Positions 1 through 64,000 of a stretch of 64,000 nucleotides of DNA are shown here, one piece after another (positions within the stretch are counted from its first letter, which is position 1; every line of letters starts with the position of its first letter). The stretch covers positions 12,993-76,992 of the forward strand of contig SCTS01000002.1 of NCBI GenBank assembly GCA_004322365.1. Reading direction: 5' to 3'. The stretch is from Patescibacteria group bacterium. Lineage in GTDB: Bacteria > Patescibacteriota > Minisyncoccia > Phycocordibacterales > Phycocordibacteraceae. The notes under the pieces were generated by a model. It saw only the letters and a program-made list of their open reading frames with translations. It had not been told where the DNA came from and did not search any database. A program made the position numbers and the translations under genes.

Positions 1-713
1 AAAAAAGAACCGGCCGTTCCAAATGTATCAAGTGGAGGAAACTTTCCTTTACGAATTTCAATTACCGCCTCGCGTACTTCATGAATAGACGGCGCACCCT
101 GTGCATGTGCAAAATAATTCTTAAGATCACGGTACGAAAGATTCGGATTAGCATCTGTAGTCAAAGCGAAACTAACACGAACAACAATATAACGATCCAC
201 TTCCTTTTTAAAAATACTCGTGCGATATCCAAACTCACACTCAAGAGATGTGAGGGTCCGTATCTTCCCTTGCTTCGTATCATATACATCAACAGCAATA
301 ACTCGCTCTGATAGTGCAGAGCCATATGCTCCAATATTTTGAACAACTCCAGCACCAACGGTACCCGGAATTGATGATAAATTTTCTAACCCCCAAAAAC
401 CTTTTTCGACACTCTCTTCTACGAGCGCATCCCACAACACACCTGCCTCCGCAATACAGATACTGTTTGTACCATTCACCGTAAACGAAACATCGTGCAT
501 AGCAATGTTAAGAAAAACCGCATCTACTCCCGAGTCAGGGACGAGCATATTGGAGCCAGCACCAATAGGAATTAACGGCAACCCTTTTTCTTTTGCAAAT
601 TCGACTGCCTGCGGAATTTCTGCTTCACTCTTCACTGTCACTAAAAATCGTGCAGGCCCTCCAGTATGAAATGTCGTGCGAGTGGACAGTGGGACATTCT
701 CTAAAATTTCCAT
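1..713 (-). CDS. murB: UDP-N-acetylenolpyruvoylglucosamine reductase (MurB), C-terminally truncated by window edge
   Basis: Minus-strand frame from ATG at 711-713 runs off the window start. Translation MEILENVPLSTRTTFHTGGPARF..IPIGAGSNMLV..SSIPGTVGAGVVQNIGAYG matches the MurB FAD-binding domain. Not in the ORF track because no stop lies in the window. Confidence 0.7.
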   Translation of the reverse strand, partial: MEILENVPLSTRTTFHTGGPARFLVTVKSEAEIPQAVEFAKEKGLPLIPIGAGSNMLVPDSGVDAVFLNIAMHDVSFTVNGTNSICIAEAGVLWDALVEESVEKGFWGLENLSSIPGTVGAGVVQNIGAYGSALSERVIAVDVYDTKQGKIRTLTSLECEFGYRTSIFKKEVDRYIVVRVSFALTTDANPNLSYRDLKNYFAHAQGAPSIHEVREAVIEIRKGKFPPLDTFGTAGSF

Positions 714-863
714 ATATAAAAAATGAAATCATCTGCATTCTACGACCGACGGGTGCGAGCTCCAAGCAAAAATCTATGTGAGTGCCTACCGCCGGCCGTA
801 GAGTACAGGCGACTTTATTACTGTACGCCCTCCTTGAAAGAGAGACAACCTTACTCACAGGTA

Positions 864-889
864 CACAAAACCCCGCTTTCGCGGGGACT
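864..889 (-). terminator. Rho-independent terminator-like hairpin (CCCCGC-GAAA-GCGGGG followed by UUUUGU on the minus strand)
   Basis: Perfect 6-bp GC stem with 4-nt loop and a downstream U-run, read on the minus strand. Lies between the ligase-like gene and murB. Confidence 0.4.
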
Positions 890-1078
890 TATGCAGATTT
901 TCGTAGAGCTAGCAAAAACTAGCACTCACTTTTCATATGATAGCATTTTCGTGCTTCTTTTTCAAGTTCCCCTCCTCCTTCTTCCATGATCCCTACGGAT
1001 CCGATGAAGCTGGTCCCTTCGGACACGACGAAACGTCGCCTATCCCCTAACCACTAACCACTAAACGCTATCCACTAA

Positions 1079-3439
1079 CTAAGGAGTTCGCCCTGCCGCA
1101 ATCTCCTGTATGTAGTATTCACCTTGAGCTTTGAATGTAGCATCAATGGCAATCGCCTCCTGTAGAGCCTGAATCGCGTTTAATCTATCGCCTGCCTGCA
1201 TATACGCAGCTGCAAGCTGAACGCGTGCCTTTACATCCTTTGGTGCTTTATCAGCGCGTGCCTTCGCTATCAAAAGACCGTTCGCATAATCTCGTACATC
1301 AAAATACGCCTGCAGAATATTGTCATCGTCAGGCGTTGCTGTTCCAAAACGCTCCGTAAGAAGTTCGCGAGCAAGAGTCATGTTGCCACTCCTAATTAGG
1401 GCCGATGCATAGAAAGTGCGTGCAGTATCGTATGAAGGCTCTAGCTCATACGCTTGGCGAAATAAATCTAACCCGGTCTTCATATCTCCTCGAGCTATCT
1501 GTAAACTTCCAAGCTGAAAGAGTATTTGTTGTTTTTTGGGAGACAGTGTTAATGCTGTTGTAAGTTCTCTGAGAGCCTCGTCATTCTTTCCTATCTGCTG
1601 AAAAAACGAACCAAGAAAAACACGGAGCCTTGCATCGTTAGGGTTTAGTGCAATTTCTTCTGACATCTTTTCTAACGCATACGCTGTTGCGCCCTCTCGA
1701 AATGCAGTGTCTCCAATAGAAGAGTTCTTTGCCTGAATAGCAAATTGAACAATTTGCTCACGTACCTCTTGCCTGCCTAATCCTGTTGTCTCTCCCGCAC
1801 TCTTGAGGTAACGCACATTTTCAGCAAGTCCTGCGGTGTGAGGCTTTAATGCTTCAATGAGATTCGTTGCCGTCGCAAGTCCAGGAACATTGGCAAAATA
1901 AAATACAGCAACCATTCCTCCAACAATTATAGGAGCGCCGAATGCAAATAACCCTGATGGAACACTTTTACCCCAGAGAGTAATCAAGGCATTTGTTGAT
2001 TTTTCGTTTGACGTAGTAGTATCCGCCACATCTTCTCTACGGTGAGCAATGTACGCAAGGATGGTGAAGAAGAAGATATAGCTAACGAGATTGTCGAACA
2101 CAAACAAATCATGAAAGGCATATGCAGCAAGAAGGCCGGTCAATATTCCTCTCTCTACTATCTGAAAAGAAGATTTTGGTCGCCACAAATACCACAAAGC
2201 GAGTCCGAACAAAGAAATCCAGAGAGTAAAACCGAACACTCCACCAGCCACCAGCCAGTCAAGGTATTCATTGTGAGCACGGTCAAACCACGACTCCTGC
2301 GCATACATTGATGGAGCGTACTGTTTGTTAAAAATGTAGTTAAAGTTTTCTTGCCCCCAACCTAAGAGTGGTCTTTCAGCAACACCTTTAAGGGCCATGT
2401 TCCAAATAGCAAAACGAGCTGCACCATCAGAAATAGAGATGTTGGTAATTCGAGACAATACGCCGTTATTTTGCACAAACGAAGTGTCACGGATAGCGTA
2501 AAAGCCCCCCGCAATAACAACAAGAGTAATAATGCCTGCAATGCCTACTTTTTTTAACTTAGGTGCAGTTTTCCCAAAGAAAATAAAAATAGCCGAAGCA
2601 ACGAGAATGCCTCCAATAAGCCCAAGAATAGTTCCTCGAGTTCCCGCATAGAAAATCATGGTGAACTGTAATGCAATCGCTAGAGCATAAAACCACTGTC
2701 GTTTAACGAACAAGCTACCAATGCCAAGAGTGAAAAATAGTATAAAAATAAACCATCCTAAAGGCGGTAGTGAGGTGTCTGGAGGCAAGCTCGCAATTAG
2801 CCATAGTGTCGCACCGATGATCCCAAAGACACCAACAACTTTTTCTCCCGTTCTGAAGTATTCATGTCGGTGATGAAGGAAAAGCAATCCTACAATAAAA
2901 AGATTAAAAAGCATGTACACAGCCAGGTAGGTTGCGTTGCCAAATGTCCCATCAACACGCGAACCTCCTTGATTGATGGTAAATACACCAGCAAGCTGAA
3001 GCACACCATAGACCCCCACGGCAATAGAAACTGCGAGACTCGTTTCAAAAAGCATCTTCCACCATTTCGCTTCGCGGAGTGTTGACCACACAACGACAAA
3101 AAATGCGTAGAGGTGAATCAAACCAATCCATCCTTCCATGCGTTCAAAATTTGACCAGAAGCTCTTATGGGGATTCGCACCAAATATGTCAGCAATACCT
3201 ATGACTGCAACAAAAGCCGTGAGTGCGAAAAAGAGTAGAGATGCACGAGGTCGAACGGATACGTCCCGAAGTGCAAGAATAAGCCAAAGAGTAAATACAA
3301 TTTCAACCAAAATGCGAAAGGCAAAATTCTTACCCGTAATGAACGGGAAAAAGAGTGGCGTCGCCACAATAGTGGGAGTAAAGAATACCGCAAGAACCCC
3401 AATGACTATCCCCCATCGCAACCATGAGTCTAATTTCAT
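1079..3439 (-). CDS. O-antigen ligase / Wzy_C-family polytopic membrane protein with C-terminal TPR repeats (possible O-oligosaccharyltransferase or polymerase)
   Basis: 786 aa. N-terminal ~450 aa has many TM helices typical of WaaL/Wzy_C-type proteins. C-terminal ~300 aa has TPR-like repeats (AYxxLG..G....A...F..A.ELDP pattern). Confidence 0.55.
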   Translation of the reverse strand: MKLDSWLRWGIVIGVLAVFFTPTIVATPLFFPFITGKNFAFRILVEIVFTLWLILALRDVSVRPRASLLFFALTAFVAVIGIADIFGANPHKSFWSNFERMEGWIGLIHLYAFFVVVWSTLREAKWWKMLFETSLAVSIAVGVYGVLQLAGVFTINQGGSRVDGTFGNATYLAVYMLFNLFIVGLLFLHHRHEYFRTGEKVVGVFGIIGATLWLIASLPPDTSLPPLGWFIFILFFTLGIGSLFVKRQWFYALAIALQFTMIFYAGTRGTILGLIGGILVASAIFIFFGKTAPKLKKVGIAGIITLVVIAGGFYAIRDTSFVQNNGVLSRITNISISDGAARFAIWNMALKGVAERPLLGWGQENFNYIFNKQYAPSMYAQESWFDRAHNEYLDWLVAGGVFGFTLWISLFGLALWYLWRPKSSFQIVERGILTGLLAAYAFHDLFVFDNLVSYIFFFTILAYIAHRREDVADTTTSNEKSTNALITLWGKSVPSGLFAFGAPIIVGGMVAVFYFANVPGLATATNLIEALKPHTAGLAENVRYLKSAGETTGLGRQEVREQIVQFAIQAKNSSIGDTAFREGATAYALEKMSEEIALNPNDARLRVFLGSFFQQIGKNDEALRELTTALTLSPKKQQILFQLGSLQIARGDMKTGLDLFRQAYELEPSYDTARTFYASALIRSGNMTLARELLTERFGTATPDDDNILQAYFDVRDYANGLLIAKARADKAPKDVKARVQLAAAYMQAGDRLNAIQALQEAIAIDATFKAQGEYYIQEIAAGRTP

Positions 3440-3636
3440 CCCGTTAGAAATAGGGCGCGAACGCCTGTGCGCCCCCGCCTATTTGAGCTATGTATGTAAT
3501 ATTCGACTGTGACATGGTGAGATTCATTGACATGCGTCCGCGATTTCTAACGGGATTCATGCTGATTACTATACCATTTCTCTATCCGCATCCTGCAACT
3601 CTTCCGTGAGCCCTTGTATGAGAATAGCCAGTGCTA

Positions 3637-5253
3637 TCAGGGGTTCACGCTACAATCCCGTGCTTCGTAGATGTATATATCTTTTCCTAGTTGTTGTATC
3701 TGGTAAAAAGACGGCATAAGCATTCTGCCGAGGTTTATATCAATATCAAACACATCAGCCACCCCATTACCAAAATGTGCGAGTGGCGTGCAATTCACCA
3801 CTTCTCGCTCAACAATAATAAGATCAGCGGCCGGCACATCGGTATGCGCTAACAAATCGGAATCGTTCGTAACAACGAGTGGCCGAAACGAAATATCGCT
3901 CGAGAGCGCTTGTGTATGTTGGCACGCGGAGCCACACGATGATGGTGCATACAAAGCGTACGAAACTTTGTTCATTGGGAGCGTAAACTCAAAAATATTT
4001 TCATCAATACGAATCTCCGTATCTCCGTAACGCTCTACTATATAGTCGTACGCCACATTGTAGGTCGTAGGTATGGAGAGCAATACTATCGTATACACAT
4101 ACACAGCGAGCCCTACAACAAAAAAGACGCGCGACACCAATCGCAAAGGTGGTTTGAATGAGGCGAGGAGAAAGAGTAGAAAGAAGCCGACAGGAGCGAT
4201 GTGTCGAACATTGAGCGCAAGTCCGTGGTCGGCCCGGAACACAACCGAAACCGCAATAATATAAAGTGCGCTATACAAAAGGGCGAGGAAGAAGAGCGCT
4301 TTGTTGCGTATGCCGGCATACACAGCTGGTATGAGCGCCAAAAGAAGCAAGGGAAACGATTCAACGGCTTGACGCACATTAACTATGAGCGACTCAAACA
4401 CCGTAAGCGACGTCTGCACACTTGCACCTGCAGAATTAGACACGAAAAATTGCATCACAAATCCGGAAGCCTGCTCAACAACATTTCCCGCATTCAGTGC
4501 AAAGAACCCCAAGAACACCACCATGCCAACTGCAATCATCACTATAAGTCGCTTGAAGACTGCGGGTGTACGCCAAAATACGAAAAGAAGTATCGGAATA
4601 TTAATGAGAAAGAGGCCGGCAAAAAGGAAATTAGACGCTGCCAGAAATGCCGTCATTATTGAAGTGAATGACATCCATCCCAATTGACCACGCTCTCGAT
4701 CTTCCGTTATTGCACGGTACAGATAGATAAAAGAAACAACAATGAGAAGAATCGAGAGCATCCACATTTTGCCTGAGCGCACAAGAAGCGTGGTAAGCAC
4801 ACTGCCGAAGGTAAGCATGAGGAGTGCGAGTCGCCACTCCACACCTTGAATGTGCGCTTTCAGAAATCGGTACACTAGTATCAAGAGCGCCACCGATGTG
4901 AGCGCAGAGACAATGCGCGGTACGATGAGACTATACGAAGGATTCTGAATAAGCGCAGTTTTCAAAGCCACGATGTCGAAACCGAAAAACGGAATACTGC
5001 CAGCAAGTGCGACCACCATGGCGACATAATTCTGATAAAACGAGAGTGTGCCGTACGCGACACCGTAGCCTGGTAGAAGCGTGTGCGCTTCAATGGCACG
5101 GAGCACTCCACCGCCAAATGCCCACACATCGGTGATAGTGTTCACCATAGGGAACGCGTACCATACGCCAACAAAAAAACTTGCGCCAAAAATCATAATC
5201 ACCCACTGTTCCAGCGTCATGGCACGGAGGATGCTTCGCATTCTATTCAACAT
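3637..5253 (-). CDS. Polytopic membrane protein, probable GT-C superfamily glycosyltransferase (ArnT/PMT-like)
   Basis: About 12 predicted TM segments and a C-terminal soluble domain. Start set at the internal Met (MLNRMRSILRAMTLEQW), because the longer ORF would overlap the divergent gtrA promoter region and the REP-like repeat. Confidence 0.4.
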   Translation of the reverse strand: MLNRMRSILRAMTLEQWVIMIFGASFFVGVWYAFPMVNTITDVWAFGGGVLRAIEAHTLLPGYGVAYGTLSFYQNYVAMVVALAGSIPFFGFDIVALKTALIQNPSYSLIVPRIVSALTSVALLILVYRFLKAHIQGVEWRLALLMLTFGSVLTTLLVRSGKMWMLSILLIVVSFIYLYRAITEDRERGQLGWMSFTSIMTAFLAASNFLFAGLFLINIPILLFVFWRTPAVFKRLIVMIAVGMVVFLGFFALNAGNVVEQASGFVMQFFVSNSAGASVQTSLTVFESLIVNVRQAVESFPLLLLALIPAVYAGIRNKALFFLALLYSALYIIAVSVVFRADHGLALNVRHIAPVGFFLLFLLASFKPPLRLVSRVFFVVGLAVYVYTIVLLSIPTTYNVAYDYIVERYGDTEIRIDENIFEFTLPMNKVSYALYAPSSCGSACQHTQALSSDISFRPLVVTNDSDLLAHTDVPAADLIIVEREVVNCTPLAHFGNGVADVFDIDINLGRMLMPSFYQIQQLGKDIYIYEARDCSVNP

Positions 5254-5267
5254 AACGATACGAGAAA

Positions 5268-5381
5268 GTATACCCCCACACCAATTCTTTTGAAATTTCA
5301 CCATATTCAAAAAATATCTACCGAGAGAAAAATTCTTTCTTACTATAGGAAATACTGTGTGGAATTGGTGTGGGGGTATAC
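5268..5381. repeat. Perfect 20-bp inverted repeat pair GTATACCCCCACACCAATTC (5268-5287 and 5362-5381) in a divergent intergenic region
   Basis: Read directly: copy b is the exact reverse complement of copy a, spacer about 74 bp. Related single copies occur at 19818, 21925 and 34296. Confidence 0.8.
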
Positions 5382-5459
5382 CGCCAAACGGAGAGTGTGG
5401 CTGGACGAGCACGATGTATACTACTAGCGATGACTTGGCTGATTGCACTTCATACGCGA

Positions 5460-5879
5460 ATGGAAACATTGCTCGGAGTGCGTCTATATCGCATAGTTCG
5501 CTACCTCATGTCGGGAGGTATTGCTATGGCGAGCAACCTCGGCGTACTGTTTCTCCTCGTACATTTCATTAATGTGTATTATTTGTACGCATCAGTTATT
5601 TCATTCATCATGTCGGCCGCCGTTTCTTTCACGATGCAGAAATTTTGGACCTTTCAGGATCGACCGATGCACGATGTACAGAAGCAATTCACACGCTACA
5701 TCGTTGTCCTTATTGCCAATCTTCTGTTCAACACTCTCCTTATGTACCTATTCGTAGAAAAAATCGGCATGTGGTATTTGTTTGCACAACTCCTTGCAAC
5801 GATGATCGTTGCAGTAAGCGGCTACTTCGGATATCGACATTTTGTATTCCGTGATCGCTCGCCCACAACAAAGACATGA
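5460..5879 (+). CDS. GtrA-family membrane protein (polyprenyl-phosphate-sugar flippase-like)
   Basis: About 140 aa with 4 TM helices; LVRYLMSGGIAMASNLGVLFLL and C-terminal YxxHRxxVF pattern typical of the GtrA family. Stop overlaps the start of the next GT-C gene (ATGA). Start could also be 5430. Confidence 0.55.
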   Translation: METLLGVRLYRIVRYLMSGGIAMASNLGVLFLLVHFINVYYLYASVISFIMSAAVSFTMQKFWTFQDRPMHDVQKQFTRYIVVLIANLLFNTLLMYLFVEKIGMWYLFAQLLATMIVAVSGYFGYRHFVFRDRSPTTKT

Positions 5880-7156
5880 TGTTCCTACGAACATACCGCG
5901 CTGAAATCATAGTAGGACTTTTGGCACTTGCGGCACATCTCGCATGCTTTGCGTTTGTACTCCATGCAAATGACGGGAGCGTACTAAACACCGTTCGGGG
6001 CGACGACGGATACTTTGAACTTGCCAAAAATGTCCTTGCGGGCAACGGATTTTCCTGGGGAGCGTCCGCACCATACGCGCCCAATCCCCTACGCACACCA
6101 GGGTTTGTGTATGCGCTTTCCGGACTCCTCGGCATCTTTGGTGTAACAGGAGCCGCGCTCATACAACTCGCTCTAGCTTCTGCTATACCAATCTTTGGCA
6201 TGTGGATTGCAAGACGCATTAGTGCTTCACAGAAAATTGGCTATCTCGCTGGAGCCATTCTCGCCCTTGATCCAACACTCGCACTGCTCTCCTTCCAGTT
6301 TTATACCGAGACACTGTTTCTACTTCTTTTCCTACCCTGGCTTCTACTCACATTCCGCTATCTTGAAAAACGAGATTGGATAACACTCGCCCTCAGCGCC
6401 GCTATCCTCGGAAGCGCGATACTTGTTAAGACAAGCGCGCAGTATATTCCACTTATCTTCATCCCATTCATCCTCTGGCACTTCGGCAAAAAAGATTGGC
6501 AACGCGGTATCGCACATGCAAGCCTGTATCTTCTTATTATCGGTGCGATACTCACGCCGTGGATCTTACGGAATGCCTATACCTTTGGTGTACCCGGCTT
6601 GAGCGCACAAACGCCGTTCGTTCTCTATACCAACCTCGCCCCCGCCGTCTTGAGCGTAGCGAAAGGAAGTGACTTTCTTCAAGAAAGAGAAATGTTTATG
6701 ACGCCCGCCGAGTACAAAGGTGATGTCATTACCCTTGCGAACGAGAGCGACTACCGGAAGCGTGCACTCGATATCGCACTCGCACATCCCGTCGCAACGC
6801 TCTATGTCGCTGGCAAGTCCCTTGTTACTTTCTTCACCAACGATGGGTTCTATACACTCCTCGTGCGTGGAGGCTATAACCCGCACGAATTTTTACCACT
6901 CATTATTGTGGCGCGACTTCTATGGGTAGCAATAACACTCGCCGCATTCGTTGGCGCACTGGTCTACCTTCTGAGGCAACGTTCACAACTCGCAATTCTC
7001 ATTATCCTTCTTATTGCTTATTTTGCACTCACCAGTACCATCGCTGCATTCGGCACCAACCCTCGCTATCGACTCCCCGTTGACCCAATCATCATTGCGT
7101 TTGCGAGCGTCGGCTACATGTATCTCACAACACTACTACGACGACGCACACACTAG
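5876..7156 (+). CDS. GT-C superfamily membrane glycosyltransferase (ArnT / PMT_2-like, 4-amino-arabinose/mannosyltransferase-type)
   Basis: 426 aa, about 11 TM segments, N-terminal extracytoplasmic loop with D-x-D/DDGYF-like motif. Translationally coupled to gtrA. Confidence 0.5.
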   Translation: MMFLRTYRAEIIVGLLALAAHLACFAFVLHANDGSVLNTVRGDDGYFELAKNVLAGNGFSWGASAPYAPNPLRTPGFVYALSGLLGIFGVTGAALIQLALASAIPIFGMWIARRISASQKIGYLAGAILALDPTLALLSFQFYTETLFLLLFLPWLLLTFRYLEKRDWITLALSAAILGSAILVKTSAQYIPLIFIPFILWHFGKKDWQRGIAHASLYLLIIGAILTPWILRNAYTFGVPGLSAQTPFVLYTNLAPAVLSVAKGSDFLQEREMFMTPAEYKGDVITLANESDYRKRALDIALAHPVATLYVAGKSLVTFFTNDGFYTLLVRGGYNPHEFLPLIIVARLLWVAITLAAFVGALVYLLRQRSQLAILIILLIAYFALTSTIAAFGTNPRYRLPVDPIIIAFASVGYMYLTTLLRRRTH

Positions 7157-7180
7157 CTGAAGCAACACGCAACCGTTACT

Positions 7181-8458
7181 ATGGACAACATGTTTCAAGG
7201 ATTGAAAAAGCGGTTTATGCAATTTCTGCTTTGGAGTCAGAAATACACCAAGACCGATATGCTCTACCTAGCTCACGGTGGCTTGTGGCTTACGCTCGGA
7301 CAAGGTGTATCGTCGCTATCCACTCTCGCTCTTGCTGTAGCGTTTGCTAACCTAGTCCCACCTGAAACATACGGTACTTATAAGTATCTTCTTTCTATTG
7401 CAGGAGTGTTCGCTATATTTACCCTTCCAGGAATGAATACCGCACTTGCGCGTGCTGTGGCGCAAGGACACGAGGGACTTATCCATTCCGTTACACGATC
7501 GCGCGTGATGCATTCTTTTCTTGGAAGCATTGTGGCGCTTGCCGGCAGTAGCTATTACTTTCTAAACAACAATCTTGAACTTTCGCTCGCCCTTCTCATC
7601 ATCGCTGCCACACTCCCTGTGTTTGATACTGCAAACGGTTACCTTTCATACCTACTTGGTAAACGCCGTTTTGATTTGCAAACAACCTATCACATGCTCA
7701 CACAGATAATAAGTATCAGCATACTCATTGTCACCATTTTCTTCACACATAACATCGTTCTTATTCTTCTCGCATACTTCGTGCCACTTATTCTGGTTCG
7801 AGGATTTCTATACTTCCACATCACGCGTACCATTTCAAAAAACGAAGCAGGGGTGGATACAATAAAAGAAACGCACACCTACGGCAAACATCTTACGGCA
7901 ATGCAGATTTTGGGAGCTATATCAGGAAATATCGATAAAATATTGCTCTGGAAATTCCTCGGACCTGCGCAACTCGCCGTGTATGCATTCGCTGTTGCAA
8001 TACCTGAACAAATCTATGGGCCGCTCAAAGGTATGAGTAATATCATGCTCCCGAAGTACGCCGTGCATGCTTCCACAGAGACGCGCCGTCCACCGCAAAA
8101 TTTTTGGTATAAATTTTTACTCTACACTTCCTTGCTTGGAATCATATCGCTTGTCTATATTGCGGTCGCACCGCTTCTCTTCCATACTCTATTTCCATCT
8201 TATACAGAAAGTATATTTTTTTCTCAAATCTTAGCACTCTCCCTTTTTACCGGAGCGCAAACAATGCCAGCCACACTGCTCACCGCGCAAAAACGCGCAA
8301 AAACACAGTATGTGTTGACCATAGTTCGATCAGCGACACAGTTAATGATGTTTATAGTCCTCATACCTATGTTCGGGATTATGGGTGCAATTGTTGCCAC
8401 AATCATCACAAATGTAGTTGGTGTAGTTAGCACGATTATTGCGATAATGATAAAGTAG
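7181..8458 (+). CDS. Wzx-type oligosaccharide flippase (MOP/polysaccharide biosynthesis protein family)
   Basis: 425 aa, 12-14 TM helices, architecture and size typical of Wzx/RfbX. Confidence 0.55.
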   Translation: MDNMFQGLKKRFMQFLLWSQKYTKTDMLYLAHGGLWLTLGQGVSSLSTLALAVAFANLVPPETYGTYKYLLSIAGVFAIFTLPGMNTALARAVAQGHEGLIHSVTRSRVMHSFLGSIVALAGSSYYFLNNNLELSLALLIIAATLPVFDTANGYLSYLLGKRRFDLQTTYHMLTQIISISILIVTIFFTHNIVLILLAYFVPLILVRGFLYFHITRTISKNEAGVDTIKETHTYGKHLTAMQILGAISGNIDKILLWKFLGPAQLAVYAFAVAIPEQIYGPLKGMSNIMLPKYAVHASTETRRPPQNFWYKFLLYTSLLGIISLVYIAVAPLLFHTLFPSYTESIFFSQILALSLFTGAQTMPATLLTAQKRAKTQYVLTIVRSATQLMMFIVLIPMFGIMGAIVATIITNVVGVVSTIIAIMIK

Positions 8459-8520
8459 CACTATGAGTGTGCGAAATTAACTCTACGCACAGCGGCTAAG
8501 ATGTAACAAATGACGTGCGC

Positions 8521-9144
8521 CTATTTTTTTGCAACAATATACACATTGGTATAAAGATCAGGATGTTTAAAATATCCTTTTCTGTCGAAGTATTTTAGAA
8601 TCCCGAAAATTCTTGTAAAAAAAGCGCTACGCAATCTACTGTAGCCTGCAGTATAGTGATCGAGATACATGCGCCTCAACATCGCCGAGATAACTGACAA
8701 TGTGCTTCCTTGTGATCCAAGTTCAATCGTTGTAAAACCTGCTCGTTCAAAATAGAATCGAGCGGCTTCCTTAGTAAAGCGATGATAATCCGAAGGGTCT
8801 CCGTGTTGAGGAAATAAAAATGGCATCGTTACTATGGCATGCCCTCCTTTCTTCAATATCCGATACATTTCTCCCACCGTTGCTGAAGTATCGTCAATGT
8901 GTTCCAAAACTTGAAATGAAAGAACGGTGTCGAAACTCCCCTCAGAAAAAGACATCTTCCTGGCATCCTCTTTGAAGTCTACCTCAACCCCAGTCTCATA
9001 TAAGTCAGCAACCAGATAATCTGAAACACTTTTCTTTATTATTTCACGATATTTTGAAGTACCTCCTCCTATATCAAGAGTTCTCCCATTAGCATATTTA
9101 GGTACTAGAGCCTTTACAACCTCGCGGGTATCAATAAATTCCAT
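8521..9144 (-). CDS. Class I SAM-dependent methyltransferase (Methyltransf_11-like)
   Basis: Motif I LDIGGGT; motif post-I and LKKGG. Paralog of 12646-13293 (same motif order, roughly 35% identity by eye). Confidence 0.65.
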   Translation of the reverse strand: MEFIDTREVVKALVPKYANGRTLDIGGGTSKYREIIKKSVSDYLVADLYETGVEVDFKEDARKMSFSEGSFDTVLSFQVLEHIDDTSATVGEMYRILKKGGHAIVTMPFLFPQHGDPSDYHRFTKEAARFYFERAGFTTIELGSQGSTLSVISAMLRRMYLDHYTAGYSRLRSAFFTRIFGILKYFDRKGYFKHPDLYTNVYIVAKK

Positions 9145-9242
9145 ATGATGGGATTATTTATTAGAATAGCATACCGGCATACCAAGACAGATTGCCCCTC
9201 GTGTTTTGCCCTGTTACGATGTAGCGTGTACACGACTTAGTT

Positions 9243-9668
9243 ATGAAAATCAAAAAGATAACACCTCAGTCAAACCTAGATACCGTTCGCGATGAACGCG
9301 GTGGCATATTCACCTTCTACCCTGAAAAGCCAATTGTGGAATTCAATTTCCAATTCATTAACAAAGGCAAGGTACGCGGTAATCATTCCCATCCCGAGTT
9401 TGATGAGTACTATCTCATAACCGACGGCAACGGAGTTTTGGTCTCGAAAGATGAGAACGGCAAAGAAGAGTTCCTGTATGTCGGAAAAGGTGACTGTACA
9501 TTTACTCCAGAGGGCGTCACACATGTCCTCTATGCCATTACCGACATGAACATGGTCACATTCCTTACAAAAAAATGGGACGACTGCAAAGTGCCTATCG
9601 TCCACGAAAATCTAGGCATGGGTACCGGCGACCACGGCGATCCCAACTACAAACCGCCGACTCTCTAG
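9243..9668 (+). CDS. Cupin-fold protein, FdtA/QdtA/WxcM-like NDP-4-keto-6-deoxyhexose 3,4-ketoisomerase candidate
   Basis: 141 aa; RGNHSH motif resembling the RGxHAH catalytic His pair of the FdtA family; size matches FdtA (about 139 aa). Confidence 0.4.
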   Translation: MKIKKITPQSNLDTVRDERGGIFTFYPEKPIVEFNFQFINKGKVRGNHSHPEFDEYYLITDGNGVLVSKDENGKEEFLYVGKGDCTFTPEGVTHVLYAITDMNMVTFLTKKWDDCKVPIVHENLGMGTGDHGDPNYKPPTL

Positions 9669-9703
9669 GTCGGCGCTTGTCGTCCCATCTTTCTGATGAT
9701 GGT

Positions 9704-10345
9704 TTAATATTTGGTTTCTACTTTTATTATTCCCTCGCCAACATTACCCTTCTTCGTCGTCGTATAGTTCTTCATCGAGCCAATCTTATTCGCAATATAT
9801 ATGATTTCGTATGCGATACCAGGATGCCTAATGGGATTGAACCGTAGAGAAGTTTTAACGAGAGCAAACAAATAACCTTTCTCGTCTATCACCTTAAAAC
9901 CTGATCGTTCGAGAATGGTGCGCATATCGAAACGGGAGAAGCTATAAAAGTGTTCCTCTTTTTTTGCCTGCGCAACGCGATTTTTAAAAAAATGGTAGAA
10001 CACATTCAGCACCACTTCCCAGTAATAGTGCGGGTTTGGTGAGGTGACAACTAATCGCCCCCCATCTTTCAGTACACGATTTATCTCGCCCAAAACCTTT
10101 AGCGGGTTGGCTATATGCGCCAGCGTGCATCCGATTACTACGCTATCAAAAAAGTTAGGCGGGTACGGAAATAGGTCAGTGTTTAAATCAACTGTGTGCG
10201 TGTCGAAATATCCAGCTTTCTCGTTTTTTATAATATCTATTCCGTGAATTTCACCCTTCAAGTGGGAGTTTGGTTCTTGCGCATAACCTACATCCAAAAT
10301 CCGACCTGACACTTGTTCGGAAACAATTTCTTGTTTTGACTTCAT
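9704..10345 (-). CDS. Class I SAM-dependent methyltransferase
   Basis: ILDVGYAQE glycine-rich motif I and LKDGGRLVVTSPN motif; start set at MKSKQEI. Adjacent to the upstream GT4 stop. Confidence 0.55.
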   Translation of the reverse strand: MKSKQEIVSEQVSGRILDVGYAQEPNSHLKGEIHGIDIIKNEKAGYFDTHTVDLNTDLFPYPPNFFDSVVIGCTLAHIANPLKVLGEINRVLKDGGRLVVTSPNPHYYWEVVLNVFYHFFKNRVAQAKKEEHFYSFSRFDMRTILERSGFKVIDEKGYLFALVKTSLRFNPIRHPGIAYEIIYIANKIGSMKNYTTTKKGNVGEGIIKVETKY

Positions 10346-10346
10346 A

Positions 10347-11591
10347 TTACATACGGACGGCTTCAGTAAACACTCTCTCATATTGCTCGACTTGTCGTGC
10401 GAGCGAAAATTCTTTTCTCACGCGCTCGTGCCCCGCGACTCCAAACTGCTTTGCTTTCTCCTCATCCATTAGGAGGTCGACAACTTTCGCCGAGAGCGCT
10501 TCGACATCAAGCGGGTTAACCACATATCCAGAGACGCCGTCTTCAACGACTTCGCGTGAACCACCAAAGCATGTGGCAACCACTGGTCTCCCGGCGGCAA
10601 ATGCCTCTAAATTTACTGTAGGAAACGGATCGAGATATATGGACGGCGCGACGACAACGCGCGACGCGAAGTACGCAGACCTAAGCTCATCTCCCGTGAG
10701 CCATCCAGTAAAAACCAGACTCTTCTCCACTCCAAGCTCTATGGCATGTTTTATCATCCGCTCCGCAAACGCGTCCTGCTTCCCTGCCACGAGAAGCTGT
10801 GCGTCGGGAACAGTACGGCAGATTGCAGGCATGGCTTGAATCATTTGCATTGCTCCTTTGGGCTCCGAGAGTCTACCGCCGAAAAAAATAACGCGGTCGC
10901 CGAGATGATGCTTTTTTACGAATGTACCGACATCGAGACTGCCCCATTCTGATACGGCAATGCCGTTGTGGATGACAGAATGTACGCGAATGCCATTGTC
11001 TTCAAGTGCACGAGCAAGCGCCGTGCTCACGGCAACGCTTGCATGTACTGTCTTCCTCAAAATGTATCTGACAATAGGTGTGCGCAGAGGATTGTAGCGC
11101 CACTTATGCATACGCAGTTGCCGGATGATAGACTCGCGATGCACCTCACTCGGAAGTTCGTTTGAGACGCTGCTTAGTGCGGATGGGAGCTTGCCAAAAT
11201 GGAACGACATCGCGTCGTGTTCCGTCATAACAACCCTACGACCATATCGACGCGCAAGTACGAGCGAATAGTACGAAAGGTGTGTATGTACATTGTGCAC
11301 ATGCACAATGTCGGGCGTGTATTGTTTCAGCAGTCGTTCCACATCCCGCAGAGTGGCGCTATTATACAAACTTTTGTACGCGCGCAAACGCGGATGATAG
11401 GAGGAATAGAGTCGCACGACTTCTACTCCATCGATGAATTCACTCCCTGCATGTGCACGATTCTGGACGGTCGTAATGGCGGTTACTTCGTGACCGCGTC
11501 TGGCGAACTCTCTCGCGAGACGATACGCGATAACTCCGCCCCCGCCCACATGATACGGAGGAAGGTCGTCTTGCAGGACCACTATTTTCAT
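10347..11591 (-). CDS. GT4-family glycosyltransferase (GT-B fold, Glycos_transf_1)
   Basis: N-terminal GGxxxxxxxLA motif (HVGGGGVIAYRLAREFARRGHEV), C-terminal E-x7-E region (VNLEAFAAGRPVVAT..GG..E). Confidence 0.7.
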   Translation of the reverse strand: MKIVVLQDDLPPYHVGGGGVIAYRLAREFARRGHEVTAITTVQNRAHAGSEFIDGVEVVRLYSSYHPRLRAYKSLYNSATLRDVERLLKQYTPDIVHVHNVHTHLSYYSLVLARRYGRRVVMTEHDAMSFHFGKLPSALSSVSNELPSEVHRESIIRQLRMHKWRYNPLRTPIVRYILRKTVHASVAVSTALARALEDNGIRVHSVIHNGIAVSEWGSLDVGTFVKKHHLGDRVIFFGGRLSEPKGAMQMIQAMPAICRTVPDAQLLVAGKQDAFAERMIKHAIELGVEKSLVFTGWLTGDELRSAYFASRVVVAPSIYLDPFPTVNLEAFAAGRPVVATCFGGSREVVEDGVSGYVVNPLDVEALSAKVVDLLMDEEKAKQFGVAGHERVRKEFSLARQVEQYERVFTEAVRM

Positions 11592-11600
11592 ATTGAAATG

Positions 11601-12611
11601 TTAGAAGGATTCAGCCCCGTTCTTCTTTGCGAGCTCTATATCCGCATCAAGAAGTATCTTCACGAGGTCTTTGAACTTGACCTTCGCTTCCCATCCGAGA
11701 TCGCGCTTCGCCTTCGATGCGTCACCCATCAAAATATCAACCTCCGCCGGTCTGAAGAGTTCCTTCTTTATTTCCACATGATCTTCCCAGCGTTTGCCGA
11801 TAAGCGAAAAAGCTTCTTCGAGGAACTCACGAATCGTATGCGTCTCGCCAGTCGCGAGTACATAGTCCTCCGGCTTCTCAGCCTGGAGCATACGCCACAT
11901 GGCATCAACATACTCCGGCGCATAACCCCAGTCGCGTTTCGCGTCGAGATTGCCGAGGTAAATCTTGCGCGGACGGCCAAGTGCGATATCTGCAACACCA
12001 CGCGTGATCTTGCGCGTCACAAAGTTTGGTCCGCGTCGAGGACTCTCATGATTGAAAAGGATGCCATTGACGATGAACATGCCGTAGCTCTCGCGATAGC
12101 TCTTGCACATCCAGTACGCGTACAGCTTGCTCACCGCATACGGCGATTGCGGATTGAATGGCGTCGTCTCGCTTTGCGGTGTCTCGAAGACCTTGCCGTA
12201 GAGTTCCGAGGTCGATGCTTGGTAAATCCTGGCGGGAGCACCACTCTGGCGAACTGCTTCTATGACGCGTGCGACACCTAAGCCCGAGATGTCGCCTGTG
12301 TACTCGGGGATATCGAAGCTCACGCGTACATCACTCATCGCCGCGAGATTGTAGACTTCATCCGGCTTAACCTCTGAAACAATGCGGGAGATGGAGCTGA
12401 AGTCGCTCAGGTCTCCATAGTAAAGATAGAGATTGTCCTTCTTCGTTCCTTCAGCAGCGAGAGTGCCTTCGTGCGCACCGATGATGTACCTACTTGAACG
12501 GCGAACGAGACCGTGGACTTCGTATCCTTTTTCTAGCAACAGGTCGGCGAGATATGAGCCATCCTGCCCCGTAATGCCCGTGATGAATGCCTTCTTCATG
12601 TTGAGACTCAT
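11601..12611 (-). CDS. gmd: GDP-mannose 4,6-dehydratase
   Basis: [31 protein letters not shown]-terminus is diagnostic for Gmd, plus YAVSKLY catalytic YxxxK. Start set at MSLNMKK with an AGGGGA RBS-like sequence. Confidence 0.85.
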
Positions 12612-12645
12612 TCTATCCCCTGATGTGAGTGTGGGCAACGCGCCA

Positions 12646-13293
12646 TTATTCCTTTCTAAAGACAAAGCACCATCCGATGGCGTGTTTTCGATTCGCCTCA
12701 CTCGCATCTACGCGATCGAGGAATATAGCAAAAGTACCCATGAGGTGGAAAATCTTGCTCATTATCCTGCCCGCGATCGCATGACGGTGGAGATGGAAGC
12801 GATCCATGAGGTAGCGAATTGTCATCTGCGCGGACTGCGAAAAAAAGCCGCCACGCTGGTGAGATTCTACCGTCTTGAAACCGTTGCGTTCAAAAAGTTC
12901 AACGAATCCATATTTCGTGTAGCGCCAGTAGTCGTGTGGCTCGTCATGTAGTTCGTTCCACTGCGGAGCGGTAATCACCGCATAGCCACCCTTTTTTAGT
13001 ACGCGAAATATCTCTTGCACACACTTCTCTGGATACTTCACATGCTCGAGCATCTGCGTAGAGAGAATAGAATCTTTCGATCCGTCGGGAAGCGGGATTG
13101 CATCTGCCGATGCGACAATATCAATACCCTCTCCCGCATAGATGTCGAGACAGGTGAATGTCTTAAATGTGAAAAGGTCCTTGTAACGGTTCTTTTCTCC
13201 CCCACCGACATCGAGCACATCGCCCGTGAGGTACTTCGCGACATTCATCAGCTGTTTGCGTATCAGCGTGCGTTCAACTTGGTAAATATACAT
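12646..13293 (-). CDS. Class I SAM-dependent methyltransferase (paralog of 8521-9144)
   Basis: VLDVGGGE motif [13 protein letters not shown]; collinear similarity to the 8521 gene. Confidence 0.65.
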
Positions 13294-13310
13294 ATGCCTA
13301 CTACTGCGGA

Positions 13311-14363
13311 TTATCGCTCGAGCATACCACGATAGAGTTGTGCATAGAGCTTTGTGAGATGCGGAATATCATGTTCGTTGGCAAATTCACGCGCACGCGC
13401 ACTCATGCGCGCCCTCCGTTCTGTATCACCAAGTATCAGTGCGAGCGCTTCAGCGGTCGCCTCTGGGTCTTTTTGCGGAACCAGTATGCCCGTCTTGCCG
13501 TCCTCAACCGCATCGGCTATTCCGTTACCCAATGTACCGATACTGGGCAAACCATGCGCCGCGGCTTCAAGAAATACCATACCAAAACCTTCAAAATGAA
13601 AGTCCAGATTCACGGATGTCAAAATGAAAACAGAAGCCTTCTCGTAGAGCTCATTGAGATGTGCGTCGGATACATCCGTAAGAAAATCAACTCGATCCTC
13701 GACTCCAAGTTCGCGAGCAAGCTCTGTGAGCATTTTAAAATAACGAGGCTCATCTGTTTGGGATCCGACCATTATGTAGCGCAGCTCTGGTATTCGATCT
13801 TTAAGCAGAGCGAATGCGCGGAGCGACACCTCATACCCTTTACGCGCCTTCAATGCTCCGACACTAAGAATGAAAGGTTCCCTTTCGGAAACCGGTCCCC
13901 GTACAGGATCTGTGAATTTCGACATATCGATGCCAGGGTCTATCACGTGGACAGTGAGACCGCGCACTTTTTTTTGAATCTCTTGGGCGACAAACACGCT
14001 ACCTGCAACTACTGCATTGGCAGATCTATATACAATCTGAGAGAAGATCGCTGTTTTAAAATTGTACAACGGCGCTACAGCGTATGCAGCCTGGCAAATA
14101 ATCACAAGCTTCGCTCGAGTAAAGAGGGTTGCTAAAAATCCAGCGAACCCGAGCGGATTAATATCTACCGCCTGCACGATATCACTCCTTTTTGCCTCCT
14201 TGCGAGCAGTTCGTACGAACGCCCAAAAGTCTTTTTTAAAATCTAAAAGAGTCACTTCATATCCAGCTGCAGTAAGCACGGAGAGCATAGTAGCGGCATT
14301 CCTGCCACTACCAGAAGATCTGTCGGTTTCCTGCGCTAATAATAGTACTTTTTTCCCGTTCAT
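13311..14363 (-). CDS. GT4-family glycosyltransferase
   Basis: GT-B C-terminal motif EGFGMVFLEAAAHGLPSIGT..G...V.DG.TG; 350 aa. Confidence 0.65.
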   Translation of the reverse strand: MNGKKVLLLAQETDRSSGSGRNAATMLSVLTAAGYEVTLLDFKKDFWAFVRTARKEAKRSDIVQAVDINPLGFAGFLATLFTRAKLVIICQAAYAVAPLYNFKTAIFSQIVYRSANAVVAGSVFVAQEIQKKVRGLTVHVIDPGIDMSKFTDPVRGPVSEREPFILSVGALKARKGYEVSLRAFALLKDRIPELRYIMVGSQTDEPRYFKMLTELARELGVEDRVDFLTDVSDAHLNELYEKASVFILTSVNLDFHFEGFGMVFLEAAAHGLPSIGTLGNGIADAVEDGKTGILVPQKDPEATAEALALILGDTERRARMSARAREFANEHDIPHLTKLYAQLYRGMLER

Positions 14364-14395
14364 TTTTAGTGTGTGGAGCGCAGATTTTCTTCAAA

Positions 14396-15133
14396 CTATT
14401 GAGCGTTGGGTAGTTTTTGCAACAAATACACCTGTTCATGACATAGGTCAGGAAACACGGCCCCAACTATTTCTGCCATCGGCTGTACTATCCGTGCCAG
14501 AAATGGGATCCGCCAAATAAAGGGAACATAGAGACCGTACGCGCGAACTCCAACGATAGAAAAATACTTACGCAGAGCAGTTTCGTATGTGGCGTAGGTA
14601 TTCAAATGCTCACGACGCGCAGCGGCTTTATCAAGACGCGCGACAATGGAGTCGCGCCCAGCGAATCCACACAAAAAATATCCTCCCGGAACTAATTGTG
14701 TGGCGGCCCATTCCGCCTCTGTCTCAGTCTTGAGCGTAAGCTCCCCAACCCCGATCTCCATAGCCACCGTAAACCTCCTATTTGGTATAAATTCTTTGCG
14801 TACTTCATAGCTAATCGCTGGATCGTCGGTAGCATCTTTTGCGACCGCTATCATGCCTTCCGCAATATCTATCCCGACAAGTTGGTCAAACACTTTAGGC
14901 ATTCGCTCCTGAATAGAACGCAAAAGAATTCCATCAGCACAACCAATCTCAACAAGCGAACGCGGAGCTTCTGTGCGTTGAACCACTTCAGACAGAAGCT
15001 TCAATACTAGCTTGCGCCTCCGGGTAAAAAAGAACTGGATATAATTCGTCGCAACTTTAGGGTAGCGCCGACGAGAATAATTTTTGCTTTCCTCGTCGTA
15101 GAAGGTAGAGCTTCGTTTAAAACTTATATCCAT
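14396..15133 (-). CDS. SAM-dependent methyltransferase (class I)
   Basis: LVEIGCADG motif I and downstream acidic residue motif; 245 aa. Confidence 0.5.
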   Translation of the reverse strand: MDISFKRSSTFYDEESKNYSRRRYPKVATNYIQFFFTRRRKLVLKLLSEVVQRTEAPRSLVEIGCADGILLRSIQERMPKVFDQLVGIDIAEGMIAVAKDATDDPAISYEVRKEFIPNRRFTVAMEIGVGELTLKTETEAEWAATQLVPGGYFLCGFAGRDSIVARLDKAAARREHLNTYATYETALRKYFSIVGVRAYGLYVPFIWRIPFLARIVQPMAEIVGAVFPDLCHEQVYLLQKLPNAQ

Positions 15134-15240
15134 AAAAATCGCTTACTGTTATGTAGTTAGGTATGTAAGTATACTCCGCGCCTGCCCGTTCTACGAATAC
15201 CGGGGCTGGGCTTTCGGTACCATGGGTTTTTAGACATACT

Positions 15241-16056
15241 CTAGATTTTTCTGAATTCTTTGCGACGGCGCCATAGAGCTCTGATAAGACGAACATGGTA
15301 CACATGCCGGCTTAACTCAATCTTCAGTGGCATTTTCTTCCCCCTGCAGAACAGGCGAACCTTCACTAATTGCAACAAATAGAACAGTGACACGCGTGCG
15401 TGCCACCAAATGGTGTGGAAAAATTGTCGCCAGAACGATGCGCCGAGGACCTCCTGATTCACTTGTAGTTGAATATAGTAATCCATTTTTGATGGACTCG
15501 GACCTTGCGTACCGTCAACGGGTACATAGAGTGTGCCGACGACTTTCTCTGTCACGACACCCGGCTTGAGTTCAATACGCTCGTGCACTTTTTTTATAAA
15601 ACGCTTCACTGAAGCCTTAGCAAACAAACGCATGGATAGATTGGGATATGTGGTTGCGCACATGACCTCCTCCCCACCCACTACATACCTACGATATAGG
15701 GCGTACACACCCTCTGCCTGTGTCGTTGTGACACGGCGTATCTCATTTTCTAATTCCTTGGAAATATATTCATCTGAGTCGAGAAAGAAGAACCACGGCT
15801 CGCGCGATGCGTCGAGTGTCTGATTTCGTACGGCACCAAAATCGGCGATGCGTCCCTCTGTATCGAGCAATAAGGGATTCTGATGTATCACCCGTGCACC
15901 GTATTGCTCGGCGATATTCAAAGTGTCGTCAGTCGAACCGCCATCGCAAATAACGATGTCACTAAAATTCTTGACGCTCTCAAGCGCACGCGCGATTGTA
16001 TGCCCAGAATTCTTCGTCAGAATCGCAACGGTGCATGGCACAGAATTGTTGTTCAT
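15241..16056 (-). CDS. GT2-family glycosyltransferase
   Basis: VAILTKNSGHTIARALESV...DIVICDGGSTDDT..DSDE: GT-A fold with DxD (DSD); 271 aa. Confidence 0.65.
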   Translation of the reverse strand: MNNNSVPCTVAILTKNSGHTIARALESVKNFSDIVICDGGSTDDTLNIAEQYGARVIHQNPLLLDTEGRIADFGAVRNQTLDASREPWFFFLDSDEYISKELENEIRRVTTTQAEGVYALYRRYVVGGEEVMCATTYPNLSMRLFAKASVKRFIKKVHERIELKPGVVTEKVVGTLYVPVDGTQGPSPSKMDYYIQLQVNQEVLGASFWRQFFHTIWWHARVSLFYLLQLVKVRLFCRGKKMPLKIELSRHVYHVRLIRALWRRRKEFRKI

Positions 16057-17540
16057 ATTCGTTTGATCACCTCTTTTTTATTCAACAATGTTCCATATTT
16101 GCTGGCCGGAATCACTTTCACTTCGACAACTCCCTCACTATAACGAAGAGCTATAATTTTTCCAGTACGAACAGAATACCGCGGTAACAACAATACGATG
16201 CACTCCCGCACGAAGCACCACATACGCAGAACGGCTTCTCGGATGTATCCGCCACGGAGTGCGTACCAAGTGTGATTGACTGTTTCTCGGATTGAAAAAA
16301 GAAATGCGGGCGGAAGCGCCGGACATTTAAAGCTCCACCATACTGATCCCTCGAGTCCGTTGTCGTAAATACCTTCACTGAAGTTGCGCTTTTGCCATCG
16401 TGCGTTTACAAGAACACGATGTGAGGAATTCGTGTCCGTAAATACTTCCGTCCCTTCGAAACGAAACGAGAAATCCTCTAAAGACGATGCACTGTCGAGT
16501 TTCGACTTGATATCACCGACACGCAGCATCCACGCGAGATGCGCTGTCCAAAATATCGCACACTGAAAATTCACCGGCGCACCGATGTGCGAGTGCAAAT
16601 ATCCATCAAAGAAGTGTCTCTGTGTTTGGAACAAAAGATTGTGGAGCGCAACAGTAGCCGTCGGCTCTTTTGAATGAGCGAGCGCATACGCATCGAAGCC
16701 GGCGGAGGCGACCTCATACGGAGACTGCCAGTACCAGCGTTTACATTCCATTCGTAAATCTTTTGTGCCGTCGGCCTTGTACATCGCAAGCAACGCCCGC
16801 TCACTTTTAAGTAAGCGTTCTTCAAAAGGCGTCGCGTCTATTCCTGTGGCGTCGAGTGAATACCGGATGAACGCTATGCAGCGCGACTGATAAAATGTTG
16901 TGATACCCTCGTACCCTTCGAAATTGCCATGCTCGCGCGCGTGCGGCATATAGAGAAAGAAGCCGTCAACAGTCATGTCGGAAAACGCCTGCTCGATACT
17001 CGCACGAACTACATCATCGTATTCGTGCGTGCCCGCATAGTGCGCGTAGGATGCAAGACCGGTGAGTCCCCAGAGGCGCTGATTAGTGATCGATTTTTCC
17101 GCGGCAGCATTCACGAGATAGCTTTCGACGACATCGCGCAGCCCTGCCGTATACTCTTCATGCTCTTCGTTTGTAAACGCGCTCTGGTGCAAACGGAGAA
17201 AGCGAGATATGGAGTCGACGCACGCGCCGGCGTCGATCACATTCTGCGACATGTTCATCGGGTTCATATGCCCCGGGTAAAAGACCTTTCCTGCTTTTGT
17301 GTCGGTCACGAGAGTGAAGAGGTACGCGATAAGCTTCTTCCCTTTCTCAATCTCGCCGAGAGTTGAATAGAAATCGAGCAGGTAGCAGTTGCTTCCTGTA
17401 TGCTCGACATGATGCTTGCCACAGCGTTGATGCTTCTCAAGATATGAAGTAGCGTCGCGAACGAGTGTACCTAAGGTGCTCACAGATGCCGAATGTTGAC
17501 GCCTAGGTATTTCCTTCATACTACGGAAGAATAGCGTCAA
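16053..17540 (-). CDS. Hypothetical protein, possibly alpha/alpha-toroid polysaccharide-modifying enzyme (heparinase II/III-like or C5-epimerase-like)
   Basis: 495 aa, no TM; motifs NQRLWGLTGLASYAHYAG, W/Y/H-rich helical N-half and beta-rich C-half. Stop/start overlap with the GT2 gene (ATGA) implies co-expression. Confidence 0.25.
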   Translation of the reverse strand: MTLFFRSMKEIPRRQHSASVSTLGTLVRDATSYLEKHQRCGKHHVEHTGSNCYLLDFYSTLGEIEKGKKLIAYLFTLVTDTKAGKVFYPGHMNPMNMSQNVIDAGACVDSISRFLRLHQSAFTNEEHEEYTAGLRDVVESYLVNAAAEKSITNQRLWGLTGLASYAHYAGTHEYDDVVRASIEQAFSDMTVDGFFLYMPHAREHGNFEGYEGITTFYQSRCIAFIRYSLDATGIDATPFEERLLKSERALLAMYKADGTKDLRMECKRWYWQSPYEVASAGFDAYALAHSKEPTATVALHNLLFQTQRHFFDGYLHSHIGAPVNFQCAIFWTAHLAWMLRVGDIKSKLDSASSLEDFSFRFEGTEVFTDTNSSHRVLVNARWQKRNFSEGIYDNGLEGSVWWSFKCPALPPAFLFSIRETVNHTWYALRGGYIREAVLRMWCFVRECIVLLLPRYSVRTGKIIALRYSEGVVEVKVIPASKYGTLLNKKEVIKRI

Positions 17541-17594
17541 TGAGCATCGAGAGCGAGTGCTCGTTGGGAACTAAGATAAAGGTATACTACTTTT

Positions 17595-17891
17595 ATGAGA
17601 AACATCATGCAGTGGCAACAGGCCCTCAAGACGGCGGCAGAGCAGAAATTTCCCAATAGCGGATGGTCGCACACTGACCGTCTTGCTTCGGTACGAAGAC
17701 AACTCGAGGATGTTGAGGCTTCGCTCAAAGTGGAGAGTGGGGAATTACAAAGCGACGACCATGCACACCAAGACCCAAATCACCGAATTGGTGCACTGAT
17801 TGCCGACATCTTAATTCTCGCCGAAGAACGGAACGCCGATATTGAAAACGAGCTTGAAAAAGTACTCGCGTGGTTTGAAAAGCGCGACTAG
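17595..17891 (+). CDS. MazG-like nucleotide pyrophosphohydrolase domain protein
   Basis: 98 aa, EExxE...D acidic helix motifs (LEDVEASLKVESGE..ELEKVLAW) typical of small MazG/NTP-PPase proteins. Confidence 0.45.
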   Translation: MRNIMQWQQALKTAAEQKFPNSGWSHTDRLASVRRQLEDVEASLKVESGELQSDDHAHQDPNHRIGALIADILILAEERNADIENELEKVLAWFEKRD

Positions 17892-18883
17892 AGCGAGACG
17901 CGCCTTCCCTCTCGGGCTGAAATTCGCATCGCTTCCAAAACACTCGCTTGGCGGATGATACGGTCGTACATTTCTTCAAGCTGTTTTGTATTCTGTGCGA
18001 CAACAGCTTGGCAAAAGAAATCAAAACTAAGAGCGAATTGATTTGCTGTTGGGATTTCTAAACTCATGCGTGTGTCTTTGGCACCATCGTTGGTGATGAG
18101 TTCGACAATCGGTGCCATCGTAGGCGGTATAGCAAATGCGCGACTCGTTCGCACCATTCCTTTGGAACCCCAAACCGAATAGGTATTTTGATAGAGGTGA
18201 TCAAAACCAAATGACATCAGTGCAGTCCCCTTTTCGAATTCAAGAAATGCAGAACCTTTGATATCCACATCCTGGCCATCCTGTGCAAGCGTGCAAGTAA
18301 CGGCAACTGGTTCCTGTTGCATTATTTTTCGTGCCATGAAAACCGTATAGCAACCCGCATCGTTGAGAGCACCACCCTTCAAATCCGCGCTATAGCGAAT
18401 ATCACCAGACGGGAACGGTGGGAATCCGTACGCACCATTCCACACATGTGGTGTGCCGATTTTCCCTTCTGCAATGAGCGATAGAATTGTCGCGTGTTGT
18501 GGATGGAACTCGGGAACGAAATTCTCATACAATGCAACACCTTTTTCTCGACAAGCATTAACCATACGCTGTGCCGATTCTAGACTATAGGTAATCGACT
18601 TCTCGCAGATGATGTGTTTCCCAGACTGCGCCGTTTTTAGTACCCATTCCTCCTGAAGTCCCACAGGAAGTGGAATATATATGACATCGATATCGTCGCG
18701 CGCAATCAAGGAATCATAGGTCTCGGCTTCTACTCCGTGGCGCACTGCCCACTCCTCTGCCTTGCTCTTCTCGCGACTAGCTATCGCGACCAGCTCGATA
18801 TCGGGAAGGGATTTGAATGCTGGTATCGCGTATTTTTCCGCGATGTTAGCACAACCTAGAATACCGACACGGATTTTTTTCAT
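17888..18883 (-). CDS. Gfo/Idh/MocA-family NAD(P)-dependent oxidoreductase (candidate NDP-hexose 3-ketoreductase)
   Basis: IRVGILGCANIAEKYAIPAF Rossmann N-terminus and EKPI-like motif (ICEKS). Start at MKKIRVG overlaps the stop of the upstream gene (ATGA). Confidence 0.7.
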   Translation of the reverse strand: MKKIRVGILGCANIAEKYAIPAFKSLPDIELVAIASREKSKAEEWAVRHGVEAETYDSLIARDDIDVIYIPLPVGLQEEWVLKTAQSGKHIICEKSITYSLESAQRMVNACREKGVALYENFVPEFHPQHATILSLIAEGKIGTPHVWNGAYGFPPFPSGDIRYSADLKGGALNDAGCYTVFMARKIMQQEPVAVTCTLAQDGQDVDIKGSAFLEFEKGTALMSFGFDHLYQNTYSVWGSKGMVRTSRAFAIPPTMAPIVELITNDGAKDTRMSLEIPTANQFALSFDFFCQAVVAQNTKQLEEMYDRIIRQASVLEAMRISAREGRRVSL

Positions 18884-19518
18884 AACAAAGCGCATACATT
18901 ACGCGCGAGAGAATTAACCGTCGTATCAACGCGCAAGAGTTTCTTAATCTCGGGGAGTGTGAGCCAAATGTAATCTTCAGTAACGGGCACTTCTTCCGAT
19001 TCGTCCACCTCCACAAGCATTGAACGGTTCACCTTATGAAAAAACCGACCGCCGTCTTCGACGCCCAAAACTGATGCAATGAGTCTTCCTTTCGTCCCGT
19101 CAAAATATTCAGCAAGTCGTGGACGCTTTCCTCCATGCGCTTGCGCCAGATTGCCTTCGGAAACCTGACATGCCGGCGATATCTGCACATTGTTGATATT
19201 CCCCGGCTCAAATTTTGCATAGAAAAGATACTTTGTGACACCGTCTTTCTTTTGCACTAACACGCCTGAAATGCCGACCTCTTCCTGTTTCAACATCGGC
19301 TGACTCCACGACGGCACTTCCCTGTCCGACGCACCTGTTATCTTTACGCCAATAATCGAGAAAAATTTTCCTGACTCATGCGTGATATTCCCACTTACAG
19401 GATCTGTTTTCCAACCCTGCACATCATTTACCCCGACCGCTTCCACGGTGACTGGGTACGAATCCTGCTTTTCTTTGAGCCACGCGAGAATGGGATTTAT
19501 ATCAACGTCTTCATTCAT
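18880..19518 (-). CDS. Hypothetical protein, candidate single-domain NDP-hexose 2,3-dehydratase (EvaA/TylX3-like)
   Basis: 212 aa; EDGGRFFHK motif reminiscent of the EEGGRF motif of hexose 2,3-dehydratases. Context: immediately upstream of a Gfo/Idh/MocA reductase and near a sugar C-methyltransferase, as in 2,6-dideoxysugar pathways. Confidence 0.3.
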   Translation of the reverse strand: MNEDVDINPILAWLKEKQDSYPVTVEAVGVNDVQGWKTDPVSGNITHESGKFFSIIGVKITGASDREVPSWSQPMLKQEEVGISGVLVQKKDGVTKYLFYAKFEPGNINNVQISPACQVSEGNLAQAHGGKRPRLAEYFDGTKGRLIASVLGVEDGGRFFHKVNRSMLVEVDESEEVPVTEDYIWLTLPEIKKLLRVDTTVNSLARNVCALL

Positions 19519-19536
19519 ACCCCCACACCTTTTATC

Positions 19537-19791
19537 TCATAAAATGCTTCTTGAAATCCTCCTTTTGAGTTGCCCGAGCGCTTTCCCATCTTTCTTGAGA
19601 GAAAATTCTCTACCTCTTGCATCTCGTTCTGAAGTGTAAGCCTCATAATAACAGAGCTCAAAGGGTCGGCGAGGCTTGGTAGATTTGACCGCTCCGCCAT
19701 TGTGTTCGGAAAGTCTTCGACGCAAATCATTTGTCGATCCAACGTATAACTTTTCATCCTTGAGGCTTTTAAGCACATATACGTAATACAT
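19537..19791 (-). CDS. GIY-YIG nuclease-domain protein (stand-alone, UPF0213-like)
   Basis: YYVYVLKS...KLYVGSTNDLRRRLSEH: canonical GIY..YIG..R..H motif; 84 aa. Confidence 0.7.
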   Translation of the reverse strand: MYYVYVLKSLKDEKLYVGSTNDLRRRLSEHNGGAVKSTKPRRPFELCYYEAYTSERDARGREFSLKKDGKALGQLKRRISRSIL

Positions 19792-19830
19792 AGCGAATGG
19801 GTGGAGCCAATGAGATAAAAGGTGTGGGGG

Positions 19831-21060
19831 TCATACAATTTCAACACTAGGGATAGGGATAATAAATTTGGCACCGCGTGCACGCAATTCTTTTTCTTTT
19901 TCGAGAATGAAGTCACGGTAATTCCACGCAAGCAATAACACGTAGTCCGGCGTCTCGGTCTTTAGTATATCGGGAGAAACGACTGGAATATGACTCCCTG
20001 GTGTAAGGAGTCCAATTTTGTACGGAGTTGTATCAGTAACATACTCAACATCATCTTGAGTAAAGCCACAAAAATTTAAAAGAGTGTTGCCTTTGGCTGG
20101 TGCGCCATAAGCAACCACCTTCTTCTTTTCTCTCTGCATTCCTCGCACGAGCGACACGAGCTTCTCTTTGATTGCCTCTGCGTCTTTCTGGAAATCAGCA
20201 AATCGCGCGAGTGAGTGAAGTCCTGCTTTCTCTTCAAGTGCGAAAAGTTCATGCACAGAATTTTCAATCGGTAATCCGGACGCCTTGCGAGCAAAGACAC
20301 GAATAGACCCACCATGCGTCGGCATGCGTCGCACATCAAAAACTTCCATACCAAACCGACCAAATAAGTGCTGTAGAGGTTTCACGCTGTAATAGCACAG
20401 ATGCTCATGATAAACCGTATCAAATTCCCCATGCTCCACGAGGTCTAGTAAATAGTGCGACTCCGAAACGAATACGCCGTCATCAGTAAGAAGATCTTTT
20501 ACCCCTTGCACAATTTCATCAAGATCGTCTATGTGCGCAAAAACATTGTTCGCGGAAATGACTTTTGCCTTGCCCTTTGTCTCAACTATTTTTTTCGCCA
20601 TTTCAATGGTAAAAAAACCGTCCTCAGTTTCGATTCCTTTTGCACGCGCAGCTTCGGCAACATTCGCCGACGGTTCAATACCGAGCACTCGATTTGTACC
20701 AATGAAATTTTGTAACAAAATGCCATCATTGCTACCAATATCAACAACGAGGTCGTCTGGCGCCACATGTTCACTTTTTAAATCATTCGCATACGAACGA
20801 AAATGGTCAACGAGCGGTTTAGAAGCAGAGGAAAAATACGCATACTCACCGTGAAAAAGTTCGTCTTCCGCAACTACATCGAGAAGTTGAACCAGGTTGC
20901 AGGTACCGCAAAAATACACATCTAAGGGGTATCGTTTTTCGTCTTTGATATGTTCGGCATCAGTAAAATTATCAACTGGCGGATGCTCGCCAAGCGAGAG
21001 AATGCGCGTGAGACTAGAGCCTTTGCACACACGACAGATATCATTACGAAGATGGCTCAT
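19831..21060 (-). CDS. NDP-hexose C-methyltransferase (TylCIII/EryBIII-like; Zn-ribbon + class I MTase + C-terminal C-MT domain)
   Basis: N-terminal CxxC...CxxC (CRVCKG..CGTC), motif I VVDIGSNDG, 409 aa; architecture typical of sugar 3-C-methyltransferases. Confidence 0.6.
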   Translation of the reverse strand: MSHLRNDICRVCKGSSLTRILSLGEHPPVDNFTDAEHIKDEKRYPLDVYFCGTCNLVQLLDVVAEDELFHGEYAYFSSASKPLVDHFRSYANDLKSEHVAPDDLVVDIGSNDGILLQNFIGTNRVLGIEPSANVAEAARAKGIETEDGFFTIEMAKKIVETKGKAKVISANNVFAHIDDLDEIVQGVKDLLTDDGVFVSESHYLLDLVEHGEFDTVYHEHLCYYSVKPLQHLFGRFGMEVFDVRRMPTHGGSIRVFARKASGLPIENSVHELFALEEKAGLHSLARFADFQKDAEAIKEKLVSLVRGMQREKKKVVAYGAPAKGNTLLNFCGFTQDDVEYVTDTTPYKIGLLTPGSHIPVVSPDILKTETPDYVLLLAWNYRDFILEKEKELRARGAKFIIPIPSVEIV

Positions 21061-21084
21061 AGCACGCAGTATACCGAACGACTG

Positions 21085-21918
21085 TTATACCTTCCATTCC
21101 TCGGACACATACTCAGCAAGTGCCTCTTGCCACGGTCGGAGAGCTACCCGTTTTGAGGAAATAGATTCATTTGTTGGAAGCGTTGTGCTGGATGCGAAGT
21201 AACTTCGATCGACGGCACGCACGTGTGCGTCTGGCTTTACGTGGGTAGCCATTGCAGTAGCGAGGTCAAAGCGCGTAGCGGTACCAGCATTTGCAATGTG
21301 AAATATGCCCCGCTCGCCTTTTTCGAGCAGGTCTTTAATCGTTGCAACAAAATCTTTCCCGTATGTTGGCGAACCGTGCACATCGTAGAGAGCGGTGACC
21401 TCTGTGCCCGACCGCAATTGTTTCAGGACTTTTCCGTAAAACTTATTGTCTCGATCAGAACCACCACCAAATACCCACGCGGTGCGAGCGATGATGTACG
21501 ACTCTACAAGTGATGCGACGATGAGCTCGCTCATGTATTTAGTGCGGCCGTAGTGCGTCTGCGGATCTGGCGCGTCATCTTCAGTGTACGGACCTTTTTT
21601 GTGCCCGTCGAAAACACGCGAACTCGAAGCGAGAACCATGGTCGCGCCAACTGATGTGGCAGCTTGCGCCACATTGTACGTACCGCGCACATTAAGCTCG
21701 TAGGCATACAGGGGATCCTGTTCTGTTTTCACCATGTCAGTTGCGCCTGCGAGGTGAATGATCGCGCTTGGATTGTTTTTTTTGACGAACTCCATGACTG
21801 CATCCGCATCAAGAATATCGAGTGTTGTTTGGTCTGGACGATAGCCGAAATCTACATACGAACCGATCATTCCGCCGGCACCAATGGTAAGAACTTTTTC
21901 GAAATCAAAAGAGTTCAT
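21085..21918 (-). CDS. dTDP-4-dehydrorhamnose reductase-like SDR (RmlD-like 4-ketoreductase)
   Basis: Start set at MNSFDFEKVLTIGAGGMIGSYV (glycine-rich NAD motif), YGRTK YxxxK catalytic motif, about 277 aa. The upstream part of the track ORF carries the REP-like motif and is probably untranslated. Confidence 0.5.
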   Translation of the reverse strand: MNSFDFEKVLTIGAGGMIGSYVDFGYRPDQTTLDILDADAVMEFVKKNNPSAIIHLAGATDMVKTEQDPLYAYELNVRGTYNVAQAATSVGATMVLASSSRVFDGHKKGPYTEDDAPDPQTHYGRTKYMSELIVASLVESYIIARTAWVFGGGSDRDNKFYGKVLKQLRSGTEVTALYDVHGSPTYGKDFVATIKDLLEKGERGIFHIANAGTATRFDLATAMATHVKPDAHVRAVDRSYFASSTTLPTNESISSKRVALRPWQEALAEYVSEEWKV

Positions 21919-21940
21919 AGAGATGAAAGGTGTGGGGGGG

Positions 21941-22657
21941 TCATACAGCACGCTTCGCGATCTCATGTGCGACACGGAGTAGAGATTCGAATGTGCCCGC
22001 GTCCGACCACAAACCTTTAATAATTCCGTGGGAGAGTTTTTCTTTCTTGATATAGATGTTGTTGGCGTCCGTAATTTCCAACTCACTTCGCCCTGAAGGC
22101 TTCAGCGTTTTTATGATGGAAAAAATATCGTTGTCATACAGATAAAAACCAGTTTGGGCAAATTTTGATTTTGGTTTCTTTGGTTTTTCTTCAATCTTCA
22201 CTACCCTCTTACCTGCTGTATCAAACACGGGCACACCAAAACGGTGTGAGTCATTCATTGCCTTAAAAAATACTTTCGCGCCACCATTGAAAGAGGCAAC
22301 ATCTTTTGCAAAATCTTGTTCAAATATATTGTCACCCAGAATGACAGCAATCGGCCCTCCGTCGGAGAAATCTTCCGCGTAGCGTAGCGCGTCGGCGATA
22401 CCTCCGTTGTTTTTGTCTTGCAACGCATACGAGAGCTTGACACCGAACTCTCTGCCCGAGCCGAGGAATTGCATAAAGTGGCCCGCATGCTCGCGTCCAG
22501 TTACTATCATGATATCGGTAACGCCTGAACGCTGCAGCGTCTCCAGAGGGTAGAGAATCATTGGTTTGTTGTATACAGGAAGAAGGTGCTTATTTGTAAT
22601 AAGCGTCAAGGGGCGCAAGCGTGTACCGAGTCCTCCTGCAAGAATAACGCCTTTCAT
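21941..22657 (-). CDS. Sugar-1-phosphate nucleotidyltransferase, short-form glucose-1-phosphate thymidylyl/uridylyltransferase (RmlA-like)
   Basis: MKGVILAGGLGTRLRPLT signature, 238 aa. Confidence 0.7.
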   Translation of the reverse strand: MKGVILAGGLGTRLRPLTLITNKHLLPVYNKPMILYPLETLQRSGVTDIMIVTGREHAGHFMQFLGSGREFGVKLSYALQDKNNGGIADALRYAEDFSDGGPIAVILGDNIFEQDFAKDVASFNGGAKVFFKAMNDSHRFGVPVFDTAGKRVVKIEEKPKKPKSKFAQTGFYLYDNDIFSIIKTLKPSGRSELEITDANNIYIKKEKLSHGIIKGLWSDAGTFESLLRVAHEIAKRAV

Positions 22658-22658
22658 A

Positions 22659-23735
22659 CTATTTTTTATTTTTGTGCCCTTCCCACAAATCTATGTGCGG
22701 GTTGAATACACCAGTCTTACGGCGAACCCTCTCTATCCACTTCCTATTTTGAGTGTACCACTTTACCGTATCAGCAAAAGCCTGGTCAAAGAGGTACTCT
22801 GGTTTCCAGCCAAAGTCTTTCATAATGAGCGACGCGTCAATGGCATACCTACGGTCGTGCCCCGGCCTTTCGGCAACAAATTCAATCATGTCTTTACCTT
22901 TACCAAAATATTTCAAGATACGATCAGCGATTTCACGGTTATTCATCTCATTGTCCGCGCCAATGTTATACACCGTTCCTGGTTTTCCATTAAGGAGGCA
23001 TAGCTCCAGCGCCTTGCAGTGATCCAATACATACACCCAGTCACGCACATGATTACCATCACCATACAAAGGAAGTGTCTTTCCTTCAAGCATACGGAGT
23101 ACAAAAAATGGAATGAGTTTTTCTGGATACTGGCGCGGGCCGTAGTTATTAGAACAGTGCGTTACGACAACTGGCACGCCCCATGTATTGTGATAGGCAC
23201 GACACAGCATATCGCCTCCGGCTTTCGTCGCAGCATACGGCACATTCGGCGCAAACGCCGTATGCTCAGAAAACTTATCTTCAGAATCCAGCGCAAGCGA
23301 ACCATACACCTCGTCAGTAGAAACCTGTACAAACGATTGCACCGTACCTCCCACCTTGACGGCTTCAAGTAAATTGAACACACCAACGATGTTGGTATTG
23401 ATAAATTCCAGTGAGCCAACATGGATACTGCGATCAACATGCGTCTCGGCTGCGAAATTTATGACATAGTCGGGTTGATATTTCTTAAATACAGCAGTGA
23501 CTTTCTTTTGGTCAGCTATGTCACCGCGCACAAATGTATAGCGTGCATCTTTTACAAAATCTCGCACATTGTCCGTATTGCCGGAATAGGTAAGCTTATC
23601 AAAATTGATGATGCGCACCTTGGGATATTTCTCAAAGATATGATGAATGAAGTTCGAGCCAATGAATCCCGCTCCACCGCATACTAATAGCACCTTGCCA
23701 TTTAGGGAACGTTTCGCACTCTGTTTCGTTGACAT
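22659..23735 (-). CDS. rmlB: dTDP-glucose 4,6-dehydratase
   Basis: VCGGAGFIGSNF, YAATKAG (YxxxK), NNYGPRQYPEKLIP: hallmark RmlB motifs; 358 aa. Confidence 0.8.
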   Translation of the reverse strand: MSTKQSAKRSLNGKVLLVCGGAGFIGSNFIHHIFEKYPKVRIINFDKLTYSGNTDNVRDFVKDARYTFVRGDIADQKKVTAVFKKYQPDYVINFAAETHVDRSIHVGSLEFINTNIVGVFNLLEAVKVGGTVQSFVQVSTDEVYGSLALDSEDKFSEHTAFAPNVPYAATKAGGDMLCRAYHNTWGVPVVVTHCSNNYGPRQYPEKLIPFFVLRMLEGKTLPLYGDGNHVRDWVYVLDHCKALELCLLNGKPGTVYNIGADNEMNNREIADRILKYFGKGKDMIEFVAERPGHDRRYAIDASLIMKDFGWKPEYLFDQAFADTVKWYTQNRKWIERVRRKTGVFNPHIDLWEGHKNKK

Positions 23736-23785
23736 GAAAACATTTTTACACTAACACTGGATTCTTCACTTTACAATTCCGTGAC

Positions 23786-24553
23786 CTACAGTGTATCCTC
23801 CCAAACCTTATGCGTGAGTGTCCTCCCGCCGTATGTACCTGCCTTAATTTGTTCTACGGCTTTCGCTTCAGCAGCATTTCGTGCCTGCATACCTGGATCG
23901 TTTGCAAGCGTTACTTCAAAAAAGCGCTTAAATTTGTTGCTTTTTGTTGAGAGGATTTTGGTGGTATCAAGAAACTGCACTGTAAGTGCGTTACTCTTAA
24001 TGGCTCTCACAAACTCCGAGAGGAGTTCCCTTTCTTCATCGCTATCGGCAAAGTCCTCGATGTGATTGAAGAGCGCCATCGCGCGCGGCACATGCCATTC
24101 TGCCAATACAAATACTAGGTTATGCCACGAACGCTCTTTCCAAAATCGAGCGGCTTCTTTGTATTCGGTAATCGTGTCGACGGAAACTTCTTCGAGTAAG
24201 ATCTGTTTTTCGTTGACACCTTTTCCCATCAGTTCATCCTTAATGAGAGATGCGTATGTGGGCTTGTTTTCATCTCGCGACTTGCTCATTGCAACCAAAT
24301 ACGCTTCGGGATACGCTCCATTCATTTCAACAGTGGCAAGCACCCGATCTCTGCCACCAGCAGGAAGTGCCGTCCCTAAGACGCGTGCACTGTTTTCGTC
24401 ACCAACGCCAAACGAGCTGGTCACATATTTTCCCTTTGCCTCGTTCCACCTCATGTTTCCAGTGAGCACGAAGAATGCATCAGGGACACCTTCTACAAGA
24501 TGCCGTAATGCTTCTTTTGTTTTTTCACTTGAGTACCTCCGGCGTTCACTCAT
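23786..24553 (-). CDS. DUF218-domain protein (YdcF/ElyC/SanA family)
   Basis: FFVLTGN and VFVLAEWHVPRA resemble the conserved VTSxxHMxRA motif of DUF218; 255 aa. Confidence 0.4.
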   Translation of the reverse strand: MSERRRYSSEKTKEALRHLVEGVPDAFFVLTGNMRWNEAKGKYVTSSFGVGDENSARVLGTALPAGGRDRVLATVEMNGAYPEAYLVAMSKSRDENKPTYASLIKDELMGKGVNEKQILLEEVSVDTITEYKEAARFWKERSWHNLVFVLAEWHVPRAMALFNHIEDFADSDEERELLSEFVRAIKSNALTVQFLDTTKILSTKSNKFKRFFEVTLANDPGMQARNAAEAKAVEQIKAGTYGGRTLTHKVWEDTL

Positions 24554-25479
24554 ACCTCCTCCTGCACTATGTAAATTGGGCGTTTTTTAGTCTCTTCAAA
24601 TGTCTTGCCGAGGTAGAGTGCAATAATACCGAGCATTACCGACAAAAAACCGAAGATAAGCCAGAGTGAGCCCATGAGTAAACCAAACGACTGAGTAGAG
24701 CCGACAAGGAATCCTTGTACCACTGCAACTGCAAGATACCCACCTGCAAATAAAACAACAAGAACTCCTACTTTTATAATCAGGTGGAGTGGTTTTTCTG
24801 AATAGGCAAGAATGATATCCGTAGCGAGACTAAAAAGTTTTACGAGTGAGTATCCAGATTTGCCACCTTTCCGTGACGCATGTTCCACTGGCACGGTTGC
24901 GGTGCGGAAGCCTACCCACCGAACCATAACGGAGAAATATCGCATGTGATCTTGCAGAGAGAGAATTGCATCGATGACCTTCCGATGGTACAGCCCGAAA
25001 TTCGTGAGCGTACGGTTATGGCGACGCCCAGTGAGATAATTAAGAGTGGAATAAAATCCCCACGACACCAAAGACCGGAGCGGGCTGTCATGCCGTTTCT
25101 GCCGTGATCCAACGACGACGAAAAACCCTTCTTGGGCTTTCTGATACATCTTTTCAATTTCTTCCGGCTGATCTTGCAAATCGCAGTCCATAACAACCAC
25201 CCACTCGCCACGACTTGCTGAAAGTCCAGCAGTAATTGCCGGATACTGGCCAAAGTTGCGCGAAAGATTGAGTCCGCGGACTCGCGTATCGAGCACTGCC
25301 AACCCTTGTATCACCTGCCATGCACTATCGGGACTGGCGTCATTTACAAAAATTATCTCGAAATGCGGAGTGATTTTTTTGAGCGTTTCAAGGGTACGCC
25401 GATACAGCTCATCCAGTACCTCTGCAGAACCATACACGGGAACCACTACCGATATTTCAGACTGCACGCTCTGATCCAT
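24550..25479 (-). CDS. GT2 polyprenyl-phosphate glycosyltransferase (GtrB / DPM1 / ArnC-like) with C-terminal TM helices
   Basis: ISVVVPVYGSAEVL...EIIFVNDASPD...VVVMDCDLQD (DxD) and two C-terminal TM helices; 309 aa. Confidence 0.7.
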   Translation of the reverse strand: MDQSVQSEISVVVPVYGSAEVLDELYRRTLETLKKITPHFEIIFVNDASPDSAWQVIQGLAVLDTRVRGLNLSRNFGQYPAITAGLSASRGEWVVVMDCDLQDQPEEIEKMYQKAQEGFFVVVGSRQKRHDSPLRSLVSWGFYSTLNYLTGRRHNRTLTNFGLYHRKVIDAILSLQDHMRYFSVMVRWVGFRTATVPVEHASRKGGKSGYSLVKLFSLATDIILAYSEKPLHLIIKVGVLVVLFAGGYLAVAVVQGFLVGSTQSFGLLMGSLWLIFGFLSVMLGIIALYLGKTFEETKKRPIYIVQEEV

Positions 25480-25580
25480 ATGAAGCCTATAGTACTATCT
25501 TTGGCAAATTTAAAAAGGTTGCCCTTGTAGTGAGCCTCGGCTCATTGTGTACACTGAAACGAAGCACGCCTAATAAACAA

Positions 25581-26681
25581 TCAATCAGAGTATGCCTCAA
25601 CGATATGCTCAGCGCGCCGTTTCCATGAATATTCTGCTACACGCACCAATGCATTTGTAGCGCGAACGCTACCCTCTGCGAGCGCGCATCGAATGCCTTC
25701 CGCAAGCGCCACGGCATCGTCAGGTGGCACCAAGAATGCTGTATGTTCATCCAAAATTTCGCGAATACTTGGCAAATCACTCGCAACAACTGGAATGCCA
25801 CTTGTCATATAGGCGAAAAGTTTCAGTGGAGATGTGAACCGTGTTGAGATTTCGTCGGTACCAGTATTTGGAAGAACCAACACATCAGCCGCCGCCATAT
25901 TGTCTGCAAGCTCTTTGTACGGACGAAAACCAAGGAATCGTACATTTGGATAGCGTAGAGATAACTGCGCCACTTGTTCGGGCTCACCACCAATAACCGC
26001 AAGCACAATATTATTTGGCAGATTCTTTGATGCCTCTAGAAGCGTGGCGACCCCTTTCCAACCATCAAGTCGTCCGATATACATTGCTATGGTTGCATCG
26101 AGAGGAAGATTGAGACGCATGCGAGCGGCGTCTTTCGATTGCGAGTGTGCGAACTGCTCTATGTCAACGCCGTCGTGTGCAACTGAAATTTTTTCTGCAG
26201 GAACACCTTTTTCGATATAAAAATCTTTTAGCCCTTGCGATATAACAACAATACGTTTTGCCCGTCGTGCCACCGTACGCGCCACTCTGTTCCAAGACCC
26301 CGTGTGTGACTCCCACACATACGGAAAAGGCAGATGCACAAGAACCAGTTCGTCTCTGCCATAAAGCATCCCAAAGGTTTTTCCACGAATATACCGCCGA
26401 ACGGCGAATGCAAAAAGAAATGACTCTAAAAGAAATCCTATTCTTCCGTATCGAACGGTATCCCATACAGAAAGCCGTCGTAGTGGAAATTGTGTTTTCA
26501 GTCCGTAATATGAAAAAGTATCTTCCACAATATCCGTCTTTCTGTTTGGAACGACAAGTTCAACATCATGACCAAGTGCAGTGAATGCTTCGCATGTTTT
26601 CATAATCTGCACACCATGCGCCTTCTCGGTCGGCAAGCGTATGTTTGCGATATAACAGATAGAGAGTTTCTTATGCGACAT
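25581..26681 (-). CDS. GT4-family glycosyltransferase
   Basis: Start set at MSHKKLSICYIAN; C-terminal GT-B motif; overlaps the upstream gene by about 11 nt. Confidence 0.6.
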   Translation of the reverse strand: MSHKKLSICYIANIRLPTEKAHGVQIMKTCEAFTALGHDVELVVPNRKTDIVEDTFSYYGLKTQFPLRRLSVWDTVRYGRIGFLLESFLFAFAVRRYIRGKTFGMLYGRDELVLVHLPFPYVWESHTGSWNRVARTVARRAKRIVVISQGLKDFYIEKGVPAEKISVAHDGVDIEQFAHSQSKDAARMRLNLPLDATIAMYIGRLDGWKGVATLLEASKNLPNNIVLAVIGGEPEQVAQLSLRYPNVRFLGFRPYKELADNMAAADVLVLPNTGTDEISTRFTSPLKLFAYMTSGIPVVASDLPSIREILDEHTAFLVPPDDAVALAEGIRCALAEGSVRATNALVRVAEYSWKRRAEHIVEAYSD

Positions 26682-27591
26682 AGGCTTCAATAATGCGTGG
26701 AATAAGACTCTGGAGCGAATGATGTTCGCGAATGTACGAGGGAGAAAGTGGAAGCCCGTTGATTGCAGGGTCAGTGGAATCGACCAGGCAACCACAGGCG
26801 GCGGCCTCCAAAACCACTTTGTCCAAAGAGCCAGTTTCACTGCGGTGGATAAGCTTTGTGGCAATGCGGTATTCGTCGCGAAGCCCTAATTGCGTGAGTC
26901 CACCTAGAAAAGTAACCTGAACACCGAGCTCACGCGCGAGCGCCGTAAGGCGCTCGCGCTCAACACCCTCTCCTGCTATACGGAGGGCGACGCCTGCATC
27001 TTTTGCCACGCGAATTGCAAGGTCGTGACGTTTGGTGGGCATAAGACGCCCAACGGAAAGAAGATGATTCCCGCGGGACACCTTCTCATCTGGAGCGAAA
27101 AATTCGGTATCAATACCGTGACCCATGACTTGCAGTTTTTTAGATGGCAGTCGAAAACTTTCCTTTGAGGCAGTGAAAATAACATCCACAAAAAGCTCAG
27201 CGACACGCAGTTTTAAATCTACCGATTTGTGCGTATACCACAAACCTATTGATTTTTTCCACGATTTCCAAAATAATCCACCAAGAATCACATACTCCGG
27301 ATTCATGTGAACGAGTACGGTGTCATAGTTTTTTCGCAATTTCCAAATCAGATATAAAAACCGAACCGAATACCCTATCCGCTTCAACAAACCACTATCA
27401 TATATGATAGTGGTTTGTTCTTTGCCCAGAGAATGAACACGAACATTTGATGGAAGATTATGTTTCCCCTCTTTTAAACAAATCACCTCTATACTCTCCA
27501 CATGCTTTGAAAATTCTTCAATCCAACGATGAAAAAATCCTAAGATGGCATCATCCCTATCAACGATTTGTGTAACGAGAAGGAGCTTCAC
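26671..27591 (-). CDS. GT-B fold glycosyltransferase (GT4-like)
   Basis: 306 aa; MKLLLVTQIVD N-terminus and GT-B C-terminal half with E-x7-E-like region (VVLEAAACGCLV). Confidence 0.5.
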   Translation of the reverse strand: MKLLLVTQIVDRDDAILGFFHRWIEEFSKHVESIEVICLKEGKHNLPSNVRVHSLGKEQTTIIYDSGLLKRIGYSVRFLYLIWKLRKNYDTVLVHMNPEYVILGGLFWKSWKKSIGLWYTHKSVDLKLRVAELFVDVIFTASKESFRLPSKKLQVMGHGIDTEFFAPDEKVSRGNHLLSVGRLMPTKRHDLAIRVAKDAGVALRIAGEGVERERLTALARELGVQVTFLGGLTQLGLRDEYRIATKLIHRSETGSLDKVVLEAAACGCLVDSTDPAINGLPLSPSYIREHHSLQSLIPRIIEAYVA

Positions 27592-28109
27592 GAAAGTTCG
27601 TTGAAAGAGTGAATAACTGTATGAGTACCTGCCCCCGCCTTTCCATCACGACGCATTTCATAAAGTTGAACCTGAGGACAATGTAGAGCTACTGAATCAA
27701 GTTCGCTAATTTTATCATCAATGAAAATCAATGGCTCTTGATATGAAGTAAGCATACGGGCAATAAAAGTACCCTTCCTCTCATCGCCATTATAAAAGAT
27801 AGGAAAAGAGGGGTCGTCGTGAAATACACTTTCCAATTTTGCTTTTTGAAGTTCGACATTTCCCGCAGTAACTATTGCAGAATTGTCGTGATTCTTTCTC
27901 AAAAAATCATTAGCGTCTGCATACATAAAACGATCTAATTCCCCTGGAGCAAACACAAGCAGTCCTTTTGCTGTCAGAGAATTTAACTCAGTCGCCATTT
28001 CAACTTCAGAGAGAGAAAGAAGTCCACCAAGGTTGTCCCTCTCCAAAATGTAAGCCAGAAAAGCTGAAGTATCAAAAAGCGTTCTGTCGAAATCGAGAAA
28101 ATAGGTCAT
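27588..28109 (-). CDS. HAD-superfamily hydrolase/phosphatase
   Basis: FLDFDRTLFDT = HAD motif I (DxDxT); 173 aa. Confidence 0.5.
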   Translation of the reverse strand: MTYFLDFDRTLFDTSAFLAYILERDNLGGLLSLSEVEMATELNSLTAKGLLVFAPGELDRFMYADANDFLRKNHDNSAIVTAGNVELQKAKLESVFHDDPSFPIFYNGDERKGTFIARMLTSYQEPLIFIDDKISELDSVALHCPQVQLYEMRRDGKAGAGTHTVIHSFNELS

Positions 28110-29209
28110 AGAAGCGACTGAATTACATCAGCTATTTTTTTCGGATCATGACGAATGAGGCTCCGTTCAATAGCGTCGCCTTCAATCTTGTGAAGTGGCA
28201 CTACATCAGCAAATGTACCGCGAACTACACGCGAATCATTACCAAGATCATCAACCACAGGAAATGCATTTTTCTTTTCATAGTATTCCAAAATATCAGC
28301 CGGAATAGCACCGACATGCATGATTATGTGATCAGGCTTTCTTCCTGCATACGCCTCAATCTCTGCAACATGCTTTGATGCACTGTATCCACTTGTTTCA
28401 GAAGCAGTACTAAAAATATTGACGAAATAAATAAGACACGCATTTGATTGCCTGACAGCTTCCTTAAGTCCCGGTACAGCAAAGTTTGCCAAAGTCGATG
28501 TATAGAGATCTCCAGGACCTAAAATAATAAAATCGGCTGAACCAACAGCAAGCTCTGCTTGATCAGCGAGCGAAATCTTCTCCGAAACACTAAGTCCTAC
28601 AATTGCAGGGCCCCCTGGTGGACGAGCATTGATAGCGTGCTGACCAACAATCCTCTCACCACCCTCAAGCTCTGCTACTAAGGTTGCTGGGAAATCAGAC
28701 ACGGGCACCACATACCCACGAACACGAAGAATTTCCGAAACAGCACGAATGGCTGCACCGTCAGATCCAAGTTTGTCAGTGAGTGCAGTAAGTAAAAGAT
28801 TACCAAGGTTGTGTCCAGCAATATCCCCTTTTGAAAATCGGTAGGTAAAAATATCTCGAAGCATCGTTCCGTCTTTTGCAAGAGCAACAAGCGCTTGTCT
28901 GGCATCTCCCAAAGGAAGAAAACCGTACGAATCGCGCAAACGACCCGTTGAGCCACCATCATCCGCTACAGAAACCACAGCAGACAGAGAAACGCCCGGT
29001 AAAGACTTCAAAGCTGAAAGCACAACGAATGTCCCCGTGCCTCCACCAATAGTGACAACGCGTTTAGCGTTTGTTACAAAGCGATGCCCAGACACGAATG
29101 CATTGCGCACAGCATGAGCACGACTCTCTGGAGTACGGGCAGGGCCGAAAATCGCCTTAAAGTGCGTTTTGATACTCCGAGAGATGTTGATGTGAGGCTT
29201 CTTGTTCAT
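28106..29209 (-). CDS. YvcK/CofD-family protein (UPF0052; gluconeogenesis-factor / 2-phospho-L-lactate-transferase fold), paralog 1
   Basis: VVTIGGGTGTFVVLSALK and VVSVADDGGSTGRLR signatures. Confidence 0.7.
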   Translation of the reverse strand: MNKKPHINISRSIKTHFKAIFGPARTPESRAHAVRNAFVSGHRFVTNAKRVVTIGGGTGTFVVLSALKSLPGVSLSAVVSVADDGGSTGRLRDSYGFLPLGDARQALVALAKDGTMLRDIFTYRFSKGDIAGHNLGNLLLTALTDKLGSDGAAIRAVSEILRVRGYVVPVSDFPATLVAELEGGERIVGQHAINARPPGGPAIVGLSVSEKISLADQAELAVGSADFIILGPGDLYTSTLANFAVPGLKEAVRQSNACLIYFVNIFSTASETSGYSASKHVAEIEAYAGRKPDHIIMHVGAIPADILEYYEKKNAFPVVDDLGNDSRVVRGTFADVVPLHKIEGDAIERSLIRHDPKKIADVIQSLL

Positions 29210-30189
29210 AGTAGTTTACGAATAGCTGTAGCAATCTTCATTGAATCATGGCGAATGAAGCTTCTCGGAACCGTATCACCCGCAACCTTTTCAGCCACAA
29301 TCACATCAGCAAATGATCCGCGAATTATTGACGCATCCTGCGGTAAATCATCCACAATAGGAAATTCATTCTCTTTCTTATAAAGCTCCAAGACATCATC
29401 AGGAAATGCGCCAACATGCATGATAATCGTATCGGGTCGTCTTCCTACATACCTCGTTATCTCTTCAATATGATGTGATGCAGTGTAATTGTCTGTCTGT
29501 CCTGCTTTCGTAAATAAATTCACAATGTATACAAGGTGCGCCTTTGCCCCCGTGACAGCTTCAGTAAGACCTGAAACAGTAAAATTTGCTACAGTTGAAG
29601 TAAATAAATCTCCAGGTCCTAAAATAAGTACATCGGCTTCGGCAACTGCCTCGAGTGCATCTGGTGAAACTGCGACAGATTCTTTTGTCTCAAGCGAAAC
29701 TATTGGTGATCGTCCTGATATTCTCTCATCAATGAGATGTTCGCCAGTAATTTTTTCTCCATTCTCAAGATGAGCAACGAGAGTTGCGGGTCGATCTGAA
29801 ACTGGCACCACACGCCCATCAACACGAAGTATCTTCGATGCAGCTTCTATAGCAAGAGCATCTGACCCAAGAATGTCAGTAAGTGCAATCAAAAAAAGAT
29901 TTCCAAAATTATGTCCGTTGATATCGCCTTTTGGGAATCGGTAATCAAACAAAGAGCGCATGAGTGGAGCGCCCGTATCATCAGCAAGAGCAATCAACGC
30001 TTGTCTTGCATCTCCTAACGGAAGAAAACCATACCCATCACGAAGACGGCCAGTAGAACCTCCATCATCAGCAACTGAAACTATTGCTTTCAGACACACA
30101 CCTTCGACATGCTTCAAGCCTGACAAAACAACAAAAGTGCCAGTGCCGCCACCAATAGTCACAATATTCTTTCGAGGTAAATCTCCCAT
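29206..30189 (-). CDS. YvcK/CofD-family protein, paralog 2 (tandem duplicate)
   Basis: IVTIGGGTGTFVVLSGLK and IVSVADDGGSTGRLRDGYGFLPLGDARQAL; collinear with the upstream paralog along the whole length. Confidence 0.7.
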   Translation of the reverse strand: MGDLPRKNIVTIGGGTGTFVVLSGLKHVEGVCLKAIVSVADDGGSTGRLRDGYGFLPLGDARQALIALADDTGAPLMRSLFDYRFPKGDINGHNFGNLFLIALTDILGSDALAIEAASKILRVDGRVVPVSDRPATLVAHLENGEKITGEHLIDERISGRSPIVSLETKESVAVSPDALEAVAEADVLILGPGDLFTSTVANFTVSGLTEAVTGAKAHLVYIVNLFTKAGQTDNYTASHHIEEITRYVGRRPDTIIMHVGAFPDDVLELYKKENEFPIVDDLPQDASIIRGSFADVIVAEKVAGDTVPRSFIRHDSMKIATAIRKLL

Positions 30190-30201
30190 AGTGAAATACT
30201 T

Positions 30202-31047
30202 CTATTGCGGTCCGTGTACGCCCTCCAAAAGATCTGGATCCTTCCCCGTACTTTTGAGAAGTTGAATATTTTTTTCTTGGAGATGTTTCAATGCCCCCGC
30301 ACCAATGTTGTCATCAACATGTAATGAATAAAAATCATTAAATGCAGAAAGATCCTTTATAAGACAATACCCACCTGCGCCACGACCACCTTCAAAATTC
30401 ACTGTGAGATGGGTTTTCCCAATACGCGGATCAGCGCCAAAAGCATCCTTTACTTTTTCGTAGTCAGCGCCAATAGAGTTGGATAAATCAAAAAGCATAT
30501 TTGCAAACACCACTTTCATTGCAAGAAAAACATTGCCTGCGTACTTCACAAGCTCACTTTCCTTTGATGTAACAATCGTTTGAAATGGCGACTTTGGAAA
30601 TGTCGCAAGGACTGCCTCTGCTGCTGCTCGGTGTTCTGGAGTGTCTTTTGGTATACCAACAATATTCCTGTCAGGATTCTGAACATCCGCATCAGCTGAG
30701 CGTGCACGCAAGAATTCTGGGGAATGAAGTATGACTCTGTCAGGATACATCTCCTGAATCTTCTCAGTCGTACCGGGCAACAAAGTCGACTTAATGACTA
30801 CAATTTTTCCTACTCCGACGAGATCCATAACTCCTTCAACGATAGACGAGTCAAATCCTTCAGGTGTTGTGGGTGTTGGTACTGCAATAATAACAACGTC
30901 ACATTCTAGAATTGCATCTTTATTGCCGATATACGCAGGCTCTTTTGAATACCGCACTACTGAAAAGCCTCGACGCTCATAATCGTCGGCATACGCCTTT
31001 CCAATGAATCCTTGTCCGATAAAACCAATTTTCATAGAGTTCTGCAC
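30202..31047 (-). CDS. Nucleotide-sugar dehydrogenase homolog (UDP-glucose/GDP-mannose 6-dehydrogenase family) lacking the C-terminal UDP-binding domain
   Basis: MKIGFIGQGFIGKAYA Rossmann motif, central domain, and GGYCLIKD catalytic-Cys motif (compare GGSCFPKD). Only 281 aa, with no room for the C-terminal domain before the next gene. Confidence 0.5.
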   Translation of the reverse strand: MQNSMKIGFIGQGFIGKAYADDYERRGFSVVRYSKEPAYIGNKDAILECDVVIIAVPTPTTPEGFDSSIVEGVMDLVGVGKIVVIKSTLLPGTTEKIQEMYPDRVILHSPEFLRARSADADVQNPDRNIVGIPKDTPEHRAAAEAVLATFPKSPFQTIVTSKESELVKYAGNVFLAMKVVFANMLFDLSNSIGADYEKVKDAFGADPRIGKTHLTVNFEGGRGAGGYCLIKDLSAFNDFYSLHVDDNIGAGALKHLQEKNIQLLKSTGKDPDLLEGVHGPQ

Positions 31048-31083
31048 TGAATAGTACTAAAATAAACGCCTTTAAGCGATGCT

Positions 31084-32160
31084 TTATATAGAACACCTCG
31101 AGAGTGCCCTTTGGTAACAGAGGAGATACTCTTCCATAGACATACTATGATGACGGGCAGACTCAAGAGCCTGAGCGCCCAAACGCATGCGGATCTCCTT
31201 GTCTTCAATGAGGCGCTTCATAGCGACTGCAATTGCCGAGCTAGTTCCCGAGACTACCAAGGCTTCCTTTTTATCCTCGAACACTTCGCCAACAATCCCA
31301 ACATCAGTTGTAATTATTGCCAACCCAGAGAGCCCTGCTTCTATAAGAGATACTCCGTACCCCTCAAATCGAGACGCCTGAACAAACACATCTGCACTTT
31401 CATAGTATTGCGCAGGATCTTGCCATCCCACAAAACGAACCCTCTCCCCTAACCCTAAACGCTTTACCCTAAACTCTAAACTTTTCTTCAGCGGTCCATC
31501 ACCGACAATGGTGAGCTCAGCATCAGGAGTAAGAGCGACGGCATCAATAATTAAATGAACTCGTTTTTCACTCGTCAGTCTAGAAACTGATAGGAATTTC
31601 AAAGAACCAATGTTGGACCTCGTAGGTCCAACGTCTGAAGTGTATTCAGTATGTATAGGAAGCACTGTCACAGGCACCTTTGTAACTTTGCGGACACTTT
31701 TTAGAACACGCTCTGAAACAACACGGATGCAGGTAGCACGACCTAAAATAAAAATAGCGAGCAATGCCTCAATAACACGGCGAGGTGATTCCGTAAGAAA
31801 ACCGAGAGAAAAACAATCGGTATGGAGTTGTACTTGAAATGGAATATGGCGAGCTTTCGCAATACCGTATCCCAATACACCAATGAAAAAAGGATCTTGT
31901 GCTGACACGATGTCATATGCTTTCTCTTTAGTGAGCGCACGAAGAGTTCTTTGCATATTTAAAAAACTTGAAAATCTATTTGTACCTCCAGCAGTCACCG
32001 CTCGAACATTCGGTGCAAGTGTTATTTCTTGAGGCACTCCAACTCCAGCCACAACAATCAATAATTCATCAACAATACTGCCGTAAAGAGCCATGCGATT
32101 TGCTACGCGTGAACCTGCATCAAAAATCTTTACATCACTTGAAAGCATCAAGAGGTGCAT
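31084..32160 (-). CDS. GT4-family glycosyltransferase
   Basis: C-terminal EGYGVSLIEAGLSGLAIITTDVG GT-B motif; 358 aa. Confidence 0.65.
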   Translation of the reverse strand: MHLLMLSSDVKIFDAGSRVANRMALYGSIVDELLIVVAGVGVPQEITLAPNVRAVTAGGTNRFSSFLNMQRTLRALTKEKAYDIVSAQDPFFIGVLGYGIAKARHIPFQVQLHTDCFSLGFLTESPRRVIEALLAIFILGRATCIRVVSERVLKSVRKVTKVPVTVLPIHTEYTSDVGPTRSNIGSLKFLSVSRLTSEKRVHLIIDAVALTPDAELTIVGDGPLKKSLEFRVKRLGLGERVRFVGWQDPAQYYESADVFVQASRFEGYGVSLIEAGLSGLAIITTDVGIVGEVFEDKKEALVVSGTSSAIAVAMKRLIEDKEIRMRLGAQALESARHHSMSMEEYLLCYQRALSRCSI

Positions 32161-32161
32161 A

Positions 32162-33277
32162 TCAGTGTGTGTTCATCCCTTTTAGAAGCTTAGCGATTTC
32201 ATCAATCATGCGCTCATTAGAAAATTGCTTAACGCGCCGTTTCGCTGAAGCAACGAGATTGGCACGAAGTGTTGCGTCTCCCAAAAGAGCATTTGTATGG
32301 TTCATGATTGCATCCGCATCGTTTGCCTTCACAAGGTAGCCATTTTTTGCATGATCAACAATTTCCACATTGCCACCAACTTTGGTAGTAATAATAGGCA
32401 CGCCAATTGCCATTGCCTCCAAAATGAGATGCGAAAATCCTTCGTATGCAGTATTGAGAATAAACACATCAGACGCACGAAGATAGCGTATGAGAATATC
32501 TCGCTCTAAAGAGCCTGCGAAGATAACGTCATTCTCAACACCTGTTTCAACAGCAAGACGCTCGAGCATGCCTGCATCAGGACCTGAACCAATGATAAGC
32601 AGTTTTGTTTCTGGAAAAGATTTTTGAATTTTTGGAAGCAGACGAATGAGTGTGTCGAAACCTTTCCATGGCACCAACCTTCCCACTGATACAAGAAGTT
32701 TTCCATGAAACCTCAAGAGTCCACGAAGCACTGTTTTATTGCCAGTGTCTCCTAAGTCTTCAATGCCGTTGTATATAACTGAAACTTTTTTATGAGAGAG
32801 ATTCCATGCTCCAAGAATTTTTGCTAAATACTTTGACGGCACCACCACTCTGTCAGCACGACTTGCAACAGCACGCTCAACAAAGCGAAACATCTTAGGG
32901 ATTAGTGGAAGCGTAGCGTATTGAAATGATTCAAGGGTGCCAGTGTAACCAAAGCGTTGTGTCGCCTGCTCCCATGCGTAGTCACCAACAACTTTCAATA
33001 CAAAAGTTTTTTTCATGAAAAACGAAGCAATCATCGTCGGCACGCCGACAGACATTGGGTCTTGCGCATAAAGAATGTCAGCACGACGACCCTCCTTAAG
33101 TATGAGGAAAAAATACACTATATGGCGTATGAATTTCGGAAAACGACGGACTTTTATGAACGGCAAAACAATCACCTCAATTCCATACTGAGGAAGCGCC
33201 ACTTCAAGTTTCCTTGAATAGGTTGCGGGTCCGCCAATCTCGGGCGGGTAGAGTCCTGTCGCAATAAGGACTTTCAT
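32162..33277 (-). CDS. GT4-family glycosyltransferase
   Basis: MKVLIATGLYPPEIGGPATYS N-terminus and EGFSHLILEAMAIGVPIITTKVGG C-terminal motif. Confidence 0.7.
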   Translation of the reverse strand: MKVLIATGLYPPEIGGPATYSRKLEVALPQYGIEVIVLPFIKVRRFPKFIRHIVYFFLILKEGRRADILYAQDPMSVGVPTMIASFFMKKTFVLKVVGDYAWEQATQRFGYTGTLESFQYATLPLIPKMFRFVERAVASRADRVVVPSKYLAKILGAWNLSHKKVSVIYNGIEDLGDTGNKTVLRGLLRFHGKLLVSVGRLVPWKGFDTLIRLLPKIQKSFPETKLLIIGSGPDAGMLERLAVETGVENDVIFAGSLERDILIRYLRASDVFILNTAYEGFSHLILEAMAIGVPIITTKVGGNVEIVDHAKNGYLVKANDADAIMNHTNALLGDATLRANLVASAKRRVKQFSNERMIDEIAKLLKGMNTH

Positions 33278-33337
33278 GAGTGCACTATATCAAAATCAGC
33301 AACTTCGCGTCGTTAATTGACGAAACATGAATACCGC

Positions 33338-34285
33338 TCAAAAACTGAGACCCTGAGGACGTATAGGGTTCTCTTTTCTGAGAGTAATCAACTCACGAAT
33401 ACCCGTCTGCAAAGAAACACGAGGTGCATAGCCAAGAATGGTGGAAATTTTAGAAAGATCTGCCTGCTGATTCTGAATATAGCCTGACGGAATTGGATTT
33501 TCTATAAATGTCGCTGGTATAGCCACCTCACGCTCCGCATTAATGATGTCTACAAGGTCACGCACACTCACTGCCTCACTTGTACCAACATTGAAAATCT
33601 CAAACCCAGAAATATCCGCCGTGATGGCAAGTTCGAACGCGGAGACAAGATCATGAACGCTCGTAAAATCGCGTGTCTGTGTACCGTCACCATAAATGAC
33701 CGGCGACTTCCCTTCTTCCATTCCCCAAATAAATTGCGATACCAAATTTGCAAAAGCCCCCTTATGTTCTTCATGGGGTCCGTACACACTCATAAAACGA
33801 AACGCGACTATGGGCATACCATGGAGTGCGCTAAAAACTCTTGAGATATTTTCTTGTGCATACTTACTCACCGCATAGAAATTAGTCGGTATAACCTCTT
33901 GTGTTTCTTTGAGTGGAACCGGATTATTAGCGTACACCGATGAAGTTGAGGCAAAAAGAACTTTTTTTGCTTTCACTGCCACTGCGTACTCAAGAACGGC
34001 AATGTGCCCCAATATGTTATTAGACAGAGCTCCAGATAAATCAACAGTAAACATTGGTGATGAAGAAGACGCGGCGAGATGGATAATGATGTCTGGAGCA
34101 TCTGCTTTTTTTAAAACGGACATATCTCGCACATCACCCTCAATACAGAGAATGCCGGGCTCAAGATTTTCTGGAACGCCGAGCGAAAAATTATCTATAA
34201 CGGTAACGCTATGACCTTGCTGAGAAAAAGTATTCGCCGCATTACTGCCGATAAACCCAGCGCCACCAGTGATAAGTATTTTCAT
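33338..34285 (-). CDS. NAD-dependent sugar epimerase (GalE/WbpP-like UDP-hexose 4-epimerase family)
   Basis: MKILITGGAGFIGSN, YAVSKYA (YxxxK); 315 aa. Confidence 0.65.
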   Translation of the reverse strand: MKILITGGAGFIGSNAANTFSQQGHSVTVIDNFSLGVPENLEPGILCIEGDVRDMSVLKKADAPDIIIHLAASSSSPMFTVDLSGALSNNILGHIAVLEYAVAVKAKKVLFASTSSVYANNPVPLKETQEVIPTNFYAVSKYAQENISRVFSALHGMPIVAFRFMSVYGPHEEHKGAFANLVSQFIWGMEEGKSPVIYGDGTQTRDFTSVHDLVSAFELAITADISGFEIFNVGTSEAVSVRDLVDIINAEREVAIPATFIENPIPSGYIQNQQADLSKISTILGYAPRVSLQTGIRELITLRKENPIRPQGLSF

Positions 34286-34294
34286 GATTAATTT

Positions 34295-35389
34295 TTATGA
34301 AAGGTGTGGCTCGTTTTCAAGAAGCCGTTGCAATGTGGGCTTTATATCCTGACTTCTATTTTTAGACATAATCAAGACCGCGTCTTCAGTTTCTACCACA
34401 ATAAGATTATCAACCCCAATAGCAACGATTGGTCTATGGGTACTTATGAGGAGAGTATTTTTACTTTCATGCTCAACCACTTTCCCTGCAGTATGAAGAC
34501 CCTTCTTTCTTTTCTGAGTGAGAATACTGTGTACGGCTTCCCAATCACCGATATCAGACCAATCGACAGAAGACGGAATAACAATGAGTCGTGCAGTCTT
34601 TTCAGTAATCAAGTACTCAAACGACTGTTTTGATAGTTTCTTAAAATACACTCCTGCACTTTTTGATTTATCTGCGAGAGCCCCTACAAGAAGATGAATA
34701 TTTTCTTTATATTCTTTTTTCGATTTCTTCAGCATCTCCAAAAGATTTTTTGCGTTTGTGATTTTATAGCCGGTATTCCATAAGTAACGCCCAGAAGCGA
34801 TGAACTTCAATGCGTGCTTTGTGTCAGGCTTCTCAACAAAAGATTCAACACGGTACAGCGGTGCCCGAAATCCTTTGATTGGCTTCGCATCATTAAAACG
34901 TATATATCCTAAACCTGTGTGAGGTGAAAGTGGTCGTACTCCTATCATCACAATATCCTCAGGAAACTGCCGTGCTGCATCAAAACCCAACGCAACAGAG
35001 TCATGAAAAATCTTCGGAGTATCGATGAGATGGTCTGAGTTAAAAATTCCTACAGTAGCATCTTTATCTTTTGCATAAATCACCGCCGCAGCAAACGCAA
35101 ACGCTGGTGCGGTATCACGAGCTTCAGGTTCAATGATTATGTTCTTCTTCGCAATATCTGGCTCCTGCTCCTGTATATACGATAAATATTCTGCAGGAAT
35201 TTGTACAAAAATCTTCTCTGGGGCGAATGACAGCAAGAGCTGTTTGTACATGAGCTGAAAAAGCGTTTTCTCTCCAACGAAGCGTTGAAACTGCTTCGGT
35301 TTATTTTTTCGACTCAAAGGCCAAAGTCGTGTTCCGCTACCGCCAGCCATGATGACTGCGTAGTCATGAGAGTTTTTTGTTTTTTTCAT
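34295..35389 (-). CDS. Mannose-1-phosphate guanylyltransferase-like nucleotidyltransferase (ManC/CpsB N-terminal domain type)
   Basis: AVIMAGGSGTRLWPLSRKNKPKQF signature; 364 aa, no cupin/PMI domain. Confidence 0.6.
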   Translation of the reverse strand: MKKTKNSHDYAVIMAGGSGTRLWPLSRKNKPKQFQRFVGEKTLFQLMYKQLLLSFAPEKIFVQIPAEYLSYIQEQEPDIAKKNIIIEPEARDTAPAFAFAAAVIYAKDKDATVGIFNSDHLIDTPKIFHDSVALGFDAARQFPEDIVMIGVRPLSPHTGLGYIRFNDAKPIKGFRAPLYRVESFVEKPDTKHALKFIASGRYLWNTGYKITNAKNLLEMLKKSKKEYKENIHLLVGALADKSKSAGVYFKKLSKQSFEYLITEKTARLIVIPSSVDWSDIGDWEAVHSILTQKRKKGLHTAGKVVEHESKNTLLISTHRPIVAIGVDNLIVVETEDAVLIMSKNRSQDIKPTLQRLLENEPHLS

Positions 35390-35435
35390 AAAAATACTCG
35401 AGGAGTATGAAGTGTAGCAGAATCAGAAAAATGGC

Positions 35436-36638
35436 TCAAAATATACTGAACACCCTTTCTCGCATATCTTTGGCAATGTGATTCCAGTCATATCCTTTCT
35501 CGGTAAGTGCCTCTGCATTCTGTACCACTACAGCTACGGCTTCAGGGTGCGCCAATATATGCTTCACCGTTTCAGCTATCTGCTTAGGGCTGTCAGCGTC
35601 AACCGCAAAACCGGTTGGTGCTTTATCTGGATTGCGCACCGAGTCAAAGAGAAAATCAGCAATACCTCCTTCTTGGGTTGCAATCACAGGGATGCCACTA
35701 GCAAAAGCCTCTATAAATGAATTTCCCATACCCTCCGAGCGTGAAGGTCGAATGAATATGTCGGACACATGAAGATACTTCGGGATATCCCCGTAGGTAA
35801 CATGACCAAGAAACAGCACCCTAGTTTGTAACTTGGAGTTTGTAACTTGGAGTTTGAGCTTCTCTTCATCCGGACCAGTGCCGAGAATAAGAAATTTTAT
35901 ATTTTCAGGGAGAAGTGAGAGTGCATGAATAACATCATCAATTGCATTTTTATGAACGAGTCGTGATGCAGTAATGAGAAAAATATCATCCTTCCCTTTA
36001 TGGAGTTTTTCTTTAAGAGCAATGAGTTCCAACACAGGAACTTCCTTTGAAAACGCCACCGTGTTAACACCATTTGGAATTACTATCGGCTCGCCTGCAT
36101 AGCCCATTCGTTTTGCCCACGCCCCAAGAAAAGTGGAAATAACCTGCACCCTATCTGCACCTGTAAAAGCATATTTAAATAGAGGCCACGCTGGCAATGC
36201 AAGTCGTTCAATATATTTTGGCGGATCTCCCTCTTGAAGAGTAAGAACATATTTAACTGAAGGCTTAAGGAGTTTAAATATCCCTACTGCAATACCCACT
36301 GAATGCGCCATCATCCCCCATATCCCGTCGTAGCGGTATTTCTTATGAAGAGTAAGTGCGTAGAAAGGTGCGAGGCCTTGGAAAAGAAATTTATTTAAAG
36401 CAAGCGGAAACTTCTTTAAATCAGCCATTGACGGGTTGTTGGTAACAAACCCAATGCGGTGCACCAACACATTTCCTACCTGCTCCACTTTTGGTAGAGC
36501 CGAATCAAAACGAAGCGTCACCATATGAAACTCAATGTCTGTGCAGGCTACACGGTCGGTAATATCTTTAATGGCAACCTCAGCGCCCCCTATATATTTT
36601 GGATAGTATGCGAGAGAAAAAATGAGAACTCGTTTCAT
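35436..36638 (-). CDS. GT4-family glycosyltransferase
   Basis: LAYYPKYIGGAEVAIKDI N-terminus and EGMGNSFIEAFASGIPVIATQEGG C-terminal motif. Contains a 14-nt tandem duplication at about 35826-35853. Confidence 0.7.
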   Translation of the reverse strand: MKRVLIFSLAYYPKYIGGAEVAIKDITDRVACTDIEFHMVTLRFDSALPKVEQVGNVLVHRIGFVTNNPSMADLKKFPLALNKFLFQGLAPFYALTLHKKYRYDGIWGMMAHSVGIAVGIFKLLKPSVKYVLTLQEGDPPKYIERLALPAWPLFKYAFTGADRVQVISTFLGAWAKRMGYAGEPIVIPNGVNTVAFSKEVPVLELIALKEKLHKGKDDIFLITASRLVHKNAIDDVIHALSLLPENIKFLILGTGPDEEKLKLQVTNSKLQTRVLFLGHVTYGDIPKYLHVSDIFIRPSRSEGMGNSFIEAFASGIPVIATQEGGIADFLFDSVRNPDKAPTGFAVDADSPKQIAETVKHILAHPEAVAVVVQNAEALTEKGYDWNHIAKDMRERVFSIF

Positions 36639-37504
36639 TTCTTTCCTGTTACTTCATGAATGTACTCTGCCACACCTTTAGTCGGATTCCATCCCAGTGC
36701 CTGAGCCTTAGAAATATCAATAGCGGAACTGAGTCGGTTTCCTGCTCGCTCTGGCAACATCTCTATTTCGCCACCAAACATCTGTGCGATTTCGAGGACT
36801 GAATACTCTTGCGTATCTCCGAGCCCATAGTTATCGCCCTCACCTTTTTCACCAACCAGCGCCAGACCAGCAACAATGTCGCCAACATACGTGAAATTAC
36901 GCTTCTGTGTTCCCGGTGTCACCACACCGAGCACTTCTCCTTTCAAATGCTTCTGTCGAAATATTTCAATGAGCGTCCCGTATGCTCCGGAGCGCTCTCG
37001 AGGACCGTACACATTGTAGAAATAAGTAACTGCATACGACAGCCCGTACCACTCACCATAATTTTTTACGAGCTCAGTGTTCGCTGCCTTTGTCCACGCA
37101 TACGGAGTAGCCGTGCGACTCAAACCTCCATCACCAAACTTTGTTGAGGAACCCGCGTAGACTATTTTGCATTTTCGTTTTCTCCAAAACTCCAACACCC
37201 CAAAAGTACCGAGGGTATTCAAGTCAAACACCAACTCTGGTTCAGCGAGACTTATTTCCACGCGCGAATATTCACCAAGATGGTAGATGAGATCGATGTG
37301 CTCAGGAACAAACTTCTCAATGTCTTTCGTGTGTCCTTCTCGGTAATCCACCCCCGCAACATGGTTATCCTTTGAGCCAGCAAAATAGTTATCGAGCGAG
37401 ATGACCGTATGGCCATCTTTTACCAACCTCTCGCACAAGTGCGAACCTACAAGCCCAGCTCCGCCAGTGACTAAAATAGTTTTCTTTCCTGAGTCTTGAG
37501 CCAT
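36635..37504 (-). CDS. NAD-dependent epimerase/dehydratase family SDR (function unresolved; decarboxylase, reductase or epimerase)
   Basis: ILVTGGAGLVGSHL, YAWTKAA (YxxxK), NVYGPRE; 289 aa. Confidence 0.55.
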   Translation of the reverse strand: MAQDSGKKTILVTGGAGLVGSHLCERLVKDGHTVISLDNYFAGSKDNHVAGVDYREGHTKDIEKFVPEHIDLIYHLGEYSRVEISLAEPELVFDLNTLGTFGVLEFWRKRKCKIVYAGSSTKFGDGGLSRTATPYAWTKAANTELVKNYGEWYGLSYAVTYFYNVYGPRERSGAYGTLIEIFRQKHLKGEVLGVVTPGTQKRNFTYVGDIVAGLALVGEKGEGDNYGLGDTQEYSVLEIAQMFGGEIEMLPERAGNRLSSAIDISKAQALGWNPTKGVAEYIHEVTGKK

Positions 37505-37522
37505 GAATGTTGTTTTTTGATT

Positions 37523-38956
37523 CTACTCCTCCTCAATGATTGTATAGCCTGTTGTCGTACCTTTGCTACCCCGAATAAGTAACACGGCACCCACCGCTAT
37601 TCCAATGACCGCAAGAAGCCCTACAATCCAAGGAAGCATACCAAATGAAGCGAGTTCTGGCATTGAGGTTGAGCTAAGAGCAGTAATAGGTGCGGCGAGT
37701 AGATTTGAGGATGAGTTAGACGCACGCACCGTGTTTGAAGATTGCGCCTTGTTCGGTGAGGATGCTTGCGGGTATGACTGCGCTACCCCAGCTGTTTTTC
37801 GCGCCACAATTAACTCTGTCCCGTACGCAGCGGCAAGTGTGCCGTTTGGATACAGCAATGTCACCGCACGCGGCGAGGATGGCGCAAGTCCTGTCGCGAT
37901 ATTCGATATCGCAACAGATTCATGAGGAAACAAAATAGTATTCGCGGGAAATCTAAATATTTGACCATCGGCAGTTAGTTGCCATAAACCTAAGTTAAGT
38001 TCGATGTTGGAACTATTCGTAATTTCCACAAAATCAGAATTGACTTCGGAAACTGACACCTGCGCAGGTACAACTGTCACAATAAGTCGTGTAGTCGCAC
38101 TATATATTTCTGATGATGCATCAAGTATCACCACATACCTCCCTGGATATGGAAACGCATACAAAACCGAACGACCTTCACGACTCTCACCATTACCAAA
38201 ATTCCAAACCAAACGGGCGTTGGTAATGGCCTCCCCTTTCAAACCCTGCACACGCCCCTCGAATATAGTCCCCGCACTCGCAACCACCACCCTGTCTCCC
38301 CCAGCAGACACGCTAATCTTTGGTTCAATGAAATATGAGCCCCCGGAGTTTGATGAGGTGCTTGATGCACTGCTCGAACCAGAGGTCTCCGTACTAGTAC
38401 TTCCACCACCTGAAGTGCTAGGTGAACTACCACCACTAATCGCAGAGCCCGGTGTAGGCGAAGATGCCGTAAACGAAGATCCTACTTTCTGAAGCGAATT
38501 ACCATCACCGTTCGCACCTAGTGCAGGGCTATAGGTAATCGAATCAATATCAACCAAGGAATCATTTCGTAGTATCAGTACCTCGCCATTTGTATTATTT
38601 AATCCGCCTGAAAAAACAGTATCAAAAATTTGGCCAGAAAAGCTCGGCCAATCAGCAAGAAATTTTGAAGGATTATCTACCAAAACCACATACCCTCCTG
38701 TGGCTAGATTAGAACCTCCTGCATATGCGCTAATGCCATGATTTGTTCCGCCCTCAAATAACTTCCATTTTGAAAGATCAAAAGATGCGCCAGAGTTATA
38801 TACCTCCACCCATTCATGTCCATCATCCGCCCCACTCGGGTCGTACATAACCTCCGATATAGAAACGGAAGCGAAAGAATACAGAGGGGGAAAAGAAAAA
38901 AGAAATACTAAAATTAAGAAGGAATATTTACAGTGCGTATGCAGGCTCTGCGTCAT
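37523..38956 (-). CDS. Secreted/anchored lamin-tail-domain (LTD) protein with Ser/Gly-rich linker and C-terminal TM anchor
   Basis: Signal peptide; two LTD-like motifs (ISEVMYDPSGADDGHEWVEVYN and VSEVNSDFVEITN); S/G/T low-complexity stretch; C-terminal hydrophobic helix. Confidence 0.5.
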   Translation of the reverse strand: MTQSLHTHCKYSFLILVFLFSFPPLYSFASVSISEVMYDPSGADDGHEWVEVYNSGASFDLSKWKLFEGGTNHGISAYAGGSNLATGGYVVLVDNPSKFLADWPSFSGQIFDTVFSGGLNNTNGEVLILRNDSLVDIDSITYSPALGANGDGNSLQKVGSSFTASSPTPGSAISGGSSPSTSGGGSTSTETSGSSSASSTSSNSGGSYFIEPKISVSAGGDRVVVASAGTIFEGRVQGLKGEAITNARLVWNFGNGESREGRSVLYAFPYPGRYVVILDASSEIYSATTRLIVTVVPAQVSVSEVNSDFVEITNSSNIELNLGLWQLTADGQIFRFPANTILFPHESVAISNIATGLAPSSPRAVTLLYPNGTLAAAYGTELIVARKTAGVAQSYPQASSPNKAQSSNTVRASNSSSNLLAAPITALSSTSMPELASFGMLPWIVGLLAVIGIAVGAVLLIRGSKGTTTGYTIIEEE

Positions 38957-38998
38957 ACCTGGTAGTTTTTTATAACTACATAGTACAGCCTTTAAAAG

Positions 38999-40534
38999 CT
39001 ACACAGGCAGACCCACACCAGAAATAGGCTCCACATGAAGCATCTGTCGAAGATCATCTTCGGGAATCTCTGAAGCCTGCTTTTCTTCCTTCTTAGGAGA
39101 GGCATCTTCTTTTTTAGTCGCACCATCCGTCTTCGCATCAGGAGTTTTTGGTTTTGGTTTTTCACTAGCATCCGCCTTCTTACCTCCTGCTGGTTCTCCT
39201 GGTGTTGGCGTAGCTGTACGCTTGTTAAAGATAGATCGGAATGTATCTGAAAATGACCCTGGCTCACCCCCCTTTCCTTTATCTTTTGGATCTTCTTCCT
39301 TAGGAGCTTTGAAAAGCGCATCAACTTTTACTCGCTGAGTTGTGTATTTTTCTCGAGAAAAGGTCTGCAAATCTTGGTATGACTCCCCCGTTCTCTCGGG
39401 GCGTGGAAGTGCCATGGCAAAAAACGGACGCGCGCGTACTGAATCAATAGTGAGTGCAACGCACATTTCACCTTCCTTCAATTTTGATAAATCCTCTGGC
39501 GAAACATACGGATAAAAAATCTTTTCAGCGAGTGAGAAATCTGCAGGATGCGGTGCAAAGGCAAGAACCGATCCACATCGTCGAAATGCTTTTTCATATA
39601 ACTCTTCATCTTCTTCATTCTGTGGAGTACTTGCAAATGCGCATGCAACTTTCCGCTCTGGCAGTATGAGCTCAATATCTTTTTCAGAAAGGTATTTCAA
39701 ACAGTCATATAAATAGAGTGCGGTGTTTTCACCAAGTACCCCCCGAGCACGAGCTGCGTGTGTAAAGATGCGCACCAAGGGCGTTATGCGTGTTGGAAAC
39801 ATTCGAATACGCGACACATCAACAACAATCACAGCCCCAGCGTTATTTTGTGCGAGTGAAAATTTTGATTCTGTCTGCCCAAGAACATTGCGCACCAGAG
39901 TATCTTTCGCAATGTAACGGCCATGCTCAATAATTAACGCAGCATCATCTTCGTTCGATTTCATAATCTCTTCAAAACGAATACTCTCTGGAGTTTGAGC
40001 ACCAAACATTTTGTCGCGCGCCTTTGGATCAGCAACTGCGTTATATAAACAAAGTGCACTTACATCTTGGCGAGCAAGAGAAAATTCAGCGATGTATTCG
40101 GTAAGGGCGCTTGGAGCAATGCGATACATGCTCGCAAGTGCTTCAGAAAAAACGCCAACGGCTTTTTCACCGAGCGGACGAAATTCATTAATAGGATTCC
40201 ACGAAAAAGGATGTTCTCCGTCAGAAGGGTCAAGAAACACAAGTCGCTCGCGAGCACTCTCGCTTAAACGCTCTAAAAGCATCGGCACCAAATTTCCTGA
40301 TGCATCCAAAATAACCACACTCATCCCTCGCTCAATATCTTGCAGAGCCATACCTGCAAAAAGAGTTGCACGGCCACTGCCAGCCTTCCCCATCACAGAA
40401 AAATGTTCCAAGCGGTCAGCGTCTTTAATACCAAACGGCACCACACCATCACGAAAAGCTGTTTTCCCGATGTAGGTCACTTTGCCACCCCAATCCATTG
40501 CGCCAGTGTACCTCGTTAGATAATTAATATTCAA
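38999..40534 (-). CDS. TraG/VirD4/TraD-like P-loop NTPase (type IV coupling-protein-like) with degenerate Walker A and K/E/P-rich C-terminal tail
   Basis: VMGKAGSGRATLF...GMSVVILDASGN resembles the T4CP GxxGSGKS...VVxDPKGE region, but Lys is replaced by Arg. No N-terminal TM. C-terminal 100 aa is low-complexity (PKDKGKGGEPG...KPKPKTPDAK). Confidence 0.35.
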   Translation of the reverse strand: MNINYLTRYTGAMDWGGKVTYIGKTAFRDGVVPFGIKDADRLEHFSVMGKAGSGRATLFAGMALQDIERGMSVVILDASGNLVPMLLERLSESARERLVFLDPSDGEHPFSWNPINEFRPLGEKAVGVFSEALASMYRIAPSALTEYIAEFSLARQDVSALCLYNAVADPKARDKMFGAQTPESIRFEEIMKSNEDDAALIIEHGRYIAKDTLVRNVLGQTESKFSLAQNNAGAVIVVDVSRIRMFPTRITPLVRIFTHAARARGVLGENTALYLYDCLKYLSEKDIELILPERKVACAFASTPQNEEDEELYEKAFRRCGSVLAFAPHPADFSLAEKIFYPYVSPEDLSKLKEGEMCVALTIDSVRARPFFAMALPRPERTGESYQDLQTFSREKYTTQRVKVDALFKAPKEEDPKDKGKGGEPGSFSDTFRSIFNKRTATPTPGEPAGGKKADASEKPKPKTPDAKTDGATKKEDASPKKEEKQASEIPEDDLRQMLHVEPISGVGLPV

Positions 40535-40626
40535 TATTGACTATTGCCTCTTTGGGTAGTAACAGGCCTAGCGAGTGAGCTTTTCAGCTCAACCTTATAG
40601 ATCCACCTCTTTTACAGAAAAACTAC

Positions 40627-40668
40627 CGATATAGTTTAATCTAACGATCGTTAGATTAAACTATATCG
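40627..40668. promoter_or_regulatory. 42-bp perfect palindrome CGATATAGTTTAATCTAACGATCGTTAGATTAAACTATATCG (operator-like), copy 1
   Basis: Read directly; centered on GATC. Lies between the PaaX-like gene stop and the T4CP-like gene start. Confidence 0.75.
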
Positions 40669-40701
40669 TCTTTCTCTCTATCTCCGTGCGGTTTTTGAAG
40701 A

Positions 40702-41283
40702 TTATTTAGCTGGAGACAAACCAAAGCGTCGGCGAAGAGCTCCATCATTCTCTATGGTGTCAGCAATGATGTAGAGAACCTCCTGCCCCATCTTAAGGTC
40801 AGCCTTGATGAGTATAATCAAGTCCTCACAGTCATACGGATACGCCCACACACTATTCTGCAAACGAACAAACCCAAGATTGATCAGCGCCATTCGCATC
40901 TTGTCGCGCAAACCTCGTCGTTTCTCCTCAATATCAAAAACAAGTACACGCCACTTACCATCCCACTGCTTTGGTTTTTTAGGAGTCACTGAACCCTCAT
41001 GCACCAGCATCGCAAATCGCTCCCCTTTCGGAGTCAAAGACGCATACGAAGTGCCATTTCTTTTTTCAAGAACGATGTACCCTTCACGAATCATTCGTGA
41101 AAAAGATTCTTTCACCTGATAGCGCCGTTGGTTAAGAAACTTCATCTTTCCCAAAGCCCCAAGAACATTTGGTGCGACAGCGGCAACAGCAAGCGTGCCA
41201 GTAAGCGCTACTGCATTAATGATTGCATTGTTAATCTTTGTACGGCGAATCTTCCCTTTCAGCGCTTGTTCAATTTTTCCCAT
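40702..41283 (-). CDS. PaaX-family transcriptional regulator (wHTH + PaaX middle domain)
   Basis: QWDGKWRVLVFDIEEKRRGLRDKMRMALINLGFVRLQNSVWAYP matches the PaaX WDGxW / GFGxLxxSVW core; N-terminal wing RNGTSYASLTPKG; 193 aa. Confidence 0.55.
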   Translation of the reverse strand: MGKIEQALKGKIRRTKINNAIINAVALTGTLAVAAVAPNVLGALGKMKFLNQRRYQVKESFSRMIREGYIVLEKRNGTSYASLTPKGERFAMLVHEGSVTPKKPKQWDGKWRVLVFDIEEKRRGLRDKMRMALINLGFVRLQNSVWAYPYDCEDLIILIKADLKMGQEVLYIIADTIENDGALRRRFGLSPAK

Positions 41284-41323
41284 ATGCGACAGAATTAATG
41301 TAGTAAAAATGGCTAAATAATAG

Positions 41324-41365
41324 CGATATAGTTTAATCTAACGATCGTTAAATTATACTATACAG
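41324..41365. promoter_or_regulatory. Operator-like palindrome copy 2 (imperfect right arm: CGATATAGTTTAATCTAACGATCGTTAAATTATACTATACAG)
   Basis: Read directly; about 40 bp upstream of the PaaX-like start. Confidence 0.65.
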
Positions 41366-41411
41366 AGAGATACATGGCACGTACTGATGAAGTCAGCGCC
41401 TTTGCAAAAGG

Positions 41412-42080
41412 CTAGTTCTTTTTTCGAAGAGCGAGTGTTTTCCAAACAATGATCCCTAAACTAATGACCACAAAAACCCCTCCCATAATGTAGGCTCTGT
41501 ATTCAAAACTAATAGGAAGTCCAAAAAAGCTAAAGAGGTATCCTTCTAGAAATTCGTGCACAAGTGGTGGCATCAAAACAAACGCGAGCGAAAATGGAAC
41601 CCAAAAGTAGCTGAAGGAGAATAAGGCCTTCAATGTACTGTGAAAACTAGCGGTGTACTTATCTAAAAACACCGTCAGTAACTTCCCAACGATAATTCCT
41701 ACACTCACCATGACAAAAAGGCTACTCATTAAAAATACGGCATCTTTTTGAATGAAAGAGTAAATTGGCATCATTGCACCGCCTGGTTCTGATGCAACCA
41801 CAATAACCAGTATTGAAAGTGGAACCCACCACATCGTAAACTTAAGCCATGATTTAAAAATCGAAGAAGAAACAAAAATGAGAAAGAAGGCGGTGGGTAG
41901 AGTTACAATTGAAAAAAGGTAAACAGGTGTGAGCAAACCAAAAGATTGATGTACTAATGACCCATAACAAGCATCGAGAGAATCAACACACCAATGTGCA
42001 ACATAATCTAATGTTATCCAAAAAAATATCAAAAATAACGGCATTGCCTGTTTTATTTTCATAGATTTATAGATGATCAA
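41412..42080 (-). CDS. Hypothetical polytopic membrane protein
   Basis: 222 aa, about 6 TM helices, no recognizable motif; stop/start overlap (ATGA) with the large secreted hydrolase gene. Confidence 0.4.
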   Translation of the reverse strand: MIIYKSMKIKQAMPLFLIFFWITLDYVAHWCVDSLDACYGSLVHQSFGLLTPVYLFSIVTLPTAFFLIFVSSSIFKSWLKFTMWWVPLSILVIVVASEPGGAMMPIYSFIQKDAVFLMSSLFVMVSVGIIVGKLLTVFLDKYTASFHSTLKALFSFSYFWVPFSLAFVLMPPLVHEFLEGYLFSFFGLPISFEYRAYIMGGVFVVISLGIIVWKTLALRKKN

Positions 42081-45000
42081 AAAAGAAAATCCAAAAACTT
42101 AAATGAACTCCTAAAACCATTGTATACCTGCAAAATAAAGTCAGAGAATCCCCTCTGTTGAGAAACGGGGCGGAAAGGCGTGACTGTTTGTATAATTGTT
42201 TGAGTTTTTTGAACAGAATTTTTTTCTTGAACTCTGGCTACTTCCTGTACACTTTTTTTCGAGATAACTTGAATATTCTCTACAGGCGTATCTGTTGCGT
42301 GAGCTTGAGTAGATGTGAGGTTAACGAAAACGGCAATAGTACTTGTGCCAGCAACCATACCTACAGAAGCATTCCAAATTGGCCCTCCACCGCCAGCTTG
42401 AACCGGAGCTTGTGTCGAGGTCTCTGCGGGAACAATAGGTTCTTCATAGATTACAGTTTCTCCGACTAATGGTTGAAGTGTGATATCGACCACCTCATCA
42501 CCATCTTCATCAACTTCAAGTAATGAAGCAGTCTCGATACCATCGCCTATACTTAAAGTTACTTTGGTGTTTCCAGTCGTGGGTAGGTTTGCAAGAGTAG
42601 TTTGTTTCATCAGGTTATTTTCTTCCACCTCTTGAATATCAAGTGAAAAAGTTCCTACATCAAGCCCATTTAAAACAACTTGGTACTGAGGCCCTTGCTG
42701 AGCAGTGATGTATTGCACATCTCCAAGCTCTCCATACTCAACATCGGGAATTTCTTGGTCAAACGAGCCATCTTCATTGTACCCAACATGATTTCCAGAT
42801 GAGTCGAAGAGCTCAAGGGTGAGAGGAGAATGGAGGAAGAAGCGGAGCTTTTTTGCTTGTTTTAATGTAGAAGGTTGTTCTGTTTGAACATAACTAGTAA
42901 GTGTGTTTGTTGTATTAAAAATATTTTTAATAAACTGACGCAATTCAGGAACTTCTAGAATATTTCCATGGTCACTTGGATTGTCTTTATGGTCACTATT
43001 ATAGTCTTCTAAATTTACCCAATACCTCTTCACATTTTCAGTGCTCGTACTCATCATGAGAGCACTCGGAACGGGCACGACGCCGTCACCATCTTCAACA
43101 AAAAGTGGACGATACGCCCTTGGATTAAGAGCAGTGAAGGCACTCACCTGCGGTGCATCATAAAATTCAATACCTGCCACTGTGCCCACTCCCCACCCAG
43201 CGATTTGATACAAAGTAATATTTTCTGGTGGCACCCATACATCAAGATTGTCGTGAAGAGACTTGGCATAGTCAACAAGCGCTGAATTTAAAACATTTGC
43301 TTTGCCAATTTGGTTTGAAAGCGGTTTCTCTCTTCCGCCGTCTCGCGCGAGCAAAAAATCACCAAGCTCTGTACTGTTTCCAACTACTAACCCATACGCA
43401 ATTCGCTCTTTCTCAAACGCTTTTTCACCATCAAAAATAACTACAGGATGATTAATGTCTTTCGTGTCATCAAAATACTTTTGTGACGGAAGGAGGTGAT
43501 ATCCCATCGGAGAATTTTCTGCAAACTCACGTGCGGTTTTTTTATCAACAACTGAAACAGGGAAAAAAGAAATATCCTCTTTATAACCATAAAGAAGAGC
43601 GCCAATGCTTTGTGGTGCGCCACTTTGCGGAACGCCGACAAAAATAACTCTGTCGACAAGTTTTTGAGCCCCAGTGTCTCCGAGCTGTTGCAGTAATGCC
43701 TTAGTAACTAATCCACCATTTGAATGCGCAACAATAGTCACCTTCCCCGTTTGCGACTGCGATGCGAGCTCACGAAGTGTCTGCGTAATGTAGGGCGTTG
43801 CTGTAGCAGTGTCGTAAAAAATCTTTCCATCGACCTCGGCACCATTCGCCAAAATGTCATCGAGAGAAAGACGCCAGTCATACGCAACAGGTTGCCAGTC
43901 TGTTATGGCTCTGGCGCTCTTGAGTTCATCCATGTCAGAAATGAAAGATTTGTAGTAGTCCTTTCCGCCTGCGGAATCAAGAATACTTCCCTCTTTTACA
44001 TAGACATTCCCAGTGCTCTTGCCGTTTGAATCAAGAAACATTCCTCGCACATCAGCGTTCCCCTCAAGTAAATCAGGTTCCCATAACTTATTTTCCGCAC
44101 CACCACTCTCCACATAGAGTCGACTTCCTTTAATTCCTGGCAAAAACAGCACACTCGAGCAACACTTCTGAAACTCAGTGGGAGAAAACGGCGTGGTTTG
44201 AATAACAGAAGCATCTCCGTCAATCGTTCCGTAGAAAGAAACATAGGTTGAATCAGATATATCCCCCGCACACCCCGTGCAGGAAAGTGCAATATCGTTT
44301 TCGTCGTCCCACAGCACAAAGTGAGTCGACGAGGTCATGCGAAATGAGTAATAGCGAATGTACGGCGTGAAAGAAGAATCTGGTGAAAGCGATGAATAGC
44401 TGGGTACACTCGTGACACACGACTCATCGCCCACCAACACTGCCGTACGAAACACTCTCCCGTCGTTATACGGAGTCTTCAGTCGCAAGTGGACACGCAG
44501 CAAACCATCCACATACTCTGCACTTTCTGAGAAATCAAAATAATAACCACTCGCACTACCTGCATTACAGGGCGTAGGTTTTTCTATTGAATTTTGAAAC
44601 GTGGGAGGTGTTGCATCTTTTTCTATATGTAAAGTTTGTGAAGTAAAAACACTCCCGCCGTTATCTATGGTTCCCTCAAAAGAAATCCTTGTGTAAAGAG
44701 GCACTGCGGGTATATCAAAACTTGCCATCATTACCTCATTTTGATCATCCCATACATCAAAATGAGTGCCTGAGGTGAAGCGAATACTCCAGCTTACAAC
44801 CCCAGCCGGAAGAGCTACGGATACAAACGAATTTGCTGACGTGAGGGAATTACACTCGTCATCAATATACGACCAACGGATTTTAAAAGAACGACCGTCC
44901 GAATACTGCGGTAGATTATGGAAATTGTGAATTAAATACCCTGCATCTGAATACTGTATATTTTCATACGAATCAAAAAAGTATCCACTTGCGGAAAGAG

Positions 45001-45097
45001 CGGTTGCCCCACATGGAGCGGTATCAGCAAATACCTGTATAGGGAAAAAGACAGAAACGAAAAATAGAACGACAACTGTCGTCACTGTTCTCTTCAC
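42077..45097 (-). CDS. Large secreted alpha/beta-hydrolase (LCAT/PGAP1-like lipase/esterase/acyltransferase) with two N-terminal Cys-containing repeat domains
   Basis: Signal peptide. Two about 150-aa repeats (CGATALSASGYFFDS.. / CNAGSASGYYFDFS..). Lipase-type motifs VLFLPGIKGSRL and VTIVAHSNGGLV (GxSxG nucleophile elbow). 1006 aa; GTG start. Confidence 0.5.
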   Translation of the reverse strand: MKRTVTTVVVLFFVSVFFPIQVFADTAPCGATALSASGYFFDSYENIQYSDAGYLIHNFHNLPQYSDGRSFKIRWSYIDDECNSLTSANSFVSVALPAGVVSWSIRFTSGTHFDVWDDQNEVMMASFDIPAVPLYTRISFEGTIDNGGSVFTSQTLHIEKDATPPTFQNSIEKPTPCNAGSASGYYFDFSESAEYVDGLLRVHLRLKTPYNDGRVFRTAVLVGDESCVTSVPSYSSLSPDSSFTPYIRYYSFRMTSSTHFVLWDDENDIALSCTGCAGDISDSTYVSFYGTIDGDASVIQTTPFSPTEFQKCCSSVLFLPGIKGSRLYVESGGAENKLWEPDLLEGNADVRGMFLDSNGKSTGNVYVKEGSILDSAGGKDYYKSFISDMDELKSARAITDWQPVAYDWRLSLDDILANGAEVDGKIFYDTATATPYITQTLRELASQSQTGKVTIVAHSNGGLVTKALLQQLGDTGAQKLVDRVIFVGVPQSGAPQSIGALLYGYKEDISFFPVSVVDKKTAREFAENSPMGYHLLPSQKYFDDTKDINHPVVIFDGEKAFEKERIAYGLVVGNSTELGDFLLARDGGREKPLSNQIGKANVLNSALVDYAKSLHDNLDVWVPPENITLYQIAGWGVGTVAGIEFYDAPQVSAFTALNPRAYRPLFVEDGDGVVPVPSALMMSTSTENVKRYWVNLEDYNSDHKDNPSDHGNILEVPELRQFIKNIFNTTNTLTSYVQTEQPSTLKQAKKLRFFLHSPLTLELFDSSGNHVGYNEDGSFDQEIPDVEYGELGDVQYITAQQGPQYQVVLNGLDVGTFSLDIQEVEENNLMKQTTLANLPTTGNTKVTLSIGDGIETASLLEVDEDGDEVVDITLQPLVGETVIYEEPIVPAETSTQAPVQAGGGGPIWNASVGMVAGTSTIAVFVNLTSTQAHATDTPVENIQVISKKSVQEVARVQEKNSVQKTQTIIQTVTPFRPVSQQRGFSDFILQVYNGFRSSFKFLDFLF

Positions 45098-45160
45098 CTA
45101 TACATCTTTGCCCTTCTAAAAAAATGCGCTACCTCATTCACTGCAACTAAGGGGAAAACT

Positions 45161-45202
45161 TCGATATAGTTTAATCTAACGGTCGTTAAATTATACTATA
45201 TC
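45161..45202. promoter_or_regulatory. Operator-like palindrome copy 3 (CGATATAGTTTAATCTAACGGTCGTTAAATTATACTATATCG)
   Basis: Read directly; about 65 bp upstream of the hydrolase operon start. Confidence 0.65.
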
Positions 45203-45286
45203 GTAGGAGGAGTGGAAAGAGCAAAAAAGGTCAGCCTCTGAATACCACATTCAGAGTAAGCATACAAAGGTCGGACCTTTGTAAAC

Positions 45287-45326
45287 TTAATACACCCCTA
45301 ATTCGTGCGAATTAGGGGTGTATTAA
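45287..45326 (-). terminator. Strong hairpin TTAATACACCCCTAATTCG-TG-CGAATTAGGGGTGTATTAA (19-bp perfect stem), candidate terminator after the P-loop kinase gene; related to the REP-like GTATAC-C5 family
   Basis: Read directly. Two further hairpins at 45265-45281 and 45235-45255; the latter is followed on the minus strand by a T-run. Confidence 0.45.
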
Positions 45327-45346
45327 AGTGCTATCAGCAAGAGGTA

Positions 45347-45868
45347 CTAAAGAGCACCAAAAACATTGTTTTTTATGAGGGTGTAGACAGCTTCTGGGTT
45401 TAAGTTAGTGGTATCTATCACTGTTGCTCCCGATCTTTCGTGACGAAATTTTTCTGCACTCTCCCATAACTCCTCCACTTTTTTTGGAGTAAGCAAACTG
45501 TCAGGGCTGTACCCCCTCTGCGCTGCACGCTCAATTACTTTCTCCTTCTCTGCGGTCAACACAAACTCATGAATCTCTGCACCATACTTTGCTCCGAGTA
45601 GCGTTATGGCATCAAGGATTTCTGGAGCATCCAAAAGTACTTTATCGACAATGACACTGTTGCCAGTTTTTAAATACGACTCAATGGCGTCCGTTGTGTA
45701 TTGGTATGCAAGCCTCAAACTCTCATCGGTATGCTCTTTATAGGCACTAATGAATCTGCGCCATACATCCACCTCAACCAAAAGCGATAGCGGAATTTCC
45801 TTATGCAATCGCTCTGCAACAGTAGACTTCCCTACCCCCGAAGGTCCATTTATAAGTATGAGTTTCAT
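45347..45868 (-). CDS. P-loop kinase (AAA_33 / CPT-like small-molecule or nucleotide kinase)
   Basis: LINGPSGVGKSTVAERL Walker A; 173 aa. Confidence 0.5.
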   Translation of the reverse strand: MKLILINGPSGVGKSTVAERLHKEIPLSLLVEVDVWRRFISAYKEHTDESLRLAYQYTTDAIESYLKTGNSVIVDKVLLDAPEILDAITLLGAKYGAEIHEFVLTAEKEKVIERAAQRGYSPDSLLTPKKVEELWESAEKFRHERSGATVIDTTNLNPEAVYTLIKNNVFGAL

Positions 45869-45904
45869 AGCTCTTTAAGATAGCCACTCTCAAGCATATC
45901 CTGC

Positions 45905-46363
45905 CTATTTTTTATTCTCAACCAGATCAATCGCCCGCTTGCCGTAAAACGCAACATTGCTTTGTAAATCACTCATTGCATCAATATCTTCTTTGGTACA
46001 CCACTTCCATGCATCGGAAATTTTCTCAGGAACGATTTCATCGGTGTTTGTAGTGGCGAAATAAATAAGCGAGATGTGTTCGTGTGTACCAGAAATACTG
46101 TGACGATTCATTGAAATAGGTGCAATGAGTTCTTTTATTTTTGCATCTCCTTGATATTCTCTAGTGTCAAAAAGCTCTACAGTGAGCCCCACTTCCTCTT
46201 GTACCTCCCGGAGTGCCGCTTGATTGGGATCTTCATTAAGTTCAATGTGCCCACCAACAGAAAGCCAAATGCCATATTTGTCATGCTTTCTTAAAAGCAC
46301 TTTGCCATTGAAGACTACAAATACCTCAACGGTAAAATCAATGTGCTCGTGTAGATGAGGCAT
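45905..46363 (-). CDS. Nudix hydrolase
   Basis: Nudix box GGHIELNEDPNQAALREVQEEVGL. Confidence 0.7.
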   Translation of the reverse strand: MPHLHEHIDFTVEVFVVFNGKVLLRKHDKYGIWLSVGGHIELNEDPNQAALREVQEEVGLTVELFDTREYQGDAKIKELIAPISMNRHSISGTHEHISLIYFATTNTDEIVPEKISDAWKWCTKEDIDAMSDLQSNVAFYGKRAIDLVENKK

Positions 46364-46368
46364 GATTT

Positions 46369-47064
46369 TTATATTTCAACAGTAGCTGATATCGGCAGAT
46401 GATCAGAGCCTTTTGAATTCTCTACTTTTGAGGCAATTGTTTTTATGTCTGAGCTCAAAAAAATATAATCGAGCCTTGTATCAATTTTCTGCGGATTACA
46501 AACGGGACATCCTTCGGGATACACGCTCCATGTAGGAGTATGAGTAGTGTCTGTATCAGTAAGTACAGAGTGCATTTTTTGCACAGCAACGCTTTCAGGG
46601 GTTGCGTTAAAATCCCCCATCACCATTACTTTCTCTAGAGGAAGAACCTTTAGTAAGTTTTCTACTTGTAATTCTTGAATGCTAGAGACTTTTTGATGCG
46701 TATGAAGAAGGTGAACAGAAAACACATGCACTGTTTCTCCCTCAATAGTAATGTCAGCTTGCACGGCTACACGCTTATTTTCGTCAGAAAGCATATGAAC
46801 CGCACTACTTACGATTGGGTGTCTACTAAAAACAGCATTGCCCATTTCGTCAGTCCCATCACTTGAAAGGGTTGCGGCGCGCGCAGGCGCATATACATGT
46901 TCGTAGCCGAGTGATGTCAAAAATTCAATGATTGGAATGCTTTTACTGAATGGAAGCACTTCCTGCAGACCAATAATGTCCGCCTCTGAGGACCTCAAAA
47001 ACTCTGCAATTTCATCAAAGTGTCCTTCGTCCCAAATATTCCAAGAGAGCACTTTTAGTTGCAT
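46369..47064 (-). CDS. Endonuclease/exonuclease/phosphatase (EEP) family protein
   Basis: LKVLSWNIWDEG, IIGLQEV, MGDFN, SDHLPI: EEP family catalytic motifs; start set at MQLKVLSWNIW. Confidence 0.6.
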   Translation of the reverse strand: MQLKVLSWNIWDEGHFDEIAEFLRSSEADIIGLQEVLPFSKSIPIIEFLTSLGYEHVYAPARAATLSSDGTDEMGNAVFSRHPIVSSAVHMLSDENKRVAVQADITIEGETVHVFSVHLLHTHQKVSSIQELQVENLLKVLPLEKVMVMGDFNATPESVAVQKMHSVLTDTDTTHTPTWSVYPEGCPVCNPQKIDTRLDYIFLSSDIKTIASKVENSKGSDHLPISATVEI

Positions 47065-47095
47065 ACAGTAAGCATAGCAAACAGAGTATGGCGAA

Positions 47096-47626
47096 TTACA
47101 AAAGACGTCGTCGTGGATTAAATTCGCGTTCACGCTCACGAGGCATTTTTGCTTTTACTAATTCCCCAACCTCATTGAGTACAAAGATAGCATCGAAGCC
47201 ATCATCTATTTGTGGAGGAAATTTCTTGAGATGATCAACTCGACCATCAAATAGTTTTCGAGTTGTTTTTTCTTCAGCGCTCCGCGCCTGAACGCGCGCC
47301 CACGCATGTTCTTCTGGAGTATCAACAAATATTCCTTGTATTCTCTTCACACCGTTCGCTCGCGCGAATGCAATAAGCTCTCGTCGATATCCATTAAGAA
47401 AAGTGCCGTCAAGGACTACAGTCTTACCTGCGCGATAGAGCTCGAGCATGCGTGAACCAATATGTTCAAATACCGCCGGAGTAGATGACTCCGCACGACT
47501 AAGTCCGAACGCCTCTCGAACGGTGTCGAAACTTATATATTCATAGGCATACTTTTGAGCAAGCTTGGTGAGATTTGTCGATTTACCAGAGCCCGGAAGC
47601 CCCATCCCTACCATCAGTTTTGCCAT
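47096..47626 (-). CDS. P-loop kinase (AAA_33 / polynucleotide-kinase-like)
   Basis: MVGMGLPGSGKST Walker A; 176 aa. Confidence 0.5.
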   Translation of the reverse strand: MAKLMVGMGLPGSGKSTNLTKLAQKYAYEYISFDTVREAFGLSRAESSTPAVFEHIGSRMLELYRAGKTVVLDGTFLNGYRRELIAFARANGVKRIQGIFVDTPEEHAWARVQARSAEEKTTRKLFDGRVDHLKKFPPQIDDGFDAIFVLNEVGELVKAKMPREREREFNPRRRLL

Positions 47627-47699
47627 ACGCCTACCCTAATGTACTTAGGGGAGAGAGGCAAGGAAACGTATGAGATTGAAAAAATCAGAACTATCGCTT

Positions 47700-47951
47700 T
47701 CAACGATGAATACAACCTGCCCAACAACAAGGCCTGCGCATCCCGCCTTTAAGTTTCGAAAGTGCCTTCTCAATACGGATATTCCTTGTTTCCGCTTTTT
47801 TCCCAGAGATGACCCAGCAGATCCATTCATTGCGTGCGAGCGGTGTAATATCCTCCCATACGGCAAGCGTCTTAGGTATTTTAAGTATCGCCGTTTCTAA
47901 ATCTTCCGGCATTTTGTGTACCACACCACCAGCAAGCGTTTGTTTGGTCAT
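47700..47951 (-). CDS. YdeI/OmpD-associated family (DUF1801/OmdA-like) small protein
   Basis: PEDLETAILKIPKTLAVWEDITPLARNEWICWVISGKKAETRNIRIEKAL matches the YdeI C-terminal pattern. Confidence 0.4.
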   Translation of the reverse strand: MTKQTLAGGVVHKMPEDLETAILKIPKTLAVWEDITPLARNEWICWVISGKKAETRNIRIEKALSKLKGGMRRPCCWAGCIHR

Positions 47952-48197
47952 ACGGTCATGGTATCAAATCGTCTGTGGAGATAATCACGTCAAACTTAAC
48001 AAAGTTTGACGTGATTATTATCTATTCTCGTCTTGGCGCCTTGTGGGGCGTCCGCGACGCGAATTTGCACCTAGGACTTCTTGGTGCCATATCTATGGCA
48101 CTCGCGAAGCGAATTTGAGCTTACAAGTCTTTCCGATGATGATATAACCTCGTCGAAATTTGCTAATTTCGACGTGATTTTTACGCTTAAAAATCAG

Positions 48198-48268
48198 CTG
48201 CGGGACCTGGACTCGAACCAAGATAGCCTCCTCCAGAGGGAGGTGTCCTACCATTAGACGATCCCGCA
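48198..48268 (-). tRNA. tRNA-Gln (anticodon CUG)
   Basis: Cloverleaf folded by hand: acceptor UGCGGGA/UCCCGCA (U1-A72 and G73 are Gln-like), D-stem GUCU/GGAC, anticodon stem CCUCC/GGAGG with loop CUCUGGA, T-arm CUUGG-UUCGAGU-CCAGG; no encoded CCA. Confidence 0.7.
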
Positions 48269-48276
48269 ATTCTTAA

Positions 48277-48332
48277 CTAGCTTCTAGCTTTCAGCTTCTA
48301 GCTGTTAGCTGTTAGCTGTTAGCTTTTAGAGA
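48277..48332. repeat. Heptanucleotide tandem repeat (CTAGCTT/TTAGCTG units, about 8 copies)
   Basis: Read directly; TAG recurring every 7 nt between the tRNA-Gln 5' flank and the 3' end of the membrane-protein gene. Confidence 0.7.
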
Positions 48333-48354
48333 ATACTATGGAAACAAAGCAGAT

Positions 48355-48966
48355 TCAACGCAGAGCAGAGATGGGTTTTGGGATGTTTCGTCTTTTGAAA
48401 AGGCAGATACTTATAACAATAGTATTGAGGGTGGCGCTCATCGCAAGGTATACAACGGTGAGGAAATTATACTGAGCAAGGGCTACAAGTCCAATAAGCC
48501 CTGTTGCGGTGAAAAGAAGCCACGATGAAAGCGATTCACTCCACGGCTCTTCCAAGACCTTACGGATCGTTGGCACATATCCGAATGCATCAATCGCAGT
48601 AACCATGAGAATTGAAAGAAGTGGAGCATTGAGTTGCCACCATACAAGAATCGCAAAAAGAGCGAGTACAAGCAGTGCTACATCCCCCTTCGTAATATTT
48701 TTTGTTCCATATTTAAAAGAAAGAAGAAAAACCAAAAATGTAAGCACTGACCACAGAGCGAGTAACAAAACACCGTACCCGCCACCTCCATACCAACCTC
48801 CCACAGCGGCAGTGCCTGTCGTGATGGACCAAATAAGCCATGTGTATGGGTGGGGCGTGGTTTGCCTCCGAACCATACTTCGTATGTAAGGTATGTACGA
48901 AAGCGCACCAAGAACGAGCGAAAGAACAGTCGCCACAATTTTAAAATCGATTGGAAACGGAAACAT
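48355..48966 (-). CDS. Hypothetical membrane protein (6 TM)
   Basis: 203 aa, hydrophobic throughout, GGWYGGGGYG loop; no recognizable family motif. Confidence 0.35.
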   Translation of the reverse strand: MFPFPIDFKIVATVLSLVLGALSYIPYIRSMVRRQTTPHPYTWLIWSITTGTAAVGGWYGGGGYGVLLLALWSVLTFLVFLLSFKYGTKNITKGDVALLVLALFAILVWWQLNAPLLSILMVTAIDAFGYVPTIRKVLEEPWSESLSSWLLFTATGLIGLVALAQYNFLTVVYLAMSATLNTIVISICLFKRRNIPKPISALR

Positions 48967-49111
48967 ATCGTCAGTATACTCTCAGAAACAAAGCATTTTC
49001 TCCATGTATCACTGTAGCACTACAGTGATACATGGAGAAAGAAAGCGAAAATAAAACCTCGAGAACATCGAGGGATTCTACTTCAGACTACGGTGCGCGC
49101 TTCGTTCGCAC

Positions 49112-50164
49112 CTAGTCTTCAAAAACTTTCGCAAGAGAGTGCGGATTGTTTTCTTTGACTGATGCTCCCGAAACTACCATGAACTGAACTTTCTTTTCAA
49201 AGTCAGAAAGTTTTTTTGCACCAACATACCCCATAGAAACTCGAATACCTCCCACGAGCTTCGAAACAACATCCTCAAGCGTACCTGCGTATGGCACCAA
49301 TGCTGAAACACCTTCAGGAACAATGCCTTTTGAAGTACCGAGGTAACGGTCATTTGCTTTTCCTTTTTTCAGAACTGCCAAAGAGCCCATGCCACGATAC
49401 TCTTTGAATTTTTTTCCACCAACGGTAACCATTTTTCCTGGTGCGGCGTCAGTACCCGCAAGAGTGTTTCCAAGCATGACAGCAGAGGCGCCAGCACCCA
49501 GTGCTTTCGCAATGTCGCCCGACATACGAATACCTCCATCAGCAATAACAGGAACTCCGAATTTTTTTGCAACTGCAACCACCTCCATAATTGCTGAAAG
49601 TTGTGGCACACCGACGCCCGAAACAATGCGTGTAGTGCAAATGGAACCAGGACCAATACCAACTTTAATTCCATCTGCAAATTTAACGAGTTCGAGCGCA
49701 GCTTCTTTTGTTGCAATGTTTCCAACGAGAAGTGGTGTTTTGCCTATGGCTTTCTTTATTCTTCTTGCACCAGCAACAACATTCATGTTGTGACCATGTG
49801 CTGAGTCAACCGCAATCACATCAGCCCCTGCTTTTTTGAGAGCGATAGCTCGCTCCAAATCAAATGCACTACATGCAGCGCCAACACGCACACCTGCTTT
49901 CTTAACTTCCTTCACCATTTTTACTTCCTCTTCAAGTGTATTTGAGCGGTGAATAATTCCTAAGCCTCCAAGCTTACCCAGAGCAATCGCCATCTTCGTT
50001 TCCGTCACTTTGTCCATCGCAGCAGAAATGATTGGTATGGTAAGAAAAAAACCACGAGCAATCGCGGTCTCTACATTTGCTTCGCGCGGCTCAACAGAAC
50101 TTCGAGCAGGCCGAATCAAGACATCATCGAAAGTCAAAAACTTCCCTGTGTGTACTTTCCCCAT
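49112..50164 (-). CDS. IMP dehydrogenase / GMP reductase family protein lacking the CBS pair
   Basis: GIGPGSICTTR catalytic-Cys loop, TIM-barrel phosphate-binding motifs GGIR and MLG; 350 aa. Confidence 0.7.
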   Translation of the reverse strand: MGKVHTGKFLTFDDVLIRPARSSVEPREANVETAIARGFFLTIPIISAAMDKVTETKMAIALGKLGGLGIIHRSNTLEEEVKMVKEVKKAGVRVGAACSAFDLERAIALKKAGADVIAVDSAHGHNMNVVAGARRIKKAIGKTPLLVGNIATKEAALELVKFADGIKVGIGPGSICTTRIVSGVGVPQLSAIMEVVAVAKKFGVPVIADGGIRMSGDIAKALGAGASAVMLGNTLAGTDAAPGKMVTVGGKKFKEYRGMGSLAVLKKGKANDRYLGTSKGIVPEGVSALVPYAGTLEDVVSKLVGGIRVSMGYVGAKKLSDFEKKVQFMVVSGASVKENNPHSLAKVFED

Positions 50165-50231
50165 GCCTCAGGATACCATAATTGGTATAAGGTCGCCAAG
50201 TAGCGGGCTTTAGGTGGAAAACACACAAAAT

Positions 50232-50828
50232 ATGAGCGCTAAAACACCTAAAAATCTAGCCGTCTTTGTGTCAGGGACAGGTTCGAATTTTGAAGCCATG
50301 CTGAAAGAGCATATCCCCATCAAACTCGTAGTTGCTGATCGTCCATGCAAGGCAATCGACAGAGCGAAAGAAGTAGGAATCCCCACGGCACTCATAGAAC
50401 GTAAAAATTTTGGTACTAGCTTCGACCGAGGACTGTACACACAAAAAATTCTAGAAGTATTGCAAACCCATGGAATTGATTTGGTTGCCATGGCTGGCTT
50501 CATGACCATCCTTGGAGACTCTCTCTTCACTACATACGACGGATACATTCTTAATACACATCCATCTCTCCTTCCCCTATTTAAAGGTGATCATGCGGTG
50601 AAAGACGCTCTTGAGGCTAGGGCAAAAGAAACAGGATGCACGATCCACATTGCAACAGCAGATCTCGATGATGGCCCGATACTTGCACAAAGAAGTGTGC
50701 CAATACTTCCAAACGACAGCATAGAAACCCTTCATGAGAGAATCAAGATTGAAGAAAGGAAGCTCTATCCCGAGGTATTAAAAAACATACTAGTTGGTAA
50801 CCTTGTCCTTCCTCAGACAGTAGTTTAG
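50232..50828 (+). CDS. purN: Phosphoribosylglycinamide formyltransferase
   Basis: NLAVFVSGTGSNF and NTHPSLLP motifs; AGGTGG SD upstream. The track ORF begins at an in-frame GTG at 50214. Confidence 0.75.
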   Translation: MSAKTPKNLAVFVSGTGSNFEAMLKEHIPIKLVVADRPCKAIDRAKEVGIPTALIERKNFGTSFDRGLYTQKILEVLQTHGIDLVAMAGFMTILGDSLFTTYDGYILNTHPSLLPLFKGDHAVKDALEARAKETGCTIHIATADLDDGPILAQRSVPILPNDSIETLHERIKIEERKLYPEVLKNILVGNLVLPQTVV

Positions 50829-51014
50829 AATAGGCGCTGACCTACAATTGAATACGTATCAAGAGTGTGAGGAGGCATCTGGGCCTACGATTCACCAGCA
50901 ACTTGTCGAAAGATAAAGTGCTACCAGCCCTTCGGGGAAAGATATCTTACACAAAATCTTTCCTTAATAGGGAAAGATTTTTTATTTATTATTCACTCAT
51001 TAATCAACATCAAT

Positions 51015-52067
51015 ATGCTTCACTTACTTAAGACATACACAACCGAGAGCGTTACCGCAGGACATCCCGACAAAGTCTGCGATCAAATATCAGATGCAAT
51101 TTTAGATGCCTGCTTAACGCAAGATCCAACAAGTCGAGTAGCTGTCGAGTCTTTTGGCAGTCATGGATACATGATGCTCGGCGGTGAAGTGCGGACAAAT
51201 GCGACAGTTGATTATACAGGTATCGCCCGTAAGGTCTATACAGATATTGGCTACACAGAACCGTTAGATATTCTTGAACATATCGCCAAGCAATCTGGAG
51301 ATATTGCGATGGGTGTAGACACCGGTGGCGCAGGTGACCAAGGCATCATGTATGGCTACGCTACAAATGAAACAAAAGAAATGCTCCCATTAGGTGTCGT
51401 ACTTTCTCATGCACTTGCACGCCGACTAGAAGCGCTTCGTCGTGACGGAACACTTCCCTGGGCACGACCAGATGGAAAAACACAAGTCACCATTTCAAAT
51501 GGCAAAGTAATTACTGCACTCACTTCAACTCAGCACACAGCGGATGTTTCTCAAGAAGAAATTCGCGCAAAACTCACCGAGCATTTGTTCGGGTCAGTAT
51601 TGGGAGATCTATCGGGAATTGAAATACTAGTGAATCCAACAGGTCAATTTATTCAGGGAGGATTTGAAGCAGACGCAGGTCTCACTGGACGAAAGATAAT
51701 GGTAGACACCTACGGAGGTTTGATGCCACACGGGGGCGGAGCTTTCTCAGGAAAAGACGCTACAAAGGTTGATCGCTCCGCTGCGTACATGTGCCGATTT
51801 GCTGCAAAGAACCTCGTTGCAAATGGCTATGGCACAAAAGTATTAGTGTCAGTTGCCTACGCTATCGGTCGCGTGGAGCCAGTGATGGTTGAAGCATTTG
51901 ATGATTCTGGAAAAGACTTGAGCGAGATTGTGCAGAAAAACTTTGACTTCCGTCCACGGGCAATTATTGAGCGCCTAGGACTCACCCGCCCAATCTTTCA
52001 AGCAACAGCAGCATACGGACACTTCGGCGTTGAAGGTAGACCATGGGAAAATATTGAGAAAATCTAA
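51015..52067 (+). CDS. metK: S-adenosylmethionine synthetase
   Basis: ESVTAGHPDKVCDQISDAILDA and GGGAFSGKDATKVDRSAAY signatures. Confidence 0.9.
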   Translation: MLHLLKTYTTESVTAGHPDKVCDQISDAILDACLTQDPTSRVAVESFGSHGYMMLGGEVRTNATVDYTGIARKVYTDIGYTEPLDILEHIAKQSGDIAMGVDTGGAGDQGIMYGYATNETKEMLPLGVVLSHALARRLEALRRDGTLPWARPDGKTQVTISNGKVITALTSTQHTADVSQEEIRAKLTEHLFGSVLGDLSGIEILVNPTGQFIQGGFEADAGLTGRKIMVDTYGGLMPHGGGAFSGKDATKVDRSAAYMCRFAAKNLVANGYGTKVLVSVAYAIGRVEPVMVEAFDDSGKDLSEIVQKNFDFRPRAIIERLGLTRPIFQATAAYGHFGVEGRPWENIEKI

Positions 52068-52086
52068 AACGATTTCTTTTTAGAAA

Positions 52087-52114
52087 CAAAAAATCCCGCA
52101 TGCGGGATTTTTTG
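52087..52114. terminator. Bidirectional Rho-independent terminator (AAAAAATCCCGCA|TGCGGGATTTTTTG)
   Basis: Perfect palindromic GC-rich stem flanked by A-run and T-run between convergent metK and the pilin gene. Confidence 0.75.
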
Positions 52115-52122
52115 TTAATGCG

Positions 52123-52587
52123 TTATGGCTTCACATCAAACATTGGATCAGCTCCTGAAAAATCACTGGAAGATCCTGTACATCTTGATCCTGGAGTGGC
52201 GTCACTATCACTACCTAATACCTGATTGGTACTGTCCTCTAGCGTAGCTCCAAGATGGTAGCTCGAACATCCAGCGCCAACACCGAGTGCTGCGTACCTA
52301 TAAGAAATAGGAGAAGAGGCGGTGCCGGAAGGATCTGTAGGAAGAACGGCAATATAGGTTGGCACGAGACCGTTCAGTGTTGTTGGATACGATGATGAGT
52401 TGGCGTTTGCGTACGCCCCGAGGGCAATCTGCAACTGCCTGATGTCTGAAGTGCGACGCGAATCACGAGACTTTATTCGCACAACATTGAGTGACGCTAA
52501 AACCACCGACGCAAGAATACCGAAAATTGCAATGACAATAAGGAGCTCAATGAGAGTGAACCCTTTGTGTGATTTAAATAACGCCAT
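52123..52587 (-). CDS. Type IV pilin / pseudopilin (prepilin-type N-terminal methylation domain)
   Basis: KGFTLIELLIVIAIFGILASV class III signal peptide; 154 aa. Confidence 0.7.
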   Translation of the reverse strand: MALFKSHKGFTLIELLIVIAIFGILASVVLASLNVVRIKSRDSRRTSDIRQLQIALGAYANANSSSYPTTLNGLVPTYIAVLPTDPSGTASSPISYRYAALGVGAGCSSYHLGATLEDSTNQVLGSDSDATPGSRCTGSSSDFSGADPMFDVKP

Positions 52588-52631
52588 ACCCTTTTAGAGT
52601 AACAGACTTCTTGAGTTAAAAACCAGTAAGG

Positions 52632-52868
52632 TTAGGAAAATTTAAAACGTCGATCCTTACCAGAACCCTCACAGGAAGGACATGAACCTGGACGAAAATC
52701 GCCCCCTCCCGAGCTTGATGAACACTCCCAACACACTTCAACGGAGTCTCTCCGTTGACCATAATTACAGCCTGCAGAACAGTTACCACTACCCTTACAC
52801 AATCCACACATCCTTTCAGCTAAAGAGGTCAGTACTGCGTAAGGTTTTATCTCGAGACTCCCATCCAT
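52632..52868 (-). CDS. Small Cys-rich protein with DnaJ-type zinc-finger repeats (CxxCxGxG)
   Basis: CGLCKGSG, CSAGC, CWEC, CPSCEGSG in 78 aa; 7 nt downstream of the pyrG stop. Confidence 0.35.
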   Translation of the reverse strand: MDGSLEIKPYAVLTSLAERMCGLCKGSGNCSAGCNYGQRRDSVEVCWECSSSSGGGDFRPGSCPSCEGSGKDRRFKFS

Positions 52869-52875
52869 CTCGGCA

Positions 52876-54570
52876 TTAAATCACAGCGTCATTCCGCACG
52901 CACGCCTTCAAAAAAGCAGTGAAAAGCGGGTGTGGTGCCAATGGTCGCGCCTGTAATTCAGGGTGAAACTGGGTACCCACCATGAATGGATGCACTTCTC
53001 GAGGTAACTCTGCAATTTCCATCAAAATACCTGAGGGTGATACGCCTGAAAAAACCACACCTCCCTCTTCAAACTGCGAAATATACTCTGGATTCACTTC
53101 ATAGCGATGACGATGACGCTCTTCAACGCTCTCTGCCGAATATGCATCTCCAGCAATAGTTCCCTTCTTCAAGAGAGCAGGATACACACCAAGTCGCATC
53201 GTGGCACCATATTTTTCACTTGCAAGAATTGCTTTTTGTTCTGGAAGAATGTCAATGACTGGGTGTGTTGGATTTGAGTCAATTTCTGTCGTGTGAGAGC
53301 CTGGCAACTTTAGAACATTCCGTGCGTATTCTATGAGCATTAACTGCATGCCGTAACAAAGGCCGAAGTAAGGAATTTTCTTTTCACGCGCGTATTGTAT
53401 TGCCAAAATCTTTCCCTCAATTCCAGTCTCCCCAAACCCTCCTGGCACAATAATCCCGTGGTATTTCTTCAATGCTGAAACAGACTTCGGATTTTTCTGG
53501 AAATCTTTTGCGTTGACCCATGTAATCTCTACGCGTGCACCCACAGCAGCGGCAGAGAATTTTATTGCTTCTATAACAGAAAGATATGCATCTGAAAGCA
53601 CGAAGTCACCTGTATCAAAATATTTACCGACAATTGCTATTTTTATCTCTTTCTTTGCGTTTTTTATCTTTGCAACAAAATTTTGCCAATCAGCTAAACC
53701 TGTTGCTGGTTTCTTAGGAAGTCGTAGTGCTTTTAAAAGCATTTCCCCTATTTTCTCCCGTTCAAAATTTAATGGCACATCATAAATAGACTCGACATCG
53801 GGTGCTGAAATAATATGGTCAGCTGAGACATTTGAACTAATGGCAATTTTTTCTTTACGCCGCTGGTCTAACTTCTGCGAAGAACGCGCAATAATAATAT
53901 TTGCCTGCACCCCATAAGAATTTAATTGCTGAACGGCATTTTGCGTTGGACGAGTTTTCATTTCACCCAAGGCTCCTGGAACCGGTAAGTACGAAACAAG
54001 AATAAACAAAACATCATCAGGGTGTTCAAGTTTCAACACACGAGCGGCTTCTATGAAAAGAGCATTTTGAAAATCGCCCACCGTACCACCTATTTCAATG
54101 ACTGAAATATCAGACCCGTTCTGTTCACTGGCAAGACGAATACGACGAATAATTTCATCTCGCACATGTGGAATCGCCTCTACACATTTACCTTTGTATC
54201 CAAGATTTCGCTCTTTCTCCAAAACACTCTGGTACACCATACCGCTTGTCATGTAGTCCTCTTGATTCAAAGATACATTTAAGAATCTTTCGTAGTTGCC
54301 CATATCCTGATCCGTTTCAAGACCAGAGCGAAGCACGAACACTTCACCGTGTTCAGTTGGATTCATTGTCCCAGCATCAATATTCAAATAGGGGTCAACC
54401 TTTACAGCATTCACCTTGTATCCTTTGCTTTGCAAAATGAGTGCAACCGAAGATGTTGCAATACCTTTACCTACACCACTCATCACACCTCCAATGACGA
54501 AAATGTATTTGTGACGCTTCTTTGAGGGGGCACGACCCGATCTTTTTTTAGTTGATCGAGCGTCTTCCAT
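52876..54570 (-). CDS. pyrG: CTP synthase
   Basis: KYIFVIGGVMSGVGKGI N-terminus and GLCYGMQ glutaminase Cys motif; about 20-aa basic N-terminal extension. Confidence 0.9.
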   Translation of the reverse strand: MEDARSTKKRSGRAPSKKRHKYIFVIGGVMSGVGKGIATSSVALILQSKGYKVNAVKVDPYLNIDAGTMNPTEHGEVFVLRSGLETDQDMGNYERFLNVSLNQEDYMTSGMVYQSVLEKERNLGYKGKCVEAIPHVRDEIIRRIRLASEQNGSDISVIEIGGTVGDFQNALFIEAARVLKLEHPDDVLFILVSYLPVPGALGEMKTRPTQNAVQQLNSYGVQANIIIARSSQKLDQRRKEKIAISSNVSADHIISAPDVESIYDVPLNFEREKIGEMLLKALRLPKKPATGLADWQNFVAKIKNAKKEIKIAIVGKYFDTGDFVLSDAYLSVIEAIKFSAAAVGARVEITWVNAKDFQKNPKSVSALKKYHGIIVPGGFGETGIEGKILAIQYAREKKIPYFGLCYGMQLMLIEYARNVLKLPGSHTTEIDSNPTHPVIDILPEQKAILASEKYGATMRLGVYPALLKKGTIAGDAYSAESVEERHRHRYEVNPEYISQFEEGGVVFSGVSPSGILMEIAELPREVHPFMVGTQFHPELQARPLAPHPLFTAFLKACVRNDAVI

Positions 54571-54590
54571 ATCGGACTAGAATAACACAG

Positions 54591-54680
54591 CGAGGTGCTA
54601 GGTGCTAGGGACTAGGTTCAAGGTGTTAGGTTTAATTTCAGAAAAGCTAGAACCTAGAAGCTAACACCTATAACCTTTCT
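54591..54680. repeat. Heptamer-periodic repeat region (AGGTGCT AGGTGCT AGGGACT AGGTTCA AGGTGTT ... CTAGAAC CTAGAAG CTAACAC CTATAAC) with internal inverted sub-motifs
   Basis: Read directly, between the ftsX stop and the pyrG start. Confidence 0.65.
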
Positions 54681-54682
54681 CT

Positions 54683-55603
54683 TTAGACCGAAAGGTACTT
54701 CCTCACCGCAAGGAAAGCAGATAGGGCACCAAGAAACGCACCTGCTGATATAAGAACAATGAAGAATATCGGGAAAGCGCCTAGATAGTGCGAGAAGATA
54801 TCTGCACCAAACATTTTTTGAGCTGGAGCCTTTAAGAACCATGCGAGTGGGAAAAATGTAATTAACGCAATAAGACCTGAAACAACACCGTACAAGGTGC
54901 CCTCCACTACAAATGGACCTCTAATATACATATTTGACGCCCCCACAAGGCGCATCACTGATATTTCCTCGCGAGCAGTATAAATAGCCAACCTAATTGT
55001 ATTGAATGTAATCAATATTGAAGCTAACGAAAAGATAAAAATCATAAACCAACCAAACTGTTGAACATAGGTGGTTAGATTCCCCAACTGCGTAATGACC
55101 GCCTTATTTTGCGCATAGTTCACAGAGCTAATAAAAGGTTTGCCGTTGGAATCATTCAAGTGATCATTAAGAAACAACGCAATGGCTTCATACTGTGATG
55201 GCTGTTTTGCCTTAATAGCAAGCGCCGCACCAAACGGATTGGAGTTCAATTCATCAAGAGCTTGTAGAGTTAGTTGATCATCCTCGTGACGAAGACGGAA
55301 CTCTGCTATTGCATCATCTCTTGAGGTGTATGTAACATAGGCAACCTCAGGAATGTTTTGAAGTACTGTTTTAAAATCAAAAATTGATTGCTCAGAAGCT
55401 GAAGTAACAAAATATACATTTACATCAACCTTATCTTTCACATAGGTGACAAATTCACCCACAAGTGTATTCAAAAACATCAACGAACCGATGATGATTA
55501 AGGTCATGGTCATCACAAAGATAGATGCAAGCGAAACAAAACTATTTCGCATCACATTCACTGATCCTGCACGCAATACTCTTCTGATATTAGTCCACAA
55601 CAT
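54683..55603 (-). CDS. ftsX: Cell division permease FtsX
   Basis: 4-TM ABC permease-like topology with large periplasmic loop, adjacent to ftsE. Confidence 0.7.
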   Translation of the reverse strand: MLWTNIRRVLRAGSVNVMRNSFVSLASIFVMTMTLIIIGSLMFLNTLVGEFVTYVKDKVDVNVYFVTSASEQSIFDFKTVLQNIPEVAYVTYTSRDDAIAEFRLRHEDDQLTLQALDELNSNPFGAALAIKAKQPSQYEAIALFLNDHLNDSNGKPFISSVNYAQNKAVITQLGNLTTYVQQFGWFMIFIFSLASILITFNTIRLAIYTAREEISVMRLVGASNMYIRGPFVVEGTLYGVVSGLIALITFFPLAWFLKAPAQKMFGADIFSHYLGAFPIFFIVLISAGAFLGALSAFLAVRKYLSV

Positions 55604-55625
55604 ACATTAGGTTATAGGTTTTAGC

Positions 55626-56306
55626 TTACAACACATACCTTCCTTCTTTATCATCCCTCACTACATGCCCATTATCCATCGTGATAACCCTCTTCCCAAG
55701 TGAATCAACAACACCTTTATTATGACTCGTCAGAATGACAGTCGTACCAAGTTCATTAATACGCTTAAGAATTTCAACCACCTGATAGGTGTTAATAGGA
55801 TCCAAGTTACCTGTTGGCTCATCCGCAAGAAGCACCTCTGGCTGATTAACAATCGCGCGCCCAATAGCAACCCGTTGGCGCTCACCTCCGGAAAGCTCAC
55901 GGGGGAAATTCCATGCTTTATCAGCAAGATCTACAAGCTCTAATACATGAGGGACATCTGCGGCAATCTCATCATCACTCCTCCCTGAGGCCTCCATTGC
56001 AAATGCCACATTTTCATACGCGGTTTTATTTGGAATCAATCGATAATCCTGAAAAACGGTTCCTATTTTTCTTCGAAGCGTATGGAGCTTATTTTTTGGT
56101 ATTTTATGAACATCAGTGGATTCAAAAAAGACCACTCCTGAAGAAGGTGTCTCTTCTGCCAATATCATTTTAAGCAGGGTTGTCTTTCCAGCACCGGCGT
56201 GTCCCACGATAGACGCAAATTCCTTAGGTCCAAACGACAGCGTCACATCTTCAAGTGCGACAGACTTGTCTTGGTATATTTTTGTAACTTTGTCGAAATA
56301 AATCAT
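55626..56306 (-). CDS. ftsE: Cell division ABC transporter ATP-binding protein FtsE
   Basis: Walker A GHAGAGKTT, ABC signature LSGGERQRV, Walker B LLADEPTGNLD; 226 aa. Confidence 0.85.
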   Translation of the reverse strand: MIYFDKVTKIYQDKSVALEDVTLSFGPKEFASIVGHAGAGKTTLLKMILAEETPSSGVVFFESTDVHKIPKNKLHTLRRKIGTVFQDYRLIPNKTAYENVAFAMEASGRSDDEIAADVPHVLELVDLADKAWNFPRELSGGERQRVAIGRAIVNQPEVLLADEPTGNLDPINTYQVVEILKRINELGTTVILTSHNKGVVDSLGKRVITMDNGHVVRDDKEGRYVL

Positions 56307-56404
56307 TCTAGCGAGGGGTTAAGCGATGCTTCGTCGGATCCGTAGGGATCATTTAGTATCTCTGAAAGATGGCAACAGGAAAAGCCACCCTTAAGTACAT
56401 ACTA

Positions 56405-57316
56405 CTACAAGTCTTCGCTTGAAATATCAGACTCTGCAACTTTTCCAGATTGCATTGCTTGTATAAATGTATCTAATTCACCCGACAGCACTGCATCAGT
56501 GTCATGCATTTCAACGCCAGTGCGATGATCCTTCACTAATTTATATGGATGGAGTACATATGAGCGAATCTGACTCCCCCATTCATTTTTCACCGTACCG
56601 GCAATTGAAAGTCCTTTTAACTCACGGGCGCGCTTTTCTTCTTCAAGAATAAATAATTTTGCACGCAACAAAGTAAGCGCACGGTCGCGATTTGCAGCTT
56701 GAGAGCGTTCTGTAGAAGCACGCACCGCCATACCCGTTGGCTTATGCACAATGCGCACTGCTGTTTCTCTCTTGTTAACATTTTGCCCTCCCGCGCCACC
56801 CGAGCGAGAAAATTGTACTTCTATCTCATCATCTTTTATTTCCAACCCCTCCCCTGGTGCAAACTTTGGCACCACTTCCACGAGCGCAAACGATGTTTGT
56901 CGTTTTGCGTTCGCATTGAATGGCGATATACGCACCAATCGATGCACGCCTGCTTCATGTTTCAAATGACCATAAGCACCAGTACCTGCCACCTCAAATG
57001 TGACACTTCGAAAACCGCCGTGGTCATTTTCATTGTCGTCAAGAAATGTTACCGACCACCCTTTCTTTGAAGCATGTCCTTGGTACATACGAAAAAGAAT
57101 ACCTGCAAAGTCCTCGGCATCATCTCCACCAGCTCCTGCAAGAATAGACAATATTGCGGAGCCTTTGTCGTAACGGGTGGGGCCCGCAACAACGGCTTCC
57201 AAATCTTTCATCTCGCGAATCATCTTCTGCGCTTTATCAACATCACTCCAAAAATCAGCGCCTGCCATCGCTGTTTCAATTTCTGTAATACGAGCTTTTG
57301 CTTGTTCGGGAGACAT
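56405..57316 (-). CDS. prfB: Peptide chain release factor 2 (short N-terminus, no programmed frameshift detected)
   Basis: SPF tripeptide ([15 protein letters not shown]) and GGQ ([11 protein letters not shown]); 303 aa. In-frame TAA lies 6 codons upstream of the ATG. Confidence 0.75.
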
Positions 57317-57330
57317 GAGAATAGAGTACA

Positions 57331-57358
57331 GCGTTTAGCGTTTAGGGGCTAGGTCTCC
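57331..57358. repeat. Heptamer tandem repeat GCGTTTA GCGTTTA GGGGCTA GGTCTCC
   Basis: Read directly in the 51-nt spacer between the DUF1653 gene and prfB. Confidence 0.55.
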
Positions 57359-57367
57359 GGTTCCCGA

Positions 57368-57589
57368 TTAGGCTTCACGGAGGAATTCAAAACGAGGTAT
57401 TTTTTTCCCTTCAACCACAACCACCTCAGTGAACATTGGCACAGGTCTGATCCATAATCGAGACAAAGTATTTTCATACAATGCCTCGTAGACGACCACA
57501 TCTTCTAAAGTTTCACTATGTTTAGCAATACCAATTACTCTATACTCCTTACCTTTGTAATGACGGTAGATACCGAGTTTAAGAATCAT
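57368..57589 (-). CDS. DUF1653-domain protein
   Basis: GIYRHYKGKEYRVIGIAKHSETLEDVVVYEALY matches the DUF1653 core. Start set at MILKLG because the upstream part of the track ORF is tRNA-Thr sequence. Confidence 0.5.
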   Translation of the reverse strand: MILKLGIYRHYKGKEYRVIGIAKHSETLEDVVVYEALYENTLSRLWIRPVPMFTEVVVVEGKKIPRFEFLREA

Positions 57590-57591
57590 TT

Positions 57592-57667
57592 TGGAGCCAG
57601 AGGGCGGAATCGGACCGCCGACCTTCTCGTTACGAGTGAGATGCTCTACCAACTGAGCTACTCTGGC
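57592..57667 (-). tRNA. tRNA-Thr (anticodon CGU), CCA encoded
   Basis: Hand-folded: acceptor GCCAGAG/CUCUGGC, D-arm GCUC-AGUUGGUA-GAGC, anticodon loop CUCGUAA, T-arm GGCGG-UCCGAUU-CCGCC, 3' UCCA. Confidence 0.8.
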
Positions 57668-57690
57668 GAATGAGAAGGATAATAGCACAA

Positions 57691-58128
57691 TCAAGCAAGC
57701 AAACGAGCCTTGCCGGCTCGTTTGCTTGGTGCTCTGTTTCTTCTCCCATTTCCTTTGTTAAGAGCCGCGTACGTAGGACTCAATGAATCACAATTCGGAC
57801 AAATCAGTCGTAAATTTGATTCTCTATTGCTTTGCCAATTCCCGTCAATATGATCCGCCACCAGAGGCACACGTCCTGTTTTGGAATTCACTTCTGCCCA
57901 TCCGCACAAGCAACACTTATTACCAAATTTCCTTCGTAAGTATTTTTTAATCGCATTACTGACTATACCTGTACTTCGTAAACCAGTTCGTTTTCCTCGT
58001 TTCCAATTCTCGATATATACCCGATATTCATGCTCGCCTTGACACACATTACTGCAGTACTTGTAACCGGCACGATCCGGCTCTGCGCCACAAGCTAGGC
58101 ATGGAGTTCTGGGCTTCTTAGGATTCAC
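57691..58128 (-). CDS. HNH endonuclease family protein
   Basis: Two Cys pairs (CLACG, CLCGW..CPNC) and HIDGNWQSNRESNLRLICPNCD HNH motif; 145 aa; immediately upstream of tRNA-Thr(CGU). Confidence 0.6.
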   Translation of the reverse strand: MNPKKPRTPCLACGAEPDRAGYKYCSNVCQGEHEYRVYIENWKRGKRTGLRSTGIVSNAIKKYLRRKFGNKCCLCGWAEVNSKTGRVPLVADHIDGNWQSNRESNLRLICPNCDSLSPTYAALNKGNGRRNRAPSKRAGKARLLA

Positions 58129-58232
58129 TAAGCCATTTTAACTCAATATGCGACCTAAAATAATTTAATTACTGGTCGTATGTTGATAAATCTTGAGCCA
58201 ATGATCCCGCTCCCAATGTTACTATTACACCC

Positions 58233-59807
58233 GTGATTGAAGTTGCTATCTTTTTTGCAAACGCAGCGATTCTCGCACTTGAAATAGTTGGTGGTAGATC
58301 TCTTACTCCTTACTTTGGTTCTTCCGCAGAAGTGTGGGCTGGCATTCTTGCTGTTGTTCTTGCTGGCCTTGCAATAGGATATCGGGCTGGCGGAATATTT
58401 GCTGATCGTGCAAAAGACGAACAACGCCTCCGCACACTACTAGCAATAACACTCGGAGGTGCGGGTATAGCAATTGCCACAACATGGATGGTAGCTGATG
58501 CATTTGCAATTGTTGGCACCGCACTAGCACAAAGCGCAGGTCTTACTGTGGGTGCTGCGACAGTTGCACTCTTCCTTTTATTCCCAGCAAGTATTCTTCT
58601 TGCGGCAGTCTCCCCTATTGCAGCAAAAATTCGTATCCGTTCTCTTGCAGACTCTGCGAGTGTCGTCGGACGTTTGTCCGCCATCGCGGCAATCGGAAGT
58701 GTCGCTGGGTCACTCATCACTGGCATTGTTCTCATTCCAAATGTGGGCTCAAAGGAATCAATTATTGGTATTGGAATCAGTCTCATCGTTCTTGCGATTC
58801 TTCTCAGCACCAAAGGGAAGAGAGTGACTATGACTACTCTCTTTGTTTTCTTTATAGGTGCATTAATAAGTACACACCTAGTCTTCGCTTCAAGTGCCGC
58901 CGGAGCAGTAGTGGGGACACTCGTTGCCGATATCGACACTCGTTACAATCGTATGTGGATTATTGATGCACCCCACAGAGAGGGCGACACATACCTCCGC
59001 GTAGTGCGTACCGACCCAAATAGCACACAGTGCGGAGCACTCATGAAAGGCAATGCTCCAACAGACGCAGATGAAACTCCTATTTTCCAGTACACAAAAG
59101 CATTTGATGCTGTGTTTCGTGCAATACCAGAACCAGAACACATACTCATCATTGGTGGGTGTAACTATTCATACCCCCGACACACAGCGCGTATCGCACC
59201 AAAGGCCACCATTGATGTTGTGGAACTTGATCCAGGGATGACGGCAATGGCAGAGCGTTGGTTTGGTTTTGTTCGTCCACCTACCATGAACATCTTTCAT
59301 GCAGATGGACGCACATTTCTGAATGAGGCGGGCGATGGGAAAAAACAATACGACATTGTTTTTATAGACGCCTATAATTCGATCCTTTCAATTCCCTATC
59401 AGCTTATGACACAAGAAGCATTCGAGAAATTACGCCATTCACTTGCTCCAGGGGGAATCGTAGTCTTCAATATTATCGGCACCTTTGAAGGCAAGGGTAG
59501 TCCATACCTTGGAAGTGTATTGGCAACCTTGCGTACAAGCTTCACGCATGTGGAAGTATTCCGCATCAAAGATGTACCACTTAGTACTACACAAAATATT
59601 ATCGTCATGGCGAGCGCCGATGAGATGGGTCGCGAATTACTGACACACGCAATCGGAGAAAGTGGAGTACCGACTCTCACCCAATACCCGGTAACACTGC
59701 GACGAATGCCTAATGAAAAAATTAATTCTGGCGGGGCACTTGTTCTCACCGACAACTACGCCCCCGTTGAAGCACTGACAAAACCACTTCGAGAGCGACG
59801 TTACTAA
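58233..59807 (+). CDS. Spermidine synthase-like aminopropyltransferase fused to an N-terminal multi-TM domain
   Basis: N-terminal about 220 aa with 6-7 TM helices. C-terminal LIIGGCNYSYPRH...DIVFIDAY resembles the spermidine synthase GGGDG / D-x-x-D region; GTG start. Confidence 0.6.
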   Translation: MIEVAIFFANAAILALEIVGGRSLTPYFGSSAEVWAGILAVVLAGLAIGYRAGGIFADRAKDEQRLRTLLAITLGGAGIAIATTWMVADAFAIVGTALAQSAGLTVGAATVALFLLFPASILLAAVSPIAAKIRIRSLADSASVVGRLSAIAAIGSVAGSLITGIVLIPNVGSKESIIGIGISLIVLAILLSTKGKRVTMTTLFVFFIGALISTHLVFASSAAGAVVGTLVADIDTRYNRMWIIDAPHREGDTYLRVVRTDPNSTQCGALMKGNAPTDADETPIFQYTKAFDAVFRAIPEPEHILIIGGCNYSYPRHTARIAPKATIDVVELDPGMTAMAERWFGFVRPPTMNIFHADGRTFLNEAGDGKKQYDIVFIDAYNSILSIPYQLMTQEAFEKLRHSLAPGGIVVFNIIGTFEGKGSPYLGSVLATLRTSFTHVEVFRIKDVPLSTTQNIIVMASADEMGRELLTHAIGESGVPTLTQYPVTLRRMPNEKINSGGALVLTDNYAPVEALTKPLRERRY

Positions 59808-59828
59808 AATCAGCGGGAGTTCGACTAT

Positions 59829-60824
59829 TTAACGACCTGCAATAAAGGTCGCATCAAATGCCCACGCCGTTGCACGGTCAATCTCTTCTTGAGTAAGAAT
59901 ATTTTCTTTGAGCAAAAAAGCTTCTTCGTCGGCTAAGTTGGACTGATACATTTCTGGTCCATCAGTATTAATGGTGAACTTCACCCCACTATCAACAAAT
60001 GTACGGAGAGTGGAGCGCAATTCATCGACACTTTTAATAATGCTATTTTTCAAATTTGATGTTGGACAAATTTCAAGTGTTATTCCAGATTCACGCACAA
60101 GCTCCATGAGCGATGGATCTTGTGCTGCTAATACGCCGTGCCCGATTCTCTGTGGCTTTATTGTAGTTACTACATAGCGCATTTCATCAATGGAACCTTC
60201 TTCTCCTGTATGAATAGTGACACCTAAGCCTGCGTCGCGCGCACGGGAAAATAAAGGAGCATGTGCCTCCATAGAAAAATCTGTTACATGAGGACCGGCA
60301 ATATCAATACCAACAACGCCGTCCTTAGCGTAGCGAATTGCTTTGTTCAAAATAATCTCATTTTGTTCAAACGAAAAACGACGATCCATCGAAAGAAGAA
60401 TACCCGCTTTAACTTGAGGGTACTCTAGAAGTGCACGATCCATCCCCCGGAGTCCTGCACTAATGATGTGATCGAGATCTCGCTCACCAGAGCGGTTACG
60501 ACGCATAGGATTAAAGCGAAGCTCTTGCAACACAATATTGCACTTTCTATATCCCCCACCAATGACTGAGTGCACTGACACCTCAAGAGCTTCTGGTGAT
60601 GATTGAATTCTCTCTGTCCACTCAAAGTATTTACGGTCCATTTCTTCGAGCGAAGTGTTTCGCTCGTCCGCAGACATAGTGATCATCGCTTCAAAATCCC
60701 AATAGTCTTTAGAAGGGAGTTTTATTCCTTGCTGATGAGCAATTGTCCACATAATGACGGGATCCACGGATGAGCCGAGGTGCGAGTGGAGTTCCGCTCG
60801 TTTTTTCATCATGCGGTGCGTCAT
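59829..60824 (-). CDS. Adenosine/adenine deaminase family metallohydrolase
   Basis: ELHSHLGSS (HxH zinc motif), HTGE, INTDGPEM (compare SLNTDDP) signatures; 331 aa. Confidence 0.65.
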   Translation of the reverse strand: MTHRMMKKRAELHSHLGSSVDPVIMWTIAHQQGIKLPSKDYWDFEAMITMSADERNTSLEEMDRKYFEWTERIQSSPEALEVSVHSVIGGGYRKCNIVLQELRFNPMRRNRSGERDLDHIISAGLRGMDRALLEYPQVKAGILLSMDRRFSFEQNEIILNKAIRYAKDGVVGIDIAGPHVTDFSMEAHAPLFSRARDAGLGVTIHTGEEGSIDEMRYVVTTIKPQRIGHGVLAAQDPSLMELVRESGITLEICPTSNLKNSIIKSVDELRSTLRTFVDSGVKFTINTDGPEMYQSNLADEEAFLLKENILTQEEIDRATAWAFDATFIAGR

Positions 60825-60887
60825 ATAGAGATATACGAACCTTGTTCGTATCGTATTTTTATACTATCACAAAGCACTTAAAATTCT

Positions 60888-60907
60888 GAGCCGATGGTCG
60901 GAATTGG
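60888..60907 (-). repeat. Partial duplicate (20 nt) of the 3' end of tRNA-Thr(GGU), 121 bp from the intact gene
   Basis: GAGCCGATGGTCGGAATTG at 60888-60907 equals the T-arm/acceptor 3' segment at 61031-61049 of the tRNA; read directly. Confidence 0.6.
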
Positions 60908-61028
60908 CGTCAAGTCACTAAGCTCGAAGACTCACTAAGTGCTTCCTGCCCGACCTCGCCTGCCGTACACGGCATGGCTCCGGTTTTCAATTCCGAACAT
61001 ACGCAAAGCAGTTTGCGTATTCCATTCG

Positions 61029-61104
61029 CTGGAGCCGATGGTCGGAATTGAACCGACGACCCCGTCCTTACCATGGACGTGCTCTACCAACTGAGCTACA
61101 TCGG
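61029..61104 (-). tRNA. tRNA-Thr (anticodon GGU), CCA encoded
   Basis: Hand-folded: acceptor GCCGAUG/CAUCGGC, D-arm GCUC-AGUUGGUA-GAGC, anticodon stem CGUCC/GGACG with loop AUGGUAA, T-arm GUCGG-UUCAAUU-CCGAC. Confidence 0.85.
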
Positions 61105-61305
61105 CGAGTGAGGGAGAAAATAAAGAACTTGTTCTTATTTTTCCCGAACGAAGCCGATGAAAGCTTTGCTTACAGTGGCGAAATTCTTCTTAGAACTTTG
61201 CGAGAAGCTTAGCTTACATCGACCCCCTTATTGTATTTGAACTGCAGGTAGAAAGTACCATAGAAACAAGGCAAATTCACCTTTTGAGAATGCTAAAATA
61301 CTCCT

Positions 61306-61851
61306 GTGCTCAAACATTACCCCCGCTTCACTACTATTGCTCTTTCCTATGTTGCCGCAGGATTATTATTCTTTTTTCTCGGGCCGTCATTTTTTCAAAC
61401 ACTCATACTGCCATTTGGCATCTTTGGGGTCATCGTCGCCGGAGCTCTTTACACATACAGCTTCACTACAGCCATCGGTGCCTTACTCTTAATCGCACTC
61501 ATTCCCTATCATCCGATAGGAGTCATGGCAGTCGTCGGTGGCATCGGTGCCACTCTTGCCGATTTCACTATTTTCAAATTCGTCCGTGATGATTTAAAAA
61601 AAGAAGTACGACGTTTTGGTGCATCAAAGATGATACAAAATGTATGCTCAGCCAACGGTATTCTGTGTAAAAAATGGATGCGTAACTTGCTTGGTACTCT
61701 CATTATGGCTTCTCCATTTCCTGACGAACTCGGCATTGCAATGATGAGTACTACAAAAATGAAACGGGAGACATTCCTCCTTCTTGCATTTATTGTAGAT
61801 GTAGTTGGTATCTACCTTTTATTGTTCACTGCGAATGCACTATTGCCGTAG
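61306..61851 (+). CDS. Hypothetical membrane protein (about 5 TM)
   Basis: Hydrophobic ORF; GTG start; no recognizable motif. The alternative overlapping ORF 61284-61589 is Cys/Arg-rich and unlikely to be real. Confidence 0.35.
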   Translation: MLKHYPRFTTIALSYVAAGLLFFFLGPSFFQTLILPFGIFGVIVAGALYTYSFTTAIGALLLIALIPYHPIGVMAVVGGIGATLADFTIFKFVRDDLKKEVRRFGASKMIQNVCSANGILCKKWMRNLLGTLIMASPFPDELGIAMMSTTKMKRETFLLLAFIVDVVGIYLLLFTANALLP

Positions 61852-62033
61852 AAGATGGAGCTGATGGGTTTGATCACAAATATTTCCTCGCCGTCGCTCG
61901 GAAATTTCGCGACCTCCTCTCGGTACGATTTTCTAATCGCCAGCTCGCCTGTTTTGGTTACTACCAAAACATGGCTCCGCTTGTCAGCATCCAACGCAGG
62001 CAAAACTATTTGCCTGCTTCAGCCACGCAAGCA

Positions 62034-62058
62034 AAAATCCCCTTTCGGGGATTTTTTT
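62034..62058. terminator. Rho-independent terminator hairpin AAAAATCCCC-TTTC-GGGGATTTTTTT downstream of tRNA-Asp
   Basis: Perfect 8-bp stem (AAATCCCC/GGGGATTT) with flanking A-run and T-run; read directly. Confidence 0.7.
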
Positions 62059-62059
62059 G

Positions 62060-62131
62060 CGCGGCTGATGGGTGCTGACCCCACGACCTCCCGCGTGACA
62101 GGCGGGTGCTCTACCGTTGAGCTACAGCCGC
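62060..62131 (-). tRNA. tRNA-Asp (anticodon GUC) with non-canonical T-loop
   Basis: Acceptor GCGGCUG/CAGCCGC, D-arm GCUC-AACGGUA-GAGC, anticodon stem CCCGC/GCGGG with loop CUGUCAC, T-stem GUGGG/CCCAU with loop GUCAGCA instead of UUCGAAU; G73, no CCA. Confidence 0.6.
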
Positions 62132-62324
62132 AAACGAGGAGGAGAATAAGACGCTTGCGTATATTCTCTCCGAGTGCCGTGACTGTATGCTTACATACAG
62201 CCGCAAATGAAGAGATAGTAAGCGTTTGCGATTACTATCTCTGGCTACCAACTATATGTACTCATACAGCCGTAGTAGAGAAGAATACTTCAAAATAAGG
62301 CTCTTTTCAATGCCCTGCTTCGCT

Positions 62325-62399
62325 TGGTGCCGGTGGGTGGAGTCGCGCCACCGTCTAGGGTTTATGAGTCCCTCGTTCTGACTCTTGAACTACACCGGC
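62325..62399 (-). tRNA. tRNA-Met/Ile2 (anticodon CAU) with unusual T-loop, CCA encoded
   Basis: Acceptor GCCGGUG/CACCGGC, D-stem GUUC/GAAC, anticodon loop CUCAUAA, T-arm GGUGG-CGCGACU-CCACC, ACCA 3' end. The 5' end overlaps the stop codon of the upstream ORF by about 10 nt. Confidence 0.55.
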
Positions 62400-63079
62400 T
62401 TTACTACTACCTCGAACGCCCTCTGGATAAGGCCGAGAATACGATACTTACTGTCGGTTCCCTTGAGTACCCGGAGAGCTAGTACACCATAATACATATT
62501 CCTGTTTTCGTAAATTTTTTTGTTCCTGGGAAGAAAAATTACTTTAGTGAATTGTGACTTTGGGAGATTAAGAGTTTTTGACCAATATGCTAACAAAAGC
62601 CTTTCCCTGTCACGGTGAGTGTCACTTATAAAAATTTGGGGCCTGAAATTACCCCTCGAAATACCGAGAAATTCTTCAAACCACCGCATTGCAATAAGAA
62701 TGATGCGATAGTCTGAATTAGTTATTCCCATCGGGCTTTTGTCAGCTTTGACACCCTCACCCCAATACAATCCTAAACCAAGAAAAAATAATTCTTTGGG
62801 AGTCAGCAAATGCATATTTTTATGAGCATCTCCGTTCCAATATTCAATGCGCCTTAATCTCTTTTCTTTATTCACCAAAGCCCCTTTTAAACGACCAGTA
62901 TGCCCAGCCAATACCATCTTCCTAAAAAGACGTTTACGTTGTGCCTCTGTCAGAGCAATATCCCTAACCCAAAAACTCACTGTACTTTTTGGGACTTGCA
63001 GTTTTACACTTATATCTTTCACGCTTTCCCCTTGCCGACGAAGGGCTATCGCCGAAATTTTCTTTGCAGAGTTAGCCAT
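62390..63079 (-). CDS. HTH-domain protein with LAGLIDADG-like motif (possible free-standing homing-endonuclease-like protein)
   Basis: N-terminal HTH (ISAIALRRQGESVKDISVKLQVPKSTVSFWVRDI); central FFLGLGLYWGEGVK resembles a single LAGLIDADG motif; 229 aa; abuts tRNA-Met. Confidence 0.3.
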   Translation of the reverse strand: MANSAKKISAIALRRQGESVKDISVKLQVPKSTVSFWVRDIALTEAQRKRLFRKMVLAGHTGRLKGALVNKEKRLRRIEYWNGDAHKNMHLLTPKELFFLGLGLYWGEGVKADKSPMGITNSDYRIILIAMRWFEEFLGISRGNFRPQIFISDTHRDRERLLLAYWSKTLNLPKSQFTKVIFLPRNKKIYENRNMYYGVLALRVLKGTDSKYRILGLIQRAFEVVVKPV

Positions 63080-63145
63080 AGACTTATACCAACATTATAA
63101 CGGCGGTACAATTCACTCTATCCACAAGACTACTTCGTGCAACTT

Positions 63146-63826
63146 TCAACTCTTCCTCAAAAGTGTTTCTGCTACCGCAACATCTTCAGGGTAGGTCACA
63201 GTAATCCATTGATTCTGACGAACAACGGCCACAGGCTTTTCTTTTGCGATTACTGAAAGCATGTCGGTTAAGAAATACTCACCAAGTCGTGGGTGAGGAA
63301 ACGGAGTGATTGAAAACATATCAGGAGAAAGTATCATTGCGCCAGAATTGACCAGATTACCGACAGGATTTTCTGGCTTCTCAATTACCTCTTTCAGGGT
63401 GCCATCTTGATTCAATGCAACAACACCATAGCGTTCTGGATGCTCTTTCTCTGCCACAAAAAGACAGTATTCATATTCAGTGCCTTTTGTGAAAGCCTGC
63501 TTGTCTCCAATATCATCACCATAGAGCATGATGAATTTTTCGTTGATGAGCTCTTTTGCCAAATATACTGCATTCCAAGTTCCAATTTGTTTTTCTTGAA
63601 CAATATAATGAACAGACCTCCCTCTCCATTCACTGCCAAAATACTCCTGTATTTTTTCTCCCTTGTACCCAATGATGATAATGATATCCGTCACTGCATC
63701 AGGGAGTTGCTCTAGTACATATTCCAACAACGGCTTCCCATTAAGAAGCACCATGCCTTTAGGCTTGTCATCTGTGAGTGGACGAAGGCGTTGCCCCTCT
63801 CCACCTGCGAGTATTAATGCTTGCAT
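63146..63826 (-). CDS. Sugar-phosphate nucleotidyltransferase (NTP_transferase family)
   Basis: MQALILAGGEGQRLRPLTDDKPKGMV signature; start set at the internal Met. Confidence 0.6.
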   Translation of the reverse strand: MQALILAGGEGQRLRPLTDDKPKGMVLLNGKPLLEYVLEQLPDAVTDIIIIIGYKGEKIQEYFGSEWRGRSVHYIVQEKQIGTWNAVYLAKELINEKFIMLYGDDIGDKQAFTKGTEYEYCLFVAEKEHPERYGVVALNQDGTLKEVIEKPENPVGNLVNSGAMILSPDMFSITPFPHPRLGEYFLTDMLSVIAKEKPVAVVRQNQWITVTYPEDVAVAETLLRKS

Positions 63827-64000
63827 TACCCTACGATAATAACCCAAAAAACTAAATCATGTTGCGGGGCCAGGATTCTCTCCCTACAGGAGCTGTACAC
63901 CTTTGCTATTTTCTCAAAGCAAAGCTTCTCAAAAATATAACAAAGGACTTCGAATCCTGACGCGAGACGACCGCTCGTCTCGCTGCCCTCGCAAAAGCTA

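Follow-up and report, generated by a model that had tools for sequence, protein, structure and literature searches.

Several described systems resemble parts of the locus that we analyze here. Three-component glycosylation systems include GtrA/GtrB/GtrC from phages of Shigella and Salmonella, CsbB/GtcA/YfhO from Firmicutes, ArnC/ArnT, GtrB/PgtC2 and Pgf from streptococci, and pentofuranose systems (Kelly et al. 2024). How such systems operate has been worked out with other sugars (PMC11127046; PMC12041528). In actinomycetes, the dTDP-D-/L-mycarose pathways include MtmD/E/V/C/TIII (for mithramycin) and TylA1/A2/X3/C1/C3/K/C2 (for tylosin). The products of such pathways, 2,6-dideoxy-3-C-methylhexoses, are known from macrolides and aureolic acids. 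There are also the Wzx/Wzy loci for O-antigens or capsules, and the slg (WsaB) clusters of Geobacillus and Paenibacillus, which encode an S-layer/SLH protein, an ABC (Wzm/Wzt) exporter, and a phosphoglycosyltransferase that initiates synthesis. For CPR bacteria, Castelle et al. (2017) go no further than to mention that glycosyltransferases are numerous, that rml genes occur, and that the envelope is of unknown nature (PMC5220378). A sequence-only reading of our locus had called it uncharacterized for CPR-like organisms, and our literature search likewise found no paper describing such a locus for CPR.

We analyzed a 64-kb stretch of DNA (the window), which contains a 36-kb cell-surface glycan gene cluster (the island, 1079-37504). 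The host is an ultrasmall, groundwater-type Patescibacteria bacterium; among species representatives, a Ca. Paceibacterota MAG and Parcubacteria group bacterium Greene0714_7 are the closest to it. The island is chromosomal, with murB on one side and a gene for a Ser/Thr-rich surface protein on the other. The cluster is real: its gene order is shared with independent assemblies (L002, L003, L006, L008, L086, and L088), so it is not an assembly artifact. Searches of the island's ORFs against Pfam, NCBIfam, and PDB bear out that this is a surface-glycan assembly locus and confirm most of the genes that had been listed for it. Our best reading is that it is a mosaic surface-glycan cluster built around a three-component system for extracytoplasmic glycosylation, and that this system probably uses a rare dTDP-sugar (we infer both the donor and the acceptor). 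Specifically, we propose an envelope-glycan locus with two layers, a conserved core of dTDP-sugar, GtrB, GtrA, and GT-C genes and an exchanged periphery, in a Parcubacteria/Paceibacteria-type host. We give this proposal a probability of about 0.5.

The most informative part of the island is one that the sequence-only reading overlooked: a complete route for 2-deoxygenation and C-methylation. (Genes are on the minus strand unless marked +.) RmlA (21941-22657), RmlB (22659-23735), and an RmlD-like 4-ketoreductase (21085-21918) were assigned with Pfam, and their gene lengths agree with those in relatives. The RmlD-like protein scores 178 bits against TIGR01214 (rmlD), which is below the cut-off of 224. 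A KijD10-like NDP-sugar 3-ketoreductase of the GFO/IDH/MocA family (17888-18895; Pfam) matches the "sugar 3-ketoreductase" 3RBV over its full length (7.8e-64). Next to it is an EvaA-like NDP-hexose 2,3-dehydratase with a single domain (18880-19518; Pfam Hexose_dehydrat, 1.8e-58). At 212 amino acids it is half the size of every characterized 2,3-dehydratase, so its enzyme activity is only predicted. It can be aligned to either half of EvaA (PDB:4J7G), best to residues 40-244, and Glu104 and Glu154 then correspond to the catalytic residues Glu139 and Glu190. The protein is 212-220 amino acids long in all of the relatives; among the 150 best representatives, 148 match it in two stretches, and these are mostly around 400-500 amino acids. 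The 3-C-methyltransferase (19831-21060) has an N-terminal zinc-binding domain and is similar to MtmC, TcaB9, and KijD1 (Methyltransf_14, 6.9e-57; Methyltransf_13, 2.1e-19). Its PDB matches include MtmC (4RV9; 3.9e-97) and TcaB9 (1.1e-85). Among the matches listed, its homologs are 67-97% identical, and those with a named source are almost all from Patescibacteria.

MtmC acts on a neutral 2,6-dideoxy sugar. Because MtmC is the best match for the C-methyltransferase, and because there is no aminotransferase, we predict a neutral sugar. Judging from the enzyme families, the product would be a dTDP-2,6-dideoxy-3-C-methylhexose of the mycarose type. As in the mycarose pathways, there are RmlA, RmlB, a Nudix-type 2,3-dehydratase, a GFO-type 3-ketoreductase, a zinc 3-C-methyltransferase, and a 4-ketoreductase. 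However, the dehydratase of the island has one Nudix-type domain (212 amino acids) instead of two (about 470 amino acids), and the conserved core lacks a 5-epimerase.

Three other genes lie in or beside this module. A DUF218 protein (23786-24553; Pfam, 1.5e-11) is encoded inside the module in some relatives (L002, L106, L018, and L019). A GIY-YIG cassette (19520-19830) was inserted; its 84-amino-acid ORF (19537-19791; Pfam GIY-YIG, 8.6e-18) lies between the arms of a perfect 20-bp inverted repeat. L002 lacks the cassette, and L006 and L013 carry it at different junctions; it is not part of the sugar pathway. A conserved ORF of 98 amino acids (17595-17891, +) has no match in Pfam or PDB. Its equivalents in L002, L004, and L106 have 98-99 amino acids, and in relatives it is the final gene of the GtrA-GT-C operon. 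(The previous gene list lacked the dehydratase, the 3-ketoreductase, the RmlD-like reductase, the DUF218 protein, the GIY-YIG cassette, and an (alpha/alpha)6-barrel protein discussed below.)

Next to the sugar genes is a GtrB/ArnC-type polyprenyl-phosphate glycosyltransferase (24550-25479), with a GT2 catalytic domain and two C-terminal transmembrane helices (233-251 and 272-290 in a TM scan). Across residues 6-307, which is full length, it matches GtrB (PDB:5EKP; 1.5e-45) and ArnC (PDB:9BHC; 7.7e-45). Its NCBIfam matches are PgfS (1.8e-59) and ArnC (4.4e-50), each under the family's own cut-off. About 10.7 kb away from the sugar genes are GtrA and the GT-C genes. The GtrA-family small membrane protein is a putative flippase for polyprenyl-phosphate-linked sugars (5460-5879, +; Pfam GtrA_DPMS_TM, 1.7e-25); its ORF opens at 5370 and probably starts at 5460. 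It has four transmembrane segments, and its gene has an ATGA overlap with the gene that follows, for a GT-C glycosyltransferase of the PMT_2/ArnT type (5876-7156, +; 426 amino acids; Pfam PMT_2, 1.2e-10) with an RGDDGYFE motif past the first transmembrane helix. A second membrane protein (3637-5253) is invisible to Pfam and has the GT-C fold, with an invariant Asp within the first loop. (Its ORF extends to 5469; homologs suggest a start at 5253.) This family is restricted to Patescibacteria and has no Pfam model. Pfam or PDB matches confirm the GtrA, PMT_2-type GT-C, GtrB-like, and Wzx proteins that had been listed. They also confirm the protein with Wzy_C and C-terminal TPR domains (1079-3439; Pfam Wzy_C, 5.6e-19; multiple TPR families). 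It has about 13 transmembrane segments (TM scan), with the TPR at residues 570-786 or so, and its membrane part has no sequence match in PDB. A Wzy_C domain by itself does not tell whether a protein is an O-oligosaccharyltransferase, a ligase, or a polymerase.

We compared 19 non-redundant loci from a clade of related Patescibacteria. The dehydratase and the ketoreductase are beside the C-methyltransferase in all 19, and they are never beside it outside the clade (where C-methyltransferases are at most 49% identical). Among the 15 clade loci whose DNA reads across the junction of the GtrB-like gene and RmlB, 13 have a GtrB-like homolog (69-100% identity) before RmlB, either immediately or across a single intervening gene. 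The sugar genes form an invariant block that is headed by the GtrB-like gene. In relatives, this block is usually followed by GtrA, the PMT_2-type GT-C, the second GT-C, and Wzy_C-TPR. For instance, L004, L007, L015, L016, L018, and L022 keep the GtrA-GT-C pair and have a GT-C, GtrA, and the second GT-C directly after the sugar block; Wzy_C-TPR homologs adjoin the second GT-C in L007/L106 and L022. Two compact relatives retain the sugar genes, the GtrB-like gene, GtrA, and two GT-C genes, and the DNA that was read from them contains no GT4 gene. One extends over about 19 kb, with Wzx at one end and MurB at the other (L106); the other runs from the GtrB-like gene through the second GT-C to IleRS, on a contig that begins just upstream of the GtrB-like gene (L107). 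In these two loci, only the GtrB-like transferase and the two GT-Cs are consistently tied to the sugar genes. In 10 of the 19 loci, a homolog of one GT4 (25581-26681) lies upstream of the GtrB-like gene, either adjacent to it or separated from it by a single gene; this GT4 could act on the dTDP-sugar as its Leloir transferase.

Like the three-component systems, then, the island has a GT2 polyprenyl-phosphate glycosyltransferase with C-terminal transmembrane helices and full-length homology to GtrB and ArnC, alongside a GtrA-family protein and GT-C-fold transferases. To our knowledge, all characterized GtrB-type enzymes use UDP- or GDP-sugars, and we know of no precedent for a dTDP-deoxysugar donor. 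In the island, in contrast, the synthase gene heads the operon for dTDP-2,6-dideoxy-3-C-methylhexose, which implies a dTDP-deoxysugar donor instead. The island also differs in having two GT-Cs, one of which lacks a Pfam model, in that Wzy_C-TPR is usually part of the unit, and in its host, a Patescibacterium whose envelope is uncharacterized.

We propose that RmlA and RmlB would form dTDP-4-keto-6-deoxyglucose. The dehydratase and the 3-ketoreductase would then remove the 2-hydroxyl, the MtmC-like enzyme would add a methyl group at C-3, and the RmlD-like reductase would reduce C-4 to give dTDP-2,6-dideoxy-3-C-methylhexose (of the mycarose or olivomycose type). The GtrB-like enzyme would transfer this sugar to undecaprenyl phosphate, GtrA would act as the membrane flippase for the lipid-linked sugar, and the two GT-Cs (of the PMT_2 type and of the newly recognized family) would move it to one or more extracytoplasmic acceptors. 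The Wzy_C-TPR protein may be active in the same surface pathway. The periphery (seven GT4s, one GT2, four O/N-type methyltransferases, Gmd/ManC, SDRs, and Wzx) would make a lipid-carried oligosaccharide by a Wzx route, probably a methylated one that contains 6-deoxyhexoses and is strain-specific. The families or folds, the conserved catalytic residues, the synteny, and the variability were observed; the sugar product, the donor of the GtrB-like enzyme, and the acceptor are predictions. Several findings weigh against the proposal: the lack of a known precedent for a dTDP-deoxysugar donor, the GT4 homologs upstream of the GtrB-like gene, the half-size dehydratase, the low score of the RmlD-like protein, the absence of an initiating phosphoglycosyltransferase from the 64 kb, and the distance in the window between the sugar genes and the GtrA and GT-C genes.

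The peripheral genes turn over even between relatives with about 95% identity, including the GT4s, the O-methyltransferases, Gmd/ManC, and Wzx. The Wzx-type flippase (7181-8458, +; Pfam Polysacc_synt, 9.4e-21) is followed by a strain-variable trio (8521-10381): methyltransferase MT_a (8521-9144; Pfam), a small cupin (9243-9668, +), and methyltransferase MT_b (9704-10381; Pfam). The cupin is weakly similar to the C-terminal domain of Cap5F, to WxcM, and to FdtA (E = 0.028). Both methyltransferases are missing from a contig that is 95-97% identical (L002). The block at 10347-17519 is also variable: GT4_1 (10347-11591), Gmd (11601-12599; TIGR01472, 463 bits, above the cut-off), MT_c (12646 to about 13293), GT4_2 (13311-14363), MT_d (14396-15133), a GT2 (15241-16056), and the soluble (alpha/alpha)6-barrel protein (16053-17519). 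GC content is raised at 10-18 kb of the window. In L006 and L008, the block past the ketoreductase differs although the core is 94-95% identical.

The block at 25581-37504 is semi-variable and is kept in the close relatives L006, L008, L086, and L088. Its genes encode GT4_3 (25581-26681), a short GT4 (26671-27591), a 173-amino-acid protein of unassigned function (27588-28109), tandem YvcK/CofD paralogs that are 61% identical (28106-29209 and 29206-30189), a truncated UDP-glucose dehydrogenase homolog that is missing the C-terminal domain (30202-31047), GT4_5 (31084-32160), GT4_6 (32162-33277), an SDR (33338-34285), ManC (34295-35389), GT4_7 (35436-36638), and another SDR (36635-37504). (Pfam and NCBIfam supplied the evidence for these assignments.) L086 and L088 lack ManC and the first SDR.

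Profile searches show that the GT-like ORFs are glycosyltransferases, but there are seven GT4s, not the eight or more of the sequence-only reading, and two GT2s altogether, one of which is the GtrB-like protein that it had listed separately. Its five SAM-dependent methyltransferases, including one C-methyltransferase, have profile matches, as do the GDP-mannose and dTDP-hexose routes. MT_a and MT_c, however, are just 33% identical, rather than clear paralogs. The two SDRs account for its two epimerases, and its paralogous YvcK/CofD pair and truncated dehydrogenase also stand. Its FdtA-like cupin and its HAD protein are tentative assignments (E = 0.028 and 0.016, respectively). Its expectation of a methylated deoxyhexose glycan agrees with the gene content. 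As for gene order, the core is strictly syntenic across about 19 related loci, but most of the transferases belong to the variable periphery, and there is no fixed 36-kb unit. Nor is 8.5-37.5 kb strictly co-directional, as the cupin and the 98-amino-acid ORF have the + orientation. The run of minus-strand genes extends as far as about 50.5 kb, so a shared direction does not set the island apart. The overlapping junctions that it described are there (six ATGA and one GTGA).

Just beyond the island is a membrane-anchored surface protein (37523-38956) with a signal peptide, LTD (2.2e-24) and PKD domains, and a C-terminal transmembrane helix. In its Ser/Thr/Gly-rich linker, 20 of the 30 residues at 173-202 are Ser or Thr. 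It is the sole such protein in the window and is co-directional with the island. One might speculate that it is an acceptor for the glycan. Its gene adjoins glycan genes in close relatives only; distant relatives retain just its pairing with the upstream gene for a 511-amino-acid protein.

Alternatively, this could be a conventional Wzx/Wzy heteropolysaccharide locus (for a capsule, a secondary cell-wall polymer, or something like an O-antigen), which we view as possible but at well under even odds. A cytoplasmic Leloir GT4 or GT2 would add the dTDP-deoxysugar to a repeat unit on Und-PP, Wzx would flip it, Wzy_C-TPR would polymerize or ligate it, and GtrB/GtrA/GT-C would add a side branch of Glc or GlcNAc, as in seroconversion of Shigella or Salmonella. 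The island does have Wzx, Wzy_C, seven GT4s, a further GT2, Gmd, and ManC, and it resembles such loci in its mosaic structure, its higher-GC variable blocks, and its serotype-like replacement from strain to strain. The position of the GT4_3 homologs fits as well, and characterized GtrB homologs take UDP-sugars. However, the compact relatives have the core without any GT4 in the DNA read, and in 13 of the 15 loci that span the junction, the GtrB-like gene is the first of the invariant operon of sugar genes. The window has no initiating phosphoglycosyltransferase, which leaves its Wzx-dependent branch incomplete, and no chain-length regulator. Also unlike Wzx/Wzy loci, TPR is fused to Wzy_C, and the host is not known to produce LPS (Castelle et al. 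2017, on a related Parcubacterium; PMC5220378).

The sequence-only reading favored S-layer or general protein O-glycosylation of the slg/WsaB type, an analogy that our results do not support and a reading that we consider unlikely. Wzy_C would be an O-oligosaccharyltransferase that moves an oligosaccharide en bloc to Ser, Thr, or Tyr of a protein recognized by the TPR domain. As in slg clusters, a Wzy_C membrane protein (here fused to TPR), rml genes, and sugar methyltransferases share a locus in a monoderm-like organism, and the adjacent Ser/Thr-rich protein could be the target. Streptococcal GtrB and GT-C systems do glycosylate Ser/Thr-rich regions (PMC12041528). But the 64-kb window has no ABC (Wzm/Wzt) exporter, WsaP-type initiating enzyme, or S-layer/SLH gene; it has Wzx and the GtrB/GtrA/GT-C system instead; and the conserved core is a monosaccharide-donor system, not an en-bloc one. 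The Wzy_C domain is also compatible with a ligase or polymerase, and the Ser/Thr-rich protein is tied to glycan genes in close relatives only. A cluster for a glycosylated natural product is very improbable. Four enzymes have their best structural homologs in antibiotic pathways (EvaA, KijD10, MtmC, and TcaB9), but genes for an aglycone (PKS, NRPS, terpene, or other) are absent from the 64 kb, as is any natural-product glycosyltransferase of the GT1 type, and the invariant neighbors are membrane enzymes of envelope glycosylation.

If the two-layer proposal is correct, then these bacteria would attach an antibiotic-style branched deoxysugar outside the cell via a lipid carrier, something as yet undescribed both for this kind of sugar and for this kind of organism.

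The sequence-only reading was mostly accurate, and the island that it described is real, but it overlooked the most distinctive part, a conserved core of sugar genes. Four adjacent genes in this core identify one specific sugar pathway. The gene at 18880-19518 encodes an NDP-hexose 2,3-dehydratase (Pfam Hexose_dehydrat, E = 1.8e-58; EvaA, PDB:4J7G, 9.6e-71). Beside it, 17888-18895 has a full-length match to the sugar 3-ketoreductase KijD10 (PDB:3RBV, 7.8e-64). The protein at 19831-21060 is similar to MtmC, a D-mycarose 3-C-methyltransferase (PDB:4RV9, 3.9e-97), and also to TcaB9 and KijD1; it matches Methyltransf_13 and Methyltransf_14 in Pfam and has the zinc domain. The fourth gene (21085-21918) is RmlD-like (RmlD_sub_bind, 7.1e-56), with a TIGR01214 score of 178 bits that falls below the cut-off of 224. 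The core also encodes RmlA, the glucose-1-phosphate thymidylyltransferase (NTP_transferase, 1.8e-54), and RmlB, the dTDP-glucose 4,6-dehydratase (GDP_Man_Dehyd, 1.2e-77; Epimerase, 6.9e-59). With RmlA and RmlB, the four genes supply the series of enzymes that is established for making dTDP-2,6-dideoxy-3-C-methylhexoses, as in the mithramycin and tylosin mycarose pathways. Every component of a mycarose-type pathway has a counterpart here except the epimerase and a 4-ketoreductase of confirmed specificity.

From established knowledge of these pathways, we infer that the product is a dTDP-2,6-dideoxy-3-C-methylhexose of the D or L series. A 5- or 3,5-epimerase is required solely for L-series sugars, and profile searches found no match to dTDP_sugar_isom/RmlC anywhere in the window. 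(The sole cupin in the window, at 9243-9668, is not part of the conserved core and has weak matches to sugar cupins.) As the core has no RmlC-type epimerase, neither the series nor the stereochemistry at C-3 and C-4 is fixed. There is no aminotransferase in the window, so we predict a neutral sugar.

The dehydratase has an unusual architecture. Characterized 2,3-dehydratases have two Nudix-type domains each, and in EvaA, pocket A is active while pocket B is a remnant of the duplication (PMC8987622). The dehydratase in the window has one domain in 212 amino acids, whereas EvaA-type enzymes have two Nudix-fold domains in about 470. It aligns better to residues 40-244 of EvaA (153 bits) than to residues 262-458 (86 bits), and its E104 and E154 correspond in the alignment to E139 and E190, the catalytic residues of EvaA. 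In every relative the protein has 212-220 amino acids, and the methyltransferase and ketoreductase genes abut or overlap its gene, so it is not a frameshift product. A 138-amino-acid ORF at 19515-19931 was considered as the missing half, but this stretch is a GIY-YIG cassette that is absent from a close relative (L002). We also searched 1.84 billion cluster representatives for homologs and considered the best 150 matches. Most of these proteins have about 400-500 amino acids, and 148 of the 150 match the dehydratase in two stretches. The short close relatives among the best 150 are two single-stretch proteins (247-248 amino acids) and one of 351 amino acids, at 55-59% identity; more distant single-domain dehydratases would score below this list.

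We then asked which organisms share the pathway. Among the matches listed, there are 120 homologs of the 3-C-methyltransferase, all 67-97% identical to it. Where the source is named, it is Patescibacteria, Parcubacteria, Kaiserbacteria or Paceibacterota; the two exceptions are an Azotimanducaceae label and an unclassified "bacterium." When one genome was scanned for each GTDB species, about 17 loci had homologs that are 62-96% identical, and these loci are from Patescibacteria except for a few bins that are likely mislabelled. The next loci, from other Patescibacteria, DPANN archaea, Chloroflexota and others, are at most 49% identical. The closest representatives are a Ca. Paceibacterota MAG (96%) and Parcubacteria group bacterium Greene0714_7 (95%).

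To compare gene order, all proteins of the window were mapped by tblastn onto related loci, including 19 non-redundant ones from the clade with close methyltransferase homologs. Wherever the DNA reaches, these loci keep the order RmlB, RmlA, RmlD-like, 3-C-methyltransferase, dehydratase, ketoreductase. (The exception, L021, is rearranged and has no detectable RmlA and RmlD-like genes.) None of 60 loci outside the clade has the dehydratase and ketoreductase. More distant homologs of the methyltransferase (41-47% identical) are common among DPANN archaea (Micrarchaeota, Woesearchaeota, Aenigmatarchaeota, Iainarchaeum) and also occur in Chloroflexota; in these loci (L025, L027, L030, L033, L034, L036-L040 and others) the gene is often beside Gmd- or RmlD-like genes, without the 2-deoxygenation pair. 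In four non-clade loci (L049, L054, L073 and L079), a GtrB-like gene adjoins the methyltransferase gene.

A GtrB-like gene is also a regular neighbor within the clade. In 13 of the 15 loci that can be read across the junction, a homolog (69-100% identity) comes before RmlB, either directly or with one gene (DUF218) between. The GtrB-like protein of the window (24550-25479) aligns end to end (residues 6-307) with Synechocystis GtrB (PDB:5EKP, 1.5e-45) and with ArnC (7.7e-45), and it has the two C-terminal transmembrane helices of the family (233-251 and 272-290). This indicates that it is a polyprenyl-phosphate glycosyltransferase. Among NCBIfam models, PgfS and ArnC match it best, each with a score under the cut-off.

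The other components of a GtrB/GtrA/GT-C system are also present, so that all three of its sequence-testable features were found. GtrA (Pfam GtrA_DPMS_TM, 1.7e-25) has four transmembrane segments, and its gene overlaps, as ATGA, that of a PMT_2-type GT-C (5876-7156). The sequence-only reading had guessed that there is a second membrane GT-C, and we agree. The protein at 3637-5253 has 11 predicted transmembrane segments and an invariant Asp42 in the first loop after TM1, which is the site of the catalytic acidic residue in GT-C enzymes, so we consider this polytopic protein to be the second GT-C. It has the fold of a GT-C transferase, and fold comparison alone identified it: sequence-only searches of the PDB gave no match for it, nor for the PMT_2 GT-C, the membrane domain of the Wzy_C protein or a conserved 98-amino-acid ORF. 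Its 112 homologs (111 at 50% identity or more, one at 28%) are all unnamed or "hypothetical," and none has a Pfam domain. All of their source names are Patescibacteria except for one Azotimanducaceae label.

These membrane proteins are linked to the sugar operon in other genomes. In six loci (L004, L007, L015, L016, L018 and L022), the ketoreductase is directly followed, on the opposite strand, by the 98-amino-acid ORF, the PMT_2 GT-C and GtrA, and after GtrA comes the second GT-C. In two of these (L007 and L022), the Wzy_C-TPR protein is next. In L106 (GCA_019752595.1), the entire locus fits in about 19 kb. It begins with Wzx, a methyltransferase, a GT2-methyltransferase fusion, a LamG/Big_7 protein and the GtrB-like gene; continues with RmlB, RmlA, RmlD-like, DUF218, 3-C-methyltransferase, dehydratase, ketoreductase and the 98-amino-acid ORF; and ends with PMT_2, GtrA, the second GT-C, a cytidylyltransferase-cupin protein, Wzy_C-TPR, GIY-YIG and MurB. 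The window thus has an expanded version of this locus, which adjoins murB in L106 too. In the window, about 10 kb (7181-17540) separates the GT-C operon from its 98-amino-acid gene and the sugar operon. The 98-amino-acid ORF itself (17595-17891, + strand) is acidic and helical-looking and matches nothing in Pfam or the PDB. In L004 and L106 it closes the GtrA-GT-C operon, and in the window it lies beside the ketoreductase.

What is this sugar attached to? There is firm precedent for the polyprenyl-phosphate scheme, both with glucose, GlcNAc, galactose, Ara4N and pentofuranoses as the sugars (PMC11127046) and, in streptococci, with Ser/Thr-rich regions of proteins as the acceptors (PMC12041528). 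With synteny as our guide, we propose that the GtrB-like enzyme would load dTDP-2,6-dideoxy-3-C-methylhexose onto undecaprenyl phosphate, that GtrA would flip the lipid-linked sugar, and that the two GT-Cs would transfer it outside the membrane. Speculatively, the two GT-Cs might serve two acceptors, or one could prime and the other extend, as in mycobacterial arabinan. The variable genes (GT4, methyltransferase, Gmd, ManC and Wzx) would assemble an oligosaccharide that is methylated and differs between strains. We consider the polyprenyl-phosphate route for the dTDP-sugar to be an even bet. A competing explanation, which we find somewhat unlikely, is a conventional Leloir route, in which a GT4 transfers the dTDP-sugar and the GtrB system adds an ordinary hexose. 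Consistent with this, 10 of the 19 clade loci have a homolog of the GT4 at 25581-26681 upstream of the GtrB-like gene, either directly or with one gene between. But there is no GT4 in the compact L106 locus, and none in the DNA read from L107, which runs from the GtrB-like gene through the second GT-C to isoleucyl-tRNA synthetase (its contig has just about 150 bp before the GtrB-like gene). These compact loci argue against the Leloir route, with the caveat that the transferase could be encoded elsewhere.

Overall, the locus functionally resembles a three-component glycosylation system that has been combined with a Wzx-type locus. The likeness to the Wzx/Wzy pathway comes from Wzx (Polysacc_synt, 9.4e-21) and the Wzy_C protein (5.6e-19), whose Wzy_C domain matched none of the ligases or O-OTases of solved structure in sequence searches. 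Pfam searches of the scanned ORFs found no initiating phosphoglycosyltransferase (of the WbaP/PglC Bac_transf or WecA/MraY type) within the 64 kb, so the Wzx-dependent branch is incomplete as seen; this enzyme may be encoded elsewhere in the genome. The sequence-only reading had the nature of the locus right, as a surface-glycan locus with methylated deoxysugars that is uncharacterized in CPR bacteria (we found no prior description in the literature linking CPR/Patescibacteria or Kaiserbacteria to such a pathway). Its closest analogy, to slg/WsaB-type loci, is not borne out. The slg locus of Geobacillus exports its glycan by an ABC transporter (Wzm/Wzt), starts it with an enzyme of the WsaP type and has a linked gene for an S-layer protein. 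These three of the four features compared are missing from the window: the only ABC pair is FtsE/FtsX (54683-56306), and profile searches found no SLH or S-layer domain. The fourth is a Wzy_C-domain O-oligosaccharyltransferase that acts on protein, and of this the window has the Wzy_C domain. En-bloc protein glycosylation of this type is improbable. To our knowledge, 2,6-dideoxy-3-C-methylhexoses are otherwise known only from antibiotics; we consider a natural-product role for this locus to be very improbable.

All functional assignments come from sequence, fold and synteny. The boldest reading of them is that Kaiserbacteria-related Patescibacteria place a 2,6-dideoxy-3-C-methylhexose on an acceptor in the envelope, using a single-domain dehydratase, a dTDP-sugar-specific GtrB-type synthase, an undecaprenyl-phosphate-linked donor and two GT-Cs, one of which would found a new family. 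We give this full reading a probability of roughly 35%. If so, the single-domain 2,3-dehydratase would represent the duplicated EvaA architecture reduced to its minimum. Possible acceptors are a wall polymer and surface proteins rich in Ser and Thr. A candidate among such proteins, at 37523-38956, is directly upstream of the island and co-directional with it. It has a signal peptide, LTD and PKD domains, a C-terminal transmembrane segment and a linker of 47 residues rich in Ser, Thr and Gly (S or T at 20 of 30 positions), and it is the sole such protein in the window. As a conserved acceptor it fails, in that its synteny with glycan genes is confined to close relatives, so it is a speculative candidate.

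Several other genes flank the island on this side. The stretch 38999-41283 (- strand) encodes a 511-amino-acid protein that has weak similarity to HerA/TrwB-type P-loop proteins and a tail rich in lysine and proline, and beside it a membrane-anchored protein with a PaaX_M/Cas2-like domain. Even in the distant L092 and L094, the 511-amino-acid protein is encoded together with the LTD/PKD protein. PADLOC gave weak HerA/Mad8 and Cas2-like matches for the flanking genes and no defence system tied to the island. Further along is a secreted protein of 1006 amino acids (42077-45097, - strand) with an LCAT-type alpha/beta-hydrolase (lipase/acyltransferase) domain, which is conserved in the close relatives L086 and L088. 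CPR organisms are expected to lack fatty-acid synthesis, and this protein could be relevant to lipid scavenging. A SAM riboswitch (RF00162, 46.1 bits, just over the gathering score) at 50853-50948 (+) precedes metK (51015-52067, +), about 13 kb from the island with its five SAM-dependent methyltransferases.

ORF listing with Pfam and NCBIfam profile searches shows that glycan-related genes fill 1079-37504 with almost no gaps. To the left is the 5' part of murB (1-714, - strand); the window starts inside this gene, and our translation covers about 238 N-terminal codons. The 364 bp between murB and the stop codon of the Wzy_C-TPR gene has no ORF, and an Rfam search of 1-1100 found no RNA. Next come the Wzy_C-TPR gene (1079-3439), the second GT-C (3637-5253, no profile match), and GtrA, the PMT_2-type GT-C and Wzx in turn (5370-8458, + strand). 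A small cupin lies between two methyltransferases (8521-10381), followed by GT4, Gmd, methyltransferase, GT4, methyltransferase, GT2 and a 488-amino-acid protein without a match (10347-17519). After the 98-amino-acid ORF, 17888-25479 encodes ketoreductase, dehydratase, a small insertion, 3-C-methyltransferase, RmlD-like, RmlA, RmlB, DUF218 and the GtrB-like GT2. From 25581 to 37504 there are two GT4s, a 173-amino-acid protein, two YvcK/CofD proteins, a truncated UDP-glucose-dehydrogenase homolog, another two GT4s, an SDR, ManC, a GT4 and an SDR.

This inventory largely agrees with the earlier one, and gene overlaps of the ATGA type (six) and the GTGA type (one) were confirmed. We count seven GT4 genes, where at least eight had been reported, and two GT2 genes in all, the GtrB-like one among them. 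Two of the labels are doubtful ("FdtA-like" for the cupin, E = 0.028, and "HAD," E = 0.016). The supposedly strictly co-directional stretch includes two genes on the + strand. The run of minus-strand genes reaches about 50.5 kb, well past the island, and GC skew is uniformly negative across the window, so co-directionality is regional and not specific to the island.

Two sets of side genes deserve mention. The protein at 16053-17519 (- strand) might be taken for a membrane GT-C (as a 495-amino-acid ORF), but it has no transmembrane segment and is a cytoplasmic (alpha/alpha)6-barrel protein. Those of its homologs that have a source name are all from Patescibacteria; only two homologs have any Pfam match (Alginate_lyase), and in one the protein is joined to a GT4. 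In the window its gene overlaps, as ATGA, that of a 271-amino-acid GT2. It is possibly a new family of carbohydrate epimerases/isomerases or hydrolases. The tandem YvcK/CofD paralogs (28106-30189, - strand) are 61% identical and adjoin the conserved UDP-glucose-dehydrogenase homolog (30202-31047, - strand), which lacks the C-terminal UDP-binding domain. This trio recurs in L006, L008, L009 (with one CofD), L086 and L088.

Outside the core, the locus varies. Compared to L002, which is 95-97% identical, the window has extra DNA at 8477-9242 (the first methyltransferase), 9659-10400 (the second) and 19519-19812 (the GIY-YIG cassette). In L006 and L008 (core 94-95% identical) there is a different block after the ketoreductase, and L086 and L088 lack ManC and the neighboring SDR. 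The block at 10-18 kb has a GC content of about 0.50, versus 0.42-0.45 elsewhere. Average similarity to L013 is 85% for this block and 76% for the core, which hints at lateral exchange of blocks. Such variability is to be expected of serotype-determining surface-glycan loci. A distant blastn comparison of the sugar module to plasmids gave no sign of a plasmid origin: it matched only a 128-bp stretch of rmlB.

The GIY-YIG unit (about 311 bp, 19520-19830, - strand) comprises a 20-bp motif, CCCCCACACCTTT(T/C)ATCTCA, an 84-amino-acid GIY-YIG ORF and then the motif again in inverted orientation. The unit or its motif is also found at 11890-12201 of L006, 1831-2141 of L013, and 11231-11250 and 9123-9142 of L002, and the window has a solo motif at 21919-21938. 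The unit lies between methyltransferase and dehydratase in the window, between dehydratase and ketoreductase in L006, and between RmlA and RmlD in L013; empty junctions retain one forward copy of the motif. The downstream copy provides the ribosome-binding region of the next gene. The unit looks mobile, and given the different junctions in relatives and the empty junctions with one motif, it looks like a cassette that targets the 20-bp intergenic motif.

The locus leads to several concrete, testable and somewhat surprising predictions. For one clade, it predicts a rare sugar (residue mass 144.079 Da, or 158.094 Da if O-methylated), the lipid-linked donor of this sugar, two possible transferases and one possible glycoprotein. 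If we are correct about the donor, then the substrate range of GtrB-type synthases extends to dTDP-deoxysugars, and 2,6-dideoxy branched sugars shift from secondary metabolism to cell-surface biology. By-products of the analysis are a GT-C family that is invisible to Pfam, an unclassified family of cytoplasmic (alpha/alpha)6-barrels tied to GT2, and a natural half-size 2,3-dehydratase, which helps in understanding the EvaA fold. CPR genomes are typically about 1 Mb, so a 36-kb locus would be a sizeable share of the genome. The surface mediates attachment to the host and exposure to phage, and the hypervariability of the locus suggests strong selection on surface chemistry.

Follow-up and report, generated by a model that had tools for sequence, protein, structure and literature searches.

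The perfect inverted repeat at positions 5268-5381, beside gtrA, is probably a 104-bp gene-less member of the hairpin-GIY elements, a family of mobile DNA of very small size found in Patescibacteria. Positions refer to the window, that is, the whole stretch of 64,000 nucleotides that was analysed; the source genome is represented by these 64 kb only. Complete members of the family, one of which is also present in the window, carry the gene of an 84-aa single-domain GIY-YIG nuclease (Slx1/UPF0213 type). Their insertion duplicates 4-5 bp of the target, and orthologous sites in relatives vary in the presence or absence of the element. Loci outside the window are cited by their L numbers.

The gene-less element beside gtrA

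The two 20-nt arms at 5268-5287 and 5362-5381 are 100% complementary over a spacer of 74 nt, as the first-pass annotation had described. It had placed them between gtrA and a GT-C gene; GtrA was confirmed by Pfam, but the GT-C label of the ORF at 3637-5253 found no Pfam support. The element itself spans 5273-5376 (104 bp) with TATA on either flank, and is made up as follows:

5269-5272: left target-site duplication TATA (an empty allele with a single TATA is found in L085, against the filled L083)
5273-5287, plus strand: left arm CCCCCACACCAATTC, the first 10 nt of which are the conserved core
5288-5361: interior of 74 nt, without ORF and without conservation
5362-5376, plus strand: right arm GAATTGGTGTGGGGG
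5377-5380: right target-site duplication TATA
5381-5389, plus strand: arm-like half-site CCGCCAAAC, which abuts the duplication and is a candidate target determinant

Beyond the right duplication, GTATACCGCCAAAC shows 86% identity to the arm sequence GTATACCCCCACAC. When the gene-less copy was folded as single-stranded DNA, its arms paired (z = -6.0). The exact 15-nt arms of the window were found by a metagenome scan in 12 distinct copies, whose interiors are all unrelated, and the 74-nt interior is therefore taken to have no conserved function. About 4 of the 12 metagenome gene-less copies with AATTC arms carry a clean duplication. One of the 12, in L092 (2019-2125), has its arms CCCCCACACCAATTC around a complete tRNA-Val(TAC) gene, with a gap of only 2-3 nt between arm and tRNA.

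The membrane-protein gene (3637-5253), which is divergent from gtrA, has its ATG at 5253, and the TATA site is found 16-20 nt upstream of this codon. The state of the site in the window and in the relatives is listed here:

Window: gene-less element of 104 bp
L081: mini-hairpin of 34 bp
L083: gene-less element of about 100 bp
L086: mini-hairpin of 29 bp
L082 and L084: decayed inserts of about 38 bp flanked by two TATA
L085: empty, with a single TATA

The flanks of the site in L083 and L085 are 73-80% identical, and the comparison of the filled with the empty allele proves that TATA was duplicated on insertion. The site is filled in six of seven relatives, every interior being different. This persistent filling could mean that the site is a hot spot, or that the hairpin has a host function.

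A host function of the regulatory kind had been suggested in the first-pass annotation, in the form of a shared regulator or terminator-antiterminator site. The repeat would then be an operator, terminator or antiterminator common to sugar-pathway operons. This would be in keeping with its divergent intergenic position so close to the ATG at 5253, with the GGGGG/TATACT junction retained in four relatives, and with a promoter-like TTCAAA-16-TATACT built from the element interior and the duplicated TATA. Duplications, an empty allele and unrelated interiors are not expected of such a site, nor are a nuclease gene within the arms, the same arms in unrelated contexts and phyla, presence or absence among relatives, or insertions in 23S rRNA and RNase P RNA genes; moreover, the loop is 74 nt long and no terminator-type T run follows the stem. 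The regulatory palindrome is thus largely refuted, and we consider it very improbable. An intrinsic terminator or operator palindrome was also rejected as a class, on the 74-nt loop, the missing T run and the differing presence at orthologous sites. A Shine-Dalgarno or promoter motif was rejected as the primary explanation, given the occurrence in both orientations, the duplications and the absence at orthologous sites; the first-pass annotation was reasonable in not counting the C-rich arm as a Shine-Dalgarno sequence.

A full-length element in the sugar operon

The complete element of the window was mapped between the C-methyltransferase and NDP-hexose 2,3-dehydratase-domain genes of a long minus-strand sugar operon:

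19520-19830, minus strand: full-length element of 311 bp, with the element-sense left arm at 19810-19830 and the right arm at 19520-19540
19537-19791, minus strand: GIY-YIG nuclease ORF of 84 aa (Pfam PF01541, E = 8.6e-18)
19831-19835, minus strand: upstream target-site duplication TATGA, containing the stop codon of the C-methyltransferase gene
19515-19519, minus strand: downstream target-site duplication TATGA, containing the ATG (19518-19516) of the NDP-hexose 2,3-dehydratase-domain gene

Positions 19519-19540(+) and 19810-19831 are perfect inverted repeats of 22 nt, ACCCCCACACCTTTTATCTCAT, 269 nt apart, and the arms also pair when the full copy is folded as RNA (z = -3.4). The motif recurrences previously listed on the minus strand are real, both here (about 19821-19834) and at 21929-21942, but the partner arm at 19519-19540(+) had been overlooked. 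In addition, the start codon that was said to follow 9-30 nt on is, at 19791, that of the GIY-YIG gene and not that of the next gene of the operon. The stop codon of the nuclease ORF (TGA, 19537-19539) falls within the right arm, as it does in complete elements of the family.

The PF01541 match covers residues 1-71 of the 84-aa protein; no second domain was found in it by the Pfam search, and it retains every family-invariant residue. Of the solved structures, the UPF0213 proteins 1zg2 and 1ywl, and SLX1, are nearest; among annotated relatives, a YazA-type protein of B. subtilis comes closest (about 43% identity). No NCBIfam model scored above its cut-off (TIGR01453 reached 24.6 bits against a cut-off of 56). 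The GIY-YIG domain being the sole ORF, the element has no transposase of the DDE, HUH, serine, tyrosine or DEDD class. Between the nuclease copies of the window and of L001, dN/dS is 0.026/0.412 = 0.06. We also noted that AGGUG of the G-rich arm lies 7 nt before the ATG at 19518 (19515-19530, minus strand); from this spacing, the element may give the downstream gene its ribosome-binding site.

The family in Patescibacteria

No protein identical to that of the window was on record. Its close homologues, of 70-92% identity, number more than 390, and the source names, where stated, are almost all of Patescibacteria (CPR). A scan of species-representative genomes gave a sample of 80 loci. In 42 copies, from dozens of Patescibacteria genomes, the GIY-YIG gene lies between CCCCCACACC ... 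GGTGTGGGGG arms, and these complete elements measure 277-337 bp, mainly 311-319 bp. More divergent nuclease copies have arms that are divergent too, yet inverted. The earlier proposal of a dispersed palindromic (REP-like) family was therefore essentially right, the motif being the terminal arm of a hairpin element repeated in many Patescibacteria genomes.

The arms are about 21 nt long (43 elements). Their outer positions 1-11, CCCCCACACCT, are at least 85% conserved, whereas positions 12-21 take all four bases across copies, with an agreement of 67-95% between the two arms of a copy. Since the inner bases vary yet match within a copy, selection is seen to act not only on the outer sequence but also on pairing, or on the identity of the arms. 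The divergence of the arms follows that of the protein (Spearman rho -0.73, reached in 0 of 2000 Mantel permutations), from which arms and gene are taken to pass on together as a unit; this co-divergence may reflect mere physical linkage. The nuclease gene is under strong purifying selection (median dN/dS 0.089 over 88 unsaturated pairs), and the residues of the catalytic motif are invariant in 22 homologues. In most full copies a CATATAAT box stands 7-8 nt before the nuclease ATG, and its placement suggests a leaderless-type promoter with a -35-like TTTCRT within the left arm. This TATAAT box has been lost from the nuclease copies of the window and of L001.

Genomes may hold several nuclease copies, two of them adjacent in L045 and again in L055. 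Gene-less forms range from mini-hairpins of 28-37 bp to copies of 100-136 bp. Duplications were found around gene-less copies of 104-136 bp (L016, L018, L045 and L017), around arms-only hairpins of 28-37 bp (L011, L050 and L005) and around further gene-less copies in L081 and L086. No other candidate enzyme gene was tied to the arms in the 80 loci. Phage carriage was rejected: IMG/VR gave only one weak partial match, and the matches in GenBank phages were distant YazA-like genes. Rfam gave no match at any window copy at gathering thresholds, and a known RNA family was ruled out for these copies.

Target-site duplications and empty sites

A locus of Parcubacteria bacterium Greene0714_7, L001, is syntenic with the window, the two being 88-96% identical in nucleotide sequence. 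L001 carries an element at the junction of a 212-aa and a 335-aa gene, with the sequence ttgcTATGA/CCCCC...GGGGG/TATGAaaaaaat, where the window is empty (ttgtTATGAaaaaaat, no palindrome). The window element lies one junction upstream of that of L001, which has only a solo arm there. These reciprocal filled and empty sites prove the 5-bp TATGA duplication and recent movement of the element. In the wider sample, a direct repeat of at least 4 bp abuts 32 of 50 elements (64%), against 4.3% in a control in which the left flank of one element was combined with the right flank of another. About a third of the elements are without a clean duplication. Hairpin-GIY elements thus move, and duplicate their targets.

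The TATGA duplication restores both the stop and the start codon, and the bias towards stop/start junctions is explained by insertion into ATGA-type overlaps. The motif itself had been thought to overlap the stop codon of the upstream gene. This holds only for the decayed arm at 34297; elsewhere the stop codon is in the duplicated TATGA.

Solo arms and other palindromes of the window

The arm core CCCCCACACC repeats far beyond chance level in the window. Indeed, TATACCCCCACACC occurs 14 times with at most 3 mismatches, against 2.5 +/- 1.5 in shuffled sequences, 0 of 100 of which reached 14. Apart from the two elements described above, the following copies were considered:

21920-21940, minus strand: solo arm CCCCCCCACACCTTTCATCTC, with TATGA at both sides (21941-21945 and 21915-21919)
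34297-34309, minus strand: decayed solo arm CCACACCTTTCAT, a 13-nt exact match to the arm
45287-45326: hairpin with a perfect 19-bp stem, family membership unproven

At the junction orthologous to the solo arm at 21920-21940, L001 has the G-rich end of an arm. Solo arms with the duplication on either side are thus found both at 21920-21940 of the window and at 2302 of L001. We found no repeat-mediated route to a duplication-arm-duplication arrangement for these solo arms, and their origin as simple deletion products was rejected for this reason; nor does simple cut-and-paste account for solo arms inside a double duplication. In L001 (2296-2330) the solo arm and duplication, 24 nt together, are in frame with the dehydratase-domain gene, and would extend its N-terminus by MTPTPFISK if the ATG of the left TATGA is used.

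The weaker form reported earlier near 34296-34312 is indeed present, at 34297-34309. By our estimate, chance would give about 0.002 exact 13-nt matches to the arm type in this window. This decayed arm provides the final codons of the upstream gene and the first base of its stop codon TAA (34295-34297). The hairpin at 45287-45326 likewise exists, but its proposed relationship to the family was left unproven, as no target-site duplication accompanies it and none of 101 fetched loci has a similar sequence.

Several palindromes of other kinds were observed. A second family of gene-less hairpins is represented at 3439-3555 by an element of 117 bp with arms TCCCGTTAGAAAT / ATTTCTAACGGGA and a 4-bp duplication, TTCA, at 3435-3438 and 3556-3559. 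Related copies are found in L027, in L049 and in L001 (953-1072), the last with a TGAG duplication and absent from the orthologous window site at about 21056-21060; no partner gene was identified for this family. The palindrome family CGATATAGTTTAATCTAACGA occupies three intergenic sites (40627-40668, 41327-41362 and about 45150-45195), one copy being a perfect 42-bp palindrome. Further perfect palindromes with 16-21 bp per arm were seen at 27386-27419, 47981-48018, 48997-49040 and 52085-52116, and the one at 52085-52116 (AAAAAATCCCGCA / TGCGGGATTTTTT) has the look of a bidirectional terminator. A SAM riboswitch (Rfam RF00162, 46.1 bits) was mapped to 50853-50948 on the plus strand, upstream of a 350-aa ORF at 51015-52067. 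Finally, an 80-nt perfect palindrome at the contig end of L081 (1-80) is probably external to the element and an artefact of assembly.

Insertion sites

The targets of the elements are varied. Read outward, the flanks show T-W-W-A followed by C, corresponding to a preferred G/TWWA/C target. On one side, an arm-like pentamer stands just past the duplication in 12 of 33 elements, where 1.5% is expected (p = 5e-14), and targets often have an arm-like CCACA half-site beside them. The adjoining pentamer is TTATCCACA(G), the DnaA-box consensus, in 11 of these 12 cases. Eleven elements with a TTAT duplication adjoin a single DnaA-box-like 9-mer TTATCCACA(G), in L004-L009, L011, L013, L019, L020 and L031. 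Such 9-mers may reflect arm mimicry in the target or a real link to DnaA sites. The boxes are single and not clustered; they are therefore read as pseudo-arms, i.e. arm-like half-sites, and their interpretation as origin markers was rejected.

RNA genes are among the targets. A GIY-YIG element was mapped inside the 23S rRNA gene of L029 (2961-3273, within the Rfam LSU match at 1332-3474), and elements lie in the 5' part of the RNase P RNA gene in L055 (2973-3613), L069 (2987-3273) and L076 (2959-3264). The latter directly precede the GAGGAAAGUCC strand, the place of helix P3, and L055 has two elements within the one RNase P RNA gene. None of the window copies is in an RNA gene.

These insertions bear on a further explanation, in which the arms and nuclease are a domesticated pair that has ceased to be selfish and serves the host, for example in shaping recombination, in DNA uptake or in RNA processing, along the lines put forward for Ssn/NTS and REP/RAYT. 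The strong purifying selection on the protein and the persistently filled TATA site upstream of the membrane-protein gene would agree with this, and domestication has been proposed in the Ssn paper for an architecture that it calls identical to insertion sequences (PMC11893778). Multiple nuclease copies per genome, lying side by side in L045 and L055, speak against such a role, as do insertion sites that differ between relatives at 88-96% identity and insertions in rRNA and RNase P RNA genes, a pattern typical of active selfish DNA. We regard domestication as improbable.

Possible mode of movement

By analogy with Ssn enzymes, which cut near the repeat that they bind, the nuclease would recognise the C-rich arm, probably in the form of a single-stranded DNA hairpin, and would cut 4-5 nt outside it. 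Arm-like half-sites would be picked as targets through the same recognition as the element ends, and the duplication would arise from repair of the staggered cuts. Gene-less copies would be mobilised in trans. In RNA, the paired arms would make the whole element a helix extension, which would explain its tolerance between coupled genes, in 23S rRNA and in RNase P RNA. We infer that the nuclease itself moves the element; the 84-aa protein has no DNA-binding domain, which counts against this step, and we know of no GIY-YIG enzyme that joins DNA strands.

A two-layer arrangement has also to be weighed, in which another enzyme spreads arms-only palindromes and a free-standing GIY-YIG homing nuclease cuts them and is copied into their loops. 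The versions of 29, 34, 100 and 104 bp at one TATA site, which share their outer cores and differ in their interiors, are readily accommodated by it, and so are the mutually unrelated gene-less interiors, one of which is a tRNA-Val gene, as they fit an exchange of content in a constant hairpin. However, L001 carries the whole unit of arms, gene and TATGA duplication where the window has a naive site without a palindrome; the 80 loci yield no alternative enzyme gene alongside the arms, and the protein is without the DNA-binding domain of the known homing GIY-YIG enzymes. We think this arrangement rather unlikely.

If movement is instead driven by the element's own nuclease, hairpin-GIY elements might be autonomous prokaryotic transposons of a class not recognised before, smaller (about 315 bp) than any other known, with one GIY-YIG nuclease and a split hairpin, duplications of 4-5 bp next to arm-like half-sites, DnaA-box-like TTATCCACA among them, and tolerance as a helix extension in operons, in rRNA, in RNase P RNA and around tRNA genes. 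We offer this wider reading tentatively, as one with a real chance of being correct.

Implications

Should the 84-aa nuclease move the element, GIY-YIG enzymes would have to be counted among the drivers of prokaryotic transposition, and a new lower size limit would be set for autonomous mobile elements. The elements would also explain the GIY-YIG ORFs that have been reported from CPR rRNA genes, in insertions that are not introns. A connection with selfish DNA would be provided for the Ssn single-strand nucleases and for the 'minimal' Slx1-like GIY-YIG proteins of bacteria. They suggest how reduced genomes could tolerate mobile DNA, with insertion into ATGA overlaps restoring both codons and insertion into RNA genes adding a helix extension. 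Moreover, the pairs of arm and nuclease are candidate sequence- and structure-specific cutters of single-stranded DNA. Annotation pipelines should flag hairpin-GIY elements, which are a source of false gene extensions and split RNA genes.

Comparison with known systems

The closest known system is Ssn/NTS. An Ssn enzyme consists of a lone GIY-YIG domain; it binds a hairpin-forming repeat in single-stranded DNA and cleaves the variable flank a few nucleotides to the 5' side of the repeat (PMC11893778). Repeats stand on both sides of the Ssn gene, in an architecture termed 'identical to' insertion sequences (Chenal et al. 2025, Nat Commun, PMC11893778). Both systems have a single-domain GIY-YIG gene of about 90 aa within hairpin-forming repeats that are also dispersed in the genome, and the few-nucleotide offset of the Ssn cut fits the 4-5 bp offset of the hairpin-GIY elements. 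They differ in that Ssn genes have a complete hairpin on each flank, whereas the flanks of hairpin-GIY genes are the two halves of one hairpin with the gene in the loop. Duplications, empty sites and gene-less derivatives are found here and are not reported for Ssn, and Patescibacteria are not mentioned in the Ssn paper (PMC11893778). By sequence, the nearest solved relatives of the hairpin-GIY nuclease are UPF0213 and SLX1, a structure-specific nuclease. The SRM motif HGTCWYN(0-2)YYVSBRHN(0-5)WNVSBRGN(0-2)RNCYNB had no match in the window, and none of 88 gene copies had a match on both sides within 500 nt, while the canonical NTS, used as control, matched the pattern. Membership of Ssn by the SRM motif was rejected on this absence from the window and the 88 gene copies.

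Like REP/REPIN-RAYT systems, the family consists of intergenic palindromic repeats with one small nuclease gene between inverted copies and hairpin-forming non-autonomous doublets. RAYT (TnpA-REP) is an HUH/Y1 transposase, and its genes are usually single-copy; we know of no target-site duplications at REPINs. Here the enclosed gene is GIY-YIG and duplications are present, and membership of REP/REPIN-RAYT was rejected.

MITEs and insertion sequences (Correia elements, IS200) are similar in that they have terminal inverted repeats, short target duplications of fixed length and derivatives without a gene, and in that their insertions are polymorphic between relatives. The hairpin-GIY elements likewise have terminal inverted repeats of about 21 nt and duplications of 4-5 bp, checked against empty sites. 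Insertion sequences differ in having a recognised transposase, the sole ORF here being an 84-aa GIY-YIG domain. The smallest insertion sequences known to us are of about 700 bp, and the coding hairpin-GIY element (about 315 bp) is less than half of that.

A 2024 survey described GIY-YIG ORFs in insertions, other than introns, of CPR rRNA genes (Tsurumaki et al. 2024, J Bacteriol, PMC11270868), and the 23S rRNA copy of L029 is a case of this kind. Inverted repeats are nowhere mentioned in the survey, and the ORFs that it describes lie in rRNA-gene insertions, whereas most hairpin-GIY copies lie outside rRNA genes. With regard to rRNA intervening sequences, which occupy an rRNA helix, have pairing ends and are removed by RNase III, one copy was seen within 23S rRNA (L029) and three in the 5' part of RNase P RNA genes. 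GIY-YIG homing endonucleases of the I-TevI/Seg type were rejected as a candidate, as there is no second domain, the targets are varied and duplications are present.

Rickettsia palindromic elements are small palindromic repeats in protein-coding and RNA genes that can be read in frame. The solo arm of L001, which becomes an N-terminal extension, resembles them in this respect, with no sequence relation; to our knowledge, no enzyme is encoded within Rickettsia palindromic elements.

In the full-text literature we found no description of GIY-YIG elements of bacteria that have inverted repeats and are flanked by duplications. With the SRM motif absent, no known transposase, no homing DNA-binding domain and an architecture for which the literature searches gave no description, the hairpin-GIY elements are therefore classed among systems of the repeat-plus-small-nuclease kind.

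Follow-up and report, generated by a model that had tools for sequence, protein, structure and literature searches.

A candidate dTDP-2,6-dideoxy-3-C-methylhexose cassette with a single-domain 2,3-dehydratase in a glycan locus of a CPR bacterium

The closest described counterparts of the locus analyzed here are the mycarose pathways. In the dTDP-D-mycarose branch of mithramycin biosynthesis in Streptomyces argillaceus (MtmD/E, a 2,3-dehydratase, a 3-ketoreductase and MtmC) the sugar is derived from dTDP-glucose, 2-deoxygenation is achieved by the 2,3-dehydratase and the 3-ketoreductase, C-3 is methylated, and a 5-epimerase is not involved. The dTDP-L-mycarose pathways of tylosin (TylX3, TylC1, TylC3, TylK, TylC2) and erythromycin (EryB) comprise a dehydratase, a 3-ketoreductase, a TylC3-type methyltransferase, a 4-ketoreductase and a TylK/RmlC-type 5-epimerase; TylC1 and EryBII are aldo-keto reductases. 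EvaA of Amycolatopsis orientalis (PDB 4J7G/4J7H) serves as the structural model for the sugar 2,3-dehydratases; it is a chain of 471 residues with two tandem domains of Nudix-like fold, of which only one has an active pocket. A C-3 ketoreductase of another family, Gfo/Idh/MocA, is KijD10 of Actinomadura kijaniata (PDB 3RBV).

A cassette with a comparable set of predicted activities was found in a 64-kb stretch of DNA, here called the window, from a Parcubacteria/Paceibacterota (CPR) bacterium. An earlier note on this DNA had proposed six minus-strand genes for a C-methylated dideoxy sugar; all six ORFs are present, and each matches its predicted family far beyond chance, including the Pfam profiles Hexose_dehydrat, Methyltransf_14 and GFO_IDH_MocA. 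The inventory had missed a flanking GtrB-like GT2, a GT-C gene and a GIY-YIG insertion, while its placement of the cassette in a cell-surface glycan locus agrees with the gene neighborhood. Catalytic residues are conserved, and the gene order GT2b-RmlB-RmlA-RmlD-CMT-DH23-GFO is common to 14 CPR loci with 58–98% identity; it is also found in a deeper relative (L033), the dehydratase of which is 55% identical. In a distant variant cassette (L032) a PMT_2 gene adjoins genes for RmlA, a GtrB-like GT2, the dehydratase, RmlB and the Gfo/Idh/MocA protein. We consider it likely that the cassette makes a dTDP-2,6-dideoxy-3-C-methylhexose of the mycarose type, most likely of the D-series, which then reaches the surface via a polyprenyl-phosphate GT2 and PMT_2.

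The central enzyme is a protein of 212 aa (18880..19518, minus strand), which consists of one full-length Hexose_dehydrat domain (PF03559, E = 1.8e-58, profile positions 3–203 of 203; 197.8 bits at a cutoff of 25) and matches EvaA with E = 9.6e-71 (152.7 bits to the N-domain and 86.4 bits to the C-domain). An AF2 model (pLDDT 87.6) has the expected Nudix-like fold and superposes on one EvaA domain with a TM score of 0.83, an rmsd of 2.3–2.4 Å and 38% identity. The catalytic residues of EvaA are E139 and E190 (PMC8987622); they align with E104 and E154 of the 212-aa protein, which are invariant in 121 homologs. In contrast to EvaA, residues of both domain types are combined in a single domain: 13 of 18 N-domain-specific conserved residues are retained (Q78, K102, H128 and K162 among them), and of the four C-domain-specific residues three are exact (R66, E67, G157) and the fourth is a conservative exchange (D155 for E). 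Because in the enzymes of about 470 aa these residues are specific for either the N- or the C-domain, the sequence suggests that the 212-aa protein forms homodimers in which the active sites are complete.

The earlier note had regarded the dehydratase assignment as its weakest link; instead, the dehydratase turned out to be the best-conserved gene of the cassette. This also bears on the view that the protein is inactive as a 2,3-dehydratase and represents a Nudix-like protein of another kind (a remnant, a binder of sugar nucleotides or a hydrolase), in which case the product would be a 3-C-methyl-6-deoxyhexose with its 2-OH and the Gfo/Idh/MocA enzyme would perform another redox step. Such a loss of function would fit the C-domain-type E(D/E)GGRF and RE signatures of the protein, and all characterized 2,3-dehydratases have two domains, with the second pocket of EvaA reported to be inactive (PMC8987622), so that activity of a single domain is a prediction. 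However, both catalytic glutamates and most signature residues of the N-domain, which has the active pocket, are invariant, and in 144 of 148 two-domain proteins the 212-aa protein matches the N-domain with the higher score. Moreover, the dehydratase co-occurs with RmlA, RmlB and the Gfo/Idh/MocA protein in L032, where the methyltransferase is missing, and the end of its gene overlaps the beginning of the gene for a KijD10-type 3-ketoreductase, an enzyme that would have no substrate without a 2,3-dehydratase. An inactive protein is therefore very improbable, and an active single-domain dehydratase is the preferred reading.

The overlapping gene encodes a Gfo/Idh/MocA protein (GFO_IDH_MocA, 4.8e-22), first listed at 17888–18895 on the minus strand. 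Its start is most likely at 18883 (MKKIRVG...), giving 17888..18883, and thus the dehydratase stop and the ketoreductase start overlap as ATGA. Therefore, the proposed translational coupling of the two genes holds with the corrected start. The predicted function as a sugar 3-ketoreductase gained support from KijD10 (3rbv), which is matched over the full length with 7.8e-64 and 219 bits, while the next family member reached 103 bits. The Lys and Tyr positions of KijD10 are retained, although the two proteins are only about 40% identical.

The C-methyltransferase (19831..21060, minus strand) is of the TylC3/TcaB9/MtmC type and contains Methyltransf_13 (Zn; 2.1e-19), Methyltransf_23 (class I) and Methyltransf_14 (6.9e-57) domains. 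The four cysteines C9, C12, C51 and C54 and the motif Y217-x-E219-H220 are retained in the alignment. The protein is a sugar C-methyltransferase, as had been postulated: its closest solved relative is MtmC (4rv9, 329 bits), the D-mycarose 3-C-methyltransferase of the mithramycin branch, followed by TcaB9 (291 bits) and 5t6b (289 bits). MtmC is bifunctional, acting as a methyltransferase and as a (4-)ketoreductase, and thus the division of labor at C-4 within the cassette is uncertain.

The supply of the common intermediate is encoded by the first two genes of the proposed pathway. RmlB, a dTDP-glucose 4,6-dehydratase (22659..23735, minus strand), scored 441 bits against TIGR01181, above the cutoff of 365, in agreement with the earlier assignment, and also carries GDP_Man_Dehyd and Epimerase domains. 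The neighboring nucleotidyltransferase (21941..22657, minus strand; NTP_transferase, 1.8e-54) was rightly called RmlA-like and is a short-form RmlA: each of its best solved relatives is a glucose-1-phosphate thymidylyltransferase, the top one being the short form 3hl3 with 244 bits. It stays below the cutoff of TIGR01207 (229.6 bits versus 360). The RmlD-like gene had been listed at 21085–22086, which overlaps RmlA by 146 nt. Because it matches the orthologs, the ATG at 21918 is most likely the true start, and the gene would cover 21085..21918 (minus strand) and encode 277 aa (MNSFDFEKV...). While its proposal as a 4-ketoreductase of the RmlD family is backed by RmlD_sub_bind (7.1e-56), the score of 177 bits against the equivalog TIGR01214 is below the cutoff of 224.

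The best solved relatives of this reductase, at no more than 133 bits, are RmlD enzymes and act on L-sugars, though an epimerase was not found in the cassette or among the scanned ORFs of the window. It could be argued that RmlA, RmlB and the RmlD-like protein belong to a standard dTDP-L-rhamnose pathway, the RmlC gene of which would lie elsewhere in the genome, that the methyltransferase, dehydratase and 3-ketoreductase branch off at the 4-keto-6-deoxy intermediate, and that another enzyme reduces C-4, e.g., the methyltransferase in the manner of MtmC. Surveys of CPR bacteria found dTDP-L-rhamnose synthesis to be conserved in Paceibacteria (PMC9166423). In contrast, RmlC/dTDP_sugar_isom was not found among the scanned ORFs of the window, the cassette is so tightly packed in the 14 loci that there is no room for it, and the reductase is invariably located between RmlA and the methyltransferase. 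Together with the score below the RmlD equivalog cutoff, this makes a separate rhamnose pathway improbable, and the RmlD-like protein is retained as the proposed 4-ketoreductase of the cassette. An aminotransferase was likewise not found among the scanned ORFs of the window.

The row of pathway genes is broken by a GIY-YIG ORF of 84 aa (19537–19791, minus strand; Pfam GIY-YIG, 8.6e-18), which separates the methyltransferase and dehydratase genes. It lies within a mobile element of 311 bp (19520..19830, minus strand) with perfect 17-bp terminal inverted repeats and duplicated TATGA flanks. The empty site was found in L001, the same element is present at other cassette junctions in L007 and L012, and the same termini enclose a GIY-YIG ORF in Nomurabacteria loci; the element is outside the sugar pathway. 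A solo left-end footprint of it is present at the RmlA/RmlD junction (21920..21940, minus strand) with TATGA on both sides, reading GTATGA[CCCCCCCACACCTTTCATCTC]TATGAACTC on the minus strand. The empty site at this junction in L001 is CTATGAACCC, and in L007 the full element occupies the same junction. Upstream of RmlB, a DUF218 protein (23786..24553, minus strand; 1.5e-11) is a variable passenger of the cassette; in L005 and L033 its homologs occupy a different place, between the RmlD and C-methyltransferase genes. At the other end, a conserved acidic ORF of 98 aa (17595..17891, plus strand) is convergent with the cassette; it adjoins the Gfo/Idh/MocA gene in 12 loci with 58–87% identity, and a Pfam search yielded no family match.

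The candidate polyprenyl-phosphate glycosyltransferase is a GtrB/ArnC-like GT2 (24550..25479, minus strand; Glycos_transf_2, 1.3e-28) with full-length matches to GtrB sll0501 (1.5e-45) and ArnC (7.7e-45) and two C-terminal hydrophobic helices. A PMT_2 (GT-C) membrane glycosyltransferase (5876..7156, plus strand; 1.2e-10) with at least seven hydrophobic helices is the candidate user of the lipid-linked sugar. As in GtrB/GtrC- and ArnC/ArnT-type systems, the two genes bracket the cassette, yet the donor implied here is a dTDP-dideoxy sugar rather than a UDP-sugar, a GtrA-like flippase was not identified here, and the link is by synteny only. To our knowledge, the GtrB/ArnC-type enzymes characterized so far use UDP-sugars, and a dTDP donor would be unprecedented. 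The window also encodes numerous GT4 enzymes together with a Wzx flippase and a ligase-like protein of the Wzy_C/TPR type, and its PMT_2 gene is about 10 kb away from the cassette, with inserted glycosyltransferase and methyltransferase genes in between. All this would fit a pathway that operates as proposed but delivers the dTDP-sugar directly to a cytoplasmic GT4 or GT2 for a Wzx/Wzy repeat unit, with the GtrB-like GT2 and PMT_2 belonging to something unrelated, e.g., a glucose side-chain system. We regard this as possible but rather unlikely. The GT2 is the first cassette gene, directly upstream of RmlB, in nine CPR loci, PMT_2 orthologs are found within about 2.3 kb of the cassette end in six (L003, L005, L008, L009, L011, L014), and the distant L032 retains both beside RmlA and the dehydratase while other genes differ. 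That the donor of the GT2 would be the sugar of the cassette we infer from gene adjacency only, in fairly closely related genomes.

For the favored pathway we infer an order of steps, a stereochemistry and the lipid-carrier/GT-C route as follows. The short RmlA would form dTDP-glucose, which RmlB would convert to dTDP-4-keto-6-deoxyglucose. The 212-aa dehydratase, probably as a homodimer mimicking the N/C pseudo-dimer of EvaA, would take off the 2-OH to yield a 3,4-diketo sugar, and the coupled KijD10-like enzyme would reduce C-3. The MtmC/TcaB9-type SAM enzyme would then methylate C-3 (the predicted position, with C-5 as an alternative), and the RmlD-family SDR would reduce C-4. The finished sugar would probably be put on polyprenyl phosphate by the adjacent GT2, and PMT_2 would move it, outside the membrane, to a surface glycan or protein. 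The earlier idea of a mycarose/olivose-type gene set is borne out in that all families were matched; L-mycarose is unsupported and the D-series more likely, because a 5-epimerase was not found in the window or the cassette. As an aminotransferase was not found in the window either, our best estimate of the product is a mycarose-like sugar of the D-series. The tylosin and erythromycin pathways differ by their 5-epimerase, and the predicted 3-ketoreductase of the cassette is of the Gfo/Idh/MocA (KijD10) type. The mithramycin branch is closer but belongs to a polyketide cluster, whereas this cassette lies in a surface-glycan locus of a CPR host, has a half-size dehydratase and a separate RmlD-family reductase, and its stereochemistry is predicted. 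Taken together, this is a known kind of pathway that is unusual in its half-size 2,3-dehydratase: a cassette in a CPR bacterium with a tiny genome for an antibiotic-type sugar that is apparently destined for the cell surface.

The six minus-strand open reading frames in which the earlier note had seen a mycarose/olivose-type dTDP-sugar pathway were all found where it had placed them, and Pfam and NCBIfam scans returned the predicted family in each case. RmlB, the dTDP-glucose 4,6-dehydratase (22659-23735, minus strand), passed the TIGR01181 equivalog cutoff of 365.1 with 441 bits. The 238-aa nucleotidyltransferase, a probable RmlA (21941-22657, minus strand), matched NTP_transferase with 1.8e-54 and stayed below the TIGR01207 cutoff of 360.65 with 229.6 bits; its top relatives of solved structure were all glucose-1-phosphate thymidylyltransferases, the best being the short form 3hl3 (244 bits). 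The RmlD-family SDR (listed as 21085-22086, minus strand) matched RmlD_sub_bind with 7.1e-56, while its TIGR01214 score of 177 bits was below the cutoff of 224.05, and it is therefore classified from its sequence as a member of the RmlD family and not as a certified RmlD. Its start is most likely at 21918, because the longer reading frame overlaps the RmlA gene by 146 nt and the orthologs begin with MNSFDF. Similarly, the most likely start of the Gfo/Idh/MocA oxidoreductase gene (listed as 17888-18895, minus strand; GFO_IDH_MocA 4.8e-22) is 18883, and thus its ATG overlaps the stop codon of the preceding dehydratase gene as ATGA. An additional reading frame for an 84-aa GIY-YIG protein (19537-19791) was revealed by the Pfam scan between the methyltransferase and dehydratase genes.

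The 212-aa product of the dehydratase gene (18880-19518, minus strand) had been put forward as a candidate 2,3-dehydratase, and a comparison with the fold of EvaA, the two-domain enzyme of Amycolatopsis orientalis, had been suggested. Both analyses spoke for the assignment. The protein matched Hexose_dehydrat (PF03559) with 197.8 bits, compared to a Pfam gathering cutoff of 25 (1.8e-58, profile positions 3-203 of 203), and an AlphaFold2 model that was built from 35 homologs (pLDDT 87.6, pTM 0.83) superposed on one EvaA domain (Foldseek against 4j7h_A, E = 1.5e-17, TM 0.83, rmsd 2.3-2.4 A). Among solved structures EvaA was the only match of the protein; the second-best structural matches of the model in the Foldseek comparison were homodimeric Nudix hydrolases of the NUDT5 type. 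The similarity to the N-terminal domain of EvaA was higher than that to the C-terminal domain (152.7 versus 86.4 bits). In EvaA, the catalytic residues E139 and E190 lie in pocket A; its pocket B is considered to be an inactive relic (PMC8987622). HMMER aligned the two glutamates with E104 and E154 of the dehydratase, the latter being the glutamate of the EDGGRF motif mentioned in the earlier note, and both were invariant in 121 CPR homologs. Public annotation names such 212-aa proteins "NDP-hexose 2,3-dehydratase family protein", and 2,3-dehydration of dTDP-4-keto-6-deoxyglucose is the predicted reaction.

The protein has a single domain and does not have the architecture of 2,3-dehydratases with two tandem domains and about 470 aa. 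A search of 1.84 billion cluster representatives yielded 1527 matching proteins. The best 150 of these comprised 148 two-domain proteins, mostly of 400-500 aa, and only two single-domain representatives (247-248 aa, 55-59% identity), and because of this ratio the half-size form appears to be rare in sequence space. In CPR metagenomes it is abundant and tightly conserved, and the 120 best clusters listed all had 210-237 aa and were 75-98% identical. For a residue-level comparison, 137 two-domain proteins were split into their N- and C-domains, which were then aligned with the single-domain sequences. At 18 positions conserved only in the N-domains, the CPR protein has the N-type residue 13 times (e.g., Q78, K102, N107, Q112, H128, and K162). 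At the four positions conserved only in the C-domains, it has the C-type residue three times (R66, E67, and G157), and the fourth shows a conservative exchange of E to D (D155). Judged from this alignment, the dehydratase unites both sets of signature residues, which are divided between the two halves of the fused enzymes. We infer that its working form is a homodimer; each subunit would play both roles, and two complete active sites would be formed. In an unrooted neighbor-joining tree the single-domain sequences, the separated C-domains, and the separated N-domains formed three groups with bootstrap values of 100, 80, and 40%, respectively, a topology that is compatible with the single-domain form being either ancestral or early derived.

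The proposed C-methyltransferase (19831-21060, minus strand) was also corroborated, as solved sugar C-3 methyltransferases could be aligned with it from end to end. The protein exhibits a three-part architecture of an N-terminal Cys4 zinc domain, a SAM-binding class I methyltransferase domain, and a C-terminal Methyltransf_14 domain (PF08421, 2.1e-19; PF13489, 1.1e-14; PF08484, 6.9e-57), and the zinc cysteines C9, C12, C51, and C54 are all present. Its closest solved relative was MtmC (329 bits), which had been deposited as a D-mycarose 3-C-methyltransferase, followed by TcaB9 (291 bits) and the sugar 3-C-methyltransferase 5t6b (289 bits); the alignments with MtmC and TcaB9 cover residues 8-408. 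Y217, E219, and H220 align with the YDEH motif of TcaB9 (Y-x-E-H), which we take to be the active-site motif of C-3 methyltransferases of this type. C-5 methyltransferases were not found among the solved-structure matches, and methylation is predicted to occur at C-3 rather than at C-5, the position that NovU methylates.

The oxidoreductase has both the N- and the C-terminal GFO_IDH_MocA domains. Its best solved relative was the 3-ketoreductase KijD10 of kijanimicin sugar biosynthesis (3rbv), with 219 bits over the full length, compared to 103 bits for the next enzyme of the family. The lysine of its EKS motif aligns with that of EKP in KijD10, and the tyrosine of GCY aligns with that of GVY; these KijD10 residues, K102 and Y186, are presumably of functional importance. 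By these matches, the protein is not a generic member of the Gfo/Idh/MocA family.

On the basis of family membership and established knowledge of deoxysugar pathways, the following route from RmlA to the RmlD-like enzyme is proposed. RmlA would make dTDP-glucose, which RmlB would convert to dTDP-4-keto-6-deoxyglucose. The half-size dehydratase would then yield the 3,4-diketo-2,6-dideoxy sugar, the KijD10-like enzyme would reduce C-3, the MtmC/TcaB9-like enzyme would methylate C-3 with SAM, and the RmlD-family SDR would reduce C-4. Actinomycetes use this chemistry in the mycarose and olivose pathways of their antibiotics. In contrast to the L-mycarose pathway of tylosin and erythromycin, which includes the 5-epimerase TylK/EryBVII, no such RmlC-like cupin was found in the window or inside the cassette in 14 loci. 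Since a 5-epimerase is missing there and the methyltransferase is closest to a D-mycarose enzyme, the best guess for the product is a D-series 2,6-dideoxy-3-C-methylhexose with predicted stereocentres. An aminosugar pathway, in which a 2,3-dehydratase acts together with an aminotransferase, was also considered; it was rejected, as the scanned reading frames of the 64-kb window did not include a sugar aminotransferase. An RmlC-type epimerase (dTDP_sugar_isom) was likewise not detected in these reading frames. According to surveys of CPR genomes, the synthesis of dTDP-L-rhamnose is conserved in Paceibacteria (PMC9166423). In cassettes such as the present one, the branched dideoxy sugar is the more probable purpose of the RmlA, RmlB, and RmlD-like genes.

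The cassette was then compared across genomes. A scan with one genome per species yielded 15 loci, 14 of them of CPR type; some carried provisional labels such as Saccharibacteria or Azotimanducaceae. In the CPR-type loci the recurring order was a GT2 glycosyltransferase (309 aa), RmlB, RmlA, RmlD-like protein, C-methyltransferase, dehydratase, and Gfo/Idh/MocA oxidoreductase, with protein identities of 58-98% and with genes that mostly abut or overlap. The oxidoreductase gene is followed by a convergent reading frame for an acidic 98-aa protein (17595-17891, plus strand, in the window), which has 58-87% identity in 12 loci. A DUF218 gene lies between the GT2 and RmlB genes in the window (23786-24553, minus strand) and between the RmlD-like and methyltransferase genes in two other loci (L005, 6002-6670; L033, 5944-6711). 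L033 is a deeper relative, with a dehydratase of 55% identity and the same cassette including the DUF218 gene. The nearest homologs, with 98% identity, stem from Parcubacteria/Paceibacterota MAGs. A recent horizontal transfer of the cassette was rejected, because its GC content (0.45-0.48) equals that of the window and it is widely syntenic in CPR bacteria.

A still more distant variant was found on a contig of Logan ERR15087765 (L032; GC content 0.565, identity 58%). In this locus a PMT_2 gene adjoins the genes for RmlA, a GtrB-like GT2, and a single-domain dehydratase, and the opposite strand encodes RmlB, a Gfo/Idh/MocA protein, and a second GT2. Both the C-methyltransferase and the RmlD-like gene are absent, and an unbranched 2,6-dideoxy sugar may be the product of this variant. 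The recurring core is therefore composed of the half-size dehydratase, the 3-ketoreductase, RmlA/RmlB, and the GT2/GT-C pair. A Bacillota locus (L015) with two dehydratase hits followed by a Gfo/Idh/MocA gene was considered as a split, two-gene dehydratase; this was rejected, as the hits share one frame and are 115 nt apart, and it appears to be an ordinary two-domain gene. In two loci (L002, 499-2586; L011, 13889-15958) a second, divergent C-methyltransferase paralog of the TylC3 type (33-40% identity) adjoins an SDR dehydratase-like gene within the same glycan loci, which raises the possibility of a second C-methyl sugar pathway in some of these genomes.

The gene content between about 1 and 37 kb of the window bore out the view that the cassette is embedded in a cell-surface glycan locus. 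This region contains many GT4 and GT2 genes, genes for a GDP-mannose dehydratase and for a nucleotidyltransferase of the ManC type, SDR epimerase/reductase genes, several class I methyltransferase genes, and genes for a Wzx-type flippase, a Wzy_C/TPR protein, and a PMT_2 (GT-C) protein. It also includes two tandem CofD/YvcK-family paralogs (PF01933; 28106-30189, minus strand) with about 50% mutual identity. A 495-aa soluble protein (16053-17540, minus strand) is kept near the cassette in three loci, and a 610-aa protein with at least 11 hydrophobic helices (3637-5469, minus strand) adjoins PMT_2 in six loci; for both of them and for the 98-aa protein no Pfam family was found even at E = 1. Outside this region, a SAM (S-box) riboswitch (50853-50948, plus strand) directly precedes a SAM synthetase gene (51015-52067, plus strand).

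The leading GT2 (24550-25479, minus strand, in the window) could be aligned over its full length (residues 6-307) with GtrB (1.5e-45) and ArnC (7.7e-45), and it has two C-terminal hydrophobic helices (229-247 and 264-282), as is typical of the architecture of polyprenyl-phosphate glycosyltransferases. In six loci an ortholog of the PMT_2 gene of the window adjoins the cassette at its opposite end, at a distance of up to about 2.3 kb. In the window the PMT_2 gene (5876-7156, plus strand) is about 10 kb away from the cassette, with inserted glycosyltransferase and methyltransferase genes in between. It is tempting to speculate that the GtrB/ArnC-like GT2 would load the finished sugar onto polyprenyl phosphate and that the PMT_2 enzyme would transfer the lipid-linked sugar outside the membrane. 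For this sequence of steps, which has synteny as its sole basis, the chances are judged to be slightly short of even. As the main alternative, the dTDP-sugar could be used directly by one of the cytoplasmic glycosyltransferases of the locus.

The 84-aa GIY-YIG reading frame turned out to be part of a 311-bp unit (19520-19830, minus strand) with perfect 17-bp terminal inverted repeats, CCCCCACACCTTTTATC...GATAAAAGGTGTGGGGG. The corresponding empty site in L001 is GTATGAATGAAGAC, and by comparison the unit in the window is flanked by a duplicated TATGA; one copy restores the stop codon TGA of the gene that precedes the unit, and the second restores the start codon ATG of the gene that follows it. 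The insertion is placed precisely at a TATGA overlap of stop and start codons of co-translated genes. Full elements were present at other ATGA junctions of the cassette, namely RmlA/RmlD in L007 (1831-2141) and dehydratase/oxidoreductase in L012 (8637-8948), and L002 carries a decayed relative between the RmlB and RmlA genes (around 4921-5118). All four have the orientation of the operon. The RmlA/RmlD junction, which has a full element in L007 and an empty site in L001, carries in the window a 21-bp solo footprint of the left end (21920-21940, minus strand) with TATGA on both sides. In addition, elements of 104 bp (window, 5273-5376, flanks TATA/TATA) and 135 bp (L012, 5630-5764, at a TATGA junction, flanks TATGA/TATGA) without a reading frame have the same termini as the GIY-YIG element, CCCC(C/T)ACAC...GTGT(G/A)GGGG, and look like its non-autonomous, MITE-like relatives.

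The 84-aa protein family comprises more than 369 clusters, and the named ones are from CPR lineages. In two loci with unrelated genomic contexts, upstream of rplJ (L016, 1160-1472) and beside a YafQ/RelB pair (L024, 1162-1478), reading frames of 84-86 aa from clusters named for Candidatus Nomurabacteria are flanked by the same termini (CCCCCACACCTTTCGTTTTAT...) and by the short direct repeats TTGA and TAA. Internal inverted repeats within the reading frame co-vary among L016, L024, and L007, and they were not evident in the copy of the window. An Rfam search and an exact-sequence look-up gave no match for the element, and a literature search gave no described prokaryotic counterpart. The units appear to form a family of small mobile elements with a preference for stop/start overlaps.

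Searches of an open-access library gave nothing specific on single-domain 2,3-dehydratases, on deoxysugars of CPR bacteria, or on 2,6-dideoxy-3-C-methyl sugars in surface glycans, and no report of the cassette pathway in CPR bacteria. Three aspects appear to be new: the dehydratase with one domain and a dual signature, the conserved occurrence of the pathway in surface-glycan loci of CPR bacteria, and its implied link to a lipid-carrier/GT-C system. Many CPR bacteria of the Parcubacteria type might routinely carry a mycarose-like 2,6-dideoxy-3-C-methyl sugar on their surface. It would be made with a half-size, homodimeric dehydratase that has N-type and C-type residues in each subunit and either is a present-day model of the ancestor before the duplication or has reverted to that form, and the sugar would be delivered via a novel route from dTDP-sugar to polyprenyl phosphate to GT-C enzyme. 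This joint reading is offered tentatively, and that all of its parts hold is rather doubtful.

The 212-aa dehydratase is a minimal system for the question of how the active site of EvaA is assembled, and it bears on whether the "remnant" C-domain of the 470-aa enzymes is truly inert. For glycoengineering, the cassette would offer a compact six-gene route to a donor of the mycarose type. The cassette would moreover demonstrate that genes called as "rhamnose pathway" in metabolic surveys of CPR bacteria can belong to a different dTDP-sugar route. The small cells of Patescibacteria attach to their hosts through their cell envelopes, which to our knowledge are almost uncharacterised; mycarose-like sugars have so far been associated with actinomycete antibiotics. 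With a conserved cassette for a branched, hydrophobic 2,6-dideoxy sugar, one concrete and testable component of the CPR cell surface would be at hand.
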